Shown here: positions 1 to 64,000 of the stretch, piece by piece
How the letters are laid out: each line of letters starts with the position of its first letter
Numbering within the stretch: position 1 is the stretch's first letter
Assembly: GCA_965652295.1 (NCBI GenBank)
Contig: CBFGTS010000003.1
Coordinates: forward strand, 128,001 to 192,000
Length of the DNA stretch: 64,000 bases
Origin: an uncultured Haloferula sp.
GTDB lineage: Bacteria > Verrucomicrobiota > Verrucomicrobiia > Verrucomicrobiales > Akkermansiaceae
Direction: 5' to 3'
Translations under genes and position numbers: made by a program
Notes under the pieces: model-generated
Database searches by the model: none
What the model was told of the DNA's origin: nothing
What the model saw: only the letters and a program-made list of their open reading frames with translations

Positions 1-395
1 AGCACGTTGTTGTGCCCGTGGACGGCATCGACGCCGAAAAGCAGCGGAATCGCGAGGCGGGTCTCGAGGGCTTCCTTCTGCGCGCTGTCATACATGTTCT
101 GCCACGACTCCCGCGAGTTCCCACCGTCAGGGTCCGAACTGCCGCCGCACAGAACCGAGCCCAGAAACAAACTCTCGATGTCGTCCAGGCTCTTCAGCGC
201 CTTCCAATCCGGCTGGGTCATCTGCCCCACCTTTTCCGCGAGCGTCATGCGGGAAAGCACCTCGCGCACCTCGGCATCGCGGGCCGTCATCCACTCCGGA
301 GAGGCCGCAGCTGCGATCCGGACGGAGAGGATGGCAAGAGCCACCGTCGTCAATCCCGCCGCCATCGCCCGTGTCATATCGTGCCGTTGTTTCAT
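1..395 (-). CDS. Glycoside hydrolase family 3 (beta-glucosidase-like), N-terminal part; runs off the left edge
   Basis: Manual translation from ATG 395: signal-peptide-like start, then MTLAEKVGQMTQ, GSVLCGG and IPLLFGVDAVHGHNNV, all GH3 motifs. Not in the ORF track because it is truncated. Confidence 0.9.
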   Translation of the reverse strand, partial: MKQRHDMTRAMAAGLTTVALAILSVRIAAAASPEWMTARDAEVREVLSRMTLAEKVGQMTQPDWKALKSLDDIESLFLGSVLCGGSSDPDGGNSRESWQNMYDSAQKEALETRLAIPLLFGVDAVHGHNNV

Positions 396-641
396 ATCGT
401 TTCCGTTCACCTGAAAACTCTCGGCAACCACCAGCGCAGAGAGCCTTTCCACCATAGGCTTCGGGGGACCTTATTCCATCCCCCGTTGCAGTGATTCTTT
501 TCCCCCTCCACCGCCACATGATGGCGGATGGACACTGATGAGGAGAGAGGCCGGTCAGTCACTCGGAGGAGGTCGGAGTCGTTCCGAACCACCTTGAAGC
601 CATCCTTTTCTCCCGGCGGTCACTCCCCCCCGGGGACGGCT

Positions 642-870
642 CTACCTGCAGTCCGGCAAGGTGATCCCATCCACCCAACGGCCTTTGATCAACAGCTCCC
701 GCATCCGTTACGGAACCCCACGTTCGTTGTCGTGGATCATCGAAAGCAACTGCAGCACGGCGCAGCGGCCGATCCCCATCGCATCCTGATCGATACCCGC
801 ATCGATGTTCTTCTATGAATGGATCGAGGTGGGAACTCCGATCAGAAGCGTATCATCAGGAGGATCAAAG
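642..870 (-). pseudogene. C-terminal remnant of a LacI-like regulator
   Basis: Reads ...SIHS*KNIDAGIDQDAMGIGRCAVLQLLSMIHDNERGVP*RMRELLIKGRWVDGITLP with two in-frame stops. Resembles the AGIDQ...G.W..G.TLP tail of verrucomicrobial LacI proteins (from memory). Confidence 0.5.
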
Positions 871-887
871 CCAGTGATTGTGAAGAG

Positions 888-944
888 TGCCACCGGGGGG
901 ACTCGAACCCCCACGCCGGTTGCCCGGCAGCGGATTTTAAGTCT
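888..944 (-). tRNA. 3' half of tRNA-Leu(TAA); att-site duplication, not an intact tRNA
   Basis: Minus strand reads GACTTAAAATCCGCTGCCGGGCAACCGGCGTGGGGGTTCGAGTCCCCCCGGTGGCA: TAA anticodon loop, long variable arm, T-arm GTTCGAGT and 3' acceptor strand. There is no D-arm or 5' acceptor strand (GCCACCG) upstream. Confidence 0.88.
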
Positions 945-1095
945 GTAGTGCTTCCGGGCTCTCCACTGGTGTTCAATGCCTTACATTCCGCAAATTCTGC
1001 CACTTCCGGTATTTCTCAGAAAATAAGGGCAATTCGGGCAGGAAACCTCCCAAGTTGGTGTTGCTAAATCCGCAGCGCCGGCTTGAGCTTGGGCT

Positions 1096-2289
1096 ATGGC
1101 AAGGAGGCCGAGTTTCAAGGTGCGCAAAACAGCCCACGGGTGGACCATCAACGTACCGTCGGGTCTTTCCGGGTCTGGAAAACGGGAACGACACTTCCAT
1201 GAAACCAAGGAGAAAGCCACGGCCCATGCCAGCCGTCTTCGCGACCAGTACAGAAGCTTCGGGGAAGCATCGGCCACCATTCGCCCAAGCCTTGCCGAGG
1301 CTGCAACAAGCGCCGAAAAAATCCTGGAGCCGTGGGGCATCTCCCTCGTTGAGGCCGCTAGGATGGTGGCCCGCCTCAAGGAGGCTGAGGCCACAAGCAA
1401 AGTCCTGGAGGAAGCGGTCGATGCATGGCTACTAGCCTGCGAAGGATTGCGGCCCAGAACACTGGATGGCTACCGCCAGACAGCTCGCCTTCTGAAGACC
1501 CACCTCGCGGGCAAGGTCCTTACCTCCATCACGTCTGATCACCTTCAGGATGCTGTCGCCCCCTTGGGGTCAACCGGTGCCGCTACACGCGGGCGAATCA
1601 GAAACTCCAAGGCCTTCTGGAGATGGGCCGCGAAGAAAGGCTGGTGCGACATCAAGGTTTTCGACGGCGTCGAGACACCAAAAAGCGGCCGGGACCATGG
1701 CGAGATCGCCATTCTGACCCCGACGACCGCCGCGCACCTTTTAGCCACAGTAGAAGCTTACTACCCGGCCGCGGTGGCGTCGTACGCACTTCAGCTCTTT
1801 GCGGGCATCCGCACCGAGGAATTGCGCCGCCTCGAAACCCAACATGTATCCCCCGAGGGAATTGAGCTCCCAGCCGAAGTGACGAAGAGAGGCCGAAGGC
1901 GGCACATCACACCAAGCCCCACTTTGAAGGCGTGGCTGGTTGAATACCCGTTCCAACCATGCGCCAATTGGAGGGAGGTCGACAAAGCCTGCCGTCGACT
2001 TTCCGGATGGGACCTTGGTTCCCGATTACTGGAAGCTCGGGACGACTTTGAAATGCTGCCCAAGCCGACCTTGGGAAAATGGCCACAGAACGCCCTCCGG
2101 CACTCGCATGCTTCTTACGCGGTTGCGGTCGGCGTTCCGCTGGAGAGCCTTCTATTCGAGTTCGGCCACGCTGGCTCACCGGCAGTCCTTCGTGAGCACT
2201 ACGTGGGACGGGCCAGTCGGAAGGAAGCCATCGCCTTCTTCGCAATCGGCCCGAACGGCTCTGCCATCCAAAGCGTGGTAGCAGCCTGA
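1096..2289 (+). CDS. Tyrosine recombinase/integrase
   Basis: Catalytic motifs FAGIRTEEL (R), TKRG (K), NALRHSHASY and FGH...EHY; adjacent to the tRNA fragment. Confidence 0.93.
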   Translation: MARRPSFKVRKTAHGWTINVPSGLSGSGKRERHFHETKEKATAHASRLRDQYRSFGEASATIRPSLAEAATSAEKILEPWGISLVEAARMVARLKEAEATSKVLEEAVDAWLLACEGLRPRTLDGYRQTARLLKTHLAGKVLTSITSDHLQDAVAPLGSTGAATRGRIRNSKAFWRWAAKKGWCDIKVFDGVETPKSGRDHGEIAILTPTTAAHLLATVEAYYPAAVASYALQLFAGIRTEELRRLETQHVSPEGIELPAEVTKRGRRRHITPSPTLKAWLVEYPFQPCANWREVDKACRRLSGWDLGSRLLEARDDFEMLPKPTLGKWPQNALRHSHASYAVAVGVPLESLLFEFGHAGSPAVLREHYVGRASRKEAIAFFAIGPNGSAIQSVVAA

Positions 2290-2833
2290 GCCTTCACGAA
2301 GCCCTCAGCCTTCACGCCAGCTCCGCAACGGAGGGTCCCGGCCATCGCACTTCAGCGAACAGCCGCTTCAACACCAAGCAACACGCGGATTCTGCCTCTG
2401 ATTCCTTCCACACCTTCCAGATTCGGTCTGTGCTGGGCGTCACGATCGCACATGGGGCCGTCAACCACTATGGCTCAGTCGTTGAAGCAGTGGGCGGTGG
2501 AGGCCACCACTAGCCTCAGTTTCTCGCGGCGTAGAAAGAAGTCCGGCTAATTACTCCCGCCCCTCCCACAGCACCTCCCTCTTGAAGAGCATTCGAGTGG
2601 GCCACGGTAGTGCCTGGAAATCGTCGCCCACGACGGCCCTGCGGAGAACTGACCACGCCGGACCATCCACCCGGTGCTTCCGGCAGCGCAGATAGCGCTG
2701 GTTCTGCTTGCCTCCTTACTACGTGAAAACTGCGCACCACCCCGTGAAGTTTCCAGCCCGGTTGCTGCCGCTTCCCGCCCTTGCGGCCTTCGCTCATTCT
2801 AGCTAGATCCATGGTGAACCCGGCCTTCTACCC

Positions 2834-3697
2834 TTGCCCGACCGCGTCCTCCTCACCTTCACCGGCCTCCACGATCCCTTCGTTCCCACCGCGACCGAGG
2901 GGGTCGTGGAAGCTGGCCCCGTCCTCACGGTTGTCGCCGAGCGTCCGTTCGAGGCCATCTACTTGTTCTCCACCCCCAAGACATCCGAGATCAGCGTCGA
3001 GACAAAGAAGGCCATTCAGGAGAAACACAAGGGCACCAAGGTCGAGATCCTGGACGTCCCGCTGAAGGATCCGACCAACTACCTCGGGATCCTCCGGCAG
3101 CTCCGGAAACACTTCCGCGCGATCCAGCGCCGCCATCCGGACGCCGCGTTCTCCATCTCGGTCTCGTCCGGCACCCCCCACATGCACGCCTCGTGGGTAC
3201 TGCTGACAGCGTCCGGCGAAATCCCGGCAACACTCCTCCAGTCCACCGCCCGTCAGTTCGTCCCCGTGGGAAAATCCCAGGTGCGGGAAATCGACATTCT
3301 GGCGGAGGATTTCCCTCGCATCACCCGGACCCTCGGTAGCCAAGCGCCAGATACTGACGAGGAAGCGGAAATCGCCGCCCTCTGCCACCAGGAGGGCATC
3401 ATCGGCTCGGATCCCGGCTTCCTGCGAGCCCTCCGGGAGGCCTACCTCTTCGGCCAGTATGACGATACCCACGTCCTCCTCCTCGGGGAAACCGGCAGCA
3501 GCGGATCCATGAAGGACATCGGAAAGGTGAAGATGTTGGAAGTCCCGACCCCCCTGCCGCCGATAGACCTTCAAAATCGCTTCGCTGCCCTCGCAAACAA
3601 GATTCAGGGAGAAATCGCAAACGCAACCACTTCATTGGAAGAAGCAGAAAGCCTCTTTACCTCCCTCCAACAACGCGCCTTCCGGGGCGAACTCTAG
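2834..3697 (+). pseudogene. Chimeric ORF: RtcR-like N-domain plus start of a sigma54 AAA domain, fused to a type I RM HsdS C-terminus
   Basis: TFTGLHDP...SSGTPHM (RtcR/CARF-like), then IIGSD...VLLLGETGS (Walker A cut before GK), then SGSMKDIGK...PLPPIDLQNRFA...LFTSLQQRAFRGEL (HsdS tail). Confidence 0.8.
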
Positions 3698-3720
3698 CAA
3701 GCCATCAACACACAATTACC

Positions 3721-4983
3721 ATGTCAGATCTGGCTCAAGAACTCGATACGTTGTCCGACTCGTGGTCACACGCGCTGACGGTGCTCAAAGGGAACCCCGA
3801 CATTGTGCAAGCGGTAGTGCCTGGGGTGAGCATCGAACAGGTTGATGACACCGTCAAAACGCTGATCCACTGGGCATCCAAAGTGAGAGCCCCACACGGA
3901 TTTCGACCAATTTATCCGATTATCAAGCTTCAGCTTTCAGCTTCTGTGAAGAAGCTGGCTCAACAGGCACAGAACCTGAAAGGCGATCCAACGACTCATT
4001 TCCCGGCTTTCGTTGCACAGCTAGTCCAATGCTTTGCTCCCATTACCGCTGCGTGCACCTTTTCGGAAAAAGCTGAGGCACACAGGATGGTCGCCGATCT
4101 GGGTGGCGAGCTTGGGCAGCATATAGCCTTGATGACGACCGCCCAGAAGGAACTGGACGAAAAAATGGCGCTTCTTGGGAAATCTCAGGAGACCGCGGAC
4201 GAGATTTCCGATCAGGCGGAACAAGCACAGGCTGACGCAACGAAAATCCAGACATTCGTCACTTCACTAGAGGGTCAATCTACAACCGCTGCGTCCCATC
4301 TGGAATCCATTGAATCGGCAAATACCGAGATTGAGGCAGCGAAAACAAGGACAGCGGCCTTGGAAAAGCAGAATGAAACCCTCCAAACCAAGCTTCAGGA
4401 TCAATCGAAGCGTTTGCAGGACCTTATCGAAAAAACAGCCGCTCAACAAAAACTGATCGATGATTTGCTCCCGCGAGGGACCAGCGCAGGTCTGGCTGCT
4501 GCATTCAATCAGCAGCGAATCCGCTTTGGCCGTTCGCAAGCAGGATGGGCTGTCACCTTTCTCATCAGTGTCGGCATGCTGATCACCTTCGCTTGGCACA
4601 TCAAAGCCGGCCTGCCGTCCACCAGCTCATCTGATGTGTGGGCCTATTTGCTGTATCGAATACCGCTGGCTTCTCCAATGATTTGGTTAGGCTGGTTCAG
4701 CGCAATCCAATATGGCAATGTTCTGCGTCTGAAAGAGGACTATGCCTTCAAGGAAGCAACTTCCATGGCGTTTGCCGGTTATCGTGATCATATGGACCAC
4801 CTAGGAGGTCTCGCCGAGCCCGACGGCACTACTGCCCTGAACAAGCTGGCACTAGTAACAATCACCATCCTTGGAAGCGATCCACTCCGTCTTCTCCAAG
4901 GCCAATCGTCAGACGTTTCGCCGCTCGACAAGATTTCTGCTCTTCTGAATGGCACGAAGTCTCAGAAAGATACGAAGGAATAG
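3721..4983 (+). CDS. Coiled-coil protein with C-terminal membrane anchor, of a type common in defence islands
   Basis: 420 aa; long Q/E/K heptad region, two TM helices, then LRLKEDYAFKEATSMAFAGY. Confidence 0.8.
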   Translation: MSDLAQELDTLSDSWSHALTVLKGNPDIVQAVVPGVSIEQVDDTVKTLIHWASKVRAPHGFRPIYPIIKLQLSASVKKLAQQAQNLKGDPTTHFPAFVAQLVQCFAPITAACTFSEKAEAHRMVADLGGELGQHIALMTTAQKELDEKMALLGKSQETADEISDQAEQAQADATKIQTFVTSLEGQSTTAASHLESIESANTEIEAAKTRTAALEKQNETLQTKLQDQSKRLQDLIEKTAAQQKLIDDLLPRGTSAGLAAAFNQQRIRFGRSQAGWAVTFLISVGMLITFAWHIKAGLPSTSSSDVWAYLLYRIPLASPMIWLGWFSAIQYGNVLRLKEDYAFKEATSMAFAGYRDHMDHLGGLAEPDGTTALNKLALVTITILGSDPLRLLQGQSSDVSPLDKISALLNGTKSQKDTKE

Positions 4984-5117
4984 CTCCCTATCACGCTTGA
5001 AGCACAAGACTGAGTTCCGCGTCTCCAACGAATTTTCCGAAGCATAACCACTTATCGAAAAACAGGCTCCGACTGTCCCGCGTGCCGGCAATACCCTGAT
5101 TATTCCAAATCGACCGT

Positions 5118-5561
5118 ATGCATCAATCCCTCCCCAATATTGACTTTGCTTCCATTCGCCCACTTCGCGGGAAGCAGACGGACGGCTTCGAAGAGCTGTC
5201 CGTCCAGCTGTTCCACGGCGAAACCGAAGGCCACGGGGAGTTCTTCGCCATCGAGGGATCTGGCGGCGACGGAGGAGTCGAGGCCTACCGCACACGCGCG
5301 GATGACACCAAGGTGGCCGTCCAGTCCAAGTATTTCGACCAGCTCGGCACCGCCCAATGGAACCAGATCACCAAATCCGTTAAGTCCGCGCTTGAGAATC
5401 ATCCCACGCTCCGCGCCTACATCGTCTCGACCCCGCTGAATCGGACTCCCGCCCAGACGGAGAAGTGGAAGGCCCTCACCGCCGAGTGGCCCGCTTGGTC
5501 AGCGTCTTCGTCGGACCGTCAGCGGCAAACCAAGAAAACCCAGTGCTATGGTGGTCGTTGA
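5118..5561 (+). pseudogene. Truncated N-terminal restriction-endonuclease-like domain of a larger NTPase (NACHT/Avs-like) gene
   Basis: FEELSVQLF...GSGGDGGVEAY...VQSKYF (D...QxK nuclease signature). Plausible coding sequence stops near 5490, where the convergent PEP-CTERM gene ends. Confidence 0.65.
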
Positions 5562-6128
5562 AATCTCTGGAACGACGGCAATCGTGCCGGCCCATGGTCC
5601 TAAAACCACCAGCCCTGCTTGAGGCAGCTTTGCCGGGAGGGAAAGCAGGTTCTCCCCGTCCGATAGCAAAACCGCCGCCAACTCAGGGTCATTCAATGCT
5701 GCCTCATACACCTCGTAGGTGATGAAGGCAGGAATCCCAATCGGAGGCCACAAGACATCGGTATCAGGATCGAAACTCACGAAGCCATCCGCGGGAGTTG
5801 AGAGCCAAGGGTTGGCCGGAATAGGCGAGAGGGTAGGAAGCTCGATGAATTCCGAGAACGCCAGCGAGATGGCGATGTCATCGCCCGACATCGTCGAGAT
5901 CAGCTCAAGCTCGGAAGAAGCGGAGCATCCCTTCGGTATCCACACCGAGTAGCTCACGCTATCCCCGTCGACGTGAAAAAATGCCGCGGCGTTGACCATC
6001 CATCGTTCTTTTCCATCAGAGGTGGAATACTCGAAGGGCATCTTGAGCCGTGCCTCAAGAATCGTCGCCGCTTGTAGCGAAAGCGCTTGGGCCAAAAGCC
6101 AGACTGCAATTCCGATACTCCGAAACAT
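5499..6128 (-). CDS. PEP-CTERM sorted surface protein
   Basis: Signal peptide from ATG 6128 (MFRSIGIAVWLLAQALSLQA); C-terminus VVPEISTTTIALGFLGLPLTVRRRR. Confidence 0.8.
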   Translation of the reverse strand: MFRSIGIAVWLLAQALSLQAATILEARLKMPFEYSTSDGKERWMVNAAAFFHVDGDSVSYSVWIPKGCSASSELELISTMSGDDIAISLAFSEFIELPTLSPIPANPWLSTPADGFVSFDPDTDVLWPPIGIPAFITYEVYEAALNDPELAAVLLSDGENLLSLPAKLPQAGLVVLGPWAGTIAVVPEISTTTIALGFLGLPLTVRRRR

Positions 6129-6189
6129 GCCGAAGTAGGCGACCTCAGTGTGAAAACTGCAAACACGAAGTGAATACCTGAGGCCGGGA

Positions 6190-6620
6190 TTAAAATCCAC
6201 CGATCCGCTCCGACTCGACGTCGGACTCCCCCAGATCTGCATCGGCCACCTCATCGGCTGTGATCGCCCCGCTCATCCGCGCCCCGCAGGCGATGCAGCC
6301 AAGGATCCCATCGCCCCGGTCGGGGCTCTTCAGCCCTTCCTTTCGCATCTTCTCCTTGTCCTCCACGCGAAGCCGCCCTTTGACGTCCCATTCGCTTCGG
6401 CGCGTCGTGAGCTGCCGTGACGTGATCGGATCGATGACCCGAGGTGGATCCGGCCGCGCTCGATCTCCCTGACCCCGACGTGCCAGACCTCGGCGATCAG
6501 GTTGGCGTATTCCTCGGGCTCGCTCGATGGGTGCCACCATGGAAGCGATTGATCCGCCAACCCAGCTCGGCGAGCATGTCGATGAAGACGGTCCCGAGCC
6601 CGTCCTCACCGATCTTTGAT
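6190..6620 (-). pseudogene. Phage terminase large subunit C-terminal remnant, frameshifted
   Basis: Three frames join: GEDGLGTVFIDMLAELGWRINRFHGG / EEYANLIAEVW...IHL / QLTTRR...GRLRVEDKEKMRKEGLKSPDRGD. Confidence 0.75.
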
Positions 6621-7158
6621 CAGTCGGCCGCTGGCAAGAATCTCAACGAGCGAGAGATGTTTGCCGTCCAGAGGACCGTGAGGTCATGAGTCTTCCGGTA
6701 GCCGACCACCGAGAAGAGGTGCCGCCGCGGTTCGGAGGAAATAGTCCAGAACGACGCTCACGAAACGGCGTCCATCTCCCCCTCCGAAAGCTCGAATCCC
6801 ATCCACATTCCCCAAAGTTTTTGGCGTCCCCCCTTACGTAACTCATTGATAATCGACCTCGGAATTTCATTTTGGCGTACTGTTTTCGGAAAAAGTGTCC
6901 CAAAATAGCGCGCCACTACCCCTTGATTATCAAAGAATTGAACAATCCGACATAGCGCCAGAATGAAAAAATAGTTTGTCCAAGTGTAATGTAGGCCCTT
7001 TCTGGCGCTCCAAACGGTCCGTTTCTTAGGTCCTGCGGCACGTGAAGGGGACGCTGAAATTCCCTGCTTCAGGGGGGCATCGAAAGAAGAGCCGAGGGGC
7101 AACTCAGGCAGTCCGACCGGAGGCCGACGAAAATCGGAATCGGTGCATTCCGCCGCTT

Positions 7159-8448
7159 CTACGCCACTTCATCCTGTACCCCCGCATTCAGCTGTTTCAA
7201 ACCGTCCTGAATGAGCAGCAGGATCAGAACCCATCCGACGATTCCTAGAATCAAGCCCTTCAGATAATATTCCCACGGAGTTCCCACCAAGGGAACCACC
7301 AATGGGCTATTCCAAAGAGCGTGAAGACCTACGACGAAGAGAAAAACCCGGAGGAACCGAGAATCCAGCAGCATTGAGAAGGCGAAGGCTTTCTTACCCA
7401 TGACCCGCCACAGCGCGGCCCCCGTTGCCGCCGTCCAGATCACGTGTGCGAAGGGAGACAGGAATGCCCTTTCCACCTGTATGCTCGTCCCCGAATACCC
7501 ACCGGCATCAAATCGCAGCGTGTAACCGACCGTCTCGAACGCGGAGAATCCTGCACCGACTGCCGCACCCATCAACATCCCGTTGATGCTCCAGTGGAGG
7601 TGCTTCCAGTGGTGGGCGAAAAACACCAACGCGAGCACCTTTCCCAACTCTTCAATCGGCCCCGCCGCCATCACCCCGAACCATGTAAGCAGCCCAGTCG
7701 CTTCGAATAGAAAGAGGCTTGCAATCATGGAAATGAGACCTCCTCCGATAAACAGCAAAATCACCCGGGTGAGGCTGACGTTTCTCGCCACGTTGACCTC
7801 GAAGAAGAAGATAAGGACTGAAAATGGAACCGCGATCGCTCCAGTCATCAGCCAGCCCGGGTAGAGGTTCAGATTGTCAAACCGCACCAAAGCCCAAAAG
7901 AAGCCGCCTGCCGCAAGGAGCGAGAGGATCAAGAGACGCAGAAAGATCCACGGGCTAGGCCAGGCCACGCCTACTTCCTCCGGTGAGGGCGTCGTGGCCG
8001 AAGTGCCTGCCGCGAAAAGATCCTCGATCTCCTGAAGGGACCCTTTGCGGAACATCCCCGTAAACAGATTTTTGAGAGACTGGTCTTCGAGGCCCTCCAG
8101 TCCTGAGACCTTCGTGACCCCTCCTATCATGCCAGTCCATGCCGTTTTTCCAGTGTTGCCGGTTCGAGCCGTGTGCGGCGATTTCACCCGGAGTTTCAGA
8201 GGCGCGGCGGGTAGGCCCTCTGGGAGAGGGAGCCACGTTTCAGTTCCCTCCGCAGCGATTCGGGTGCTGTCTCCTAAAATCCCGCAAGCATGCAGCTCCC
8301 GAAGAGTTCCAGCAGAGACCGGACCGTGAACGTTCTCGTCGTCCGAGGTGTAGAACCACCGAGGCTCCAATGGGGGCGGCTGGCTTGAGATCGCGGCACC
8401 TGGGGCAAACGTCGCCGGGGAAGCGACCGATTCAGAAATCTCACTCAC
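7159..8448 (-). CDS. PrsW-family intramembrane glutamic protease with N-terminal GYF_2-like domain
   Basis: WFY...HGPVS..TLREL (GYF_2); GPIEELGK, GFSAFETVGY, FAHVIWT and LHALWN (PrsW). Confidence 0.88.
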   Translation of the reverse strand: MSEISESVASPATFAPGAAISSQPPPLEPRWFYTSDDENVHGPVSAGTLRELHACGILGDSTRIAAEGTETWLPLPEGLPAAPLKLRVKSPHTARTGNTGKTAWTGMIGGVTKVSGLEGLEDQSLKNLFTGMFRKGSLQEIEDLFAAGTSATTPSPEEVGVAWPSPWIFLRLLILSLLAAGGFFWALVRFDNLNLYPGWLMTGAIAVPFSVLIFFFEVNVARNVSLTRVILLFIGGGLISMIASLFLFEATGLLTWFGVMAAGPIEELGKVLALVFFAHHWKHLHWSINGMLMGAAVGAGFSAFETVGYTLRFDAGGYSGTSIQVERAFLSPFAHVIWTAATGAALWRVMGKKAFAFSMLLDSRFLRVFLFVVGLHALWNSPLVVPLVGTPWEYYLKGLILGIVGWVLILLLIQDGLKQLNAGVQDEVA

Positions 8449-8519
8449 GCCAGCGAGCCAACACTACCGTGGGTGAGGTGTAAAGAATCTGCGTTCGTCA
8501 CTACGGTCGAGGTTCATTG

Positions 8520-8750
8520 ATGGAAAAACCGACGGTCGATGCCCTGTACCAGCGTCTTCGCGAGCTGCGCCAGCAACGCGGTTGGACGCAGGAGCAGTTC
8601 GCAGAGGCCTCCGGCATTTCCTACAAATACTACCAAGCGGTCGAAGCTGGACGTAAGCGCGACCTCCGCCTTTCGACCCTGATCCGTTTGGCGAAGGCCC
8701 ATGATCTGGCGGTGTGGGAGCTCCTGCGGTTTCCGGAAGCTGATCGCTAG
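8520..8750 (+). CDS. XRE-family HTH regulator
   Basis: LRELRQQRGWTQEQFAEASGISYKYYQAVEAG. Confidence 0.88.
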   Translation: MEKPTVDALYQRLRELRQQRGWTQEQFAEASGISYKYYQAVEAGRKRDLRLSTLIRLAKAHDLAVWELLRFPEADR

Positions 8751-9027
8751 CAGGTTCAAGCACTGACCGCCCGACATCTGAGTCAGCGGAGGTGTCCAGA
8801 TCGGCCTCCAGCCCGGCGGCGGCAAGATGCAGACCGGCTACCTCTGGAAACTGGCTCTTTATCGGCAACTGTCAGAGCTTGGTCCTTCATCGGTTGCTTG
8901 CGTTGGTATCGTTGCGTGTTCCTTCGTCAGCTCTGACACCTTCCTCCCCCGACAGCGCATTGCCGGAAAGAAGGCCTCGAAGTTCTTCCTCTAGGCGCAT
9001 TTTCTCATATGATTCGCAAATCCCCCC

Positions 9028-9050
9028 ATTTAAAGAGTTCTGTTTCTTTT
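9028..9050 (+). promoter_or_regulatory. Degenerate copy of the island operator motif upstream of nirK
   Basis: ATTTAAAGAGTTCTGTTTCTTTT has the same AAAGA-N8-TCYTT spacing as 16948 and 22023. Confidence 0.5.
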
Positions 9051-9122
9051 TTTCTTTTTTTCTACCTACCGGACCCCAATCTGCCTTTGAATCAAACATT
9101 CAAACCAACCCTACCGTTTATC

Positions 9123-10562
9123 TTGAAGACCTCGCTTATCACCTTAGCCTACTTTGCCTTCGCCTTGGTGGCAGCGAAGGGACAGCACGTGCCCGTGACC
9201 GCTCCGTCCGAATCGGGAGACGCTCCGCTTCAGGGTGAAGAGGTAGCCATCCTTACCGACGCTCCGAATGTTCCTCCTCCCATCACCCGCGATCACCCGA
9301 GCAAGGTGAAGGTGGAGCTTGAAGTCACCGAGGTGGTTAAGCGCATGGCCGATGGCGTCGATTACACCTTTTGGACGTTCGGCGGCAGCGTGCCAGGCAA
9401 GTTCATCCGCGTACGCCAGAACGACGAGGTCGACTTCACGCTCAAAAACCATCCGTCGAGCAAGATGCCGCATAACATCGACCTCCACGCGGTGACGGGG
9501 CCGGGCGGCGGTGCGAAGGCGACCTTCACCGCACCGGGCTACCAAACGAACTTCTCGTTCAAGGCCGTCAACCCCGGTCTCTACGTCTACCACTGCGCGA
9601 CCGCACCTGTCGGCATGCACATCGCCAACGGGATGTATGGCCTGATCCTCGTCGAACCGAAGGAAGGCCTCCCGCCCATCGACAAGGAGTTCTACGTCGT
9701 CCAAGGCGACTTCTACACCACCGGGAAGTATGGCGAGCGTGGCTTGCAGGGCTTCAGCATGGAAAAGGCCCTTGAGGAGAACCCCGACTATGTGGTTTTC
9801 AACGGCGCGGTCGGCTCCCTTACCGGCGAAAAGGCGCTCAAGGCCTCGAAGGGTGAAACCGTCCGCCTCTACGTCGGGAACGGCGGCCCCAACCTCGTCT
9901 CGTCGTTTCACGTCATCGGCGAAATCTTCGACCGCGTCTACACCGAGGGGGGCAGCCGCGTGCAGGAGAACGTCCAGACGACTCTCATTCCGGCCGGGGG
10001 CGCTACGATCTGTGAATTCAAGCTGGAGACGACGGGTGACTTCATCCTGGTGGATCACTCGATCTTCCGCGCCTTTAACAAGGGGGCGTTGGGCATCCTT
10101 GATGTCAGCGGAGATCCGGACCTGGCAGTGTTCTCGGGACAGAAGAAGGACGAGGTTTACCTTCCAGAAGGCGGAGTGGTGCAGACGATCCCCAGCCACG
10201 GCGAAGCAGCGCCCGCCGCCGCTACCACGGACGAACGCACCGCGGCCGGGAAGATCATTTACGATGCCAACTGTGCGGCCTGCCACCTGCCTACCGGTAC
10301 CGGCGTTCCGAACGCTTTCCCGCCGCTGGCGAAGTCGGATTTCCTCAACGCGGATGTCGACCGCGCCATCGGAGTCGTGCTCAACGGCCTGGAGGGTGAA
10401 GTCACCGTCAACGGCGCGACCTACAACAGCATCATGCCCAAGCTCGGCCTCGATGACGAAGCCGTCGCCAACGTCCTGACCTACGTTTACTCGGAGTGGG
10501 AGAACTCGGGCAAGGAAGTCACCCCGGACCAAGTGGCCAAGGTGCGTGCCGCCCATCCCTGA
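9123..10562 (+). CDS. nirK: Copper-containing nitrite reductase with fused C-terminal cytochrome c
   Basis: [30 protein letters not shown] and VDHS copper motifs; C-terminal CAACH. TTG start at 9123 is inferred because it precedes a signal peptide. Confidence 0.95.
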
Positions 10563-10578
10563 GCCTCACTGCCCAACC

Positions 10579-11379
10579 ATGAAATCTGCCGCACTCATTC
10601 TGGTTTGCGCCGCCTGCTTCGCCCGGGAGGACGAAGCGATCGGCGTGCCCGCACCGGAAATGACCCGAATCGAGGGCGGCACCTATGTTCCCATGTTCGG
10701 CGAGCGGGATAAGCCGCGCATCGTCGGCCCTTTCCTGCTCGACCGCCACCCGGTGACCAACGGCGACTTTCTCGCTTTCGTCCGCGAGCACCCCAAATGG
10801 CGCCGCTCGCAAGTCCGCAAGCTGTTCGCCGACGCCGGCTATTTGTCGCACTGGCAGGGCGATCTCGATCCCGGTCCGCTCGCGCCCGTCGACGCCCCCG
10901 TCGTCCGCGTCTCCTGGTTCGCCGCCCGCGCCTACCTGAAGTCGGTAGGAAAGCGCCTGCCTCGCGAGGACGAATGGGAATTTGCCGCGCGCGCCGACAC
11001 CACCCGTGCCGATGCCACCACCGACCCGGATTTCCTTCGCCGGATTCTCGAATGGTATGGCAAGCCGACTCCGGAGACGCTGCCGGCGGCCGACTCGATG
11101 CCCGCCGACATCCACGGCGTCTCGGGCCTCCATGGCCTTGTCTGGGAGTGGGTCGAGGACTTCAACAACCAGATGGTGACCGGTGCCGCCCGCAACGACA
11201 CCTCGCTCGACCGCTCCCTGTTCTGCGCCGGTGGTGCCGCCAATGCCACCGACGCCTCGAACTACGCTGCCTTCATGCGCTACGCTTTCCGTTCCAGCCT
11301 CGAAGGCGCCTTCACCGTCACCAACCTTGGTTTCCGCGGCACCCGCGATCTGCCCCAACCCAATTCCGAGAAACCATGA
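10579..11379 (+). CDS. FGE-sulfatase domain protein (NirV-like)
   Basis: PVTNGDF, PVVRVSWFAA, KRLPREDEWEFAA, GLVWEWV and NLGFR; directly after nirK. Confidence 0.88.
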   Translation: MKSAALILVCAACFAREDEAIGVPAPEMTRIEGGTYVPMFGERDKPRIVGPFLLDRHPVTNGDFLAFVREHPKWRRSQVRKLFADAGYLSHWQGDLDPGPLAPVDAPVVRVSWFAARAYLKSVGKRLPREDEWEFAARADTTRADATTDPDFLRRILEWYGKPTPETLPAADSMPADIHGVSGLHGLVWEWVEDFNNQMVTGAARNDTSLDRSLFCAGGAANATDASNYAAFMRYAFRSSLEGAFTVTNLGFRGTRDLPQPNSEKP

Positions 11380-11987
11380 AATCGATCTTATTCGTTTCCC
11401 TGCTCACGTTCGGCAGCGTCAATGCCGAACCCCCGTGCTGCGCGAAAAAGGAGGCGGCCACCGAACAGAGCGACACCTCCCTCTACCAGCTCACCTCAAA
11501 GTGGACGAACCAGCACAACAAGGAGGTCGTGCTCGCCTCGCTCAAGGGACAACCGGTGCTGGTCACCATGGGCTATGCCAGCTGCCAATATGCCTGCCCT
11601 CGCCTCGTCGCCGACTTCATGGCTATCGAGCGCGCCCTCACCGAGGACGAGCGTGAGCAGGTTGCCTTCGTCTTCGTCTCCATCGACCCCGAGCGCGACA
11701 CGCCGGAGAAACTGAAGGCCTTCCTCGGGAATTACCATGTCGATCAAGAGCGCTGGTCCGCGCTGCGCGGCAGCGAGGACGACATTCTTGAGCTGTCGGT
11801 CGCCTTGGGGAATCGCTTCCGCAAGCTGGAGAACTCGGACTTCGCCCACTCCAACCTCATCACCCTGCTCTCGCCCTCCGGAGAGATCGTCCACGGTCAG
11901 GAGGGGCTCGGCACCGACCCTGTCGGTACGCTTGCCGCTCTCCGCGAATTTCTCAAAACCGCCGTCAGCTGCGACAAACAACCCTGA
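11376..11987 (+). CDS. SCO-family copper chaperone
   Basis: CQYAC (CxxxC), SIDPERDTPE and HSN; ATGA-coupled to the upstream gene. Confidence 0.9.
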   Translation: MKSILFVSLLTFGSVNAEPPCCAKKEAATEQSDTSLYQLTSKWTNQHNKEVVLASLKGQPVLVTMGYASCQYACPRLVADFMAIERALTEDEREQVAFVFVSIDPERDTPEKLKAFLGNYHVDQERWSALRGSEDDILELSVALGNRFRKLENSDFAHSNLITLLSPSGEIVHGQEGLGTDPVGTLAALREFLKTAVSCDKQP

Positions 11988-11989
11988 GC

Positions 11990-13060
11990 ATGGTCGCGCC
12001 ATTCCAGCCCCCGACGGGCGATCCCTTCGCCGAGCGCCCCTTCCTCGTCTTCTGGGAAATCACGCGCGCCTGCGCACTGGCCTGCCGCCACTGCCGCGCC
12101 GAGGCTCAGCCGCGCCGGCATCCCGACGAACTCAATGACAGCGAGGCTTTCGCTCTCGTCGACCAGCTTGGGGAACTCGCGCCACCGATGCTGATCCTCA
12201 CCGGCGGCGACCCGCTGATGCGTCCCGACGTGCTCGATATCGCCCGCCGCAGCACTGCCACCGGTATGCGAGTCGGTCTCAGCCCGTCGGGCACCGCGCG
12301 ACTCGTGAACTTCGATTTCGATGCCATCCGCGAAACCGGCATCGACCGCATTTCACTCAGTCTCGACGGTGCCAGCCGCGAGACCCACGACGCCTTCCGC
12401 GGCCTGAGCGGGACCTACGACCGCACCATCCGCGCCGTCCACCTCGCCCACGACGCCGGTCTTTCCGTCCAGATCAACACCACGCTGACCGCCAGCAATC
12501 TCCACGAATTCGGCGCCTTCCGCGATCTCATGTTCGAGCTTGCACCGGCGATGTGGAGCGTCTTCGTCCTCGTCCCCACCGGCCGCGCCGGTGCCAAGGA
12601 CGTGCCCGATCCCGACCAACTCGAAAGGATCTTCGAGGAAATGGCCGACCTCGTCGGCAACGCTCCCTTCGCGGTCAAGACCACCGAGGGTCACCACTTC
12701 CGCCGCATCCTCGCCCAGCGCGGCATGGGGGGCCCCAAAGGCCGGCCCGGCATGCGTTCGCCACTCGGCATCCGCGACGGCCGCGGCATCATGTTCATCT
12801 CCCACACCGGCGTGGTCAGCCCCAGCGGCTTCCTGCCGATCGACTGCGGCAACGTCCGGGACCGCCACCCGGCCGACATCTACCGCCACCATCCCCTGTT
12901 TGTCAGTCTGCGCGATTCCGACGCTCTCGGCGGCAAGTGCGGCCAGTGCGAGTTCCGCAAAATCTGCGGAGGCTCGCGCGCCCGCGCATACGGCCTCACC
13001 GGCGATCCTTTCGCGGCCGATCCCTCCTGCTCCTACCAACCCGCACTCGCAATCCCATGA
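11990..13060 (+). CDS. Radical SAM/SPASM protein, AhbD/NirJ-related (TIGR04053-like)
   Basis: WEITRACALACRHCRAEA, LTGGDPL and C-terminal GKCGQCEFRKICGGSRARAY...DPSC. Confidence 0.85.
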   Translation: MVAPFQPPTGDPFAERPFLVFWEITRACALACRHCRAEAQPRRHPDELNDSEAFALVDQLGELAPPMLILTGGDPLMRPDVLDIARRSTATGMRVGLSPSGTARLVNFDFDAIRETGIDRISLSLDGASRETHDAFRGLSGTYDRTIRAVHLAHDAGLSVQINTTLTASNLHEFGAFRDLMFELAPAMWSVFVLVPTGRAGAKDVPDPDQLERIFEEMADLVGNAPFAVKTTEGHHFRRILAQRGMGGPKGRPGMRSPLGIRDGRGIMFISHTGVVSPSGFLPIDCGNVRDRHPADIYRHHPLFVSLRDSDALGGKCGQCEFRKICGGSRARAYGLTGDPFAADPSCSYQPALAIP

Positions 13061-14268
13061 TCAACCTGACCCGCCTCTGGACCGGTGTCGCGCAACCCGC
13101 CGACGATCTTCGCTACGGTACCGCCCGTACTTCCGGGCCCGACTCCCGCTCACGCAAGCCGATCGTTGTCTGGAACATTACCCGTACCTGCAACCTGCGC
13201 TGCGTTCACTGCTACTCCGACTCGATGGCCATGCGCTACCCCGGCGAACTCGACTGGAAGCAGATGCAGGCCGTCGTCGCCGACCTCGCCGCCTACCGCA
13301 TCCCCTCGCTCCTCTTCTCCGGCGGCGAGCCGCTCATCCACCCGCGCTTCTTCGATCTCGTCGAAACTGCGACCGAAGCCGGGCTCAAGCTGACCATCTC
13401 CACCAATGGCACCCTCATCGATGCGGAAAAGGCCGCTCGCCTGAAGGCTGCCAACGTCGCCTACGTCGGCATCTCGCTCGACGGCATCGGTGCGATCCAC
13501 GACGAGTTCCGCGGCAAGGAGGGTGCCTTCAAAGCCGCCGTGCACGGCTTCCGCCACTGCGAGGAGGTCGGCCAGAAGACCGGCCTGCGCATGACTCTCA
13601 CCCGTCACAACGTCGCCAACCTCGAACGCATCCTCGACTTCATCGAGGAGCAGAACATCCAGCGCACCTGCTTTTACCACCTCGTCCCCGCCGGCCGGGG
13701 CAGCGAGTTGCAAGTACTAGACCCTTCGGAGTCGCGCCGGGCCTTGGACACCCTGATCGCCCGCGTCGAACGCTGGAGGGACCGTGGCATCGACCGCGAG
13801 GTGCTCACCGTCACTCAACCCGCCGACGGTGCCTACCTGCTGCATCGCATGGAGCGCGAGAACCACCCGCAGCTCGACCAAGCCCGCCAGCTCCTTAGGT
13901 GGAACGGGGGCGGTGCCAACAGCTCCGGTCGCGCCGTGGCCAACATCGACACGCAGGGCGATGTCCACCCGGACCAATTCTGGCAAAACATGCAACTCGG
14001 CAACGTCAAGACCACACCCTTTTCCGAAATCTGGGAAGGCAGGTATTCCCCCAGCGCTCCCTTGCTCGAGGAGATCCGCTCGGTCGGCCTGCTCGACGAA
14101 CGCAGCCGTCAGGCCCTCATGCACGGCAAATGTGCCAGCTGCCGCTGGTTCAACATCTGCGGCGGCGGCTTCCGCACCCGCGCCGCCTTCGCCAACGGCG
14201 ACCTCTGGGGCAGCGATCCCGCCTGCTACCTCACCGAGGAAGAAACCGGAGCTGCCCTCGTCTGCTGA
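13057..14268 (+). CDS. ahbC: Radical SAM/SPASM protein, AhbC/NirJ1-like (Fe-coproporphyrin synthase family)
   Basis: D.LRYG, PIVVWNITRTCNLRCVHCYS, FYHLVPAGRG, WNGG..NSSG and VHPDQFW. Confidence 0.8.
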   Translation: MINLTRLWTGVAQPADDLRYGTARTSGPDSRSRKPIVVWNITRTCNLRCVHCYSDSMAMRYPGELDWKQMQAVVADLAAYRIPSLLFSGGEPLIHPRFFDLVETATEAGLKLTISTNGTLIDAEKAARLKAANVAYVGISLDGIGAIHDEFRGKEGAFKAAVHGFRHCEEVGQKTGLRMTLTRHNVANLERILDFIEEQNIQRTCFYHLVPAGRGSELQVLDPSESRRALDTLIARVERWRDRGIDREVLTVTQPADGAYLLHRMERENHPQLDQARQLLRWNGGGANSSGRAVANIDTQGDVHPDQFWQNMQLGNVKTTPFSEIWEGRYSPSAPLLEEIRSVGLLDERSRQALMHGKCASCRWFNICGGGFRTRAAFANGDLWGSDPACYLTEEETGAALVC

Positions 14269-14329
14269 CCTGCAGTGGCTGCTCCGGCCCGGAGCAGGCC
14301 GTGGTTGAAGCGGGCCGCCGCATCAAATC

Positions 14330-15595
14330 ATGAATGCCATCATCCGCCAACTCACCCGCCTCACCGAAGAACCCTTCCGCCTGTTCTTCCCCCTCGGCGT
14401 GCTCGCCTCGGTCATCGGTGTCATGCTGTGGCCGGCGATCTTCCGGGGTTGGATCGGGTACTACCCTCTCGAAGCCCACGCCCGTTGGATGGTCCTCGGT
14501 TTCGGCGGTTCGCTGATCGTCGGATTCCTCGGCACCGCCGGGCCGCGCCTGCTTGGCACCCGGCCGTTCTTCCGTTGGGAATTTCTCGTCCACCTCGCCC
14601 TCGCGCTGGCGATGATGATCGCCCTCGGGTTCAACCGCATCGCCAGCGCCGACCTGCTGACGGGCATCTGGCTCATTGGCGTGCTCGCCAGCCTGCTCGG
14701 GCGTTTCCTCTTCGCCCGCCGCGACGTCCCGCCGCCCGGCCTGCCGCTCGCCGTGCTCGGCCTCGGCGGTGCGGCCACCGCCGGTCTCGTCTTTGGTACC
14801 GGCCTTTCGACGTCTCTCTTCGTCCATCAGTTCCTCCGCCTGCTCTATTTCCAGGGGTTCCTTTGGTTGCCCATCCTCGGCGTCGCGCCCTACCTGCTGC
14901 CACGCTTTTTCGGAAGACGTTCGCTCCATTCGTTTGAGGAGAGTCTCTCTCTCCCCGCCGGCTGGAGGCGCCCCTTCCTCGAATCCCTCGCCGCGGGTCT
15001 TCTTCTCCTCGCCAGCTTTGCCCTCGAAGCGTGGGGCCACGGCCGCACCGGTCACGTGCTTCGCGCCGCGGTGGTGACGGTTCACCTCGCCCGCTCTGTC
15101 CCCGGACTATTCGCCTGGAGCAAAGTGAACGGCCTCGGACTCGCTCTGCGCTGGGTTGTCCCCTGCGCAGCTGGCGGCTGGTTGCTCGCCGCATGGTTCC
15201 AGCCGCTGCGCATTGGCATGCTCCACCTGATGTTCATCGGTGGAGCCGGCCTGCTGATGCTCGCCGCTGCTACTCGCGTAATCCTTGGCCACAATGACCG
15301 CCACGACCGCCTCACCTCGCCGCTACGCTGGTTCCACGCGCTGTGGGCCCTCGTTCTATTCACCGCGGCCACCCGCTTGACTTCGGACTTCGTTCTCAAA
15401 GTCCGTATCTCGCACTTCATCTATGCGGCGCTGTTGTGGGTGCTCATCACAGCCTTCTGGAGTTGGAAACTCCGCCTCGAGCGTAAGCTCCCGCTTTATG
15501 AGGAAGGCGTCATCCAGAGCCGCTGCCCGCGGCGGCGAAAGTCTCTCAACCGCAATCAGGTCAACCGCTCCGGAAATGCGACGCCAGGCTGCTGA
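14330..15595 (+). CDS. nnrS: NnrS-family membrane protein
   Basis: EPFRLFFP, GFLGTAGP, HLMFIGG and TRVILGH; many TM helices. Confidence 0.85.
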   Translation: MNAIIRQLTRLTEEPFRLFFPLGVLASVIGVMLWPAIFRGWIGYYPLEAHARWMVLGFGGSLIVGFLGTAGPRLLGTRPFFRWEFLVHLALALAMMIALGFNRIASADLLTGIWLIGVLASLLGRFLFARRDVPPPGLPLAVLGLGGAATAGLVFGTGLSTSLFVHQFLRLLYFQGFLWLPILGVAPYLLPRFFGRRSLHSFEESLSLPAGWRRPFLESLAAGLLLLASFALEAWGHGRTGHVLRAAVVTVHLARSVPGLFAWSKVNGLGLALRWVVPCAAGGWLLAAWFQPLRIGMLHLMFIGGAGLLMLAAATRVILGHNDRHDRLTSPLRWFHALWALVLFTAATRLTSDFVLKVRISHFIYAALLWVLITAFWSWKLRLERKLPLYEEGVIQSRCPRRRKSLNRNQVNRSGNATPGC

Positions 15596-15647
15596 GTTTC
15601 CAGCCAAATTCTAGGCGCAATCTTCGGAAGGAGGCGGGAACTCGCCC

Positions 15648-16094
15648 TCATCTCATCAACCACCCGGTCCGGAACGAGACGCCGACCACCACGAAGAGCA
15701 CCGACACGATGGTTACCGGCACGATGTGCCAGGCGAGAGCACGCAGATTGTGTTCGTCCAGCTTCGGGATGATCCGCAGCCGCGCGTCGACCGCCAGCCC
15801 CACGGTAACCGCCAACAGACTCAGTTTGATCGCGACCAATCGCCCCAGAGGGTGGCTCCAGTCAAACCACAGCGTCGGATCCGGCACCAGTCGATGGGCC
15901 AACCACAGCCCGGTCGCTACCTGCACGATCAACGCGGGAATGCCGATGCGCTCGTAGCGGGACTCGAAACGGCAGATCGACTCGGGATCCCGGTCCCGTA
16001 GCGCCCGGGGGAGAATCGCCGTAGCCAGGACAAGATGTCCACCGGTCCAAACCGTGGCGCCGAGGAGATGAAGCAGCAGGATGACTCCGAACAT
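15648..16094 (-). CDS. CopD-like small membrane protein
   Basis: LLHLLGATVWTGG, four TM helices, conserved histidines. Confidence 0.8.
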   Translation of the reverse strand: MFGVILLLHLLGATVWTGGHLVLATAILPRALRDRDPESICRFESRYERIGIPALIVQVATGLWLAHRLVPDPTLWFDWSHPLGRLVAIKLSLLAVTVGLAVDARLRIIPKLDEHNLRALAWHIVPVTIVSVLFVVVGVSFRTGWLMR

Positions 16095-16183
16095 CTGGAC
16101 TCAAGGTTGGCTCTGATGACGAAAGAGGGCCGGGAGCGCCCACCAACCAGAGAGCGTCCCGACCCTGCTCCAATCTGCAATCG

Positions 16184-16867
16184 TCAGCCTTCTCCCAGTT
16201 TCCGTGCTGCGGGGAAGAGCACCGAGTTCTCCAGGTGGATATGCCGATGGAGGTCCTCCTCCAGCTCAGCGAGTCCCGCAAACAGAGCCCGGTAGGTGTT
16301 GCAAGCCTCCGCCGGCGGCGTGAAGCCAGCGGTAAGCTCCCGCATCCTGGCCAAGGCTGCACCGGCCTCGTCGTGCTCTTCTAACATCGTCGCGATGGCC
16401 CCGTCGAGCGGGATTCCCGCCGTTCCCCCCGAGGCCATCGCTTTGATCGCCGGAAAAAGCACCTCCTCCTCCTTCATCATGTGGTGCGCGAGCTCGAACA
16501 TCATCCCTTCATAGACCTCAAGCACCTCAACCAGCGACGGCGTGTGCGGTCCGTGAACCTGAGCCACCCGCTGTGCCATCATGTGGATGCGCGGCAGCTC
16601 GTCGCGCAGAAAACGATGGTGGGTTGACACGATGTGATCGACCATCTCGCCCGGAGGGAAGGTCGCCGGATTCACGTCGGGAGCGGGCTTGTCGCGGAGC
16701 TCCGCCTCAAGCTGCTCGACCACGGCTTCGGCACTCACCTGTCTACGCTCGCAGGCCTCTCGAAGGGTGCGTCCGCCCTGGCAGCAGAAGTCGATCCCAT
16801 AGGCCTGGAAAATCCGCGACTGAGAAGGACGCTCGGCGACGATTTCGCCTACCGTCCGATCCAGCAT
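16184..16867 (-). CDS. ric: Iron-sulfur cluster repair di-iron protein (Ric/YtfE/ScdA)
   Basis: IDFCCQG, THH, HMMKEE.VLFP, EHDEAG and HIHLENSVLFP; alternative start at 16909. Confidence 0.93.
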   Translation of the reverse strand: MLDRTVGEIVAERPSQSRIFQAYGIDFCCQGGRTLREACERRQVSAEAVVEQLEAELRDKPAPDVNPATFPPGEMVDHIVSTHHRFLRDELPRIHMMAQRVAQVHGPHTPSLVEVLEVYEGMMFELAHHMMKEEEVLFPAIKAMASGGTAGIPLDGAIATMLEEHDEAGAALARMRELTAGFTPPAEACNTYRALFAGLAELEEDLHRHIHLENSVLFPAARKLGEG

Positions 16868-16947
16868 CGGCGTGCCCGGCGGTGAAAATACAACGGTTGA
16901 ATGACTCATAACGCAGCAACAATTCACCGCTCCGCAGCCCATTTCAA

Positions 16948-16973
16948 GATTTAAAGAAATTTATTTCCTTTTC
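16948..16973 (+). promoter_or_regulatory. 26-bp operator-like motif in the ric/nrdJ divergent promoter
   Basis: GATTTAAAGAAATTTATTTCCTTTTC, identical to 22023-22048. Confidence 0.75.
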
Positions 16974-17021
16974 AGCACGCCTCTCCTACTTAAGGAGTCG
17001 TCCACCGCCAGTTGCCCATCC

Positions 17022-20027
<3,006 letters not shown>

Positions 20028-20060
20028 TGATTCTTCCCTTCTACAATTTTTCTTTCAGCC

Positions 20061-21488
20061 ATGACGTCCCCATTTCCCATCGATCGACCGCTACCTGAAA
20101 TCATTCAAGGTGGTATGGGCGTCGGAGTTTCCAGCTGGCAGCTCGCACGCGCGGTATCATCCGCAGGACAGCTGGGCGTCGTTTCGGGAACCATGATCGA
20201 CGTCGTCGTAGCCCGAACGCTTCAGCTCGGCGATCCCGGCGGTCACCTTCGTCGTGCTCTCGGGAATTTTCCAGACCAAGCCGCAGCTTCGCGTTTCTTG
20301 AAGCGCTACTTCATTGAAGGAGGTAGGGGCAAGGACACACCATATCGTCCGGTGCCAATGGCTTCATTGCCACCCTCCAGAGCCTTCCTCGAATTTTCCA
20401 TCCTTGCCTGCTTCGCCACAGTCTGGCTTGCGAAAGAAGGACACGAAGGCAGCGTGGGAATCAATCTGCTGGAGAAGAGTCAAATCCCCACGCTTCCTGC
20501 CCTCTACGGGGCCATGCTGGCCGACGTCGACTACGTTCTTATGGGAGCCGGCATCCCGCGTCAGATTCCGGGTGTTCTGGATCGCTTGTCGGAGAACCAG
20601 CCAGCAGAACTCCGCATCGACGTCACCGGTGCGACGGAACCGGTTTCTCTTGAGTTTGATCCTCACCAGATCTGCGATACGCCCGTTTCAAGACTAAAGC
20701 GCCCCTCATTTCTAGCAGTCGTATCCTCAGCGGTGCTCGCGAAGTCTCTGAAACGCAAGGCAACCGGAACGGTTGATGGATTCGTGATCGAGCTTCCCTC
20801 AGCCGGAGGGCACAACGCCCCTCCCCGAGGCGGCATCGCACTGAGCAACAACGGCGAGCCGCTCTATGGCCCGCGTGATGTAATTGACATGTCCGATATT
20901 CGGGAGATCGGCCTCCCCTTCTGGCTTGCCGGTGGCTACGGAAGGATCGGAGGATTGCGCGAAGCTCAAGCTGCCGGTGCCGTGGGCATTCAGGTCGGCA
21001 CTGCCTTTGCCCTCTGCGACGAATCTGGTTTCGATCCTATGCTCAAGATGCGGATGATCACGGCTATCCGCGCGGGAAATTTGAAAATCTTTACCGATCC
21101 CCTCGCATCTCCCACCGGTTTTCCTTTCAAGATCGCCTCCCTCTCCCAAACGCTCTCGGAGACTGATGTCTACCAATCACGTCAACGGATATGTGACATC
21201 GGTGTCCTTCGCGAGCCGTTCATGAAACCCGACGGCAGCATCGGCTTCCGCTGCTCCGCCGAGCCGGTGGACGCCTACGTCGCGAAAGGAGGCGACGTAA
21301 ACCGAACCATCGGTGCCAAGTGTCTCTGCAACTCACTCGGCGCAGCGATCGGCCTCGGCCAAATCCGATCCGGAGGTAGCAGCGAGGCCGCGCTGATCAC
21401 CTTAGGTGACGAGATTGCAGCTCTTCGGCCTCTTCTTTCATCCGACTCCGTTTCCGCGGAGAACGTGCTTAGCCGTCTCTTAAGTTGA
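20061..21488 (+). CDS. Nitronate monooxygenase-family flavoprotein
   Basis: IIQGGMGVGVS, AGGHNA, LAGG and IQVGTAF. Confidence 0.88.
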   Translation: MTSPFPIDRPLPEIIQGGMGVGVSSWQLARAVSSAGQLGVVSGTMIDVVVARTLQLGDPGGHLRRALGNFPDQAAASRFLKRYFIEGGRGKDTPYRPVPMASLPPSRAFLEFSILACFATVWLAKEGHEGSVGINLLEKSQIPTLPALYGAMLADVDYVLMGAGIPRQIPGVLDRLSENQPAELRIDVTGATEPVSLEFDPHQICDTPVSRLKRPSFLAVVSSAVLAKSLKRKATGTVDGFVIELPSAGGHNAPPRGGIALSNNGEPLYGPRDVIDMSDIREIGLPFWLAGGYGRIGGLREAQAAGAVGIQVGTAFALCDESGFDPMLKMRMITAIRAGNLKIFTDPLASPTGFPFKIASLSQTLSETDVYQSRQRICDIGVLREPFMKPDGSIGFRCSAEPVDAYVAKGGDVNRTIGAKCLCNSLGAAIGLGQIRSGGSSEAALITLGDEIAALRPLLSSDSVSAENVLSRLLS

Positions 21489-21756
21489 CCGGATCGATCG
21501 GGGCGACCAGACGCGCGAGGGACTCCAGACCCTCGATCCCCCAAGAGGGCTTTTCGCAACGAAGCATCTCCCCACATTGCATCGCGGCGGACGCCGACGC
21601 CTCTCTCCGTCTCGCCGAGATCATCGTTCAAGCTAACGCGCCTGGTTCGAAGCATTGCGTTGATGCCGCCCCCATCCAGCACACTATCGCACGCAAGATG
21701 GAGGCCGCCTTCCGACGCCGTACGGTGACGAGGTGCGCGACCGCCGGCGAGTCGAT

Positions 21757-21915
21757 ATGGAGAGCTTCGGCTTCGCGCGCGTCGGACACGCCCTGACCTT
21801 CGAGCGACGCTGACTGGTCGCCGCCGCCTGCTGGTCGAGCTGCTTCGCCACCTACGCCGTGCGCTATCGCAAGACCCTCACCCGCCCCGGTGCCGATGGT
21901 GAAATCGGTTGCTGA
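21757..21915 (+). pseudogene. Remnant of a second NnrS C-terminus
   Basis: ARVGHALTFERR*LVAAACWSSCFATYAVRYRKTLTRPGADG, resembling the W...F..Y...Y..L.RP..DG tail of NnrS; in-frame TGA at 21811. Confidence 0.5.
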
Positions 21916-22022
21916 GCGGATGCCCGCAGTTGGCGTCCAGATGACACGCTCGAATTCCGCAACGGCTTAGACGATGCGGCAGCGAAGGAGCCCTGGGACA
22001 ATTCGAGGAGCCCCCCTATTCG

Positions 22023-22048
22023 GATTTAAAGAAATTTATTTCCTTTTC
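22023..22048 (+). promoter_or_regulatory. 26-bp operator-like motif upstream of norC
   Basis: Exact copy of 16948-16973, about 97 bp before the norC ATG. Confidence 0.75.
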
Positions 22049-22144
22049 GCAAAAGGCCGGATACAAGCGCCCCCGTCAGGCACCACGCTTCGATCTTCCC
22101 AGGTCCAAGAATCTGACAGATTCCCAACTCGATCCATCACGACG

Positions 22145-22843
22145 ATGTTATCCAAATCCCAAGCCCGCGCCTTCTTCTTAGGAGGAACCGGCGTCTTCTC
22201 GCTCGCCTTTCTGGCCCTCACTTACGACTCCCACAAGCAGGTGCCACACCTGACCAACGAAGATCAACTCACTCCACAAGTCATCGCCGGCAAGGAGATT
22301 TGGGAGGCCAACAATTGCATGGGGTGCCACACGCTATTCGGTGAGGGCGCTTACTATGCTCCTGAACTGACCAAGGTCGTCGAGCGCCGGGGCAAAGAGT
22401 GGATGCGACTTTTTCTCAAGGACCCTCAGGCGATGTATCCGGGGGAGCGGAAGATGGTGCAGTACGATTTCACGGAAGAGGAAATTGAAGAAGTCATCGC
22501 ATTTTTCGAATGGTGCGGGAAGGTCGACCTCAACGGATTTCCCGCAGATCCCCCCCTCGGGCGGGTCGCGGCGCCGGGGGCCCCAACCGGCAAGACCAGC
22601 GTCCCGAAGCCGCAGATCTTCTCCACCATCTGCGCCGCCTGCCACAGCGTCGGCGGGGAGGGTGGCAAGGTCGGCCCCGCACTCGACCTCGTGGGAACCA
22701 AAATGGACCACGACGCGATGAAAGCATGGATTGCCAACCCCCAGAAAATCAAACCCGGCACCGCCATGCCGCAGATCCCGATGACCCCCGAGCAACTCGA
22801 AGAAGTCGTCACCTACCTCCTCAGCCTCTCCGAAAACAACTGA
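22145..22843 (+). CDS. norC: Nitric oxide reductase cytochrome c subunit, with an extra C-terminal heme c domain
   Basis: MLSKSQARAFF, CMGCHTLFGEGAYYAPELT, then a second CAACH...GPAL...PGTAMP domain. Confidence 0.92.
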   Translation: MLSKSQARAFFLGGTGVFSLAFLALTYDSHKQVPHLTNEDQLTPQVIAGKEIWEANNCMGCHTLFGEGAYYAPELTKVVERRGKEWMRLFLKDPQAMYPGERKMVQYDFTEEEIEEVIAFFEWCGKVDLNGFPADPPLGRVAAPGAPTGKTSVPKPQIFSTICAACHSVGGEGGKVGPALDLVGTKMDHDAMKAWIANPQKIKPGTAMPQIPMTPEQLEEVVTYLLSLSENN

Positions 22844-22856
22844 CTTGTCCCACGTC

Positions 22857-24203
22857 ATGAAATTCAAGACTCAGAAGATCGCTTACTGGTTCTTCGCTCC
22901 GGCGTTACTGCTGCTTGTCCTTCAGATTGTCTACGGCTTCATCATGGGCTTCGCCCACATGGGCTTCGACGTCCTCCACGACATCATCCCCTTCAACACC
23001 GCCCGCGCGGTGCACACCAACCTGCTCGTGGTCTGGCTGTTGCTCGGTTTCATGGGAGCGGCCCACTTCATCATCCCCGAAGAGGCCGATCGGGAGATTG
23101 CCTGGCCGAAACTCGCCTACGTCCAGCTCATCTCCTTCCTGCTGGTCGGAGTGACTGCCATCGTCTGCTACCATCTCAATATCTGGGAGGGACGCAAGTT
23201 TCTCGAGATCCCGCGTCCGCTCGACTACCTGGTCGTCATCAACGTGCTGCTGTTCCTGGCGAACATTGGTTGGACGGTATGGAACGGGAAGCGCTTCACC
23301 ACGACGGCGATCGTTCTCTACATGGGGCTGTTGGCCGCAGCGCTGCTCTACCTGCCCGGAATGATCACCTTCGACAACCAGACCCTCGACTCCTTCTATC
23401 GCTGGTGGGTCGTTCACCTCTGGGTCGAGGGCGTGTGGGAACTGATCATGGGTGGCATCCTCTGCTTCCTGCTCATCAAACTCACCGGCGTTGATCGCGA
23501 GATCGTCGAGAAATGGCTCTACATCATCGTCGGGCTGACCTTCATCTCAGGCATCCTCGGCACCGGCCACCACTACTACTACATCGGCGTGCCGCGCTAC
23601 TGGCTGATCGTCGGCGGAATCTTCTCCGCACTTGAGCCGCTGGCCTTCCTCGGCATGGCAATGTATGCGCTCTATATGGCGCGTAAGGGCGGCCGCAAGC
23701 ACCCGAACAAAACGGCCCTCACTTGGACACTGGGCTGCTCGATCATGTCTTTCGTCGGTGCCGGTTTCCTCGGCTTCGCCCACACCCTGCCGCAGGTGAA
23801 CCTCTGGACCCACGGCACCCTCGTCACCGCGATGCATGGCCACCTCGCTTTCTGGGGAGCATACGCGATGATCGTCTTCGCTATGATGGCTTACTCCATG
23901 CCGTTGATGACCGGTCGCAAGCTATGGGACACCGCTGCGTCGAACTACGGGTTCTGGATCTCCAACATCGGAATGGTTGCGATGACCGGGGCCTTCGCCG
24001 TGGCCGGCATCAGCCAGGTGGTGCTCGAAAGACGCTCGGGAATCGATTTCCTCGAAGTCCAGAAGGAGGTCGAGCCGCACTTTCTCGGGCTCGTGCTTGC
24101 CGCCAGCTTGTTCACGATTGGAATCTTGCTCTTCGTGCTGAACTTCATCCGCTACGGCCGCCCCACCGATGAGGCGCTTGGAGCCGACCCCGCCGAATCA
24201 TGA
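22857..24203 (+). CDS. norB: Nitric oxide reductase catalytic subunit (cNOR)
   Basis: WWVVHLWVEGVWE, GTGHHYY, SALEP and MHGHLAF. Confidence 0.95.
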   Translation: MKFKTQKIAYWFFAPALLLLVLQIVYGFIMGFAHMGFDVLHDIIPFNTARAVHTNLLVVWLLLGFMGAAHFIIPEEADREIAWPKLAYVQLISFLLVGVTAIVCYHLNIWEGRKFLEIPRPLDYLVVINVLLFLANIGWTVWNGKRFTTTAIVLYMGLLAAALLYLPGMITFDNQTLDSFYRWWVVHLWVEGVWELIMGGILCFLLIKLTGVDREIVEKWLYIIVGLTFISGILGTGHHYYYIGVPRYWLIVGGIFSALEPLAFLGMAMYALYMARKGGRKHPNKTALTWTLGCSIMSFVGAGFLGFAHTLPQVNLWTHGTLVTAMHGHLAFWGAYAMIVFAMMAYSMPLMTGRKLWDTAASNYGFWISNIGMVAMTGAFAVAGISQVVLERRSGIDFLEVQKEVEPHFLGLVLAASLFTIGILLFVLNFIRYGRPTDEALGADPAES

Positions 24204-25006
24204 ATGCCACCCTCTCCCGTCCCGCCGTGGAAACGCAGCTCCCCTTTTATCTGCCGACCGGCCGCGAGGTGGAGCTGTGCGAAAAAGCCCACCACTCGCA
24301 GCTCCCGCTGATGCTCAAGGGGCCGACCGGCTGCGGGAAAACCCGTTTCGTCGAGCACATGGCCGCCCGCCTCGGCCGCGAGCTGATCACCGTGTCCTGC
24401 AACGAAGACACCTCCGCCACCGACCTGCTCGGCCGCCACCTGCTGGTCGGCGGCGACACGGTCTGGAACGACGGCCCGGTCACCCGCGCGGTGCGCTCCG
24501 GCGCGCTGCTCTACCTCGATGAAATCGCCGAGGCGCGCGCCGACGCCATCGTGGTGATCCACTCGCTCACCGACCACCGTCGCGAGATCTTCCTCGACCG
24601 CACCGGCGAACGCCTGCGTGCGGACAAGGACTTCATGCTCGTGGTCAGCTACAACCCCGGCTACCAGCGCAGCCTGCGCGAGCTGAAGCCCTCGACCCGC
24701 CAGCGCTTTCTCGCCATCGCCTTCGACTACCCCGTCGAGGACGACGAGGTGCGCATCGTCGCCAGCGAGTCCGGCACCGATGAGGCCACCGCCCGCAAGC
24801 TGGTCCGCATCGGCCGCAAGATCCGCCAGCTCACCGAGCTGTCGTTGATGGAATCCGTCTCGACCCGTCTGCTGATCGCCGCCGGCAAACTCATCGCCGC
24901 CGGCATCCCCCCACGGCTCGCCTGCACCACCGCCATCGCAGGCCCGCTCAGCGACGAGGACGAGGCGCTCGCCGCCATCACCCAGCTCATCGGGATCAGC
25001 ATCTAG
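24200..25006 (+). CDS. norQ: CbbQ/NirQ/NorQ AAA+ ATPase
   Basis: GPTGCGKTRFVE, YLDE, SYNPGYQ and LKPSTRQRF. Confidence 0.93.
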   Translation: MNATLSRPAVETQLPFYLPTGREVELCEKAHHSQLPLMLKGPTGCGKTRFVEHMAARLGRELITVSCNEDTSATDLLGRHLLVGGDTVWNDGPVTRAVRSGALLYLDEIAEARADAIVVIHSLTDHRREIFLDRTGERLRADKDFMLVVSYNPGYQRSLRELKPSTRQRFLAIAFDYPVEDDEVRIVASESGTDEATARKLVRIGRKIRQLTELSLMESVSTRLLIAAGKLIAAGIPPRLACTTAIAGPLSDEDEALAAITQLIGISI

Positions 25007-25023
25007 CAACTACTACACACGCC

Positions 25024-26724
25024 GTGTTCGAGTGGGAGGAAAGCACCTTCCTTGGCCTCAAGTCGCTCTACGAGCGCTGGGTGACCAAGCCGCAGCAACG
25101 CGAGCAGGCGGAGCGTGAAGCCCGCCTCGCCGATCACCGCGGCGCGCTGATGCTGCTCGCCCGGATGCTCTCCGCGCGGAATATCGGGCTTTTCGAGACC
25201 GACAACGCCGTGCTCTGCCTCGGCGATCGCGTCTGCCTGCCGCCGAGCTTCCACGCCGCCGCCACCCCGGAAGCCAACCTCCGGCTTTACGAGCTGAAAA
25301 CCATCCTCGCCGCCCTCGCCATCCGCGACCGCTGGCAGGACGACGGCCGCGGGCTCGCCGGACTCGTCGAATCCCTCGCCCCCGAGTTTCCCCGGTTGCC
25401 GGAAAAAGTCCGCTACCTCGAAGAGCACCTGATCGGCGAAGAAGGCCTGTGGGAGCTGCTCGGCACGCCGCGCGCCGACGACACCCGCGACTCCAAATCG
25501 ATCGAGGCCACCACGCCCGAAACCCCGGACGCCTCCGAGGTCACCACCGAGATCGAGGGCCGCGGCCAGACCGACGTGGAGGTGCTGCCCGATCCGGAGG
25601 ACGACGGCCACGGCGCCGACATGCCGATCCACACTTTCGAAAAGGCCGAGTGCCTCGAGGAAACCAGCGGGCTGAGCCGCAAGAAGGACGCCGACGACGA
25701 ACTCGAAGACCACGAGGAGGCCCTGCGCGAGGTCGAGATGCGCGAGGTCATCCGCTCCGCCGAACGCCCGCGCTCGATCTACCGCAGCGACGTCATCCTC
25801 GACGGCCTCGGGCTCGAAGTCGATGACTCGATCCCCACCGTCGGCGTCCCCTATCCCGAGTGGGATTACAAGAAGCGCCGCTACAAGGACGCCTGGTGCC
25901 GGCTCCAGATCCACCACCGCAGCGACTCGCACCCCGAATGGCTGGCGCGGGTCGAAACCAAGCACACCGCCCTGGTGCAGCGCCTGCGCAAGCAGTTCGC
26001 CCATCTCACCTCCGAGTTCCTGCAACTCCGCCGCCAGCCGGTCGGCACCGAGTTCGACCTCGACGCCGTGGTCGATTCCCGCGTGCGACTGCGCAGCGGC
26101 CACACACCCGACGAGCGGATCTACTGCGACCGTAGGAAAGACCTCCACGACGTCGCCGCGATGCTGCTGCTCGACCTCAGCTTTTCCACCGACTCGTGGG
26201 TGCGCGACATCCGCGTGCTCGATGCCATCATGGAAACGGTTTACTGCGTCGGCGAGGTCATCGACGGCTCCATCGAGTCCTTCGCCGTCGCCGGTTTCTC
26301 CTCCAACACCCGCCGCTCCTGCCGCTTCGAGCTGCTCAAGGATTTCCACGAACCGTGGCAAAAGGCGAAGCTCCACTTCGGCACGCTCCAGCCGCAGGGC
26401 TACACCCGCATCGGACCGGCACTGCGCCACGCCCACGAGATGCTGCTCAACCAGCACGCTTCGCGAAAAATCGCCATCCTCGTCACCGACGGCCGCCCCT
26501 GCGACTACGACCGCTACGAGGGCACCTACGGCATCCGCGACGTCCGCAAGGCGATCGAAACCGGCAAGCTCCACGGCCTCCGCACCCACGCCTTCGCCAT
26601 CGAAAAACAGGCCTGCGAGACCTTCCCCCAGATGTTCAGCCGCGACCATTTCGACGTCGTCCCTTCGCCCGACCATCTGCCGCGCCACATGAGCCGTCTC
26701 TTCGCCCGCCTGCTCGCCAGTTGA
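25024..26724 (+). CDS. norD: NorD vWA-domain activation protein
   Basis: YPEWDY, LLDLSFST (MIDAS), YTRIGPALRHA and TDGRP.DYDRYEG.YGI.D. Confidence 0.92.
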   Translation: MFEWEESTFLGLKSLYERWVTKPQQREQAEREARLADHRGALMLLARMLSARNIGLFETDNAVLCLGDRVCLPPSFHAAATPEANLRLYELKTILAALAIRDRWQDDGRGLAGLVESLAPEFPRLPEKVRYLEEHLIGEEGLWELLGTPRADDTRDSKSIEATTPETPDASEVTTEIEGRGQTDVEVLPDPEDDGHGADMPIHTFEKAECLEETSGLSRKKDADDELEDHEEALREVEMREVIRSAERPRSIYRSDVILDGLGLEVDDSIPTVGVPYPEWDYKKRRYKDAWCRLQIHHRSDSHPEWLARVETKHTALVQRLRKQFAHLTSEFLQLRRQPVGTEFDLDAVVDSRVRLRSGHTPDERIYCDRRKDLHDVAAMLLLDLSFSTDSWVRDIRVLDAIMETVYCVGEVIDGSIESFAVAGFSSNTRRSCRFELLKDFHEPWQKAKLHFGTLQPQGYTRIGPALRHAHEMLLNQHASRKIAILVTDGRPCDYDRYEGTYGIRDVRKAIETGKLHGLRTHAFAIEKQACETFPQMFSRDHFDVVPSPDHLPRHMSRLFARLLAS

Positions 26725-26726
26725 TC

Positions 26727-27302
26727 ATGGAAACCGACACCACTCACCGCCCACGCCCAAGTCTCCTCGAGCCGCCCGGCGGCTTCTTCATCTGGATGCT
26801 CGTCGTCCTCGAACTCGCCACCTTCGGCGTCGCCCTGATCGCGCTCGTCGTTTCCGCGCGCAACGACCCAGAAACCTACCACCAGTCGCGCCTGCTTCTC
26901 GACCCCCGCTACGGCATCGCCAACACCGTGTTCCTGCTCACCAGCGGCTACTTCATGGCCGAAAGCGTGCGCCATTTCCACCGGGCGGACCGCCCCCGTA
27001 CCCGGCGCTGCCTGTGGCTGGCTATCGCCGGCGGCCTCGCCTTTCTCGGCCTCAAGGGCGTCGAGTACGCCGGCAAGGTCTCCCACGGCCACACCCTCGG
27101 CTCCGATCCCTTCTTCACCTGGTACTGGCTGCTGACCGTCTTCCACCTCATGCACGTGCTCGTCGGTCTCGTCATCCTCGGCTGCCTGCTGAAACGTCTT
27201 TCCACCATCGAAGGCGACGACTTCGAAGCCGGCGGGGTCTTCTGGCATATGTGCGATCTCATCTGGCTGCTGCTCTTTCCCATTCTCTATCTCATCTTCT
27301 GA
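26727..27302 (+). CDS. norE: Cytochrome c oxidase subunit III-like protein
   Basis: NT.FLLTSG, FH.MHV..G and FWHMCDLIW...FP..Y; in the nor operon. Confidence 0.85.
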   Translation: METDTTHRPRPSLLEPPGGFFIWMLVVLELATFGVALIALVVSARNDPETYHQSRLLLDPRYGIANTVFLLTSGYFMAESVRHFHRADRPRTRRCLWLAIAGGLAFLGLKGVEYAGKVSHGHTLGSDPFFTWYWLLTVFHLMHVLVGLVILGCLLKRLSTIEGDDFEAGGVFWHMCDLIWLLLFPILYLIF

Positions 27303-27310
27303 GTGCTTCC

Positions 27311-27550
27311 ATGAATCATCTCGCCACCTATCTCGTCCTGCTGGCACTCACCGCCACATCCATCCTGCTCGCCGAGCGATTCCCGCAGCTCGACATGCTT
27401 CCCCTCGCGATCATGGGGCTGGCCACCGCCAAGTTCCTGCTGGTCGCCTTCCGCTTTATGGAGATGCGCCGCGGCCACCTCGCCTGGAAAGTCGGCCTGA
27501 TCGGATTCAGCACGTTGTTCCTGGTCTTTCTCTCCATCGCTTCGCCATGA
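27311..27550 (+). CDS. COX subunit IV-like / NorF-like small membrane protein
   Basis: Three TM helices, KFLLVAFRFMEMR. Confidence 0.8.
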   Translation: MNHLATYLVLLALTATSILLAERFPQLDMLPLAIMGLATAKFLLVAFRFMEMRRGHLAWKVGLIGFSTLFLVFLSIASP

Positions 27551-27864
27551 AATCGCGTCCTCTCCTGTTCATCGCTCCCGGCTGCATCATGCTGATCGCC
27601 GGCTTCGGTTTGATGCTGGCTGCCGCCGTCAGCGGACGCCTTTCCAGCGAGGCCGCCCTGCCGCTTCCCTTCGGTTTCACCACCGCCGCCACAGGCGCGA
27701 TGCTCCTCACCCGCACCCCGCTCGCCGTCTTTTTTCTCTTCATTTACGCCGCCGCGGTGCTGGTCATCGCCTGTCGGCAAGTCGGCTTCCTGCACCCGGT
27801 TCCCCTGCTCTATCTCGCGCTGATCGCCTACTGCCTCCCCCTCGCGAAGCACGCGAAGGCATAG
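27547..27864 (+). CDS. Hypothetical membrane protein
   Basis: 105 aa hydrophobic; ATGA-coupled to the upstream gene. Confidence 0.65.
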   Translation: MKSRPLLFIAPGCIMLIAGFGLMLAAAVSGRLSSEAALPLPFGFTTAATGAMLLTRTPLAVFFLFIYAAAVLVIACRQVGFLHPVPLLYLALIAYCLPLAKHAKA

Positions 27865-28196
27865 CCGCGATGGATCTCCGGATTACCACGCTTCCTCCCT
27901 GCCGCCCTCAGTCGCGATTCGACACCTTTGTCGTACCCCGCCGGTCACGTGTGATCGTGCCCCCCGCCTAATGGAGCAACACCCGCGGGGGGGCATCCCC
28001 GCGATAACTCCGAAACCGAACAGGAGTATCGTCTCCAGCGCATCGAGCAAATGGGGATGGATGGTGCGCTACCTCCGCCACATCTTCGTCCTTCCATTCC
28101 GGCAGACTCCCGGTGCGGGCGATGGTCAAGCCGACTCCCTGTGGAACATCCGCGCCAAGGCACCCGTCATTCCGCATTCGGCAGCGGTTCCGTCTC

Positions 28197-29567
<1,371 letters not shown>

Positions 29568-29999
29568 TCAAGGAGTCAAAACCCGACGCAGTGACGCGGG
29601 TCGGGCCACAAGATCCGCCAACGAGTAGCCGTCGAGCACTTCGAAAAACGCATCCGCGGCTTCGTGAAACACCACCTTGAGTCGACATGCCGAACGGATA
29701 CGGCATGGACCTTCACGGCGCGCACCACATTCGATCACGCGATCCGATTTCTCGCCGAGGCGCACGATTTCCCCAACGCCGATCGCCTCGGGCACCCGCG
29801 CCAACGTGAAGCCGCCTCCCACCCCTCGACGGGTTTCCAGGAAACCCTGTTTGCTCAGTTCGTGCACGATCTTGACGAGATGATGGCGCGAGATGCCATA
29901 GGCTTCGGTCACCTCCGCCACCGTCACGAGACGATCGGGAAACAATGCAGCGTGCATCAGCACCCGGAGCGCAAAATCGGAGGCGGCGGTCACTTGCAT
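29568..29999 (-). CDS. nsrR: Rrf2-family regulator, NsrR-like
   Basis: SDFALRVLM, ISRHHLVKIV, RGVGGGF.L and EC...C.I..AC.LK; NsrR-type palindrome immediately upstream. Confidence 0.85.
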   Translation of the reverse strand: MQVTAASDFALRVLMHAALFPDRLVTVAEVTEAYGISRHHLVKIVHELSKQGFLETRRGVGGGFTLARVPEAIGVGEIVRLGEKSDRVIECGARREGPCRIRSACRLKVVFHEAADAFFEVLDGYSLADLVARPASLRRVLTP

Positions 30000-30038
30000 C
30001 GCCGTCACGATCCGCAGTGATCGGGCGAGGTGCAAGCA

Positions 30039-30063
30039 AAAGATGTATTTGCATTACATCTTT
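30039..30063. promoter_or_regulatory. NsrR-type binding site
   Basis: AAAGATGTA-TTTGCAT-TACATCTTT inverted repeat, close to the gATGyAT-N5-ATrCATc NsrR consensus, between nsrR and ptsP. Confidence 0.8.
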
Positions 30064-30128
30064 AAATCTGCCATCCTGACCACCACCTGCCGGGACGACG
30101 ATTTCCCCGCCGTCACCTCATCCTCAGC

Positions 30129-31946
30129 ATGTGTTCCAGCGGAAAAATGATCGTGGCCACTCCGGCCTCCACCGGGCTGGCGCGGGGATTCGCCCGACTG
30201 TGCCGATGCGCGCTGACACCCGTCGTTCACCGGCGAAGCATCGACCCGGGCGAGGTGGAGTCCGAGCTCCGACGCTTCGACGATGCCGTCGCAACGGTGG
30301 AAGCGAAACTGGAGCGGCTCCGGGAGGAGGTGAGTCAGACGATCGGAGAGGTCGAGGCCGGGGTTTTCGACGTCCACGTCCTGATGCTGCGCGAGTCGAA
30401 GCTTCGAAGCGCCGTGCATCGCCTGTGCAGGGATGCAGCGATGAACGTCGAGGCGGCCGTCGAGGAGGCGATCCGGGAACTGGAAACACTCTTTCTTCGG
30501 ATGGACGATGACTATCTACGGGAGAGGGCTGTCGATCTCCGGGAAGTGGGACGCAGGTTGTTGAATCATCTCGGCGATGCCAGTTCGCTTTCGCCCCCCT
30601 CGACGTCCGACGACGAAATCCTGGTGACCACCGAACTGCTTTCCTCGGTCGTGGCCCGGCTGGAGTCCGGAGCGGTTCGCGGCTTGATCGTCGAACGCGG
30701 CGGCGTCACGGCCCACGCCTCCATCCTGGCGCGGGCGAGGGGGATTCCAATGCTTGTGCAAGCGGAGCATGCCACGCGGGAGATTTCCGATGGGGATCGC
30801 TTGATCCTCGATGCGCTTGGCGGGCGGATCTTCATCACCCCGGGCATCGCCGTCGAGCAACGCTATGATCGTTTGGCGGCCGATCTCCGGAACCACCAGA
30901 TCCTGCTTCAGGACCAGCTCGACCAACCGCCCATCACCCTGGACGGTGTCGGGATCCAACTCGCCGCCAACATCGGCCAAACCGCGGATGCGGTCGCAGC
31001 CGGTCGCATCAAGGCCGCGGGCGCCGGACTCTACCGCACCGAGTTCGTGTTCATGGCAGAGAACCACTTCCCTTCAGAGGCGGAGCAATACCACTTCTAC
31101 AAATCCACCGCGGAGTGTCTCGCACCCGAACGTACCGCGATCCGGTTGCTCGATGTCGGCAGCGACAAGCCACTACCCTACTTCTCGCCGCCCCGGGAAG
31201 AGAATCCCGCCCTGGGAAACCGCGGCGTGCGGCTGCTACTCGAGCACCCGGAAATCCTCCGTCCCCAGCTCCGCGCAATCCTGCGGCTGGCCGCCACACT
31301 TCCGGTCTCGATCCTCGTGCCGATGGTCGGGGGCATGGACGACTGGCGGGCCATTCGCGAGGCGATTGACGACTGCGCAGCGGATCTCGCCGCGGAAGGC
31401 GAAGTCCACAACTCCACCGTCCCCGTCGGCGTCATGATCGAGACCCCGGGCGCCGTGTTGCTCGCCGCCGAGCTGGCTGCAGCCGCCGATTTCGTCAGTG
31501 TCGGAACCAACGACCTGGTGCAATACCTGCTGGCGGCTGACCGGGGCGACAGCGAGAAATCGTCCGCCTACGACCCCCTCCACCCCGCCGTGCTGCGGGC
31601 CTTGGCCTCCGTGGTGAGCGCCGTCAACGCGGCCGGCAAACCGCTCTCGCTGTGCGGGGAAATTGCCGGCGATCCCTCCTTCACCGTGCTGCTGCTGGGG
31701 CTGGGGTTCCGCCGCCTGAGCGTGGTTCCCAGCCAGCTCCTCGAAATCAAACATGCGATCCGATCGATCCATCTCGACGAGGCCGCCGACCTCGCCGCGA
31801 GCGTGCTCGCCATGGACTCGACTGCCGAAATCCATGCCACCATCGGGTCCGAATGGCAACGTCGCCGGCCGGTGACGCCGCCCGAACTGACTAGCGCCGC
31901 CGCCGTGGAACCGACGACCGGACTCGGACCCACCCGCCGACCATGA
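30129..31946 (+). CDS. ptsP: Phosphoenolpyruvate-protein phosphotransferase (PTS enzyme I, no GAF domain)
   Basis: GGVTAHASILAR (phospho-His), GLYRTEF, ENPALG.RG.R, MIETP, SVGTNDL.QY and CGE.A. Confidence 0.92.
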   Translation: MCSSGKMIVATPASTGLARGFARLCRCALTPVVHRRSIDPGEVESELRRFDDAVATVEAKLERLREEVSQTIGEVEAGVFDVHVLMLRESKLRSAVHRLCRDAAMNVEAAVEEAIRELETLFLRMDDDYLRERAVDLREVGRRLLNHLGDASSLSPPSTSDDEILVTTELLSSVVARLESGAVRGLIVERGGVTAHASILARARGIPMLVQAEHATREISDGDRLILDALGGRIFITPGIAVEQRYDRLAADLRNHQILLQDQLDQPPITLDGVGIQLAANIGQTADAVAAGRIKAAGAGLYRTEFVFMAENHFPSEAEQYHFYKSTAECLAPERTAIRLLDVGSDKPLPYFSPPREENPALGNRGVRLLLEHPEILRPQLRAILRLAATLPVSILVPMVGGMDDWRAIREAIDDCAADLAAEGEVHNSTVPVGVMIETPGAVLLAAELAAAADFVSVGTNDLVQYLLAADRGDSEKSSAYDPLHPAVLRALASVVSAVNAAGKPLSLCGEIAGDPSFTVLLLGLGFRRLSVVPSQLLEIKHAIRSIHLDEAADLAASVLAMDSTAEIHATIGSEWQRRRPVTPPELTSAAAVEPTTGLGPTRRP

Positions 31947-32287
31947 CCATCCGACTGAAACGCGCATACGATGATGCCGCCTCGTCCGACGGCCGACGCA
32001 TCCTGGTCGACCGCCTGTGGCCGCGCGGCGTTTCAAAGGAGGATGCCGCGATCGACGACTGGCCGAAGGAAATCGCCCCCAGTGCCGAGCTGCGGAAATG
32101 GTTCGGCCACGACCCGGAAAAGTGGGGCGAATTCCGCAAGCGCTACCGCAAGGAACTCCAGGACCACGCCGACGAGCTGGGGCGGATCCGCGATCACGCC
32201 CGCCACGGCACCGTCACCCTAGTTTACGCCGCCAAGGACGAGGAGCACAACCAAGCCGTCGTACTCAAGGACGTGCTCGAAGCCTGA
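31943..32287 (+). CDS. DUF488 (YeaO-like) protein
   Basis: KRAYD, RILVDRLWPRG, APSAELRKWFGH and HNQA.VL. Confidence 0.9.
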   Translation: MTIRLKRAYDDAASSDGRRILVDRLWPRGVSKEDAAIDDWPKEIAPSAELRKWFGHDPEKWGEFRKRYRKELQDHADELGRIRDHARHGTVTLVYAAKDEEHNQAVVLKDVLEA

Positions 32288-32294
32288 AGCGGTT

Positions 32295-32615
32295 TCAGAC
32301 TCCGTCCTCCTCGTCGAGCCGGCGGATCGCTCCGAGCAACTCGACCAGCCGCCGTCCCTTGCCGGTGAGCGAATACTCAGTCCGCAGCGGCACCTCGGGA
32401 AAGACCTTCTTGGTCAGCAATCCGTAGGCGCTCAATTTCCTCAGCCGTTCCGCGAGTACCTTCTTCGAGATCCCCTCGATCTCCCGCTCCAGCGCACCCG
32501 GGCGGTTGACGCCGAGTTCCACGCAACGCAATACCGAGACCGACCACTTGCAGCCGATCACCTGTTCAAGACAGCGGTAGTTCCGCTCCCGGGCCTTGGA
32601 GATTTTTTTCTCCAT
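32295..32615 (-). CDS. HxlR-family winged-helix regulator
   Basis: IGCKWS, GISKKVLAERLRKL and EVPLRTEYSLT..G. Confidence 0.88.
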   Translation of the reverse strand: MEKKISKARERNYRCLEQVIGCKWSVSVLRCVELGVNRPGALEREIEGISKKVLAERLRKLSAYGLLTKKVFPEVPLRTEYSLTGKGRRLVELLGAIRRLDEEDGV

Positions 32616-32746
32616 GATCCTGCGCGATTTCTACCGATTGGTGCCCGAGGCACCGAAAAGTGCCCGGTTTTCACCTCAGGCAGGACGCGTGATGTTCCGT
32701 CGTGCCTGAAGCAATCGAGCACAACCAATCCACAACCAATACCGAC

Positions 32747-32980
32747 ATGAAACAAGCCACATTCTACCACGCCGGATGCCCCGTCTGCGTCGAAGCCGAA
32801 CAAACCATCGCCGGAGCGCTCGATCCGAACCGCTATCAGCTCGAGGTCGTGTACCTCGGCAGCGACAAGTCCCGCCTCGCCGAAGCCGAAGCCGCCGGCG
32901 TGAAATCCGTCCCCGCCCTGGTCCTCGACGGCACCGCGCTCCACATCAATCACGGGGCCGACCTCGCCGCCCTGAAGTAA
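32747..32980 (+). CDS. Small thioredoxin/glutaredoxin-like protein
   Basis: HAGCPVC and GVKSVPAL; divergent from HxlR. Confidence 0.85.
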   Translation: MKQATFYHAGCPVCVEAEQTIAGALDPNRYQLEVVYLGSDKSRLAEAEAAGVKSVPALVLDGTALHINHGADLAALK

Positions 32981-33046
32981 TCCCTCCGCCGCCTGCCGCG
33001 CCAAGGCAGGCGGCTACCCTTCTCCCCAAGGGACGGAAATTCTCCG

Positions 33047-33730
33047 TCACTTCCGCACACCGGGCTGTCCGCCACAACACGCGCTGGCGGTCACCGGCAG
33101 GCAAGCGCCGTCGTCGGGAGCGGGATCCGTCTTTCCCTGAGAGGGCAGCGACAGCGATTCGCCCGGAGCCTCCGCGACCGAATTGATGACTCCAGGAAAC
33201 TTACCCACTGGAAACACCCCCGCCTGCACGGTCCGCAGGTCCTCCAGCGTCACGAACAACGACGGATCAAACCTCCGCAGAACCGCCATCAGTCCCCGCA
33301 CCTTCGAGCGGGCCACGGCCACCAGCACCACTTCAACCCGTCCCCGTCCGCCATTGCCTGGCACCGCGGTGACCGCGTATTGGTGCTCGCGCAACAACCC
33401 GACCAGCTCGTCCGGATTCTGATGGCAAAAGATCCGGACCAACTGGTGGCCCAGCGCCAGCTTTTCCTCCAGCGCCATACCGCAGTAGGTTCCCGCCGCG
33501 AATCCCGTCGCCCAGGCAAACGCATAGGCGAGATTGTCGAGGTTGCTCATGATCTGCGTCATTGCCAGAAGCCACACCGTCACCTCCACGAAAGCCAGCA
33601 ACGGCACAATTCGCTTCGCACCACGGGTGATCAGGATATGCCGCATCGTAGCCAGCGTCACGTCGATCAACCGCGCCACAAAGATCAGCACGGGAATCAC
33701 CACCCACGCGATCATATCATTTGTATCCAT
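33047..33730 (-). CDS. DUF2179/UPF0316-family membrane protein
   Basis: IFVARLIDVTLATMR, FVEVTVW and GFAAGTY.G..LEEKLALG. Confidence 0.88.
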   Translation of the reverse strand: MDTNDMIAWVVIPVLIFVARLIDVTLATMRHILITRGAKRIVPLLAFVEVTVWLLAMTQIMSNLDNLAYAFAWATGFAAGTYCGMALEEKLALGHQLVRIFCHQNPDELVGLLREHQYAVTAVPGNGGRGRVEVVLVAVARSKVRGLMAVLRRFDPSLFVTLEDLRTVQAGVFPVGKFPGVINSVAEAPGESLSLPSQGKTDPAPDDGACLPVTASACCGGQPGVRK

Positions 33731-33790
33731 AATTGCAGCCATCATATCATCTCGGAAAATGCATAAGCTCAGCGAGATCGCCGGAACGAT

Positions 33791-34312
33791 TTATCTTGGG
33801 TTCAGCGTATGACACGAGAACGCGGCCGGCGCCGCGTCTCGGAAACAGCGTCGTCCTCTGGAACCCGACGATTGTTGTCGATCGGCGAAAGCAAACCCCG
33901 TCCCACCGGCGTCGTCGATCACATGCTCCGTCCCGCCGAACTTGCACACCGATATCACCCGCGCCCATCTGGCCAGCCAGATTCTCTCGCCGCAGCTCCG
34001 TCCCAGCAGCTCCAACGCGGCGGGCGCGAGAACGGACAGCTGGTTTTTTCCGTCACAATCGAATATGTTCGCCGGAGCGATCCGGATCTGGCGGAAATGT
34101 CCGGAGCCGGAAGGCTCCTCGAGAATCACATGGTCGAGCACTCCGACCCGGTCGGCCAACAGTTTCCTGTTGGAGGTCAGGTGCACGGACGAAAGGAAGC
34201 GGTGGAGCGCGCTCCGGATTGATCGGTCAAGCGCGCCGCGAGCTGCGGCAAGGTCGATTTCACGGTAGAGGAGGCGTACGTCCGCCTCACCCAGCAAAGG
34301 GATTCGTTTCAT
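33791..34312 (-). CDS. Divergent Rnk/GreA-GreB C-domain-like protein
   Basis: DRVGVLDHV and LSVLAPAALELLGR, resembling the ISVLAPLG.ALLG motif. Confidence 0.55.
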   Translation of the reverse strand: MKRIPLLGEADVRLLYREIDLAAARGALDRSIRSALHRFLSSVHLTSNRKLLADRVGVLDHVILEEPSGSGHFRQIRIAPANIFDCDGKNQLSVLAPAALELLGRSCGERIWLARWARVISVCKFGGTEHVIDDAGGTGFAFADRQQSSGSRGRRCFRDAAPAAFSCHTLNPR

Positions 34313-35082
34313 TGGATTGGTCAGAGAGTCGATGTGGCGGCGTTTCAGCAGTCCACCACGAGAAAAACGGGGAACCGGGGACGCCGACGGCCTGTTGGCC
34401 GAGTCAGATCAGGCGTCCCACATGACCCCGGAAGGCCGCCTGCCGACGCCCGGGCGGGCGCGGAAGCACTCTCTTTCGATCCGTTGAAGACATGGCTTGC
34501 CGTCAGTTACTCCGCTTCGGCGCAAAGTCAAATCCGCAAAGTTTTGTGACCGCCTCGCTGCCCAATCACCGCATGCCATCCGGGCTTTCGATGGTTCCGT
34601 CAATTCCGATTGGCGGGACGGACGACAGCAGGAAGCGCTTCCGTGCGTCTGGCTTGGCGACCTTGGCGGTGAAAGGTCCACTTGGTTTGGGCGTTCGCCG
34701 CCAACCTCTCCCGAGAGAGGGGTCCCGTTCGGACTGGCAATCCGCTCCAATCGCCTGTTTCTCCGGAACTCGCAGTCCCAAAATGGAACTACTTTGGCAG
34801 CCCGAAAAAGTCTCGGAACAATCTCCTTGCTATTTCAACGCGGCAAACGACTCTCTTGGACTTTGATGCACCTTTCACACACCAGACCATTCTCTACGGG
34901 ACTTCGTTGGTTGACGAAGCCTTCCCAGGGTTGGTGTGCGCACCGACTCTCGGCCTTTCGGTCATAGGCGGGCGATCTCACGAAGTGGTCTTCTGACCCG
35001 GGATCGCCCGAGGTCGAATTTGTTTTTACCACTTCATGCCCTTCCCGTCGGAAGCGGCACCAACCTGTTTTTGAATCAAGCC

Positions 35083-35493
35083 ATGAAAAGTATCATTCGT
35101 TTGTCTCGGGAAGACCACGCCTGTCTTCGGGATCTTGTCCAAGGCGAACAGCCGGGCGGCCGGCTCAATGCCGACCAAACCCTCAATCTCAAGGCCGTGT
35201 TGAATGTCGCCGAAACCGGCGACAGCCCCGCGCAACTCATCGACCATGTAGGCCTCGAGGACCGCATCACCCTGGTATCGCCAACCGATCCGGACGATGT
35301 CTTCGTCTTGAGCATCGTGCTTCCTTCCGAGGAAGACATTGATTCCGACCGAATTGGAATCGGAAAGCCGGTCGCGCTGGCCTGTCTCGGTCGCCGCCAG
35401 AACGAACTCGTCACTTGGATCGGACCTCAGGGCATCCGTGCCATGAAGATCGTTGAAATCGACAAGGCGGTCGCACCCGCGGCCCTGCTTTGA
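35083..35493 (+). CDS. Rnk/GreA-GreB family protein
   Basis: LSIVLPSEEDIDSDRI...PVALACLG...VTW.GPQG.R.MKI. Confidence 0.75.
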   Translation: MKSIIRLSREDHACLRDLVQGEQPGGRLNADQTLNLKAVLNVAETGDSPAQLIDHVGLEDRITLVSPTDPDDVFVLSIVLPSEEDIDSDRIGIGKPVALACLGRRQNELVTWIGPQGIRAMKIVEIDKAVAPAALL

Positions 35494-35631
35494 GGCAAGA
35501 GAGGCACCGCTGCGATCGCTTCCGGGATCCGCAGCGGTGCCGGATCCCGGCTCACGCGATGAAACGTTTGGCCGTCTTCCGTCTCGGACCGAGCGGATAC
35601 AGCCCCAGGCAGGGTCCCGTCGCTTCCGGCT

Positions 35632-36321
35632 TCATCCCTCGAGCCGACGTCGGTGGTCCTCGTCACCGTGATCAGAATCGGCCTTCCGCGCAAAAGCCCG
35701 GCGCCAGCCTTCGGCCAGTTCCGGTAATTCCGCCAGCTCCCGCGCCAATTCCGGATCAATCCTGGGCGCGAAACGCGCGCCGGTAACTTGGCGCACCGTC
35801 CAGCGAGGATGGCGGCGTTCGACCAGCCGCAGTCGTTCACCCTCCGCGACCTGACCCGGCGTGAGCACCCGATAATACCATCCCGTGCGCAGGCTTTCCT
35901 GCATCCGCCGCGCCATGTCGCCGACGCCTGTGTGGGCGTTTAGCTTCCAACACGGCTGTCGACCTTGGCTCACCTGCACCCGCGCACCACCCAGCTCAAG
36001 GATGTCGCCGATGCACAGGTCGATCTCGGTCACGCCCGAGGTCGACAGGTTCTCCCCGAAATGTCCGGGACCGAAGCGGACTGCAACGGTACCCAACTCG
36101 GCCCGCCACCACAGATAGTGGTCGGTCGGATAATGATGCAGCGCCTTGTCCGGCCCACCATGCACGGCGAGATCCGCCTGTTCGTCCCCTACGATACCCG
36201 TCGTAGAAATCTCAACCCCTCCGGACAAACGTGTTTTGCCGATCGCCGATGGAGGCCGCCCTGACCAGCGCGTTAGGCTTCGACCGGCGAACAGCCCCCT
36301 GACTTCGACTTCAAACATCAT
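35632..36321 (-). CDS. MOSC domain protein (YiiM-like, with 3-alpha tail)
   Basis: GDEQADLAVHGGPDKA, FGENL, SQGRQPCWKL and TGWYYRV. Confidence 0.92.
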   Translation of the reverse strand: MMFEVEVRGLFAGRSLTRWSGRPPSAIGKTRLSGGVEISTTGIVGDEQADLAVHGGPDKALHHYPTDHYLWWRAELGTVAVRFGPGHFGENLSTSGVTEIDLCIGDILELGGARVQVSQGRQPCWKLNAHTGVGDMARRMQESLRTGWYYRVLTPGQVAEGERLRLVERRHPRWTVRQVTGARFAPRIDPELARELAELPELAEGWRRAFARKADSDHGDEDHRRRLEG

Positions 36322-36439
36322 GGGACGATTCTAGCTACAGCAACCCCGACGGACAATCCTCACGCGGTCTCCAACGGACCCCGGGGCCTCTTTGTTTTCC
36401 TCTCTTGTTCACCTTGCCGATACCCACTAAGCGCTGGGC

Positions 36440-37489
36440 ATGTTCAGCGGATGCTCAAGCATTCCAGGTGCCCCGTCGAACACCTCCGCACTGGTGCGCT
36501 GGCTGCTCGGTGTCGCGACGCTGGTATTCCTGATGGTCGTGGTCGGCGGCATCACCCGCATCACCGAGTCGGGTCTTTCCATCACCGAGTGGAAGCCCAT
36601 CACGGGCGCCGTGCCGCCGCTCAGCGAGCAGGCCTGGCTGACGGAGTTCGAGAAATACCAGCGGATCCCCGAGTACCAGGAGATCAGCGGACCGATGGGC
36701 ATGACGCTGGCGGACTTCAAGTTCATCTACTTCTGGGAATGGGTGCATCGCCTGCTCGGCCGTCTCATCGGCCTGGCATTCGCTCTTCCTCTGCTTTGGT
36801 TCTGGGCACAGAAGCGCATCCCTCGAGGATTCAAATTTCGTCTGTTGATCCTTCTCACCCTCGGTGGGCTCCAAGGCGTCGCCGGCTGGTGGATGGTTGC
36901 CTCCGGCCTCACCGAGCGCACCGACGTTAGCCACTACCGTCTCGCCGTCCACCTGCTACTCGCCCTGGCGATCCTGGGAGGGCTGGTTTGGACCGCGCTC
37001 GATCTCCAAATGCTGGCGAAAAGATGGGCCAAGCCCGCCCGGCTGACGGGGTTCGGAGTCACGGTACTGGCCATCCTCTCCATCGAGCTCCTGCTCGGCG
37101 CCTTCACCGCCGGACTCAACGCAGGCTACGTCTCGAACACCTGGCCGCTGATGTACGGGCACTTCTTTCCCCCCGGCATCGAGTGGTCGCTGGAAACCCT
37201 CAAAACCTTTCCGGACCACCCGGTCCTCATCCACTTCCTCCACCGCTGGTGGGCCTGGGTGGTGGTGATCGCGCTCACTGTGCTCGCTCGCCGCGTGCGC
37301 AAGGACCACCGCAAGGCTTCGGTCGCGCTCCACACCGCCTTCGGCACGCAGATCGTCCTCGGCATTGCCACGGTCATGACCACGGTGAACCTCACTCTCG
37401 CGGTCCTGCACCAGGCGGTTGGCGCGCTGGTCGTGATAATCACCGTCTGGTGCGTGCACCTGGCGGGCCGCAGCGCGAACGGCCGATGA
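36440..37489 (+). CDS. ctaA: COX15/CtaA heme A synthase (long type)
   Basis: GGITRITESGLSITEW, WEWVHRLLGR, VSHYRLAVHL, HFLHR and LHQ. Confidence 0.92.
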   Translation: MFSGCSSIPGAPSNTSALVRWLLGVATLVFLMVVVGGITRITESGLSITEWKPITGAVPPLSEQAWLTEFEKYQRIPEYQEISGPMGMTLADFKFIYFWEWVHRLLGRLIGLAFALPLLWFWAQKRIPRGFKFRLLILLTLGGLQGVAGWWMVASGLTERTDVSHYRLAVHLLLALAILGGLVWTALDLQMLAKRWAKPARLTGFGVTVLAILSIELLLGAFTAGLNAGYVSNTWPLMYGHFFPPGIEWSLETLKTFPDHPVLIHFLHRWWAWVVVIALTVLARRVRKDHRKASVALHTAFGTQIVLGIATVMTTVNLTLAVLHQAVGALVVIITVWCVHLAGRSANGR

Positions 37490-37498
37490 GCTCTCGTT

Positions 37499-37960
37499 TC
37501 AGCGTCCCACCCCGTCCCGATACGCCGCGTAGCGCGCCCGCTTTTCGGGTGTGAGTCTGGCGGGATCCAGGCGGTCGTCGGGGATTGCGTTGATCTTCGA
37601 GTGAATCACGTTAGCCATGTCCTCGGCGCAGCGCTTGATATGTTCCGCGTTCTCGCCGGAAAACAGCTCGTCCACCGTTTCGCGGAACAACTCGAGCCAG
37701 CGGTCGAATTGCTCGCGGCCCATCGTTGTCAGAGGAACCAGGCGGGCGTGCTTGCCGATCGGGTCGCCACGGAAGCCGCCGTCGCGGAAAAGCACGGTCT
37801 GCCAGAAGGCATACATTTTCGGCAGGTGCGCGTCCCAGTCGATGGCCGCCACTTCGTCGAAGATGAAGCCGAGAGTGTCGTCGCTACGAACTTTATAGTA
37901 GAAGGTGTCCACCAACCGCACGATCTCGTCGCGGCCCAGGATGTCGGTTTTTTCGCTCAT
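37499..37960 (-). CDS. Group III truncated hemoglobin
   Basis: LVDTFYYKVR.D..LG.IF, DW.AHL.KM..FW, FDRWL.LF and A..MA. Confidence 0.9.
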   Translation of the reverse strand: MSEKTDILGRDEIVRLVDTFYYKVRSDDTLGFIFDEVAAIDWDAHLPKMYAFWQTVLFRDGGFRGDPIGKHARLVPLTTMGREQFDRWLELFRETVDELFSGENAEHIKRCAEDMANVIHSKINAIPDDRLDPARLTPEKRARYAAYRDGVGR

Positions 37961-38268
37961 GAGAAGTCGTGCTCGATGCGGACGATGCGGAACAATCCGC
38001 CCGGCAGCGGCATCAGGGTGTCCCACCAGGTTTTCCCCTCGTGGCGGTAGCGGAGCTGGAGACCGCGCACGGAGCGGGACACGAGCAGCCGGAAGGCCTC
38101 GTCGAGTTGCAGCGGCTCGAGGTTTTCGGCGACGTATCCCGGCGCGTGTTTGGGGATGATCTCGATGATCTCGGTGTGGGTGCCAACGTCGGTGAAGAGC
38201 TGGCGCAGCGTGGCCTCGTCCACTTCGGACTGGTGCAGGTCGGGCAAGGGCGGGGATTCGTCGGACAT
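37957..38268 (-). CDS. Hypothetical protein in the nap operon
   Basis: 103 aa, translationally coupled to the hemoglobin gene. Confidence 0.75.
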   Translation of the reverse strand: MSDESPPLPDLHQSEVDEATLRQLFTDVGTHTEIIEIIPKHAPGYVAENLEPLQLDEAFRLLVSRSVRGLQLRYRHEGKTWWDTLMPLPGGLFRIVRIEHDFS

Positions 38269-38270
38269 GG

Positions 38271-38624
38271 TCAGGCGGGGCGGGTTTCATCGACGGTCCG
38301 CCCGATCATCCCGCCACGGGCCTTTCGTGTGACCAGGAAGACGGCGTTCTTCGGCGCGGGGCAGACGTCGTGGCAGGCGCGGCAGCCGGTGCATTTCTCC
38401 GGATCGACTCGCGGCTTTCCCTGCTCGATGACGATCGCGCCGGGCTCGGGGCAGCGCTCGGAACACACGGAACAGAAGCTGCCCTGCCAGGCAAGGCAGA
38501 AGCGGTCGAGGATGAGGGCGAGTTCATCGCCGCCCGTCTTTGCGACCGGCGGCGGCTGGGAAATTTTTTCGCGACCACGGCCAAGCAGCACGCGGAACAT
38601 GTCACGACGGCTGACTCCGCTCAT
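38271..38624 (-). CDS. 4Fe-4S ferredoxin (NapF/NapG-like)
   Basis: SRRDMF N-terminus; C.....FCSVCSERCP and CTGCRACHDVCP. Confidence 0.85.
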   Translation of the reverse strand: MSGVSRRDMFRVLLGRGREKISQPPPVAKTGGDELALILDRFCLAWQGSFCSVCSERCPEPGAIVIEQGKPRVDPEKCTGCRACHDVCPAPKNAVFLVTRKARGGMIGRTVDETRPA

Positions 38625-39427
38625 GGCTCGGCGACGGGCGGGTGGTTCGGGATGCGCTCGCGATTGTCGAAGCCGGCATCCGGCGCGTGGCACTGCAAGC
38701 AGTTCTGGCGGTCCGGATGGCTGCTGCGAATCGCGTTCGGCCGGGTCGGCCCGTGGCAACTCATGCAGTTCTGCCGCATGAAAATCTGGTGCGGAACGGT
38801 CGGCGGCGCGCCGGGATAAGCGCGACTCCCCGGTCCGGGAGTCTCCAAGCCCATGAAGGCGGAGGCGACGACCAAGTGCTCCTCGTCGGTCAGCCGTCGC
38901 AAGCCGTCAGCCGGCACGTGGCACTGCGTGCAGCTCGTGTAGTAGGGATGACTCAAGGCGGATGGGCGACGACCCGCGATCACCATCGTGGCGTCCGTGT
39001 CGTGGCAGGCCATGCACGAGGCCGAGCTGAGCTGGTCGATCTCGTGCGGCACCGTCGGCGGCGCGCCATTGAAGGCACGGCGGGTGGCTCGTGCCGCGAG
39101 GACTGCGGCAAGCTCTTCTGCGGTGAGAGTCGCTCCGGGTTCACGCTCGTTTCCCACCTGCGGCAGGTTTTCGAGGGTGAAAAACCAGTGCTCGTTGGCG
39201 AGCCAGCCGGTCTCCGGGATTTCCCCGTACTTCGGTGCCGGCGGCAGGCCGGTGGCAGGGGACGGCGGATCGATCGGATACTCCATCTCCGGCGGTTTCG
39301 TATCGGCCGCCGTCTGGCGGATGCCGACAAAAACGCCCGAGACCGCAGCAATGCCGACGCCCAGCAGGATCACCGCGAGCGTCCGCCGGTGCTGCTGGAA
39401 GTAGGCCTCGATGTCGTGCGTGTCCAT
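38621..39427 (-). CDS. napB: NapB-like cytochrome c, tandem-duplicated (four CxxCH)
   Basis: RAFNGAPPTVPH...CMACH...CTQCH, then RAYPGAPPTVPH...CMSCH...CLQCH. Confidence 0.85.
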   Translation of the reverse strand: MDTHDIEAYFQQHRRTLAVILLGVGIAAVSGVFVGIRQTAADTKPPEMEYPIDPPSPATGLPPAPKYGEIPETGWLANEHWFFTLENLPQVGNEREPGATLTAEELAAVLAARATRRAFNGAPPTVPHEIDQLSSASCMACHDTDATMVIAGRRPSALSHPYYTSCTQCHVPADGLRRLTDEEHLVVASAFMGLETPGPGSRAYPGAPPTVPHQIFMRQNCMSCHGPTRPNAIRSSHPDRQNCLQCHAPDAGFDNRERIPNHPPVAEP

Positions 39428-39440
39428 GACTGCAAATCCT

Positions 39441-39582
39441 AACCCCGAATGAACGCGAATGGGCTCGAATGGGGATGACGGTTTGTGGATCTCGTGGATT
39501 CTCTTGAGTAGCTTGCCACGCGAAGGTGGCGAACGACCGGGGTTTCAAAAAAATTCACGTCCATTGGCGTCCATTCGCGGTT
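39441..39582. repeat. REP/MITE-like element with 30-bp imperfect inverted arms built of 10-mers
   Basis: Left arm aaccccgaat-gaacgcgaat-gggctcgaat; reverse complement of right arm aaccgcgaat-ggacgccaat-ggacgtgaat. Confidence 0.7.
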
Positions 39583-39590
39583 GATGCTCC

Positions 39591-41978
39591 TCAGGCCTTG
39601 CGAATGCGCGCGGCGCATTTCTTGTAGTCCGGTTCCTTGGAGATCGGGCAGTGGGCGTCGAGGGTGAGCAGGTTGATCTGGCGGATCTGGTCGAAGAACG
39701 GGACGAACAGGCTGCCGCGCGGCGGACGACCGCGGCCGTTGATCCAGGCGTTCAGCTCAAGCTTCCCGCGGCGGGTGGCGAGGATCACCTTGTCGCCGTT
39801 GCCGATTCCCGCCTCACGGGCGTCGTCGGGGTGAATCTCGACGTAGTTGTTCGGCACCGCACCGCGGAGCTGCGGCACGCGCATCGTCATGGTCCCGGTG
39901 TGCCAGTGCTCAAGCACCCGGCCGGTGCACAGCCAGAACGGAAACTCCTCGTCCGGTTCCTCCGGATGCGCCTCGTACGGACAGAACCAGATCTGGGCGC
40001 GGCCGTCGTGCGTCGTGGAATGATAGAACTCGATGCCGTTGCCCTTTTTCACGAAGGGATCGTCGAACTCGGAGAAGCGGAAGCGGGTTTCGCGGAAAGA
40101 ACCGTCGGATTGCTCGACGACCGGCCAGCGCAGGCCGGTGTGGTCCTTGAGCACGTCGTACGGGGCGAGATGCTTGTGCTTGAGGAAAGTCAGCGGGCGG
40201 TAGTCGTCGTAGAGCGCGCGATCGACGTTGATTTCGTGGAAACGATCGTATTCCCAGACGGGCACTTCGTTTCCTGCATCGTCGGTGAAGCGGAAGATGA
40301 AGTTGCCGTCCTTGTCCTTCATCCCGGGATGACCGAGGTCGTAAAGCCGGCGGGCGATGGCGATGGTCATCCACACGTCCTCGCGCGCTTCGCCGGGCGG
40401 CTCGACCTGCTTGAACCACTGCTGGGTGCGGCGCTCGGAATTGCCGAAGACGCCGTTCTTTTCGACCCACAGCGCGGCGGGCAGAACCAGGTCGGCCAGC
40501 TCGGTGGTGGCGGTCGGATAGACGTCGGAAACGATCAGGAACTTGTCCTCCAGGCCCTTCTTCGCACGGAACAGCTTGTGGAGGTTCGGCAGCGACTGGC
40601 CGGGATTGGTCACCTGGACGAGGATCGTCCTGATGTCGCCACCCTCCGCCGTGGGCGTGCAGAATTTCTCCCACATCAGCACCGTGTGGTGGCCGGGAGT
40701 GGCGTTGATCCGACCTGCGGGAAGGTTCCAGTGCTGCTCGCACTGTTCGCGGTGCTCGGGCTTGGCGACCAGGCGTCCGCCGGGCAGCGCGTGGCACAGC
40801 GTGCCGACCTCGCGCGCGGTGCCGCAGGCGGAGGGCTGGCCGGTCAGGGATGTCGGCGCGTTGCCGGGGGTGCCGAATTTTCCGCTGAGCAAATGGATGC
40901 CGTGGACCAGCCGGTTGATCGCGGTGGCGCGGGTGTGCTGGTTCATGCCCATGCACCAGGTGGAGGTGATCTTCACGTTCGGATCGGCGAAAAGATCGCC
41001 CAACAAGCGAAGCTGCTCGACCGGGAGACCCGAAATCTGACTCACCTTTTCCGGCGTATACTCGGCCACCCGCTCCTTGAAGTCCTCGAAATCGATCGCC
41101 ACGCCGTTCAGGTCGGGCTTCGAAATGTCGGCATCGGCGCGAAAGGCGCAGTGCTTTTCGACGAAGTCCTTGTCCCACGCGCCGCGCTCGATGAGTTGTT
41201 GGGCGATGCAGTTGGCGATCGCCAGGTCGCTCTGCGGGCGGAATTCCATGTAGTGGTCGGCGAACTCGCTGGTGCGGGTGCGGCGCGTGCCGAGGTCGAT
41301 GAGCGTGACCTTTTCGCCACGCGACTTCCGGTCATAGAAACGCGAGAACAGCACCGGGTGCATCTCGGACATGTTGTTTCCCCACAGGATCAGCACGTCG
41401 CAGGCGTCGAAATCGTCGTAGCAACCGGCGGGCTCGTCGACGCCGTAGGTGGAAATGAAGCCGGTCACCGCCGAGGCCATGCACAAGCGGGCGTTCGGCT
41501 CGATGTGGTTGTTCGAGAGCCCGCCTTTCATCAGCTTCTGCGCGGCGTAGCCCTCAGGGATCGTCCACTGGCCGGAGCCGTAGAAAGCGAACTGCCCGGG
41601 CGCGTCCATGATCTTGCGCGCGGCGAGGTCGATCGCCTCATCCCAGGAAATCCGCTCCAGCGCGCCGTTGCGACGCAGCATCGGGTGCTTCAGACGGTCC
41701 TCACCATAGAGGATCCCGCCGACGTGGTAGCCCTTCACGCACAGCAGGCCCTTGTTGACCTCGGCGTCGGGGTGTCCCGCGATGGCGACCACCTTGCCGT
41801 CACGCACGCCGACCTTGACGTGACACCCGGTGCCGCAGAACCGGCAGGGTGCCTTATCCCATCGGATCCCCGCATCGGGCGCATTGACGGGCGCGGCTCC
41901 CGCACGCTGCCCGGCTGCCGCCGTGGCCGCCGCCATCGCCGCCGCCTTGAGAAAGGTTCTTCGCTCAAGCGCTTCCAT
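39591..41978 (-). CDS. napA: Periplasmic nitrate reductase catalytic subunit
   Basis: Tat signal ERRTFLK, CRFCGTGC, LCVKG, NARLCMASA, SLTGQPSACGTAREVG and GRVLEHWHTG. Confidence 0.97.
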   Translation of the reverse strand: MEALERRTFLKAAAMAAATAAAGQRAGAAPVNAPDAGIRWDKAPCRFCGTGCHVKVGVRDGKVVAIAGHPDAEVNKGLLCVKGYHVGGILYGEDRLKHPMLRRNGALERISWDEAIDLAARKIMDAPGQFAFYGSGQWTIPEGYAAQKLMKGGLSNNHIEPNARLCMASAVTGFISTYGVDEPAGCYDDFDACDVLILWGNNMSEMHPVLFSRFYDRKSRGEKVTLIDLGTRRTRTSEFADHYMEFRPQSDLAIANCIAQQLIERGAWDKDFVEKHCAFRADADISKPDLNGVAIDFEDFKERVAEYTPEKVSQISGLPVEQLRLLGDLFADPNVKITSTWCMGMNQHTRATAINRLVHGIHLLSGKFGTPGNAPTSLTGQPSACGTAREVGTLCHALPGGRLVAKPEHREQCEQHWNLPAGRINATPGHHTVLMWEKFCTPTAEGGDIRTILVQVTNPGQSLPNLHKLFRAKKGLEDKFLIVSDVYPTATTELADLVLPAALWVEKNGVFGNSERRTQQWFKQVEPPGEAREDVWMTIAIARRLYDLGHPGMKDKDGNFIFRFTDDAGNEVPVWEYDRFHEINVDRALYDDYRPLTFLKHKHLAPYDVLKDHTGLRWPVVEQSDGSFRETRFRFSEFDDPFVKKGNGIEFYHSTTHDGRAQIWFCPYEAHPEEPDEEFPFWLCTGRVLEHWHTGTMTMRVPQLRGAVPNNYVEIHPDDAREAGIGNGDKVILATRRGKLELNAWINGRGRPPRGSLFVPFFDQIRQINLLTLDAHCPISKEPDYKKCAARIRKA

Positions 41979-41983
41979 TGTCT

Positions 41984-42226
41984 TCAGGTGTTGGGTTCAT
42001 CGAAGCCAACCAGAATCACATCGACCTGATCCACCCCGTGCAGGGATTCCAGCCATCTATGAACCTCCCGCGCCTCTCGGTCGTCGGCCGTGTCCGTCAC
42101 CAACGCCAGCCAACGGTCCTGCCGCTCGCCCCGCTCCAGATCCGGACGTGTGGCGATTCGCTCGCAGGCGTCGGCCGCCAAGGCGGAGTCACAGGAAAGG
42201 GTCACCATCAGGCCGTTGATTGGCAT
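41984..42226 (-). CDS. napD: NapD-like chaperone
   Basis: 80 aa, MPINGLMV...LESLHGV..V; directly before napA. Confidence 0.75.
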   Translation of the reverse strand: MPINGLMVTLSCDSALAADACERIATRPDLERGERQDRWLALVTDTADDREAREVHRWLESLHGVDQVDVILVGFDEPNT

Positions 42227-42271
42227 CGCGTCTTCGGGTTACAGGAAAGGAGTGATCGCTTGAGGAGGCGA

Positions 42272-42303
42272 ATTCAAGAAAAACCTCGTTGTTTTTCTTG
42301 AAT
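42272..42303. promoter_or_regulatory. Perfect 13-6-13 inverted repeat in the nap/cytochrome divergent promoter
   Basis: ATTCAAGAAAAAC-CTCGTT-GTTTTTCTTGAAT. Confidence 0.7.
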
Positions 42304-42385
42304 AGCGGAATCAGATTCACTATCTCCGACTTCAGCCGAGGAATCCCCTCCGGAACCGTCTCGTGCCATCATCGTATTAGACACA

Positions 42386-43033
42386 ATGACTCGCGGCATC
42401 GGCAAGATCGTATTTGGAGGCATCGTTGCCTTCATTGGTCTGTATTTCGTGACCGCCCTGGCATGGACATGGTACACCAGTGAAAAACGAACCGCCGCGG
42501 AAAAGCCGGGGCAACTCACCGTGGCAGCCCCGGCCCTAGGGGAGCCCCATCCCGTCGTGATCCGCCAGCCGGACGGGAAGGTGATGGTCGACAGCGGCCG
42601 TCGCGACAGCCGCGGCGAGCCGATGATGGTGGCCTGCGCGACCTGCCACGACACCCGCCCGCCCGAACCTTCGGTCCACTCCGCTGCCGAACTCGACGAG
42701 TTTCACCAAGGTCTCACCTACGCCCACGGCGAGCTGAGTTGCCTAAGCTGTCACAACGCGGACGACTACGACACCCTCAAACTGGCCAACGGCCAGGCGG
42801 TCGATTTCAGCGCCAGCATGATCCTCTGCGCCCAGTGCCACGGACCGCAATTCCGCGATTACCGGAATGGTAGCCATGGCGGCATGCAGGGCCACTGGGA
42901 CCTGACCCGGGGCGGTCGCAACCGCAACACCTGCATCGATTGCCACGACGCCCATCATCCGGCCTTCCCCCAGGTGATGCCGGTCTTTCCACCCAAGCCC
43001 GAGAAGGGCGAAACCCCAAGCCACCATGAATGA
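42386..43033 (+). CDS. Membrane-anchored tetraheme cytochrome c
   Basis: N-terminal TM helix; CATCH, CLSCH, CAQCH and CIDCH. Confidence 0.9.
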   Translation: MTRGIGKIVFGGIVAFIGLYFVTALAWTWYTSEKRTAAEKPGQLTVAAPALGEPHPVVIRQPDGKVMVDSGRRDSRGEPMMVACATCHDTRPPEPSVHSAAELDEFHQGLTYAHGELSCLSCHNADDYDTLKLANGQAVDFSASMILCAQCHGPQFRDYRNGSHGGMQGHWDLTRGGRNRNTCIDCHDAHHPAFPQVMPVFPPKPEKGETPSHHE

Positions 43034-43988
43034 TTCCTCCTGCGGATCCAGCTGCGGCTGCAAGGACGGCAGTGGCCGCGACGACTCCCTCTTTTCGCGG
43101 CGCAACCTGCTCAAGGGCGGAGCCATGACCCTCGGCGCGGCAGCCTTCGCCAAGGCACTCTCGCCGCTCGCTCACTGGACTCGCGAGGAAACCTCCGTCG
43201 AGGAGTTCCTTCAGAAACACTACCGCGAGTTGACCAAGATCGACCTCGAACTGGTCCTCAAGCGTCTCGAGAAGGACACCAAGGAAAACTACGGTGCCGA
43301 CGTCACCATCACCGACCACCGGCCGCAGAAGGGCGTCAAATTCGGCTATGCGCTCAATCTAAGCATCTGCATCGGCTGCCGCCGCTGCGCCGAGGCCTGC
43401 CACCACGAGAACAACCACGACCGCGACACCAGCAATTCGTACATCCGCGTCCTTGAGATGACCAAGGGGTCGATGGACATGGAGAAGGGCAACGTCCACT
43501 ACGACCATCCGGTCCCCCACCCCGACAAGTTCTATATGCCGGTCCAGTGCCAGCAGTGCGACAACCCGCCCTGCGTCGACGTCTGCCCGGTCGAAGCAAC
43601 CTGGAAAGAGGAGGACGGCATCGTGGTGGTCGATTACAACTGGTGCATCGGTTGCCGTTACTGCGAGGCCGCCTGCCCCTATCACGCCCGCCGTTTCAAT
43701 TGGAAAAAACCGGTGGTGCCCAAGGACGAGATCAACCCGAACCAATCCTACCTCAGCAACCGCATCCGCCCGCAGGGCGTGATGGAAAAATGCACTTTCT
43801 GCCTACACCGGACCCGCGAGGGCCGCATGCCCGCCTGCCTCGAGGCCTGCCCGACCGGTGCCCGCGTTTTCGGCAACCTGCTCGATCCCGACTCCGAGAT
43901 CCGCAAGGTCATCGACACCAAGCGGGTCTTCGTTCTCAAGGAGGAACTCGGAACCCGGCCCAGCTTCTTCTATTTCTTCGACGAATAG
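43026..43988 (+). CDS. NrfC/DsrO-like Tat-exported 4Fe-4S protein
   Basis: SRRNLLK; CIGCRRC, CQQCDNPPCV.VCP, CIGCRYCEAACPY and EKCTFC. Confidence 0.9.
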   Translation: MNDSSCGSSCGCKDGSGRDDSLFSRRNLLKGGAMTLGAAAFAKALSPLAHWTREETSVEEFLQKHYRELTKIDLELVLKRLEKDTKENYGADVTITDHRPQKGVKFGYALNLSICIGCRRCAEACHHENNHDRDTSNSYIRVLEMTKGSMDMEKGNVHYDHPVPHPDKFYMPVQCQQCDNPPCVDVCPVEATWKEEDGIVVVDYNWCIGCRYCEAACPYHARRFNWKKPVVPKDEINPNQSYLSNRIRPQGVMEKCTFCLHRTREGRMPACLEACPTGARVFGNLLDPDSEIRKVIDTKRVFVLKEELGTRPSFFYFFDE

Positions 43989-43992
43989 GCTC

Positions 43993-45288
43993 ATGACTCC
44001 GCCCGATGCCGAAACCGCGGACGCGCCCCATCACGACGCACGTTTCCACGCGACCAGCTACCTGAAGTTCCTGCGCCTCGCCTTCCGCCTGGCCACCGAG
44101 GGCAGCTGGCTGTTCTACGTCTGGATGTTTGTACTGACGTGCATCGCGCTCGTTGGCACCCACGCTTGGGCGGTCCAGGTCCGCGACGGCATGGCCGTCA
44201 CCGCCATGACCGATCACGTCTCGTGGGGTCTCTATATCGCGAATTTCACCTTCATCGTCGGCCTCGCCGCCGGCGGCGTGATGATGGTCATACCGGCCTA
44301 CATCTATCACGACCGCGACATGCACGACACGGTCATCATCGGTGAGTTGCTCGCCATCGCGTCGATCGTGATGTGCTTGCTATTCGTGGTCGTCGATCTC
44401 GGCCGGCCCGACCGCTTTTGGCATATCATGCCCTTCCTCGGGAAGTTCAACTGGCCGATTTCAATGCTCACCTGGGACGTCATTGTGCTCAACGGCTATC
44501 TGCTGCTCAATCTGCACATCTGTGGCTATCTGCTCTACAAGCGCTTCCTCGGCGAGGAACCCGACAGGCGTTGGTATGTCCCCTTCGTGTTCCTGAGTAT
44601 CGCTTGGGCGATCTCGATCCACACCGTGACCGCCTTCCTTTACTGCGGTCTCGGCGGGCGCCCGTTCTGGAACACTGCCCTACTCGCCCCGCGTTTCCTG
44701 ACGTCCGCCTTCGTCGCGGGACCGGCCTTCATTGTCGTGGTGCTGCAGATCATCCGTCGGCTGACGAAGATGCGCACCGGCGAGGGTTCGATCCGGACGC
44801 TGATTGGCATCATGCGTATCACGATCCTAATCAACCTAGTGATGCTCGTGTCGGAGATCTTCACTTCCTTTTACACCGGTGGAGCACACGGAGTGTCAGC
44901 CAAATATCTGTTCTTCGGCCACCATGGCCACAGCGCGTTGGTGCCTTGGATGTGGACATCGGTAACATTCAGTGTCGTCGCCGCCATCCTCTTGATGCGT
45001 CCGAAAGTCCACAATCACGTTTGGACGCTCGACATCGCCTGCGCACTGGCTTTCGCGGGCATCTGGATCGAAAAGGGCATGGGCCTGATCATTCCCGGCT
45101 TCATCCCCTCCACCCTTCACGAATGGGTCGAGTATCTCCCAAGCGCCACCGAGTGGAAAATCACCGCCGGCATTTGGGCTGGCGGGCTCATGATCTACAC
45201 CCTGCTTCTGAAGATTGCCATCCCGGTTTTCTCAGGCGAAGCGCGGACAGTTTCAAACTCACCGTTATGTTCGGATACGGAAAAATGA
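43993..45288 (+). CDS. nrfD: NrfD/PsrC-family quinol-interacting membrane subunit
   Basis: WGLYIANFTF, VDLGRPDRFW, SML.WD and SIHTVTAFL. Confidence 0.88.
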   Translation: MTPPDAETADAPHHDARFHATSYLKFLRLAFRLATEGSWLFYVWMFVLTCIALVGTHAWAVQVRDGMAVTAMTDHVSWGLYIANFTFIVGLAAGGVMMVIPAYIYHDRDMHDTVIIGELLAIASIVMCLLFVVVDLGRPDRFWHIMPFLGKFNWPISMLTWDVIVLNGYLLLNLHICGYLLYKRFLGEEPDRRWYVPFVFLSIAWAISIHTVTAFLYCGLGGRPFWNTALLAPRFLTSAFVAGPAFIVVVLQIIRRLTKMRTGEGSIRTLIGIMRITILINLVMLVSEIFTSFYTGGAHGVSAKYLFFGHHGHSALVPWMWTSVTFSVVAAILLMRPKVHNHVWTLDIACALAFAGIWIEKGMGLIIPGFIPSTLHEWVEYLPSATEWKITAGIWAGGLMIYTLLLKIAIPVFSGEARTVSNSPLCSDTEK

Positions 45289-45698
45289 GCGGCTGCGCGG
45301 TCGCCTCGATGAGTTCTCTCGCGGAAGTATACCCGACTGGGATTACTCTGAACTCACACCAGATTGCCAAAAACCGGAACCTCTCCCAACCCGTGATTGG
45401 GAAAGTGATGACGGTGCTGTCGCAGCACGGCTTCGTGCACGGAACTCGGGGCCCCGGCGGGGGCTACCGGCTGGCTCGCGATCCTTCGACCATTACGATC
45501 TATGAAATCGTCGAGCTGTTCGAAGGCCATCGCGACTCCAGCTCCTGTCCCTTCGGCCCTGGCTGGTGCGGAGTCGGCGAACCCTGCCCGCTTCACGACG
45601 CGCTCGCGGCGATGAGCGAGTCCGCTGCCCAGACGCTTCGGGACATCACTTTCGCCGCATTTGTCGATCATCCCAAACAGTCGGCAGCTTCCGACTAG
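45267..45698 (+). CDS. Rrf2-family regulator (second copy)
   Basis: RGPGGGYRLAR and CPFG..WC...PCPLHD. Confidence 0.88.
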   Translation: MFGYGKMSGCAVASMSSLAEVYPTGITLNSHQIAKNRNLSQPVIGKVMTVLSQHGFVHGTRGPGGGYRLARDPSTITIYEIVELFEGHRDSSSCPFGPGWCGVGEPCPLHDALAAMSESAAQTLRDITFAAFVDHPKQSAASD

Positions 45699-46030
45699 CT
45701 TTTGAAACAAAGGCCCGTTAAACGATTTTTCTTGGTCGTCTCATTCACCGCCCTCAGTTCGGTCTAACCTATATCTCCATCGATTCAGCCACCCCAGCCA
45801 TGGCTGAACTCTCGATCAAGTCGGCGCTGAAGTCGCACCCCATTTCAATACAATGACGCTTGGTCCGGGCAACCCGGTCCATCCTCCGCACACAGATTTC
45901 GACACCGCCGATAGGGGCGATCGCACATTTTGGAGAGACAATCCTGAGGCTTGGTCAGCCGAATTCATCCCCTCTGAACGAAGGGAAAGCAACCCAACTG
46001 GCGTGAGGTAGGTGCCAACGGCGATCTGCT

Positions 46031-46702
46031 TCATTCCCTTTCGAAACGGAAACCCTTCAGGCGGCGGCCCAAACCCTTGAGTCGGGGCAGATGGGGGGGC
46101 AACTCGTTGTAGCCGCCGGACAGGAGATTTCCGAGAATCCCTCCCAGCAGGAAATCGGCGAATACCGGCTCGTCTCCCAACAGGAACGGATTGACCGAAA
46201 CCATGCCCTCCAACGGACGCAGCAGTTCGGCGGACTTCTGCAGGATCGACTCTCGGTCCTGACTCCACAGATCCACGCAGCCCCGGCCGAACTTCCGTTC
46301 TTTGTGCCGCACGATCATGCCTCGCTCGGCAACATCTTCGACCGCATCGATGAAAAATGGATCGTAAGCCCGGAAGGTGACGCCTTCGACTTCGTTCTCT
46401 AGGTAGCGGATCACCAGATCGTGGACACCCCACAACCTGTCAGGAAACAGCCGTCCTAGGGCGAAGACTCTGTCGATGTATCGCGCGATGTCCTGACTGT
46501 CGCCTCCCGACTCGAACACCACCCTCTCTCCGTGCACCAGCACCGGAACCTCGTAGCAGGCACCTCCGGTCAAACGGAGCACGCTGCTGCGGTCGGCAAC
46601 AGACACCTCGCGTCGCTCGAAAGGAACCTCCAGAGACCCGAGGGCGGTCTCGATGGCGATACAAAAGGGACTATGGGCGAACCCGTGGACTTCGACATTC
46701 AT
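46031..46702 (-). CDS. Glutathione S-transferase-family protein
   Basis: HSPFC, VPVL, DS.DIARY and FLLG.EP.FAD. Confidence 0.82.
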   Translation of the reverse strand: MNVEVHGFAHSPFCIAIETALGSLEVPFERREVSVADRSSVLRLTGGACYEVPVLVHGERVVFESGGDSQDIARYIDRVFALGRLFPDRLWGVHDLVIRYLENEVEGVTFRAYDPFFIDAVEDVAERGMIVRHKERKFGRGCVDLWSQDRESILQKSAELLRPLEGMVSVNPFLLGDEPVFADFLLGGILGNLLSGGYNELPPHLPRLKGLGRRLKGFRFERE

Positions 46703-46785
46703 AGCGTGGGAGGCCGATGAGCCGCCCTCATCGGCGCGACAAGCCGCTTGCATAATATCGCACTACGACATAATGCAAGCGCCGG

Positions 46786-47211
46786 ATGTCCAAATTCCGC
46801 AAGAAACTTACCGACGGCGACTACAATCGTCTCGCGAACTTCCGCTTCGCCCTGCGCCGCTTCCTTGAGTTCAGCGCCGCGGCCGCCCGCACCGAAGGGC
46901 TCACACCCCGCCAGCACCAGGCGATGCTGGCGATCCGGGGCAGCGAGCACGCGCGTGCCAGCGTGGGACACCTCGCCGAACGCCTCTGCCTCAAACCGAA
47001 CACGGCGGCGGAACTGGCCAAGCGTTTGGAGGCTGGCGGGTGGATCACCCGTACGCCCGACAAAGCCGATCGGCGGGTGGTCGTTCTAGAGCTGACACCC
47101 TCTGCGAGGGGAATTCTCGAACGCCTGAGCCATGCGCATCGTCGAGAACTGCGTCAGATAGGTCCGGAGATCGCCGCACTTTTCCAATCCCTTTCCGAGG
47201 AGGTCGAATGA
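46786..47211 (+). CDS. MarR-family regulator
   Basis: FRFALRRFL, GLTPRQHQ and DRRVV..ELT. Confidence 0.88.
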   Translation: MSKFRKKLTDGDYNRLANFRFALRRFLEFSAAAARTEGLTPRQHQAMLAIRGSEHARASVGHLAERLCLKPNTAAELAKRLEAGGWITRTPDKADRRVVVLELTPSARGILERLSHAHRRELRQIGPEIAALFQSLSEEVE

Positions 47212-48965
47212 GAAAATCCGCATGGGAGCGCTTTCGGCTGCCCCTCGTGGCGATGCCGGTCGGAGTGGCCGTCGCCGTGGGAGGCGTTGCCCTACTCCAG
47301 TTGATCCATCTGATCTCCAATCTTTCGTTCCGCGGAGCGTTCTCTGTGCATGAGATGCCTCCCACTTTCACGCGGTTGGGTTGGCTGGCGATCTTCGTGC
47401 CGGCGGCCGGTGGTCTCGTCATCGGACTCATCGCACGATTTGTAAGTCCCGAAATCCGAGGTCATGGCATCCCCGAAGCCATGCAGGGCGTGGTCATGAA
47501 TCAAAGCCGAATCCCGCTCAAGGTAGCGATTCTCAAGCCATTGGCCACGGCGCTCTCCATCGGTACCGGAGGCCCGTTCGGAGCGGAAGGTCCGATCATC
47601 GCCACCGGCGGCGGGATTGGATCACTGGCAGGCCAGTGGATTCCGCACCCTCATGCGGAGCGCAAAGTATTGCTCGCCGCGGGGGCCGCTGCCGGGATGA
47701 CCGCGGTGTTCGGTACACCCTTGGCTGGCGTCCTGCTGGCGGTCGAGTTGTTGCTCTTTGAGTTCCGTGCCCGCAGTTTGCTGCCGGTCGCGATGGCGGC
47801 CGGAACCGCGATGGCGGTGCGCGGTCTCCTCAACCAGCCGTTCCCCATGCTACCATTGCCGGCACCGGAGGCCCCGGGACCCGCCATTGCCCTCGGCTCG
47901 ATCCTAATTGGAATCGTGTGCGGAGCCTTGGGCGCGGGCATGACGGTGGCGCTTCACGGAATCGAGCACCTCTATGAGCGTTTGCCCATCCCGCGGGTCT
48001 GGTGGCCGGCCATCGGTGGATTGTTGGTCGGCGTGATCGGATGGATTGATCCGAGGACATTGGGTTCCGGATATTTCAATCTGCGCGCCTTGTTGGATGG
48101 CGACATGGTGGTTCCAGCGATCGTGACTTTGGCTATTCTGAAATTCCTCTCATGGTCGCTCTACCTCGGCAGCGGCACCGCCGGAGGCACGCTGGCTCCG
48201 GTCATGACAGTTGGAGGGGCCGCAGCCGCCCTACTGGCTCATGCATTGACCGGTATTCCCGCGCTGGCGGACCTTCCCGTCGGCATCGCCGCCTTGATCG
48301 GCATGGCCGCCGTGTTCGCTGGAATGTCCCGAGCCTTCCTCGCCTCGGTCGCCTTCGCCTTCGAGGCAACGCATTCCACCTCCACCTTCGGCCCGCTGCT
48401 CCTCGGCTGTGCGTTCGCGGTGCTGGTATCGCGGCTTCTGATGAAGGAGTCGATCATGACCGAAAAAATGGCCCGCCAGGGAGTGCGTGTTCCGGAGGAC
48501 TATGAACCTGACGTGCTCGCCACAACCACGGTGGAAGCGGTGATGAACCGCAATCCCCACACCATTCCGCCCGACTTTCCGCTTGATCGGCTTCTCGACG
48601 AAACCCTCAACGCCCCCCATCAGGTCCGTCTCTTCCCGATGGTGGCCGAGGACCGGACTCTGCTCGGTGTGGTCTCCCGTGCGGACCTTCTTAAGGCCGC
48701 GTGCTCCGACAACGACGCAAGCGCAGGCGACCTGGCGAACCGCCGACCGTTCACGGCTCACCCCGACGAATCATTGGCCGCCGCCGCGGACCGGATGCTG
48801 ATTCATGGAGTGGGACGACTCCCCGTGGTGTCGCGGGGCGCGCAACCCGTGCTCGTTGGGCTGATCTCCCGGAAGGAAATCCTCGGAGCCCGGTGGCGGC
48901 GCCTCGTTGAAGAGCACGACCTTGCGGCTCCAGCATCCTCGCCCACTTCTCATCCCCCTGCATGA
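47208..48965 (+). CDS. ClC-family anion channel/transporter with CBS pair
   Basis: GHGIP, GAEGP, GGTLAP and C-terminal CBS domains. Confidence 0.9.
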   Translation: MRKSAWERFRLPLVAMPVGVAVAVGGVALLQLIHLISNLSFRGAFSVHEMPPTFTRLGWLAIFVPAAGGLVIGLIARFVSPEIRGHGIPEAMQGVVMNQSRIPLKVAILKPLATALSIGTGGPFGAEGPIIATGGGIGSLAGQWIPHPHAERKVLLAAGAAAGMTAVFGTPLAGVLLAVELLLFEFRARSLLPVAMAAGTAMAVRGLLNQPFPMLPLPAPEAPGPAIALGSILIGIVCGALGAGMTVALHGIEHLYERLPIPRVWWPAIGGLLVGVIGWIDPRTLGSGYFNLRALLDGDMVVPAIVTLAILKFLSWSLYLGSGTAGGTLAPVMTVGGAAAALLAHALTGIPALADLPVGIAALIGMAAVFAGMSRAFLASVAFAFEATHSTSTFGPLLLGCAFAVLVSRLLMKESIMTEKMARQGVRVPEDYEPDVLATTTVEAVMNRNPHTIPPDFPLDRLLDETLNAPHQVRLFPMVAEDRTLLGVVSRADLLKAACSDNDASAGDLANRRPFTAHPDESLAAAADRMLIHGVGRLPVVSRGAQPVLVGLISRKEILGARWRRLVEEHDLAAPASSPTSHPPA

Positions 48966-49043
48966 TTCGCCAGTTCCCGCGCGGCCTCCTCATCCCGTGG
49001 CGAATCCAACTCAACACCTCAACGCTCACCTACTCCACGTCCG

Positions 49044-50330
49044 ATGACTGAACAAGCCACCCAATTCTTCCTCCAGATGGCCGTGATTCTCTTGGCATGC
49101 CGCTGGGTGGGAGCGCTCGCCCAACGACTCGGCCAGCCGCAGGTGGTGGGCGAAATGATCGCCGGCGTGTTACTAGGACCCTCATTACTGGGGTGGATCT
49201 TACCGCAGACGACCGACCTGGTTTTCACAAGCGAATCCCGCGGCATCCTCTATGCCGGCGCACAGCTCGGAGTGGGCCTCTACATGTTTCTGGTCGGGCT
49301 CGAGTTCAGGACGGATCATTTCCGGGCCAGGGCCAGGAGCGCCGTAAGCGTCTCCCTCGCGGGGATGGCGGTGCCCTTCGCTCTCGGCGCGCTCCTCGTG
49401 CTCTGGCTGCGCCACGTGCCCGGCCTTTTTTCACCCGACCTCCGCTACTTCGAGGGTGCCTTGTTCATGGGCGCGTCGATCGCCATCACCGCCTTTCCCA
49501 TGCTGGCGAGAATCATCTCCGAACGCGGACTCGCCGGAACCTCGCTCGGCACGCTCGCGCTCTCGGCCGGTGCGATCGACGACGCCGCCGCCTGGGCCCT
49601 ACTTGCGGTCGTGCTTTCGACCTTCGGCGCTTCCCAGCCTGTGGAAATCGGTAATCTGAAAATTGGTGCCGAGATCGTCGCCATCGGAGGAGCTCTCGTC
49701 TACGGCGTCGTGGTGCTCACCGTCGGTCGAAAGATGCTCGCCGTGTTTGGCCGACAGGCCGAGAGATCCGGCGGAGTGAGCCAGCCAGCTCTCGCGACCA
49801 TCCTCGCCCTCTTCTGCCTGGCCGCTTGGTATGCCGACACCATCGGCGTGCACGCCGTCTTCGGCGGCTTCATCCTCGGAATTGCCATGCCTCGCGGTGT
49901 TCTGGCCGCAGACTTGAAGCAGAAGCTACAGCCGATGTGCGTCGTATTCCTGCTCCCCATGTTTTTCACCTTCTCGGGTCTCAACACCCGGCTCGGACTC
50001 CTCGTTTCTCCCGGCCTGATCCTGGTCGGTCTGGCGGTGCTGGCGGCTTCGGTTGTGGGCAAGGGCGTCGCCTGCTGGGCCGCCGCCCGGCTCAATGGCG
50101 AGGACAACGCCACCGCGATGGCGGTCGGCACCTTGATGAACGCTCGCGGGCTGATGGAATTGATCATCATCAACATCGGGCTCGAACGAGGTATCATCGG
50201 AGAATCGCTGTTCTCGATTCTCGTCCTAATGGCCATCGTCACCACCCTGATGACCAGTCCCCTCTTCGAAGCCGTCTACGGGCGCAAGAAGCGCGAAGCA
50301 GAATTCCCCGTTTTGCCCTCCGATGCCTGA
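49044..50330 (+). CDS. CPA2 cation:proton antiporter
   Basis: QPQVVGEMIAG..LGPS, ITAFP.LARI, IDD and MNARGLMELI. Confidence 0.92.
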   Translation: MTEQATQFFLQMAVILLACRWVGALAQRLGQPQVVGEMIAGVLLGPSLLGWILPQTTDLVFTSESRGILYAGAQLGVGLYMFLVGLEFRTDHFRARARSAVSVSLAGMAVPFALGALLVLWLRHVPGLFSPDLRYFEGALFMGASIAITAFPMLARIISERGLAGTSLGTLALSAGAIDDAAAWALLAVVLSTFGASQPVEIGNLKIGAEIVAIGGALVYGVVVLTVGRKMLAVFGRQAERSGGVSQPALATILALFCLAAWYADTIGVHAVFGGFILGIAMPRGVLAADLKQKLQPMCVVFLLPMFFTFSGLNTRLGLLVSPGLILVGLAVLAASVVGKGVACWAAARLNGEDNATAMAVGTLMNARGLMELIIINIGLERGIIGESLFSILVLMAIVTTLMTSPLFEAVYGRKKREAEFPVLPSDA

Positions 50331-50346
50331 GCGCGAGTATCTGCCA

Positions 50347-50787
50347 TCACACCTCGGGATCCGGCATGGAACACGGCGGACTCGCGCAGCCGCCCGATTC
50401 CCCGTGCGCCGAAGGCAGTTCCTCAAGCGCTTCGATCACCAGTTCCCGCAGTACGGAGCGATGGCAACTTGCCTCATCCTCACAAAAACATCCAAGATGC
50501 AGCGGGAGACGGAGGGCTGTCGCGGCCAGGAAGGTGATAACGTGTCGCGCATCGGGTTGTCGCATTTCAGCGCGATACCGGCGAAAGAATTGAGCCGTCG
50601 AATACACCCCATGCTGGTAGCTTCGCACCAGTTCGGAACTCGGAGCGAGAATCGGAAGCCAAACATCGAAAAAGCCTCCCGACACATAGGCTTCCTTCCG
50701 AATTCCCCTGGGCACCTGCCGGGCCACCCCGACGCAGAGCCCTTCCAGATTCTGACACGTCCCATAAGTGTAGCTGCCGACGACCAT
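50347..50787 (-). CDS. DUF488-family protein
   Basis: PRGIRKE, LAPSSEL, F.RRY..EM and C.CEDE..CHRS.L. Confidence 0.8.
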   Translation of the reverse strand: MVVGSYTYGTCQNLEGLCVGVARQVPRGIRKEAYVSGGFFDVWLPILAPSSELVRSYQHGVYSTAQFFRRYRAEMRQPDARHVITFLAATALRLPLHLGCFCEDEASCHRSVLRELVIEALEELPSAHGESGGCASPPCSMPDPEV

Positions 50788-50882
50788 GTTTTCCTATTTT
50801 AGCCACACGTCTCGACCCGGCAATGTTTCACTCCTTCCGCGAAGGGATTGTTCTCCCAACCTCCTTTGACTCCACTCGTCCC

Positions 50883-52067
50883 ATGAAAAACCCACGCTTC
50901 GCGATCGATACCCGATGCGCTCATGCCGGCTCCAATATCGAAGACGGCACGAATCCACCCTTCCAAGCCGCCATCGCCCAAACCAGCCTCTTCCGGCTCG
51001 GCACCTCAGTCGCAGCCGAAGCGATCTTTTCCGGCAACTCCCCTGGCTTCGCCTATACCCGTTTCGGCAATCCTACCGTCGATCATTTCGCAGAGTGCAT
51101 CGCCGAGCTCGAGGGCGGGAGCAACGCTTTGATCACGAGCTCGGGAAACGCCGCCGTGCTCTGTGCCGTGACCGCCGCCATTTCAGGTCGGTCCGGGCCT
51201 CTTGTCACTCATCCCGGTATCTACGGTGGAAGCTTCGAGTTGCTTCGCCTCCTAGCGGAAACCTACGCCCTCCCGGTGAACACCGTGGATCCTCGCGAAC
51301 CGACCAAGTGGCGAGAGGCCCTGCAGAACGCAGGAGCGGTTCTGATCGAGACTCCCTCAAATCCGCTGATGCGCCTGATCGACATTGCCGATGTGGTGCA
51401 CCAGGCCCGCAAAGCGAAGGCTCCGGTGATCGTCGACAACACGGTCGCGACGCCCTTCAACCAACGTCCGTTCGAGTGGGGTGCAGACTGGGTCATTCAT
51501 TCAACCTCGAAATACCTCAATGGTCACTCCGACCTGATCGGCGGTGCCGTCGTCAAGCGTCTGCCACTCAATGAACGGGACCGCCGCATCCACAAGAACC
51601 TTGGCGGCACGGTCAACGCGTTAGACGCTTGGCTCGGCATGAGGGGACTCCGAACTTTCGCGCTGCGAATGCGTCAACACAACCGCAATGGAGAAGCAGT
51701 CGCGGAATGGCTCGGTGGGCACCCCGAAGTTCAAGCCGTTCACTACCCGGGTTTAGAAGACGGCGGACAACGGGAAACCAGAGAACGCCAGATGCGGCAT
51801 CCGGGCTCTCTGCTTTCCTTCGAACTCAAGGGCGGCGAGCAAGCCGCGACTCGGTTCATCGACAGGCTCCGCCTCATCGTCCATGCAGTGAGCCTCGGCG
51901 GCATGGAAAGCCTCGTCACACGACCTGCCGGATCGAGCCACAGCGGCATGACAGAGAAAGCCCGCACCGCGGCAGGCATTTCCGCCGGATTGATCCGACT
52001 TTCTGTTGGCACGGAGGACATTGATGACATCATCGCGGATCTTTCGCTTTCTCTGGCTGCTCCCTGA
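50883..52067 (+). CDS. PLP-dependent trans-sulfuration enzyme (Met gamma-lyase/cystathionine gamma-synthase family)
   Basis: YTRFGNPT, ETPSNP, VDNT.ATP, HSTSKYLNGHSD, SLGG.ESL and IRLSVG.ED. Confidence 0.92.
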   Translation: MKNPRFAIDTRCAHAGSNIEDGTNPPFQAAIAQTSLFRLGTSVAAEAIFSGNSPGFAYTRFGNPTVDHFAECIAELEGGSNALITSSGNAAVLCAVTAAISGRSGPLVTHPGIYGGSFELLRLLAETYALPVNTVDPREPTKWREALQNAGAVLIETPSNPLMRLIDIADVVHQARKAKAPVIVDNTVATPFNQRPFEWGADWVIHSTSKYLNGHSDLIGGAVVKRLPLNERDRRIHKNLGGTVNALDAWLGMRGLRTFALRMRQHNRNGEAVAEWLGGHPEVQAVHYPGLEDGGQRETRERQMRHPGSLLSFELKGGEQAATRFIDRLRLIVHAVSLGGMESLVTRPAGSSHSGMTEKARTAAGISAGLIRLSVGTEDIDDIIADLSLSLAAP

Positions 52068-52289
52068 AATCAGGGCCGCTGCATACTACTCAAAGTGGCG
52101 CACATCCTGCGGCGTCAACCGAAGCTGGAATCGCTTGCCTGATGGAATTCCGGCGGTCCTCTTTCGATCGAGCAACGAGTCGTCGACAACCGGTGCAATT
52201 CGCGGCCGGAAAAGGTCATAAGATGATGACGGACGCCCTTTAGGCGGCCCTGTCCTCCCACGGATTCCCTTCGATTCGACGGGCTGCCC

Positions 52290-52571
52290 GTGCCCTCCTC
52301 ACTCCACATCTCAATGCTCATGCTCAATCCATTCGTCCTCTACCACCTTTCGAAACCCATTCACGTTCAAAGAAGGTCAGTAACTTCACTCCTGATTCCT
52401 GCCGTCTCGCTGACCCTGATCTACGGGTCCTGCTCGGAGGCTCCTCCCGATCCTCCGCCGCCAGCCCGCGTAACCGATACGAAGCCTGTCGGTGATGGGC
52501 TCAAGGTGATCGGCTATGCGCTGCTGGGCAGCGCGATCGTGCTTGTCCTTGGTTCGATGAGCCGACGGTGA
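52290..52571 (+). CDS. Small membrane protein; start uncertain
   Basis: Hydrophobic segment, SCSEAPPDPPPP and C-terminal TM helix. Confidence 0.45.
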   Translation: MPSSLHISMLMLNPFVLYHLSKPIHVQRRSVTSLLIPAVSLTLIYGSCSEAPPDPPPPARVTDTKPVGDGLKVIGYALLGSAIVLVLGSMSRR

Positions 52572-52588
52572 ACCCAAGCTCCACGCCC

Positions 52589-52738
52589 ATGAACCCTGTG
52601 TTCTACCTCAAGGTCTTCGCTTGGATCGCGATCACCGGTCTCTGCTGCATAATCTTCAACGACTCATGGCTGCCGATTCTCATCGGGACGGTGGTTCTGA
52701 CGGTCGTCATCACCATGATCACGCCACGCCGAGACTGA
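52589..52738 (+). CDS. 49-aa two-TM protein (below the ORF-track cutoff)
   Basis: MNPVFYLKVFAWIAITGLCCIIFNDSWLPILIGTVVLTVVITMITPRRD; fits between its neighbours. Confidence 0.55.
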   Translation: MNPVFYLKVFAWIAITGLCCIIFNDSWLPILIGTVVLTVVITMITPRRD

Positions 52739-52752
52739 GCCCTCTCTGATCC

Positions 52753-52959
52753 ATGCCTCGCACCTTGTATTCCCCCCGTTTGTCGGACGACGTCGTGCGC
52801 TCTCTCTATCGGGAGGGCAAGCGACGGCGAATGCCGATGACCCGGCTTGCCGATGAACTGCTTCGGCAGGCGCTGGGTTCCACTCCGGAGCTTCACGCTC
52901 TGGAGGACGAACCCGTCCCACGGGCTCACGCCCGTCTCCTCCAACGCGGAGCCGCCTGA
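52753..52959 (+). CDS. Small ribbon-helix-helix-like protein
   Basis: LYSPRLSDDVVRSLYREGKRRRMPMTRLADELLRQAL. Confidence 0.7.
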   Translation: MPRTLYSPRLSDDVVRSLYREGKRRRMPMTRLADELLRQALGSTPELHALEDEPVPRAHARLLQRGAA

Positions 52960-53055
52960 GGTTCTGCTCTCCCACACCCCCTGCGTCACGATGAAGCCCG
53001 GCAACGCGCCGGGCTTCGTCGTTTCCAACCCCTCAACTCCCAACCCCATCCCCCT

Positions 53056-53559
53056 ATGGCCATCAAACTGATCGCAAACTACAGCAAACGCCTGGGCCTC
53101 CCGGGCTACTCGAGCCACCAGTTCAGCGTCTCCGTGGAGGCTGAGCTGGTGAAGACGGACGACGTCCCGGCGGAAGCCGAACGCCTCTACCAGCTCCTTC
53201 AGACGAACGTCGATGAGCAGATCCAATCCACGGGTTTTGTCCCTCCCGGTGACTATGGGATGCAGAATCCATCCGCCGACCCGCACCCACCCGAGCCGTC
53301 TCCAAATGGAGACAACTGGAAATGCTCTGAGAAGCAGCGGGATCTCATTCTGCGGATCGTCGACGAGCACTCGCTCGACAAGAACGAGATCGACCACCTC
53401 GCCCGCCAACGCTTCGGCAAAGGTGTGCGGCAACTCAACAAGATCGAGGCCAGCGGCCTCATTGACGAACTGATCGACACCCATGGTGGCGGGCAACGGC
53501 GGACCAATGGACGTCGCGCCGCCTACGCCGGGACTCAGAACCAAGGAGGTCGTGCATGA
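53056..53559 (+). CDS. Hypothetical mobile-element protein
   Basis: NYSKRLGLPGYSSHQFS...SEKQ...EASGLIDEL; coupled to the nuclease gene. Confidence 0.8.
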   Translation: MAIKLIANYSKRLGLPGYSSHQFSVSVEAELVKTDDVPAEAERLYQLLQTNVDEQIQSTGFVPPGDYGMQNPSADPHPPEPSPNGDNWKCSEKQRDLILRIVDEHSLDKNEIDHLARQRFGKGVRQLNKIEASGLIDELIDTHGGGQRRTNGRRAAYAGTQNQGGRA

Positions 53560-54380
53560 TTGCGTTCGTCGAACAACCGGTGGCGCTCGGGATCCACCCT
53601 GCACATATCTCACCCTCGGCCGCGAAGTCGTATTTGAGCTGCTCGCTCCAGTTCTACTTCGAGCGGGTCGCCCGAATCCCGCGGCCCACATCGCCGTCCC
53701 TCCACCTGGGAAAGGCGGTGCATGCAGCGCTCCAGGCATTCCACCTCGCCCGCTGGCGTGGGGGCGACGACACGCCCGCAGCGATCGAGGCGGCCTTCAT
53801 CAAGGCCTTCGCCGAGCTGGAAGCCACCGAAGGTCCGGTGAAGTGGAAGGACGACAAGGACCGCACGAAAGCCTACGAAGCGGGATTGCGGGTGCTTGCC
53901 GCCTACCTCGACTCCGCAGAAGTGCTCAAGGGCAGGCCGACGGCCGTGGAAGTGCCGCTCACTGAAACGATCGAAGGGCTGCCGGTTCCCCTCACCGGGA
54001 CGGTGGATCTGGTCACCGGCGACATGGTGGCGGTCGATTTCAAATCGTCGGCCACCTCCCCAAATCCGAGGCTCGCGACGTTCGATCACGAACTCCAGCT
54101 CGTTGCCTACCAGCTGCTCATCGAGCGTGCCAGCGGGAGCGTCCCCAAGTCGCTCGACCTGATCTTCCTGGTGAAAACGAAGGTGCCTAAGGTGGTCCGG
54201 GTTTCCTCACCCCCGGCAACCAAGGCCCGCGTACTGCGAACGATCAACCTGCTGCGGGTGGCGGTCGATGGCATGAGCGAAGGACGCTTCCACCCGCAAC
54301 CCGGCATGCAATGCTCATGGTGTAGCTACCGCCGGGAGTGCGGGAAGTGGCCTGCAAGTCTGCACCGGGTCGCCGCCTGA
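53556..54380 (+). CDS. PD-(D/E)xK nuclease, RecB/AddB/Cas4-like with a 4-Cys staple
   Basis: ISPS..YLSC, G.AVH, E...G.VD...VDFKS, QL..Y and CSWC.....C. Confidence 0.88.
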   Translation: MIAFVEQPVALGIHPAHISPSAAKSYLSCSLQFYFERVARIPRPTSPSLHLGKAVHAALQAFHLARWRGGDDTPAAIEAAFIKAFAELEATEGPVKWKDDKDRTKAYEAGLRVLAAYLDSAEVLKGRPTAVEVPLTETIEGLPVPLTGTVDLVTGDMVAVDFKSSATSPNPRLATFDHELQLVAYQLLIERASGSVPKSLDLIFLVKTKVPKVVRVSSPPATKARVLRTINLLRVAVDGMSEGRFHPQPGMQCSWCSYRRECGKWPASLHRVAA

Positions 54381-54453
54381 CTCTCCATCCCGGCGGGTGC
54401 TTGCGCTCCCGCCGGGACCTGGAGATGGCAGACCTTTTCCCATATCCTGCGGG

Positions 54454-54483
54454 AAGGGCGACTCCACGACTGGGGTCGCCCTT
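54454..54483 (+). repeat. Hairpin leader, copy 1
   Basis: AAGGGCGACTCC-ACGACT-GGGGTCGCCCTT, followed by cctccaaaccaa. Confidence 0.7.
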
Positions 54484-54518
54484 TTCGCGTCCTCCAAACC
54501 AACAACCAGCCAACCATC

Positions 54519-55535
54519 ATGTCCAACGACTACAACCTCCCGCTCCTTGAAGCCGTGTGCCGCAGAGGGGTTCTGTGTGCGACCAGCATCCGCTATTGGC
54601 GGGGCTGCAAGCGCCTCAAACCTGAAGACTTGGGACTCGATCCATCCCACGTTTCCGACCGGTTGATCCAGCTCGGTCACAAACGGCTCGTCCCCAGCGA
54701 GTCGCTCTCGGCCTTCGCCCTGATCGAAAGCCGGGCTCATGCACTCGTCGAAACGGCCAGTTTTCCGTTCCTCGGGGGCATCGCCCGCTTCGTTCCGAAC
54801 CCACGGCTGTTTGGGCTCACCAACGGACTGGATCGCCTGCGCGATGAGTTCCGGCAGGCGACGCTCGACTTCGTGGCCGGCTACGGGGACCTGCGTGAGC
54901 AGGCACTCGGCGAGTGGCGCGAAGCTTCGGAACATCTCAATGGCAGTGCAGAGCACCTCCTGGCGACCATCGAGCAATCCTTTCCCCCGTCCGGGGAAAT
55001 CACCCGCAAGTTCGCGTTCGATACCCGGCTCTTCCAAATCGCGGCTCCCGAAAGCCTGCGGATCGATGTGGCCGAGTCCATCGATCAGTTGGAAATCGCC
55101 GATGAGCGCCGCCGCATCGCGGAGGACGCGGGCCGACGGCTCCAGTCCGACCTGGATGGATTCATCCGGGAAAGCGTCACCACGCTGCGTGAGGAAACCG
55201 CGCGGCTCGCCTCGGAGGTGCTGGCCACCATCAGCGGCGGTGAGGGCGGCGTGCATCAGCGCACCCTCAACCGGCTGACCAGCTTCATCGACCAGTTCCG
55301 GTCGCTGAACTTCGCTGGCGACGCCCAGTTGGAAAATACGCTGGAACGTTTCCGTCGCGATCTCCTCAGCCGCAGTGCCGAAGACTATCGCAACCAGCCG
55401 GGCGCGATGGATTCGCTGACCGATGGCCTGAGCCGTCTCCGTGAAAACGCCGTGCAGCTCGCCCGCAACGATGCCCGCGACATCATCTCCCGCTTCGGCC
55501 AGATGGGCGGGCGGAAGCTCGCTGCGGTCAGCTGA
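54519..55535 (+). CDS. DUF3150-like protein
   Basis: W.G.KRL...DL, LG.KRL, PFLGG.ARFVP and helical C-terminal half. Confidence 0.7.
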   Translation: MSNDYNLPLLEAVCRRGVLCATSIRYWRGCKRLKPEDLGLDPSHVSDRLIQLGHKRLVPSESLSAFALIESRAHALVETASFPFLGGIARFVPNPRLFGLTNGLDRLRDEFRQATLDFVAGYGDLREQALGEWREASEHLNGSAEHLLATIEQSFPPSGEITRKFAFDTRLFQIAAPESLRIDVAESIDQLEIADERRRIAEDAGRRLQSDLDGFIRESVTTLREETARLASEVLATISGGEGGVHQRTLNRLTSFIDQFRSLNFAGDAQLENTLERFRRDLLSRSAEDYRNQPGAMDSLTDGLSRLRENAVQLARNDARDIISRFGQMGGRKLAAVS

Positions 55536-55783
55536 AGTGGCGCACGCCGAAACGTAAAGGGGAGGGGGCTTGGGAAACACTACTTCACCAAGCCCCATCC
55601 CCCCCGGCGGCGGGACCTCACCGCCGCCAGCCCCTCCCGATCCGTTGACATCCCCTCCCGACATCACTGCCTCTGCCCCAATCTGCCTGAATTGAAACCC
55701 TCCTCCTACCTCCTCCGCCTACTACCTCTCCGAAAGCCAAGACCCTCCCTCGAAGCCACTCTCCCCCAACTCCCCCCAACCCC

Positions 55784-55823
55784 GCACCAAGGGCGGCTCC
55801 ATTCACGGAGCCGCCCTTGGTGC
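55784..55823 (+). repeat. Hairpin leader, copy 2
   Basis: GCACCAAGGGCGGCTCC-ATTCAC-GGAGCCGCCCTTGGTGC, followed by cctccaaaccaa. Confidence 0.7.
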
Positions 55824-55857
55824 ATCCACCTCCAAACCAATCCTCATTCCCATCAAT

Positions 55858-56247
55858 ATGTCCCATTTCACCACTATCCAAACCGCCATCCGCGATCTTG
55901 ATGCCCTTCACGACGCGTGTGCTGAACTTGACGTCGAACTCCGCCTCGACACGCCGTGCCGGGGCTATGGAAGCATCATGCGTGAGGCCCACCGCACGAT
56001 CGTGCTCAAGGGGCCTTACGACATCGCCGTCGATCCAACCGGGGAAGGCAGCGATGCCTTCGGCCTCACTACCGACTGGTGGGGCGGTCACGTCGCCCGG
56101 GAGGTGGGGGCCGGCTACGGTCGGCTCCTCCAGTGCTACGGCGTCCACAAGACGATGCGCGAGGCCCGCCACCGCGGACTGCGCACCACACGGTGTGCCC
56201 AGGCTGACGGCTCCATTCTCCTCATTTTGGAAGGAGGGGCGCTGTGA
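55858..56247 (+). CDS. DUF1257 (Ycf35-like) protein
   Basis: MSHFTTIQT.I.D...L..A, D.W, L.Q.Y and DGSI.L.L. Confidence 0.85.
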   Translation: MSHFTTIQTAIRDLDALHDACAELDVELRLDTPCRGYGSIMREAHRTIVLKGPYDIAVDPTGEGSDAFGLTTDWWGGHVAREVGAGYGRLLQCYGVHKTMREARHRGLRTTRCAQADGSILLILEGGAL

Positions 56248-56450
56248 GCCGCAGCATCCACGTCCGCGTTTCGCCCAGCGGTGACATCGCCGTCGAGGCC
56301 TTTGGCTTTCAGGGCAAGGGTTGCGAAGACGCCACCCGGGCGATCGAGCAGGCTCTCGGTCAAAGCACGGGACGACGCTTCAAGCCGGAGCACCGGCAAT
56401 CCATGAGCGTTGTCCATCAGCTGGCTCTTGGAAAAGGGGGTGATGCATGA
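56244..56450 (+). CDS. DUF2997 protein
   Basis: G.I.VEA.GF.G..C..AT..IE.ALG...KPE. Confidence 0.85.
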   Translation: MSRSIHVRVSPSGDIAVEAFGFQGKGCEDATRAIEQALGQSTGRRFKPEHRQSMSVVHQLALGKGGDA

Positions 56451-56710
56451 CCACCGCCACCCTCCGCATTGACCTCCAAGGCTGCATCGATTGCCTCTAC
56501 ACCGAGGCGATCGACCTGCGCTCCTTGGGCAAGCTTGAAGTCACCCGTGCCACCGAGATCGTCTTCCATCCCGACCAACAAGCTTGGGAGGTCCGCTCGG
56601 TGTCGTCCGATGATGTCCTGTTTGCCGCTCCTTCCCGTGAGGCTTGCCTTCAGTGGGAAAGGGAAAACATGCAGCCCGGGGTCACTCCCCCTGCCGAAGC
56701 ACCAGCCTGA
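56447..56710 (+). CDS. Hypothetical protein coupled to DUF2997
   Basis: LYTEAIDL..LG.L.V.RA, R..CL.WE; ATGA overlap. Confidence 0.75.
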   Translation: MTTATLRIDLQGCIDCLYTEAIDLRSLGKLEVTRATEIVFHPDQQAWEVRSVSSDDVLFAAPSREACLQWERENMQPGVTPPAEAPA

Positions 56711-56951
56711 TCTGTGCGGCGGGAAATCCGCCCAGCAGCTCGTCCATGGAGCATTTCAGCACCTTTGCCAGGATCACCACCTCGGCGTCGGTCACCCGGC
56801 GCAGGCCGGATTCGATCTTGGCGAAGGTGCCGCGGCTCACATCCCAACCCGCCACCTGACAGCGTCCGGCAATGCTCTCCTGGGACAGCCCCGCTTCCAA
56901 GCGGAGTTTCCTCACCCGGGGTCCAACGAGATTCTGCCGTGCGCTTGCCAT
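56682..56951 (-). CDS. XRE-family HTH regulator
   Basis: NLVGPRVRKLR...LSQE..A...SRGTFAKIE.G.R.V.D.E. Confidence 0.85.
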   Translation of the reverse strand: MASARQNLVGPRVRKLRLEAGLSQESIAGRCQVAGWDVSRGTFAKIESGLRRVTDAEVVILAKVLKCSMDELLGGFPAAQIRLVLRQGE

Positions 56952-57060
56952 TGCTCCGATTGCGGAGCTTGACCCTACCTCCAACAATTGCCTCTATTGC
57001 TCCACTGTCGGAGCAATCGGCAGCCTTCCAAACCCCTTCCAACCCCCACCTCCAATCACG

Positions 57061-57420
57061 ATGAAACCAACTCTATGGGTGGTCCTGCTCGTTGCGGGAT
57101 TGCTCACCGCCTGTGGTCCCAGCGAAAGCGACCTCCGCACGGAACTCAGGGAGATCGAAAGCGAAATGCTCGCGATCGAACTCGCCACCCGGGATCACAT
57201 GGCCCGGATGGACCAGGCCGCGATCAGCGCCGCAGCCGGCAGTTTCAACGCTGGATATGGCCTCACCGCAGGCGACTACGATACCGTCGGCGAAGGCATC
57301 GACGTCGCTGTCGAAGCCACCCGCCGCTACGACGTGTCCGCCTATTCCATCGAACAACTGCGCACCCGCTTCCAAAAGCTGGACGCACGCAAACAGGAAA
57401 TCCTCGATGCTCTCCAATAA
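57061..57420 (+). CDS. Lipoprotein of unknown function
   Basis: MKPTLWVVLLVAGLLTAC lipobox. Confidence 0.75.
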   Translation: MKPTLWVVLLVAGLLTACGPSESDLRTELREIESEMLAIELATRDHMARMDQAAISAAAGSFNAGYGLTAGDYDTVGEGIDVAVEATRRYDVSAYSIEQLRTRFQKLDARKQEILDALQ

Positions 57421-57904
57421 ACAGAAGCTGCTCATTGCAGCGAAAATCAACGCGTTTACCCACCGGATGAGATCGCATCCCAATCGCTATGTCTGCGGGC
57501 TGTTCGTGGCCGTGGTGGTGGTCTTCCTCAGCTACGAAAAGTGGGCCGAGTACCAGGATTCCAAGCCCGATCCACTCAAAGAGGCCTACGCCAAGCAACA
57601 AGCTGAAGCCGAAGCGAAACGGAGACGGCAGCGGGTATATCCGGCCTACACGCCCCAGAACAGGAAAGCCATCGAAGAGTTCGACGGCCTGTTCTACGTC
57701 GCCTCGCAGATTCATTCCGATGGAGACCTTTCCGGACTGGTCGTGCGGTTACTTTCCACGGTTCCGAACGTGAACTGGTACCCCTGTAGCCCGGACCTAA
57801 GAGGAGCTGCAGCTGACATCGAGTCGATCAAAAGCGGAGACCCTCCAGACGAGGTCACCGCGAAGATCCAGACCTTTGTCGATGTCTGCAATCGCTACCG
57901 ATAG
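57407..57904 (+). CDS. Hypothetical single-TM protein
   Basis: Starts at ATG 57407, overlapping the upstream gene end; one TM helix. Confidence 0.6.
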   Translation: MLSNKQKLLIAAKINAFTHRMRSHPNRYVCGLFVAVVVVFLSYEKWAEYQDSKPDPLKEAYAKQQAEAEAKRRRQRVYPAYTPQNRKAIEEFDGLFYVASQIHSDGDLSGLVVRLLSTVPNVNWYPCSPDLRGAAADIESIKSGDPPDEVTAKIQTFVDVCNRYR

Positions 57905-58015
57905 CCTCGAATCCCCAAGGCTTCCTCCGCCCCCAGAGACCGCGGTTTCCCACGAAAGGCACCAAATCCCGAAGACCCGGGAGGGCAAAAATCCCATCTA
58001 CTTCACCCGCGTCCG

Positions 58016-58354
58016 ATGAAAAATCTTCAACGCCTCAAGCTTGCAGCTCTGCTCGCTGCCATCGCCGTCCTGTCCCTCCCTGCCGTTGCAGAACCTAGCG
58101 TTCACAAGGCAAACATCGAAGTCGCCGCCGGGCTTCCAAACAGGATGGCCTCGACCCACGTCCTCGCCGCCCGGGTCGAGCTGTTCCACAAGGACCAGCT
58201 CGGCCACTGGGTAAAGGTCAGGAGCTTCATTCGCTACGATTCTTTCGTCGGGCTCGTAACGGCCTTCGACCAGCGATCCCGGAAGGAGATTGAATACCAT
58301 CAAGGCGATTGGCGGGTTGAATGGGCACGGACCATTCACACCGAACGTGACTGA
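58016..58354 (+). CDS. Secreted hypothetical protein
   Basis: Signal peptide MKNLQRLKLAALLAAIAVLSLPAVA. Confidence 0.65.
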   Translation: MKNLQRLKLAALLAAIAVLSLPAVAEPSVHKANIEVAAGLPNRMASTHVLAARVELFHKDQLGHWVKVRSFIRYDSFVGLVTAFDQRSRKEIEYHQGDWRVEWARTIHTERD

Positions 58355-58468
58355 CTCCGATCCCCTACGCTTCCCCCTCCCCCCAGAGACCCCGGTTCCC
58401 AGCGTGGAACCGGGGTCTTCTGTTTTCACCCCCAACCTCACTTCAACCGCAACACCGCAATCTCCATC

Positions 58469-59998
58469 ATGAACCACACCCCCATCACCACCTACCTCCG
58501 CGCCGGCTACCCCGGCCTCATCCTGGTGACGTCCGAGGAGGCGCGCGCCGAGGCCGAAGTCGCCTCGGTCTGTGTCGAGCTCGACCGTCACCTCCATGCC
58601 TGGTCGTCAACCGACGGCCTCGTTGACATCGGAGCGTCCCACGCCACTCCTTGTGCTGATCCGCTGGAAGCCCTCCAACTTGTCGAGGATCTCTTCTCAG
58701 CGCGGGACACCCGACATGTCGTGCTGATGCGCGACCTTCAGCCCTATTTCGACCAGCAGGATCCGCAGCTCGTCCGCCGGCTCAAAGACCTCCTTCGCGC
58801 CGCCAAGACCACGGGTCATGCGCTCATCCTGACCGGTTGCCGATCGAAGCTGCCACCCGAACTCGAACACGAGCTCACCCGGGTCGAGCTGGCACTGCCG
58901 GATGCCGGCCAGCTTGCTGCCGTTCTCGACGGCATCCTGGCCTCCAGCGATCATCCGATATCCGATCCCACCGCACGGGAAGCGATCCTGCAAGCCGCCC
59001 TCGGGTTGACGACGATTGAAGCGGAGAATGTCTTCGCTCTGTCGATGGTCGAAACCGGACACATCGATCCAGAAGTGGTCGCGCGCGAAAAGGCCAGCCG
59101 TCTGAAAAGCGGCGGCCTCGTCGAAGTCATCGAGGCAGGCATCGGGCTCGGCGACATCGGCGGTCTCGACGAATTGAAACGATGGCTTTCCGGGCGGCGG
59201 CGCGCCTTCGGCACGACCGCCCGAAGCTACGGCCTTCCGGCCCCGAAGGGGCTGCTCATCGTCGGCATCCCCGGCACCGGCAAGAGCCTTACCGCCAAGG
59301 CTGCTGCCAGCGCTCTCCAGCTCCCGTTGCTCCGCCTCGACATGGGGCGGGTCTTTGGCGGCATCGTCGGTCAGAGCGAGGCCAACCTGCGTACGGTCAT
59401 TCACACCACTGAGGCGATCGCCCCGTGCGTGCTGTGGATTGATGAAATCGAAAAAGGATTCGCGGGTAGCAGCAACAGCGGCAGTACCGATGGCGGCACT
59501 TCCTCCCGTGTCTTCGGCTCGTTCCTGAGCTGGATGCAGGAAAAGGAGAAGCCGGTGTTCGTGGTCGCAACCGCCAACGATGTTTCCCAGCTGCCACCGG
59601 AGTTTCTGCGCAAGGGCCGGTTCGACGAGATCTTCTTCGTGGACCTCCCGGATGCAAAAGAGCGCGCGAACATCTGGGACATCGTCATCGCCCGACATGG
59701 CAGATGTCCGACGGACTTCGATCCTGTCGTCCTGGCTGGTGCGGGAGAGTCCTTCACCGGAGCGGAAATCGAAGCCGCATTCGTGGACGCGCTTCACGAG
59801 GCCTTCGCCGAAGATCGCGAACCGACCATGGCCGACATCGGTGAAGCCATCGGCCGCATCGTCCCGCTGGCGCAGCTCATGGACGGACGGATCGCCGCGC
59901 TCCGCCACTGGGCGACGGGACGTGCTCGTGAAGCGGGCACGCGCGAGATCCAATCAACGGGGAAGCGAAGTTCGCGGCGAGTCACTCCCATGAACTAA
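58469..59998 (+). CDS. Ycf46-like AAA+ ATPase
   Basis: Degenerate N-terminal AAA domain, IGGL..LK.WL, GIPGTGKS, WIDEIEK, ATAN and RKGRFDEIFFVDLP. Confidence 0.92.
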   Translation: MNHTPITTYLRAGYPGLILVTSEEARAEAEVASVCVELDRHLHAWSSTDGLVDIGASHATPCADPLEALQLVEDLFSARDTRHVVLMRDLQPYFDQQDPQLVRRLKDLLRAAKTTGHALILTGCRSKLPPELEHELTRVELALPDAGQLAAVLDGILASSDHPISDPTAREAILQAALGLTTIEAENVFALSMVETGHIDPEVVAREKASRLKSGGLVEVIEAGIGLGDIGGLDELKRWLSGRRRAFGTTARSYGLPAPKGLLIVGIPGTGKSLTAKAAASALQLPLLRLDMGRVFGGIVGQSEANLRTVIHTTEAIAPCVLWIDEIEKGFAGSSNSGSTDGGTSSRVFGSFLSWMQEKEKPVFVVATANDVSQLPPEFLRKGRFDEIFFVDLPDAKERANIWDIVIARHGRCPTDFDPVVLAGAGESFTGAEIEAAFVDALHEAFAEDREPTMADIGEAIGRIVPLAQLMDGRIAALRHWATGRAREAGTREIQSTGKRSSRRVTPMN

Positions 59999-60408
59999 CG
60001 GACGCATGACAGCCCTCCAATACTTGTGTGGCGAAAGCCACACCCGTCCCGACGAATGGGAAGAGCAAGATGGTCCGGACTCGGGCGTGGGAGTGGATCA
60101 CTGATTCCACCATCCAGACTTGGGCCTCTGGTACGTCTGCACCGATCAGGGTGTCTTGAGCGCGTCCCCAATCGAAGAGCAGCCGTGAGTCAGCTCAGGT
60201 GCCACCCCTCCGGTTGCGCTACGACTTCCTCCACTCCCTTGAACAGCCCGCTGAACGGCTGCCCCCTTTCAGCCCACGCGTTCCGGGCACTTGCGAACCG
60301 CTCCAGTTCGCCGGGGCCACCCCCCTCCGCTTCGCGGGGGGCGGCCCACCTCCTTCCTCTCTCACTGCCGTTCTCTGGCAGCGCTCCACCCCAACAACCA
60401 ATACCCCC

Positions 60409-61461
60409 ATGATAACCACACTGCATTACCGCCAAGGTTCCTCTGACAAAGTCTACCAAGTCTCCATCGACCCGGCGGACGATGGCTTCCTCGTGAACTT
60501 CGCGTATGGACGCCGTGGAGCCACGTTCAGCACTGGCTCCAAGACTCCGGCTCCCGTTTCCCGGGAAGAGGCCCAACGCCTCCACGACCGCCTTGTCGCC
60601 TCCAAGACGGCCAAGGGTTACGTCCTCACCACCGACGGCACGCCCTACAGCGGCACCGACCACGAGAGCCGCCACATCGGGATCCAGTGCCAGCTCCTCA
60701 ACCCTGTGGAGGAATCGGAAGCCTTCGATCTGCTCCGGGATCATCGTCATGTCCTTCAGGAAAAGTTCGATGGTCGCCGGTTGCTGGTTCGCCGGCAGGA
60801 TGGCGAGGTCATCGGCATCAACCGGCGCGGCCTTCAAGTGGGCCTCCCCGAACCCATCGCCAACGCCGCGAAGGATCTGCCGCTCGATTGCCTCATCGAC
60901 GGTGAGGCCATCGGCGACACCCTCCACGCCTTCGATCTGCTCGAACTGAAAGGGATTGATTTGCGTGATCGTGGCTATCTCTACCGTTTGGCGGGGCTGT
61001 TGCGATTGCTCGATCCCGGGTCCGCCATCCGCCCGGTATCCACCGTCATCGACCCTGCCGACAAGGAGGCGACGTTCCAGACGCTCCGGATCACCGGGGC
61101 AGAAGGCGTCGTGTTCAAAGACGGGGACGCACCCTACACTCCAGGTCGCCCGGCTTCCGGCGGCACTCAGCTGAAGTTCAAATTCGTGGCGAGCGCATCG
61201 TTCATCGTCTCGGCCATCAACGCCCGCCGAAGCGTGGCCCTCGCGCTCTTCGATGAGTCCATCAAGGTCCCGGCAGGCAATGTCACGATTCCCCCCAACC
61301 ATGACCTGCCATCCGCCGGGTGCGTCGTGGAGGTCCGTTACCTGTACGCCTATCGGGAAAGCGGCCGCATCTACCAGCCGGTCTACCTCGGCCGGCGGGA
61401 CGACATCCCCGTGGAGGCATGCACCGTCACGCAGCTGAAGTTCAAACCAGTGCCCTATTGA
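60409..61461 (+). CDS. WGR domain plus ATP-dependent DNA ligase
   Basis: SDKVY...YGRRG...K..KGY (WGR); QEKFDG, IDGE, FDLL, EGVVFK and KFK (ligase); OB-fold VEVRY. Confidence 0.88.
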   Translation: MITTLHYRQGSSDKVYQVSIDPADDGFLVNFAYGRRGATFSTGSKTPAPVSREEAQRLHDRLVASKTAKGYVLTTDGTPYSGTDHESRHIGIQCQLLNPVEESEAFDLLRDHRHVLQEKFDGRRLLVRRQDGEVIGINRRGLQVGLPEPIANAAKDLPLDCLIDGEAIGDTLHAFDLLELKGIDLRDRGYLYRLAGLLRLLDPGSAIRPVSTVIDPADKEATFQTLRITGAEGVVFKDGDAPYTPGRPASGGTQLKFKFVASASFIVSAINARRSVALALFDESIKVPAGNVTIPPNHDLPSAGCVVEVRYLYAYRESGRIYQPVYLGRRDDIPVEACTVTQLKFKPVPY

Positions 61462-61529
61462 CTTTGAGCCCACGGACCAAATCGGTCCGTGGGTCCGGCC
61501 TTATCCGGGGTCCGTAGGGGCCACCCCAC

Positions 61530-61565
61530 AAAAAAAGCCCGTCCCTGCTTCCAGGAACGGGCTTT
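61530..61565 (-). terminator. Intrinsic terminator, probably bidirectional
   Basis: Minus strand AAAGCCCGTTCCTG-GAAG-CAGGGACGGGCTTTTTTT, between convergent genes. Confidence 0.8.
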
Positions 61566-61582
61566 CGACGGTCTCGTTGCTG

Positions 61583-62308
61583 CTACGCAAGCTTCAGATC
61601 GATCAAGCTCTTGATCTTGCGATCCAGATTGATCAGCTCCCGCAAATCACACGCAGCCAGGTGGGAGTCGATACCCGAGCGGACGGCGGTCGGAGCTGGC
61701 TCCTTTCGGCGCGGCCGACGCCGGCGCCGACGCTTGCCACTCCGCTGCGGTTCCTCCACAGGCTCTACTTGATTCTTGGCGACCGGAGATTTGACTTCGG
61801 CATCGGCCGAGCCCGTGGCGACAGATCTCATCGCAGGATCTCCGCTGGCATCAGCGCCGGTGACATCACCGCTACCACGGGGATGCTCACTCTGGACCAA
61901 TTGGGTTGCCGACTCCGTTCCTACTACATTTAAGGGGGACATCGGCACCGGTCCCGGCACGTCGGCGGCGGCCTTCGGATGGAACACGCTTGCCACCGCG
62001 GAAGACTTCTTGAGCAGCTCCGCGACATCCCTCAAGCGGACCATGTAAGGAGCTTTGGCGGCCGCCTGAGTCGCAGACAGCTTGCCTCCCTTGACCCAGT
62101 TCTTCAGGGTACTGACAGCCGCAGAAAACTCCGCCGCCGCCGCCTTCAGATTTACAGGTTCGTCCGCATAGATCACGGGCTCCTCCGAAGGCTTGGTGTT
62201 TTCGGTGGTCGGACTCACCCCTGTGCCTTCGACGTGGACCGGGAGGTTTTCCGCCACTCCGTCTGCCGCTTTTTTAAGCGGATCGGCACCGCCTTTGTTT
62301 TTGTTCAT
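61583..62308 (-). CDS. Protein with a MerR/excisionase-like HTH and low-complexity tail
   Basis: NLKAAAAEFSAAVSTLKNWVKGGKL...YMVRLRDV; ATG at 62308 is inferred. Confidence 0.7.
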   Translation of the reverse strand: MNKNKGGADPLKKAADGVAENLPVHVEGTGVSPTTENTKPSEEPVIYADEPVNLKAAAAEFSAAVSTLKNWVKGGKLSATQAAAKAPYMVRLRDVAELLKKSSAVASVFHPKAAADVPGPVPMSPLNVVGTESATQLVQSEHPRGSGDVTGADASGDPAMRSVATGSADAEVKSPVAKNQVEPVEEPQRSGKRRRRRRPRRKEPAPTAVRSGIDSHLAACDLRELINLDRKIKSLIDLKLA

Positions 62309-62460
62309 AGCTGAAATGTGAGAGCGGGCGAAACGATTCCCGGTTTCGCCCGGTTTCCAAAGTGGTCCGGGTACCACAGAAAGTTCCCAGCCCGAGCCGG
62401 ATGCCCGAACTGGGATTGCTACGTAATGGCCCCGGCCGGAGTGGCAGGGGCGACTCAAAG

Positions 62461-62530
62461 ACGCTTCGTCAGCTCCTCACGGAACTGACTAGGCAGAAAC
62501 CCGGCGGGCACGTCTCCGCGCACCGGGCTT
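62461..62530 (-). ncRNA. Group II intron domains V and VI
   Basis: 34-nt DV AAGCCCGGTGCGCG-GAGA-CGTGCCCGCCGGGTTT with an AGC triad, followed by the hairpin GTCAGTTCC-GTGA-GGAGCTGAC. Confidence 0.8.
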
Positions 62531-62546
62531 GCTGGAAGCCATCCCG

Positions 62547-64000
62547 TCAGTGAGCGGTCGACAGGTCGACCACCCCGGTGACCGGAGGGCTGTGAGACAT
62601 TGAGCAATGATTGTGGACGACGACGGACTGCCGTTGACCCTCAGGAGTGAGGGTTCGGCACGCATCCGTGAGCAGGATCGGTCCCTCACAGTACGCACAG
62701 TGCCCCTTCTGGCGCCGAAATGCGGCCGCTTCGATGTTTAGGGGAGTCGCGTAGTAGCGGCTCCGTCTGAGGCGGAGCTGCCAGTACGGCCAGTCACTAT
62801 CGTAGTAGGACTTCCCTGGCTGAACGAGGATCTGTTTGGAGATCCCGGTGTCTGCGAGTCTCTTCAGGGTGGGGCCATTCTTCACGAACGGCGACGTGAA
62901 CGCCCAGTCGCGATTCCGCGGCGTCCCGTCCTTCCGTTTCAACGGATTTCCGTTGTGGTCCAGCTCGATCCCGCTGAAGAGACGCTTCTTGATCCATCCC
63001 GCGGACTTGTCGGAGAATCGGCGCTTTGCCCACCCTCTCAACTTCGTGTGGATCTTGTGATCCATCCGGGAGAAGGTCTCCGTGGCGTTGCTGTAGCGAT
63101 AATAGTTCGCCCAACCGCTGATCATCCGATTGAGGTGGACGATCATGATCGAGATCGGGTCCTTCCTCCCCGACTTCATCCGATGTTGTCTTGCCCCCCG
63201 GCTCTTCCGGGAGAGCTTGAGCCGGTCTGCGTAGTCGGCGATGTCGCGGTAGAACCGCTTCTCGGCGGCCTTGCTAGGCCGCACGATGAGGTATGGCCTC
63301 TTGGTTCCTCCAAATTCGGTCGTCTCATGATGCTGGAGGTGGAAGCCCAGAAAGTCGAAGCCTGCGTGGGCCTCGTTCCCGGTGCGGTCCATCGTGTGGA
63401 CGATCTTGGTTTTCTGAAGGCTCAGTCTCAGCCCGAGCCCGGCCAGGTATTCGCCAATCGCCGTCGCGCTCCACTCGACAACCGCGTGGTCGGAGTGCGC
63501 TACGACCAGGTCGTCCGCGTAGATACTGATCGCCGGCTCGCCGAGCTTCGTCACCCGTCCGCGGAACTCCTTTCGGAACTCCTGGTGTAGGTGGGGCTCA
63601 AGGCTTGCCAAGGCGACGTTCGCCAGCAGAGGCGAAAGAGGTCCGCCTTGTGGCGTCCCCTTCATCGTGGGCTCAAAGGCCACCTCACTGAGCGCTCCGG
63701 CCTTGAGGATTCTCCTCAAGGAGAGCGTGATAAGAGGTAGTCGGCTTGTCCTGCGCAGCAACTCGTCGTGATCGAGATGGTCAAAGAACTTCTCGATATC
63801 CGCATCCAGAACCCATTCAGGTCCCGTTTTTCGGAAGTGACGCTGTAGATAGCCGATCGCATCATGGGTCCCCCGGCCCTTGCGGAATCCGTATTGCCTC
63901 GGCGAGAAGCGCGCTTCCCACTCGGGCTCCAGCGCCAACGCGATTAGGGCCTGATGGGCCCTGTCGATGAGATTAGGAATACCTAGGGGGCGCTTCTCCG
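62547..64000 (-). CDS. ltrA: Group II intron reverse transcriptase/maturase; 5' end outside the window
   Basis: KRPLGIP..DRA.Q, LEPEWEA.F, YGFR.GR, DIEKFFD, GTPQGGPLSPLLAN, YADD, GFDFLGF and X domain GWANYY. Confidence 0.93.
   Translation of the reverse strand, partial: EKRPLGIPNLIDRAHQALIALALEPEWEARFSPRQYGFRKGRGTHDAIGYLQRHFRKTGPEWVLDADIEKFFDHLDHDELLRRTSRLPLITLSLRRILKAGALSEVAFEPTMKGTPQGGPLSPLLANVALASLEPHLHQEFRKEFRGRVTKLGEPAISIYADDLVVAHSDHAVVEWSATAIGEYLAGLGLRLSLQKTKIVHTMDRTGNEAHAGFDFLGFHLQHHETTEFGGTKRPYLIVRPSKAAEKRFYRDIADYADRLKLSRKSRGARQHRMKSGRKDPISIMIVHLNRMISGWANYYRYSNATETFSRMDHKIHTKLRGWAKRRFSDKSAGWIKKRLFSGIELDHNGNPLKRKDGTPRNRDWAFTSPFVKNGPTLKRLADTGISKQILVQPGKSYYDSDWPYWQLRLRRSRYYATPLNIEAAAFRRQKGHCAYCEGPILLTDACRTLTPEGQRQSVVVHNHCSMSHSPPVTGVVDLSTAH

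Follow-up and report, generated by a model that had tools for sequence, protein, structure and literature searches.

The window analyzed is a 64,000-nucleotide stretch of contig C3 from an uncultured Haloferula genome. Along most of its length lies an element delimited by a perfect 56-bp direct repeat, found at window positions 888 to 943 and at C3:194769-194824 (window-equivalent 66769-66824), with 65,881 bp between the two copies. The cargo spans 9.0 to 52.1 kb of the window (43.1 kb). The features are as follows.

888..943, minus strand: left att core (56 bp), a displaced tRNA-Leu(TAA) 3' portion covering the anticodon arm through the end
1096..2289, plus strand: tyrosine integrase of 397 aa, with the R, NxxR, H, and Y motif residues identified by eye
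2834..8750: variable region with a CARF/RtcR-like ORF, a coiled-coil ORF, fragments, a PrsW-like protease, and an XRE regulator
9123..16867: nirK module with a NirK-cytochrome c fusion, FGE-like, SCO, NnrS, CopD-like, and RIC genes and two AhbD/AhbC-like radical SAM genes
17022..20027, plus strand: NrdJ, class II (B12-dependent) ribonucleotide reductase, above the family cut-off
22145..27864, plus strand: cNOR operon with diheme NorC, NorB, NorQ, NorD, NorE, NorF-like, and a small membrane ORF
28197..36321: block not present in the matching cargo of genome G046, with gdhA, an NsrR-like Rrf2 regulator, ptsI-like, DUF488, HxlR, thioredoxin-like, DUF5698, GreA-like, and MOSC genes
36440..37960: heme A synthase (CtaA/COX15) and truncated globin
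37957..45698, minus-strand part: nap module with napD-like, napA, tetraheme napB-like, and ferredoxin genes
37957..45698, divergent plus-strand part of the nap module: tetraheme cytochrome c, NrfC-like, NrfD-like, and Rrf2 genes
46031..52067: GST-like, MarR, ClC channel, CPA2 antiporter, and Cys/Met PLP enzyme genes
52568..61461, plus strand: conserved backbone with a small membrane ORF, a 167-aa ORF, PD-(D/E)XK exonuclease, DUF3150, DUF1257, an 87-aa ORF, XRE (minus strand), unassigned ORFs, an AAA ATPase, and a WGR-domain ATP-dependent ligase
62547..64000, minus strand, starting beyond the window at C3:192328: group II intron-type reverse transcriptase (RT)/maturase
C3:193160-193441, minus strand: HTH_17 excisionase-like ORF
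C3:193725-194654, plus strand: 309-aa ORF without an assigned function, followed by the right att
C3:194769-194853 (beyond the window), minus strand: intact tRNA-Leu(TAA) holding the right att copy

A preliminary description of this DNA had placed a displaced tRNA-Leu 3' half (given as 888-944) beside the integrase and had predicted an intact minus-strand tRNA-Leu past position 64000; both were borne out. The right repeat copy lies within a tRNA recognized by Rfam (59.5 bits) that folds as a cloverleaf (z, -3.4). The full tRNA called by ARAGORN at 889-972 was rejected as a chimeric half, since its 5' half is foreign and it shows neither a cloverleaf fold (z, -0.9) nor an Rfam call. The integrase has an intact reading frame and matches phrog_1 (E, 3e-20). 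A tRNA 3' fragment adjoins its homologs at 18 of 18 loci from other genomes, and the three closest homologs (62-66%) all sit at tRNA-Leu(TAA). With a tRNA 3' repeat at both ends and an intact integrase, the element is a tRNA-targeted tyrosine-integrase genomic island. Its own integrase would have inserted it at tRNA-Leu(TAA) by recombination at the anticodon arm, restoring the tRNA, and the excisionase-like gene would permit excision. This last ORF, which has a weak HTH match to a small-terminase family (E, 4e-4), and the 309-aa ORF are shared with a sibling island at the same tRNA in genome G041.

The gene content agrees with the preliminary description, which had reported about 43 kb of nap, nirK, and cNOR genes together with maturation, Fe-S repair, ribonucleotide reductase, and Rrf2 genes (i.e., SCO, AhbC/D-like, and heme A synthase, RIC, NrdJ, and two Rrf2 regulators). 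NirK scores above the TIGR02376 cut-off (365 versus 296 bits); a promoter scan ahead of nirK returned nothing. A short NorB, a heme c NorC, NorQ, and NorD in one operon identify the cNOR, with NorB labeled from its COX1 match, length, motifs, and context, as NorB-specific models gave no match. NapA falls just under its NCBIfam cut-off (886 versus 904 bits), this being its best family by far, and an RR motif is seen; the NapB-like protein has a Pfam match, and the napD label reflects position and size. The nap module, which is also present in genomes G007, G043, and G044, includes no NapC or NapGH. The tetraheme cytochrome c, NrfC-like, and NrfD-like set is likely the quinol-oxidizing partner that replaces them. 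Many other cargo genes (e.g., gdhA, ptsI, ClC, CPA2, and metB-like) are not clearly connected with NOx respiration. That NrdJ is the sole anaerobic reductase of the host is doubtful, given a host NrdD-like gene (161 versus 326 bits, under the cut-off) beside an NrdG-like ORF.

The host encodes a nosZ-nosD-ABC cluster outside the element on contig C13, with a clade II NosZ (TIGR04246, 824 versus 625 bits), and moaA on contig C2. No other of the 34 congeners combines napA, nirK, norB, and nosZ. Because the host clade II NosZ is encoded elsewhere, the island likely completes denitrification, with Mo-cofactor synthesis and N2O reduction presumably supplied by the host. We therefore read the locus as a 65.9-kb tRNA-Leu(TAA)-bounded island whose predicted nitrate-to-N2O genes, together with the host clade II NosZ, would make a complete denitrifier (probability, roughly 0.7). 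As judged from gene content, its arrival likely turned an N2O-only consumer into a complete denitrifier. In the available part of PMC12569097, complete denitrifiers make up 26% of clade II nosZ genomes, and partial denitrifiers dominate. An island with nap, nirK, and cNOR entering a clade II nosZ host would represent a concrete one-event switch from N2O sink to full denitrifier that is open to testing in culture.

Comparison with relatives places the nir/nor/nap block outside the syntenic core, as the preliminary description implied: napA occurs in 3, norB in 1, and nirK in 15 of the 34 congeners. The closest relative searched, as measured by flank DNA (G021; 73% over 9.2 kb), shares the tRNA and the right flank, with zero element genes in 40 kb; it lacks napA, norB, and nirK but also has the clade II nosZ. 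Past the tRNA, zero element genes are likewise found in G001 and G004 (20 kb each). The empty-site comparison proposed earlier thus succeeded in part: the element is absent beyond the tRNA in all three genomes, but the left flank in G021 is not orthologous, so the exact empty site was not obtained. The denitrification modules occur separately in relatives, and identity with G046 at fourfold sites changes along the cargo, between 0.39 and 0.81. The values for norQ, norD, and norE (0.77 to 0.81) exceed those of six scorable core flank genes (0.37 to 0.59; two further genes gave no alignment). On these sequence comparisons, the cargo is a mosaic assembled from separate modules, namely nirK, nor, and nap, which would have been joined by recombination, perhaps assisted by the backbone exonuclease and ligase. 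The 98% NorB identity with G046 was rejected as a sign of very recent transfer: at fourfold sites the identity is 0.61, and other genera have NorB proteins at 91 to 94%.

The separate occurrence of the modules and the uneven fourfold-site identity would also suit a single arrival that is now a fixed, immobile remnant, its modules gathered in place at a tRNA hotspot without ever having traveled together. Several siblings carry a Rep_trans-like gene with paired ~470-aa genes; both are absent from this copy, which may thus need help to replicate or to be nicked. At the position of the lost module lies a group II intron-type RT, in a region with no Rfam intron match. The gene fragments at 5.1 to 7.1 kb count for the same reading, as does GC content: that of the element is only slightly lower than that of the genome (0.617 versus 0.635), and that of the cargo alone (0.624) is near the host value. 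We nevertheless consider such a remnant unlikely. The 56-bp repeat is perfect, the integrase frame is intact, and the element diverges less than flanking DNA between strains. In run X3, 2 of 4,827 bases are different in its right end, compared with 19 of 8,191 in the core flank (P = 0.011), a contrast that is weaker when all listed element pieces are counted (13 of 12,571; P = 0.029). Moreover, the nirK-nor block of G046 adjoins a displaced tRNA-Leu(CAG) 3' part, which points to repeated island travel. No attP or attB junction was seen in the contigs of six runs; these contigs break at the repeat with no bridging joint listed, and coverage in X16 and X18 is too thin. With the Rep_trans-like module missing as well, mobility in the present day is inferred. 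The earlier view of one mobile unit holds for the att-bounded, noncore island, with the qualifications that no conjugation genes of its own are recognized and that the modules are separate in relatives.

[quoted passage not shown] As described in the accessible part of PMC5748679, they share with this island a horizontally acquired nitrate-to-N2O respiration and an NsrR-type regulator. The Thermus reductases are Nar and NirS, encoded on a megaplasmid by a 30-kb and a 7-kb cluster that lie apart, whereas the present island combines Nap, NirK, and cNOR within one att-bounded chromosomal unit complementing a resident clade II nosZ. No narCGHJIKT, dnrST, nrc, or nirS was found among the element ORFs. 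The new parts are the vehicle and the nosZ complementation. In literature listings drawn mainly from outside subscription journals, no description turned up of a denitrification island with an integrase, of Haloferula or Luteolibacter islands as mobile elements, or of a mobile element with DUF3150/DUF1257 or DUF2997/ycf46. The name CATASP proved unrelated, and the DUF3150 fold had no PDB match.

The vehicle is common in the family. The DUF3150 backbone occurs in 38 of 300 Akkermansiaceae genomes, in up to six copies, and is found at a variety of tRNAs, accompanied by unrelated cargo (i.e., BREX, GmrSD plus type I restriction, Pst/arsenic, and Czc/Cop), so that defense, metal, and phosphate genes are carried elsewhere by a vehicle with no known transfer genes. 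Twelve copies were delimited (41.9, 59.5, 63.8, 64.2, 65.0, 65.9, 66.0, 67.6, 70.0, 71.7, 73.3, and 103.9 kb), of which 10 measure 59 to 73 kb and 2 lie far outside this cluster; 2 of the 12 were found only inside predicted windows, and copies related to one another cannot be counted as independent. Ten further copies are undelimited: five of seven predicted 60- to 72-kb windows held no second att, three scans of at least 80 kb held none, and two reached a contig end. A strict 66-kb rule is not supported, as only two of the seven predicted windows held a second att. Simulation of the sizes gave P values of 5e-6 to 2e-3, based on nine delimited copies, with undelimited copies dropped and arbitrary null models.

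The check for relaxase and type IV secretion genes suggested earlier went against conjugation by the island's own genes. Scans of 68 and 71 element ORFs recognized no relaxase, coupling protein, or VirB4, and an identity as an integrative and conjugative element was rejected. Movement of the island would require a helper. The route that we judge most likely, at somewhat less than even odds, would have the excised island packaged in a phage capsid; it is favored by sibling sizes, which cluster around 66 kb irrespective of cargo. No helper phage was identified, and the best terminase match of the host (E, 2.9e-5) is not strong. Backbone genes do show phage links: the 167-aa ORF occurs in two 36- to 38-kb proviruses with terminase (beside the exonuclease in one), the AAA ATPase matches phrog_8638 (E, 4e-132), and DUF3150 look-alike clusters are 72 to 81% viral. 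These links would also fit a decayed prophage with metabolic cargo in place of its virion genes, a reading that we hold to be very improbable. Neither virion genes nor remnants of them were found among the element ORFs (Pfam and PHROGs), the absence of terminase, capsid, and primase-helicase genes separates the element from prophages and PICI-type satellites, and no sibling tested has a terminase. The virion-free layout is repeated across genera, no close DUF3150 relative was found in viral contigs or phage records, and DUF3150 lies near the AAA homolog at only 6 of 39 viral loci.

The island might instead be an integrative mobilizable element using a conjugative helper, with an oriT nicked by a sibling-supplied Rep_trans/MOBT-like protein and the size cluster otherwise caused. 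The Rep_trans-like protein stands beside the integrase or excisionase in several siblings, including that of G041 at the same tRNA, and matches PF02486 (E, 1.3e-4). The Rep_trans family includes MOBT relaxases. The predicted fold resembles rolling-circle initiators most (4cwc, 4cwe, and 4cij), in a modest model (pLDDT, 61; TM, 0.21 to 0.34); searching PDB sequences with profiles of the sibling Rep-like protein and its paired partners returned nothing. Conjugative plasmids also harbor DUF3150 (792 of 820 matching records), among them a MOBH/MPF_F plasmid (NZ_CP014052.1) where it lies in an ssb-bet-exo-AAA-DUF3150-VWA-radC region, and oriT-only islands are reported to be common in the portion available of bioRxiv 10.64898/2026.01.13.699239. 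Against this, genome-wide searches of the host (98% complete) with PF02534, PF03135, and PF19044 gave no VirD4, VirB4, or TraG-type match (the VirB4 control matched in only 1 of 14 genomes), a sibling-derived profile detected nothing Rep_trans-like in the host genome, and conjugation offers no obvious reason for similar sizes. A recognized relaxase of its own is absent from the island, although a highly divergent one might lie among the unassigned ORFs. We regard this route as a minor prospect.

Two other known kinds of island come close to this family. We take YqaJ of the I55-like islands of Pseudomonas to be an exonuclease. These jumbo-phage-transduced islands, as far as the accessible text of PMC12595487 describes them, share a tyrosine integrase, direct repeats, an exonuclease among the recurrent genes (YqaJ), variable cargo that is often defensive, and the lack of autonomous transfer genes; their insertion site is tmRNA, their genes include AlpA, RadC, and inovirus Gp2-like ones, and their sizes run from <20 to >70 kb. 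The present family, in contrast, is found at many tRNAs, is built on a DUF3150/DUF1257/AAA/ligase core, and has sizes grouped around 66 kb; this island lies outside the I55-like group, having no RadC or AlpA family match and a tRNA-Leu site. Prochlorococcus tycheposons share tRNA integration and the lack of conjugation machinery, and carry nutrient cargo including nitrate assimilation, with spread by vesicles or capsids proposed in the part of the preprint available (bioRxiv 10.1101/2020.12.28.424599). By that description, they are set apart by a primase/helicase, a hallmark alongside integrase and excisionase (no primase/helicase was found in the element by Pfam or PHROGs), other backbone genes, and host phylum.

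A wider, still more tentative proposal is that Akkermansiaceae tRNA islands of about 66 kb are an undescribed family of fixed-capacity cargo shuttles limited by the capsid of a helper phage, this copy delivering the nitrate-to-N2O pathway in one step and so turning an N2O-consuming clade II nosZ bacterium into a complete denitrifier. If the size cluster does reflect capsid packaging, these islands would be a major, previously undescribed gene flow route in a phylum with poorly known mobile elements. The NZ_CP014052.1 region, presumably of the IncC/SXT type, likewise has DUF3150 (26% identity) in the vicinity of exonuclease and AAA ATPase genes, the two ATPases belonging, we assume, to different subfamilies. 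Unlike that region, the island backbone has no recognized Bet, SSB, VWA, RadC, or tra genes and carries DUF1257 and the WGR-domain ligase instead. The PrsW-like protease and the XRE regulator of the variable region also recur in sibling elements.

The window (C3:128001-192000 within the 4.37-Mb genome) lies largely in a true att-bounded island that carries a nitrate-to-N2O gene set and is not an ICE. The preliminary description was correct in its observations and mostly correct in its interpretation. It had placed a second repeat copy in an intact minus-strand tRNA-Leu past position 64000, and a sequence search of the contig located an exact copy there, at a spacing of 65,881 bp. The main features are as follows:

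window 888-943: left repeat copy, with a foreign 5' half, no Rfam call, and no cloverleaf fold
window 9.0-52.1 kb: cargo
window 52.6-61.5 kb: conserved backbone
from window 62440 to past position 64000: reverse transcriptase (RT) of the group II intron type
C3:194769-194824: right repeat copy, within an intact minus-strand tRNA-Leu(TAA) with an Rfam call and a cloverleaf fold

A 397-aa tyrosine integrase begins 150 bp inward of the left repeat. Its homologues adjoin a tRNA 3' fragment at all of the loci in other genomes (18/18); these fragments start within the anticodon arm or slightly ahead of it. The three nearest homologues (62-66%) sit at tRNA-Leu(TAA). The host carries a second tyrosine integrase (G000:C7:102420-103298), which is 56% identical to the integrase of a sibling element in genome G244.

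The backbone belongs to a family of islands. Its DUF3150 gene was present in 8/24 and then 13/30 congeners and in 38/300 family genomes (maximum, six copies), and the gene order is mostly maintained across the mapped copies, some of which are truncated. By our reading, 12 of 20 regions upstream of backbones contain a tRNA gene or fragment. Among named sequences, the nearest homologues of the backbone come from Haloferula and Luteolibacter, in agreement with the verrucomicrobial host proposed earlier. Five scanned siblings carry defence, catabolic, phosphate/arsenic, or metal genes as cargo, and no conjugation or virion families were listed for them (thresholds of 1e-8 and 1e-40; ORFs of at least 130-150 aa). 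As to relaxase/T4SS genes, VirD4, VirB4, and TraG had no match in the host genome; DUF3150 also occurs in the bet-exo region of conjugative plasmids. We found no description of this DUF3150-backbone island family in the literature, in a search lying mostly outside subscription journals. Several siblings show unusual arrangements. At G206:C1:495910-625499, two tandem members (59.5 and 70.0 kb) with oppositely oriented backbones share one tRNA-Tyr. A lone tRNA-Met 5' half adjoins a backbone at G244:C7:206377-206414, a displaced 3' half being the usual case; an integrase is about 71 kb away, and a search for the matching 3' half did not find it. In the G016 sibling (L061:17237-19549), a uracil-DNA glycosylase domain is fused to a phage-like DNA polymerase adjoining the integrase.

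The nirK part of the cargo encodes NirK with a fused cytochrome c, an FGE-like protein, SCO, two AhbC/D-like radical SAM proteins, NnrS, and RIC. The cargo also holds NrdJ, a norCBQDEF-type operon, an NsrR-like regulator, heme A synthase, and a globin, and its nap part comprises napD-like, napA (scoring slightly below the family cut-off), napB-like, and ferredoxin genes with a divergent cytochrome c/NrfC/NrfD/Rrf2 unit. Many of the remaining cargo genes show no evident connection to NOx. The two radical SAM genes, nnrS, ric, and rrf2 all have paralogues outside the island; no second nirK catalytic domain or second norB was found elsewhere in the host genome, where the best other NapA-like match is only 30% identical. 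At window 37957-45698, Nap lies beside the divergent unit, which includes a tetraheme cytochrome c, and the NapB-like protein is itself tetraheme and membrane anchored. This arrangement, in which neither NapC nor NapGH was found, is conserved in G007, G043, and G044 and is possibly an uncommon electron-supply variant. Near the left end, two ORFs are probable leftovers of former defence cargo: one at window 2834-3697, which is CARF/RtcR-like with a tail that alters in character past a Walker A-like start, and a short one of truncated appearance at window 5118-5561.

Outside the island, the host encodes MoaA and a clade II NosZ with nosD and ABC genes; this nos cluster (G000:C13:61300-69600) includes a cupredoxin, a CusF-SCO fusion, and ric and Rrf2 paralogues of island genes. 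Among 34 congeners, nirK was detected in 15 and napA in 3; an island-like norB and a clade II nosZ were each detected in a single genome, and none combined all four. The congener with the clade II nosZ, G021, is also the nearest by flank DNA (73% over 9.2 kb) and keeps the same tRNA and right flank; no island genes were found within 40 kb past its tRNA. The nir/nor/nap block, which might have been syntenic core in relatives, is thus patchy among the congeners and missing from this site in G021. Most simply, a nosZ-only ancestor would have acquired the upper denitrification pathway with the island. Mobile denitrification is already known in Thermus (PMC5748679); to judge from sequence, what appears new here is a Nap/NirK/cNOR gene set in a single island, completing a clade II nosZ host.

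The earlier proposal that NOx respiration is packaged as one mobile unit holds in that the att-bounded island contains the full set, but the modules occur separately in relatives. Five congeners and a further genome of the order have the nirK module with no backbone genes nearby, and the nap module stands alone in G007, G043, and G044. In G046, which has no backbone match, the order nirK-nrdJ-nor-ctaA-GST-MarR-CPA2-metB matches the island (DNA identity, 72-88%), and a displaced part of a tRNA-Leu(CAG) is found 356 bp from the block. Fourfold-site identity to G046 is 0.39-0.81 across the cargo, peaking in norQ/D/E, versus 0.37-0.59 for six core flank genes. Because of this variation, and because norQ/D/E exceed the core flank genes, exchange of some cargo parts likely postdates the separation of the species, though it was neither recent nor en bloc. 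The nirK modules of G001:C9, G018:C234, and G033:C1 also lie no more than a few kilobases from a tRNA gene or tRNA-like match.

At least half of the left 6 kb is present in eight read runs from four studies, one of which may be the source study. In run X3, which carries a related strain, the left flank has 25 differing sites and 4 gaps over 917 bases and the right core flank differs at 19 of 8,191 sites, versus 2 of 4,827 at the element right end. Since this end differs less than its flanks, the comparison suggests, modestly (p 0.011 to 0.029), that the element is younger than the strain divergence. No excision joint was listed in the read-run contigs examined. A variant contig of X3 carries indels at window 2646-2677.

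Several observations link the vehicle to phages. Three backbone proteins (the exonuclease, the AAA ATPase, and the ligase) have phage-family matches, DUF3150 look-alikes are chiefly viral, the predicted fold of DUF3150 itself matches only uncharacterised phage proteins, and a 167-aa backbone ORF is present in two proviruses with a terminase; within siblings, there were no terminase matches. A 72.7-kb record of G321 (L255) with a provirus classification combines an integrase with the pair of 167-aa ORF and exonuclease; it gave no phrog_2 terminase match and may be a distant family member. Helper-phage transfer of comparable islands is already known in Pseudomonas (PMC12595487); the new aspect here is a vehicle that may be limited in size. 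The 12 delimited copies (of 22) measure 41.9, 59.5, 63.8, 64.2, 65.0, 65.9, 66.0, 67.6, 70.0, 71.7, 73.3, and 103.9 kb. The 63.8-73.3 kb range holds seven of the nine copies found without a size-directed window, which is improbable under broad nulls that are arbitrary and leave out unresolved copies. A size-directed test recovered a second att in just 2 of 7 predicted windows, three scans of at least 80 kb yielded none, and two copies are cut off where their contigs end, in one case 65.0 kb away from the att. The size cluster is real enough to test but too soft as proof of packaging.

Next to the integrase or excisionase, several siblings, including that of G041 at the same tRNA site, encode a Rep_trans-like protein together with one or two uncharacterised proteins of ~470 aa. 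In their place, the excisionase-like gene of the island is followed by the RT. Neither gene type was found in the host genome, and the island copy may therefore need functions supplied in trans, or it may be stranded. In the RT region, which had no Rfam match, a hairpin after the stop codon looks by eye like domain V. RT matches also occur in or near the siblings of G206 and G244.
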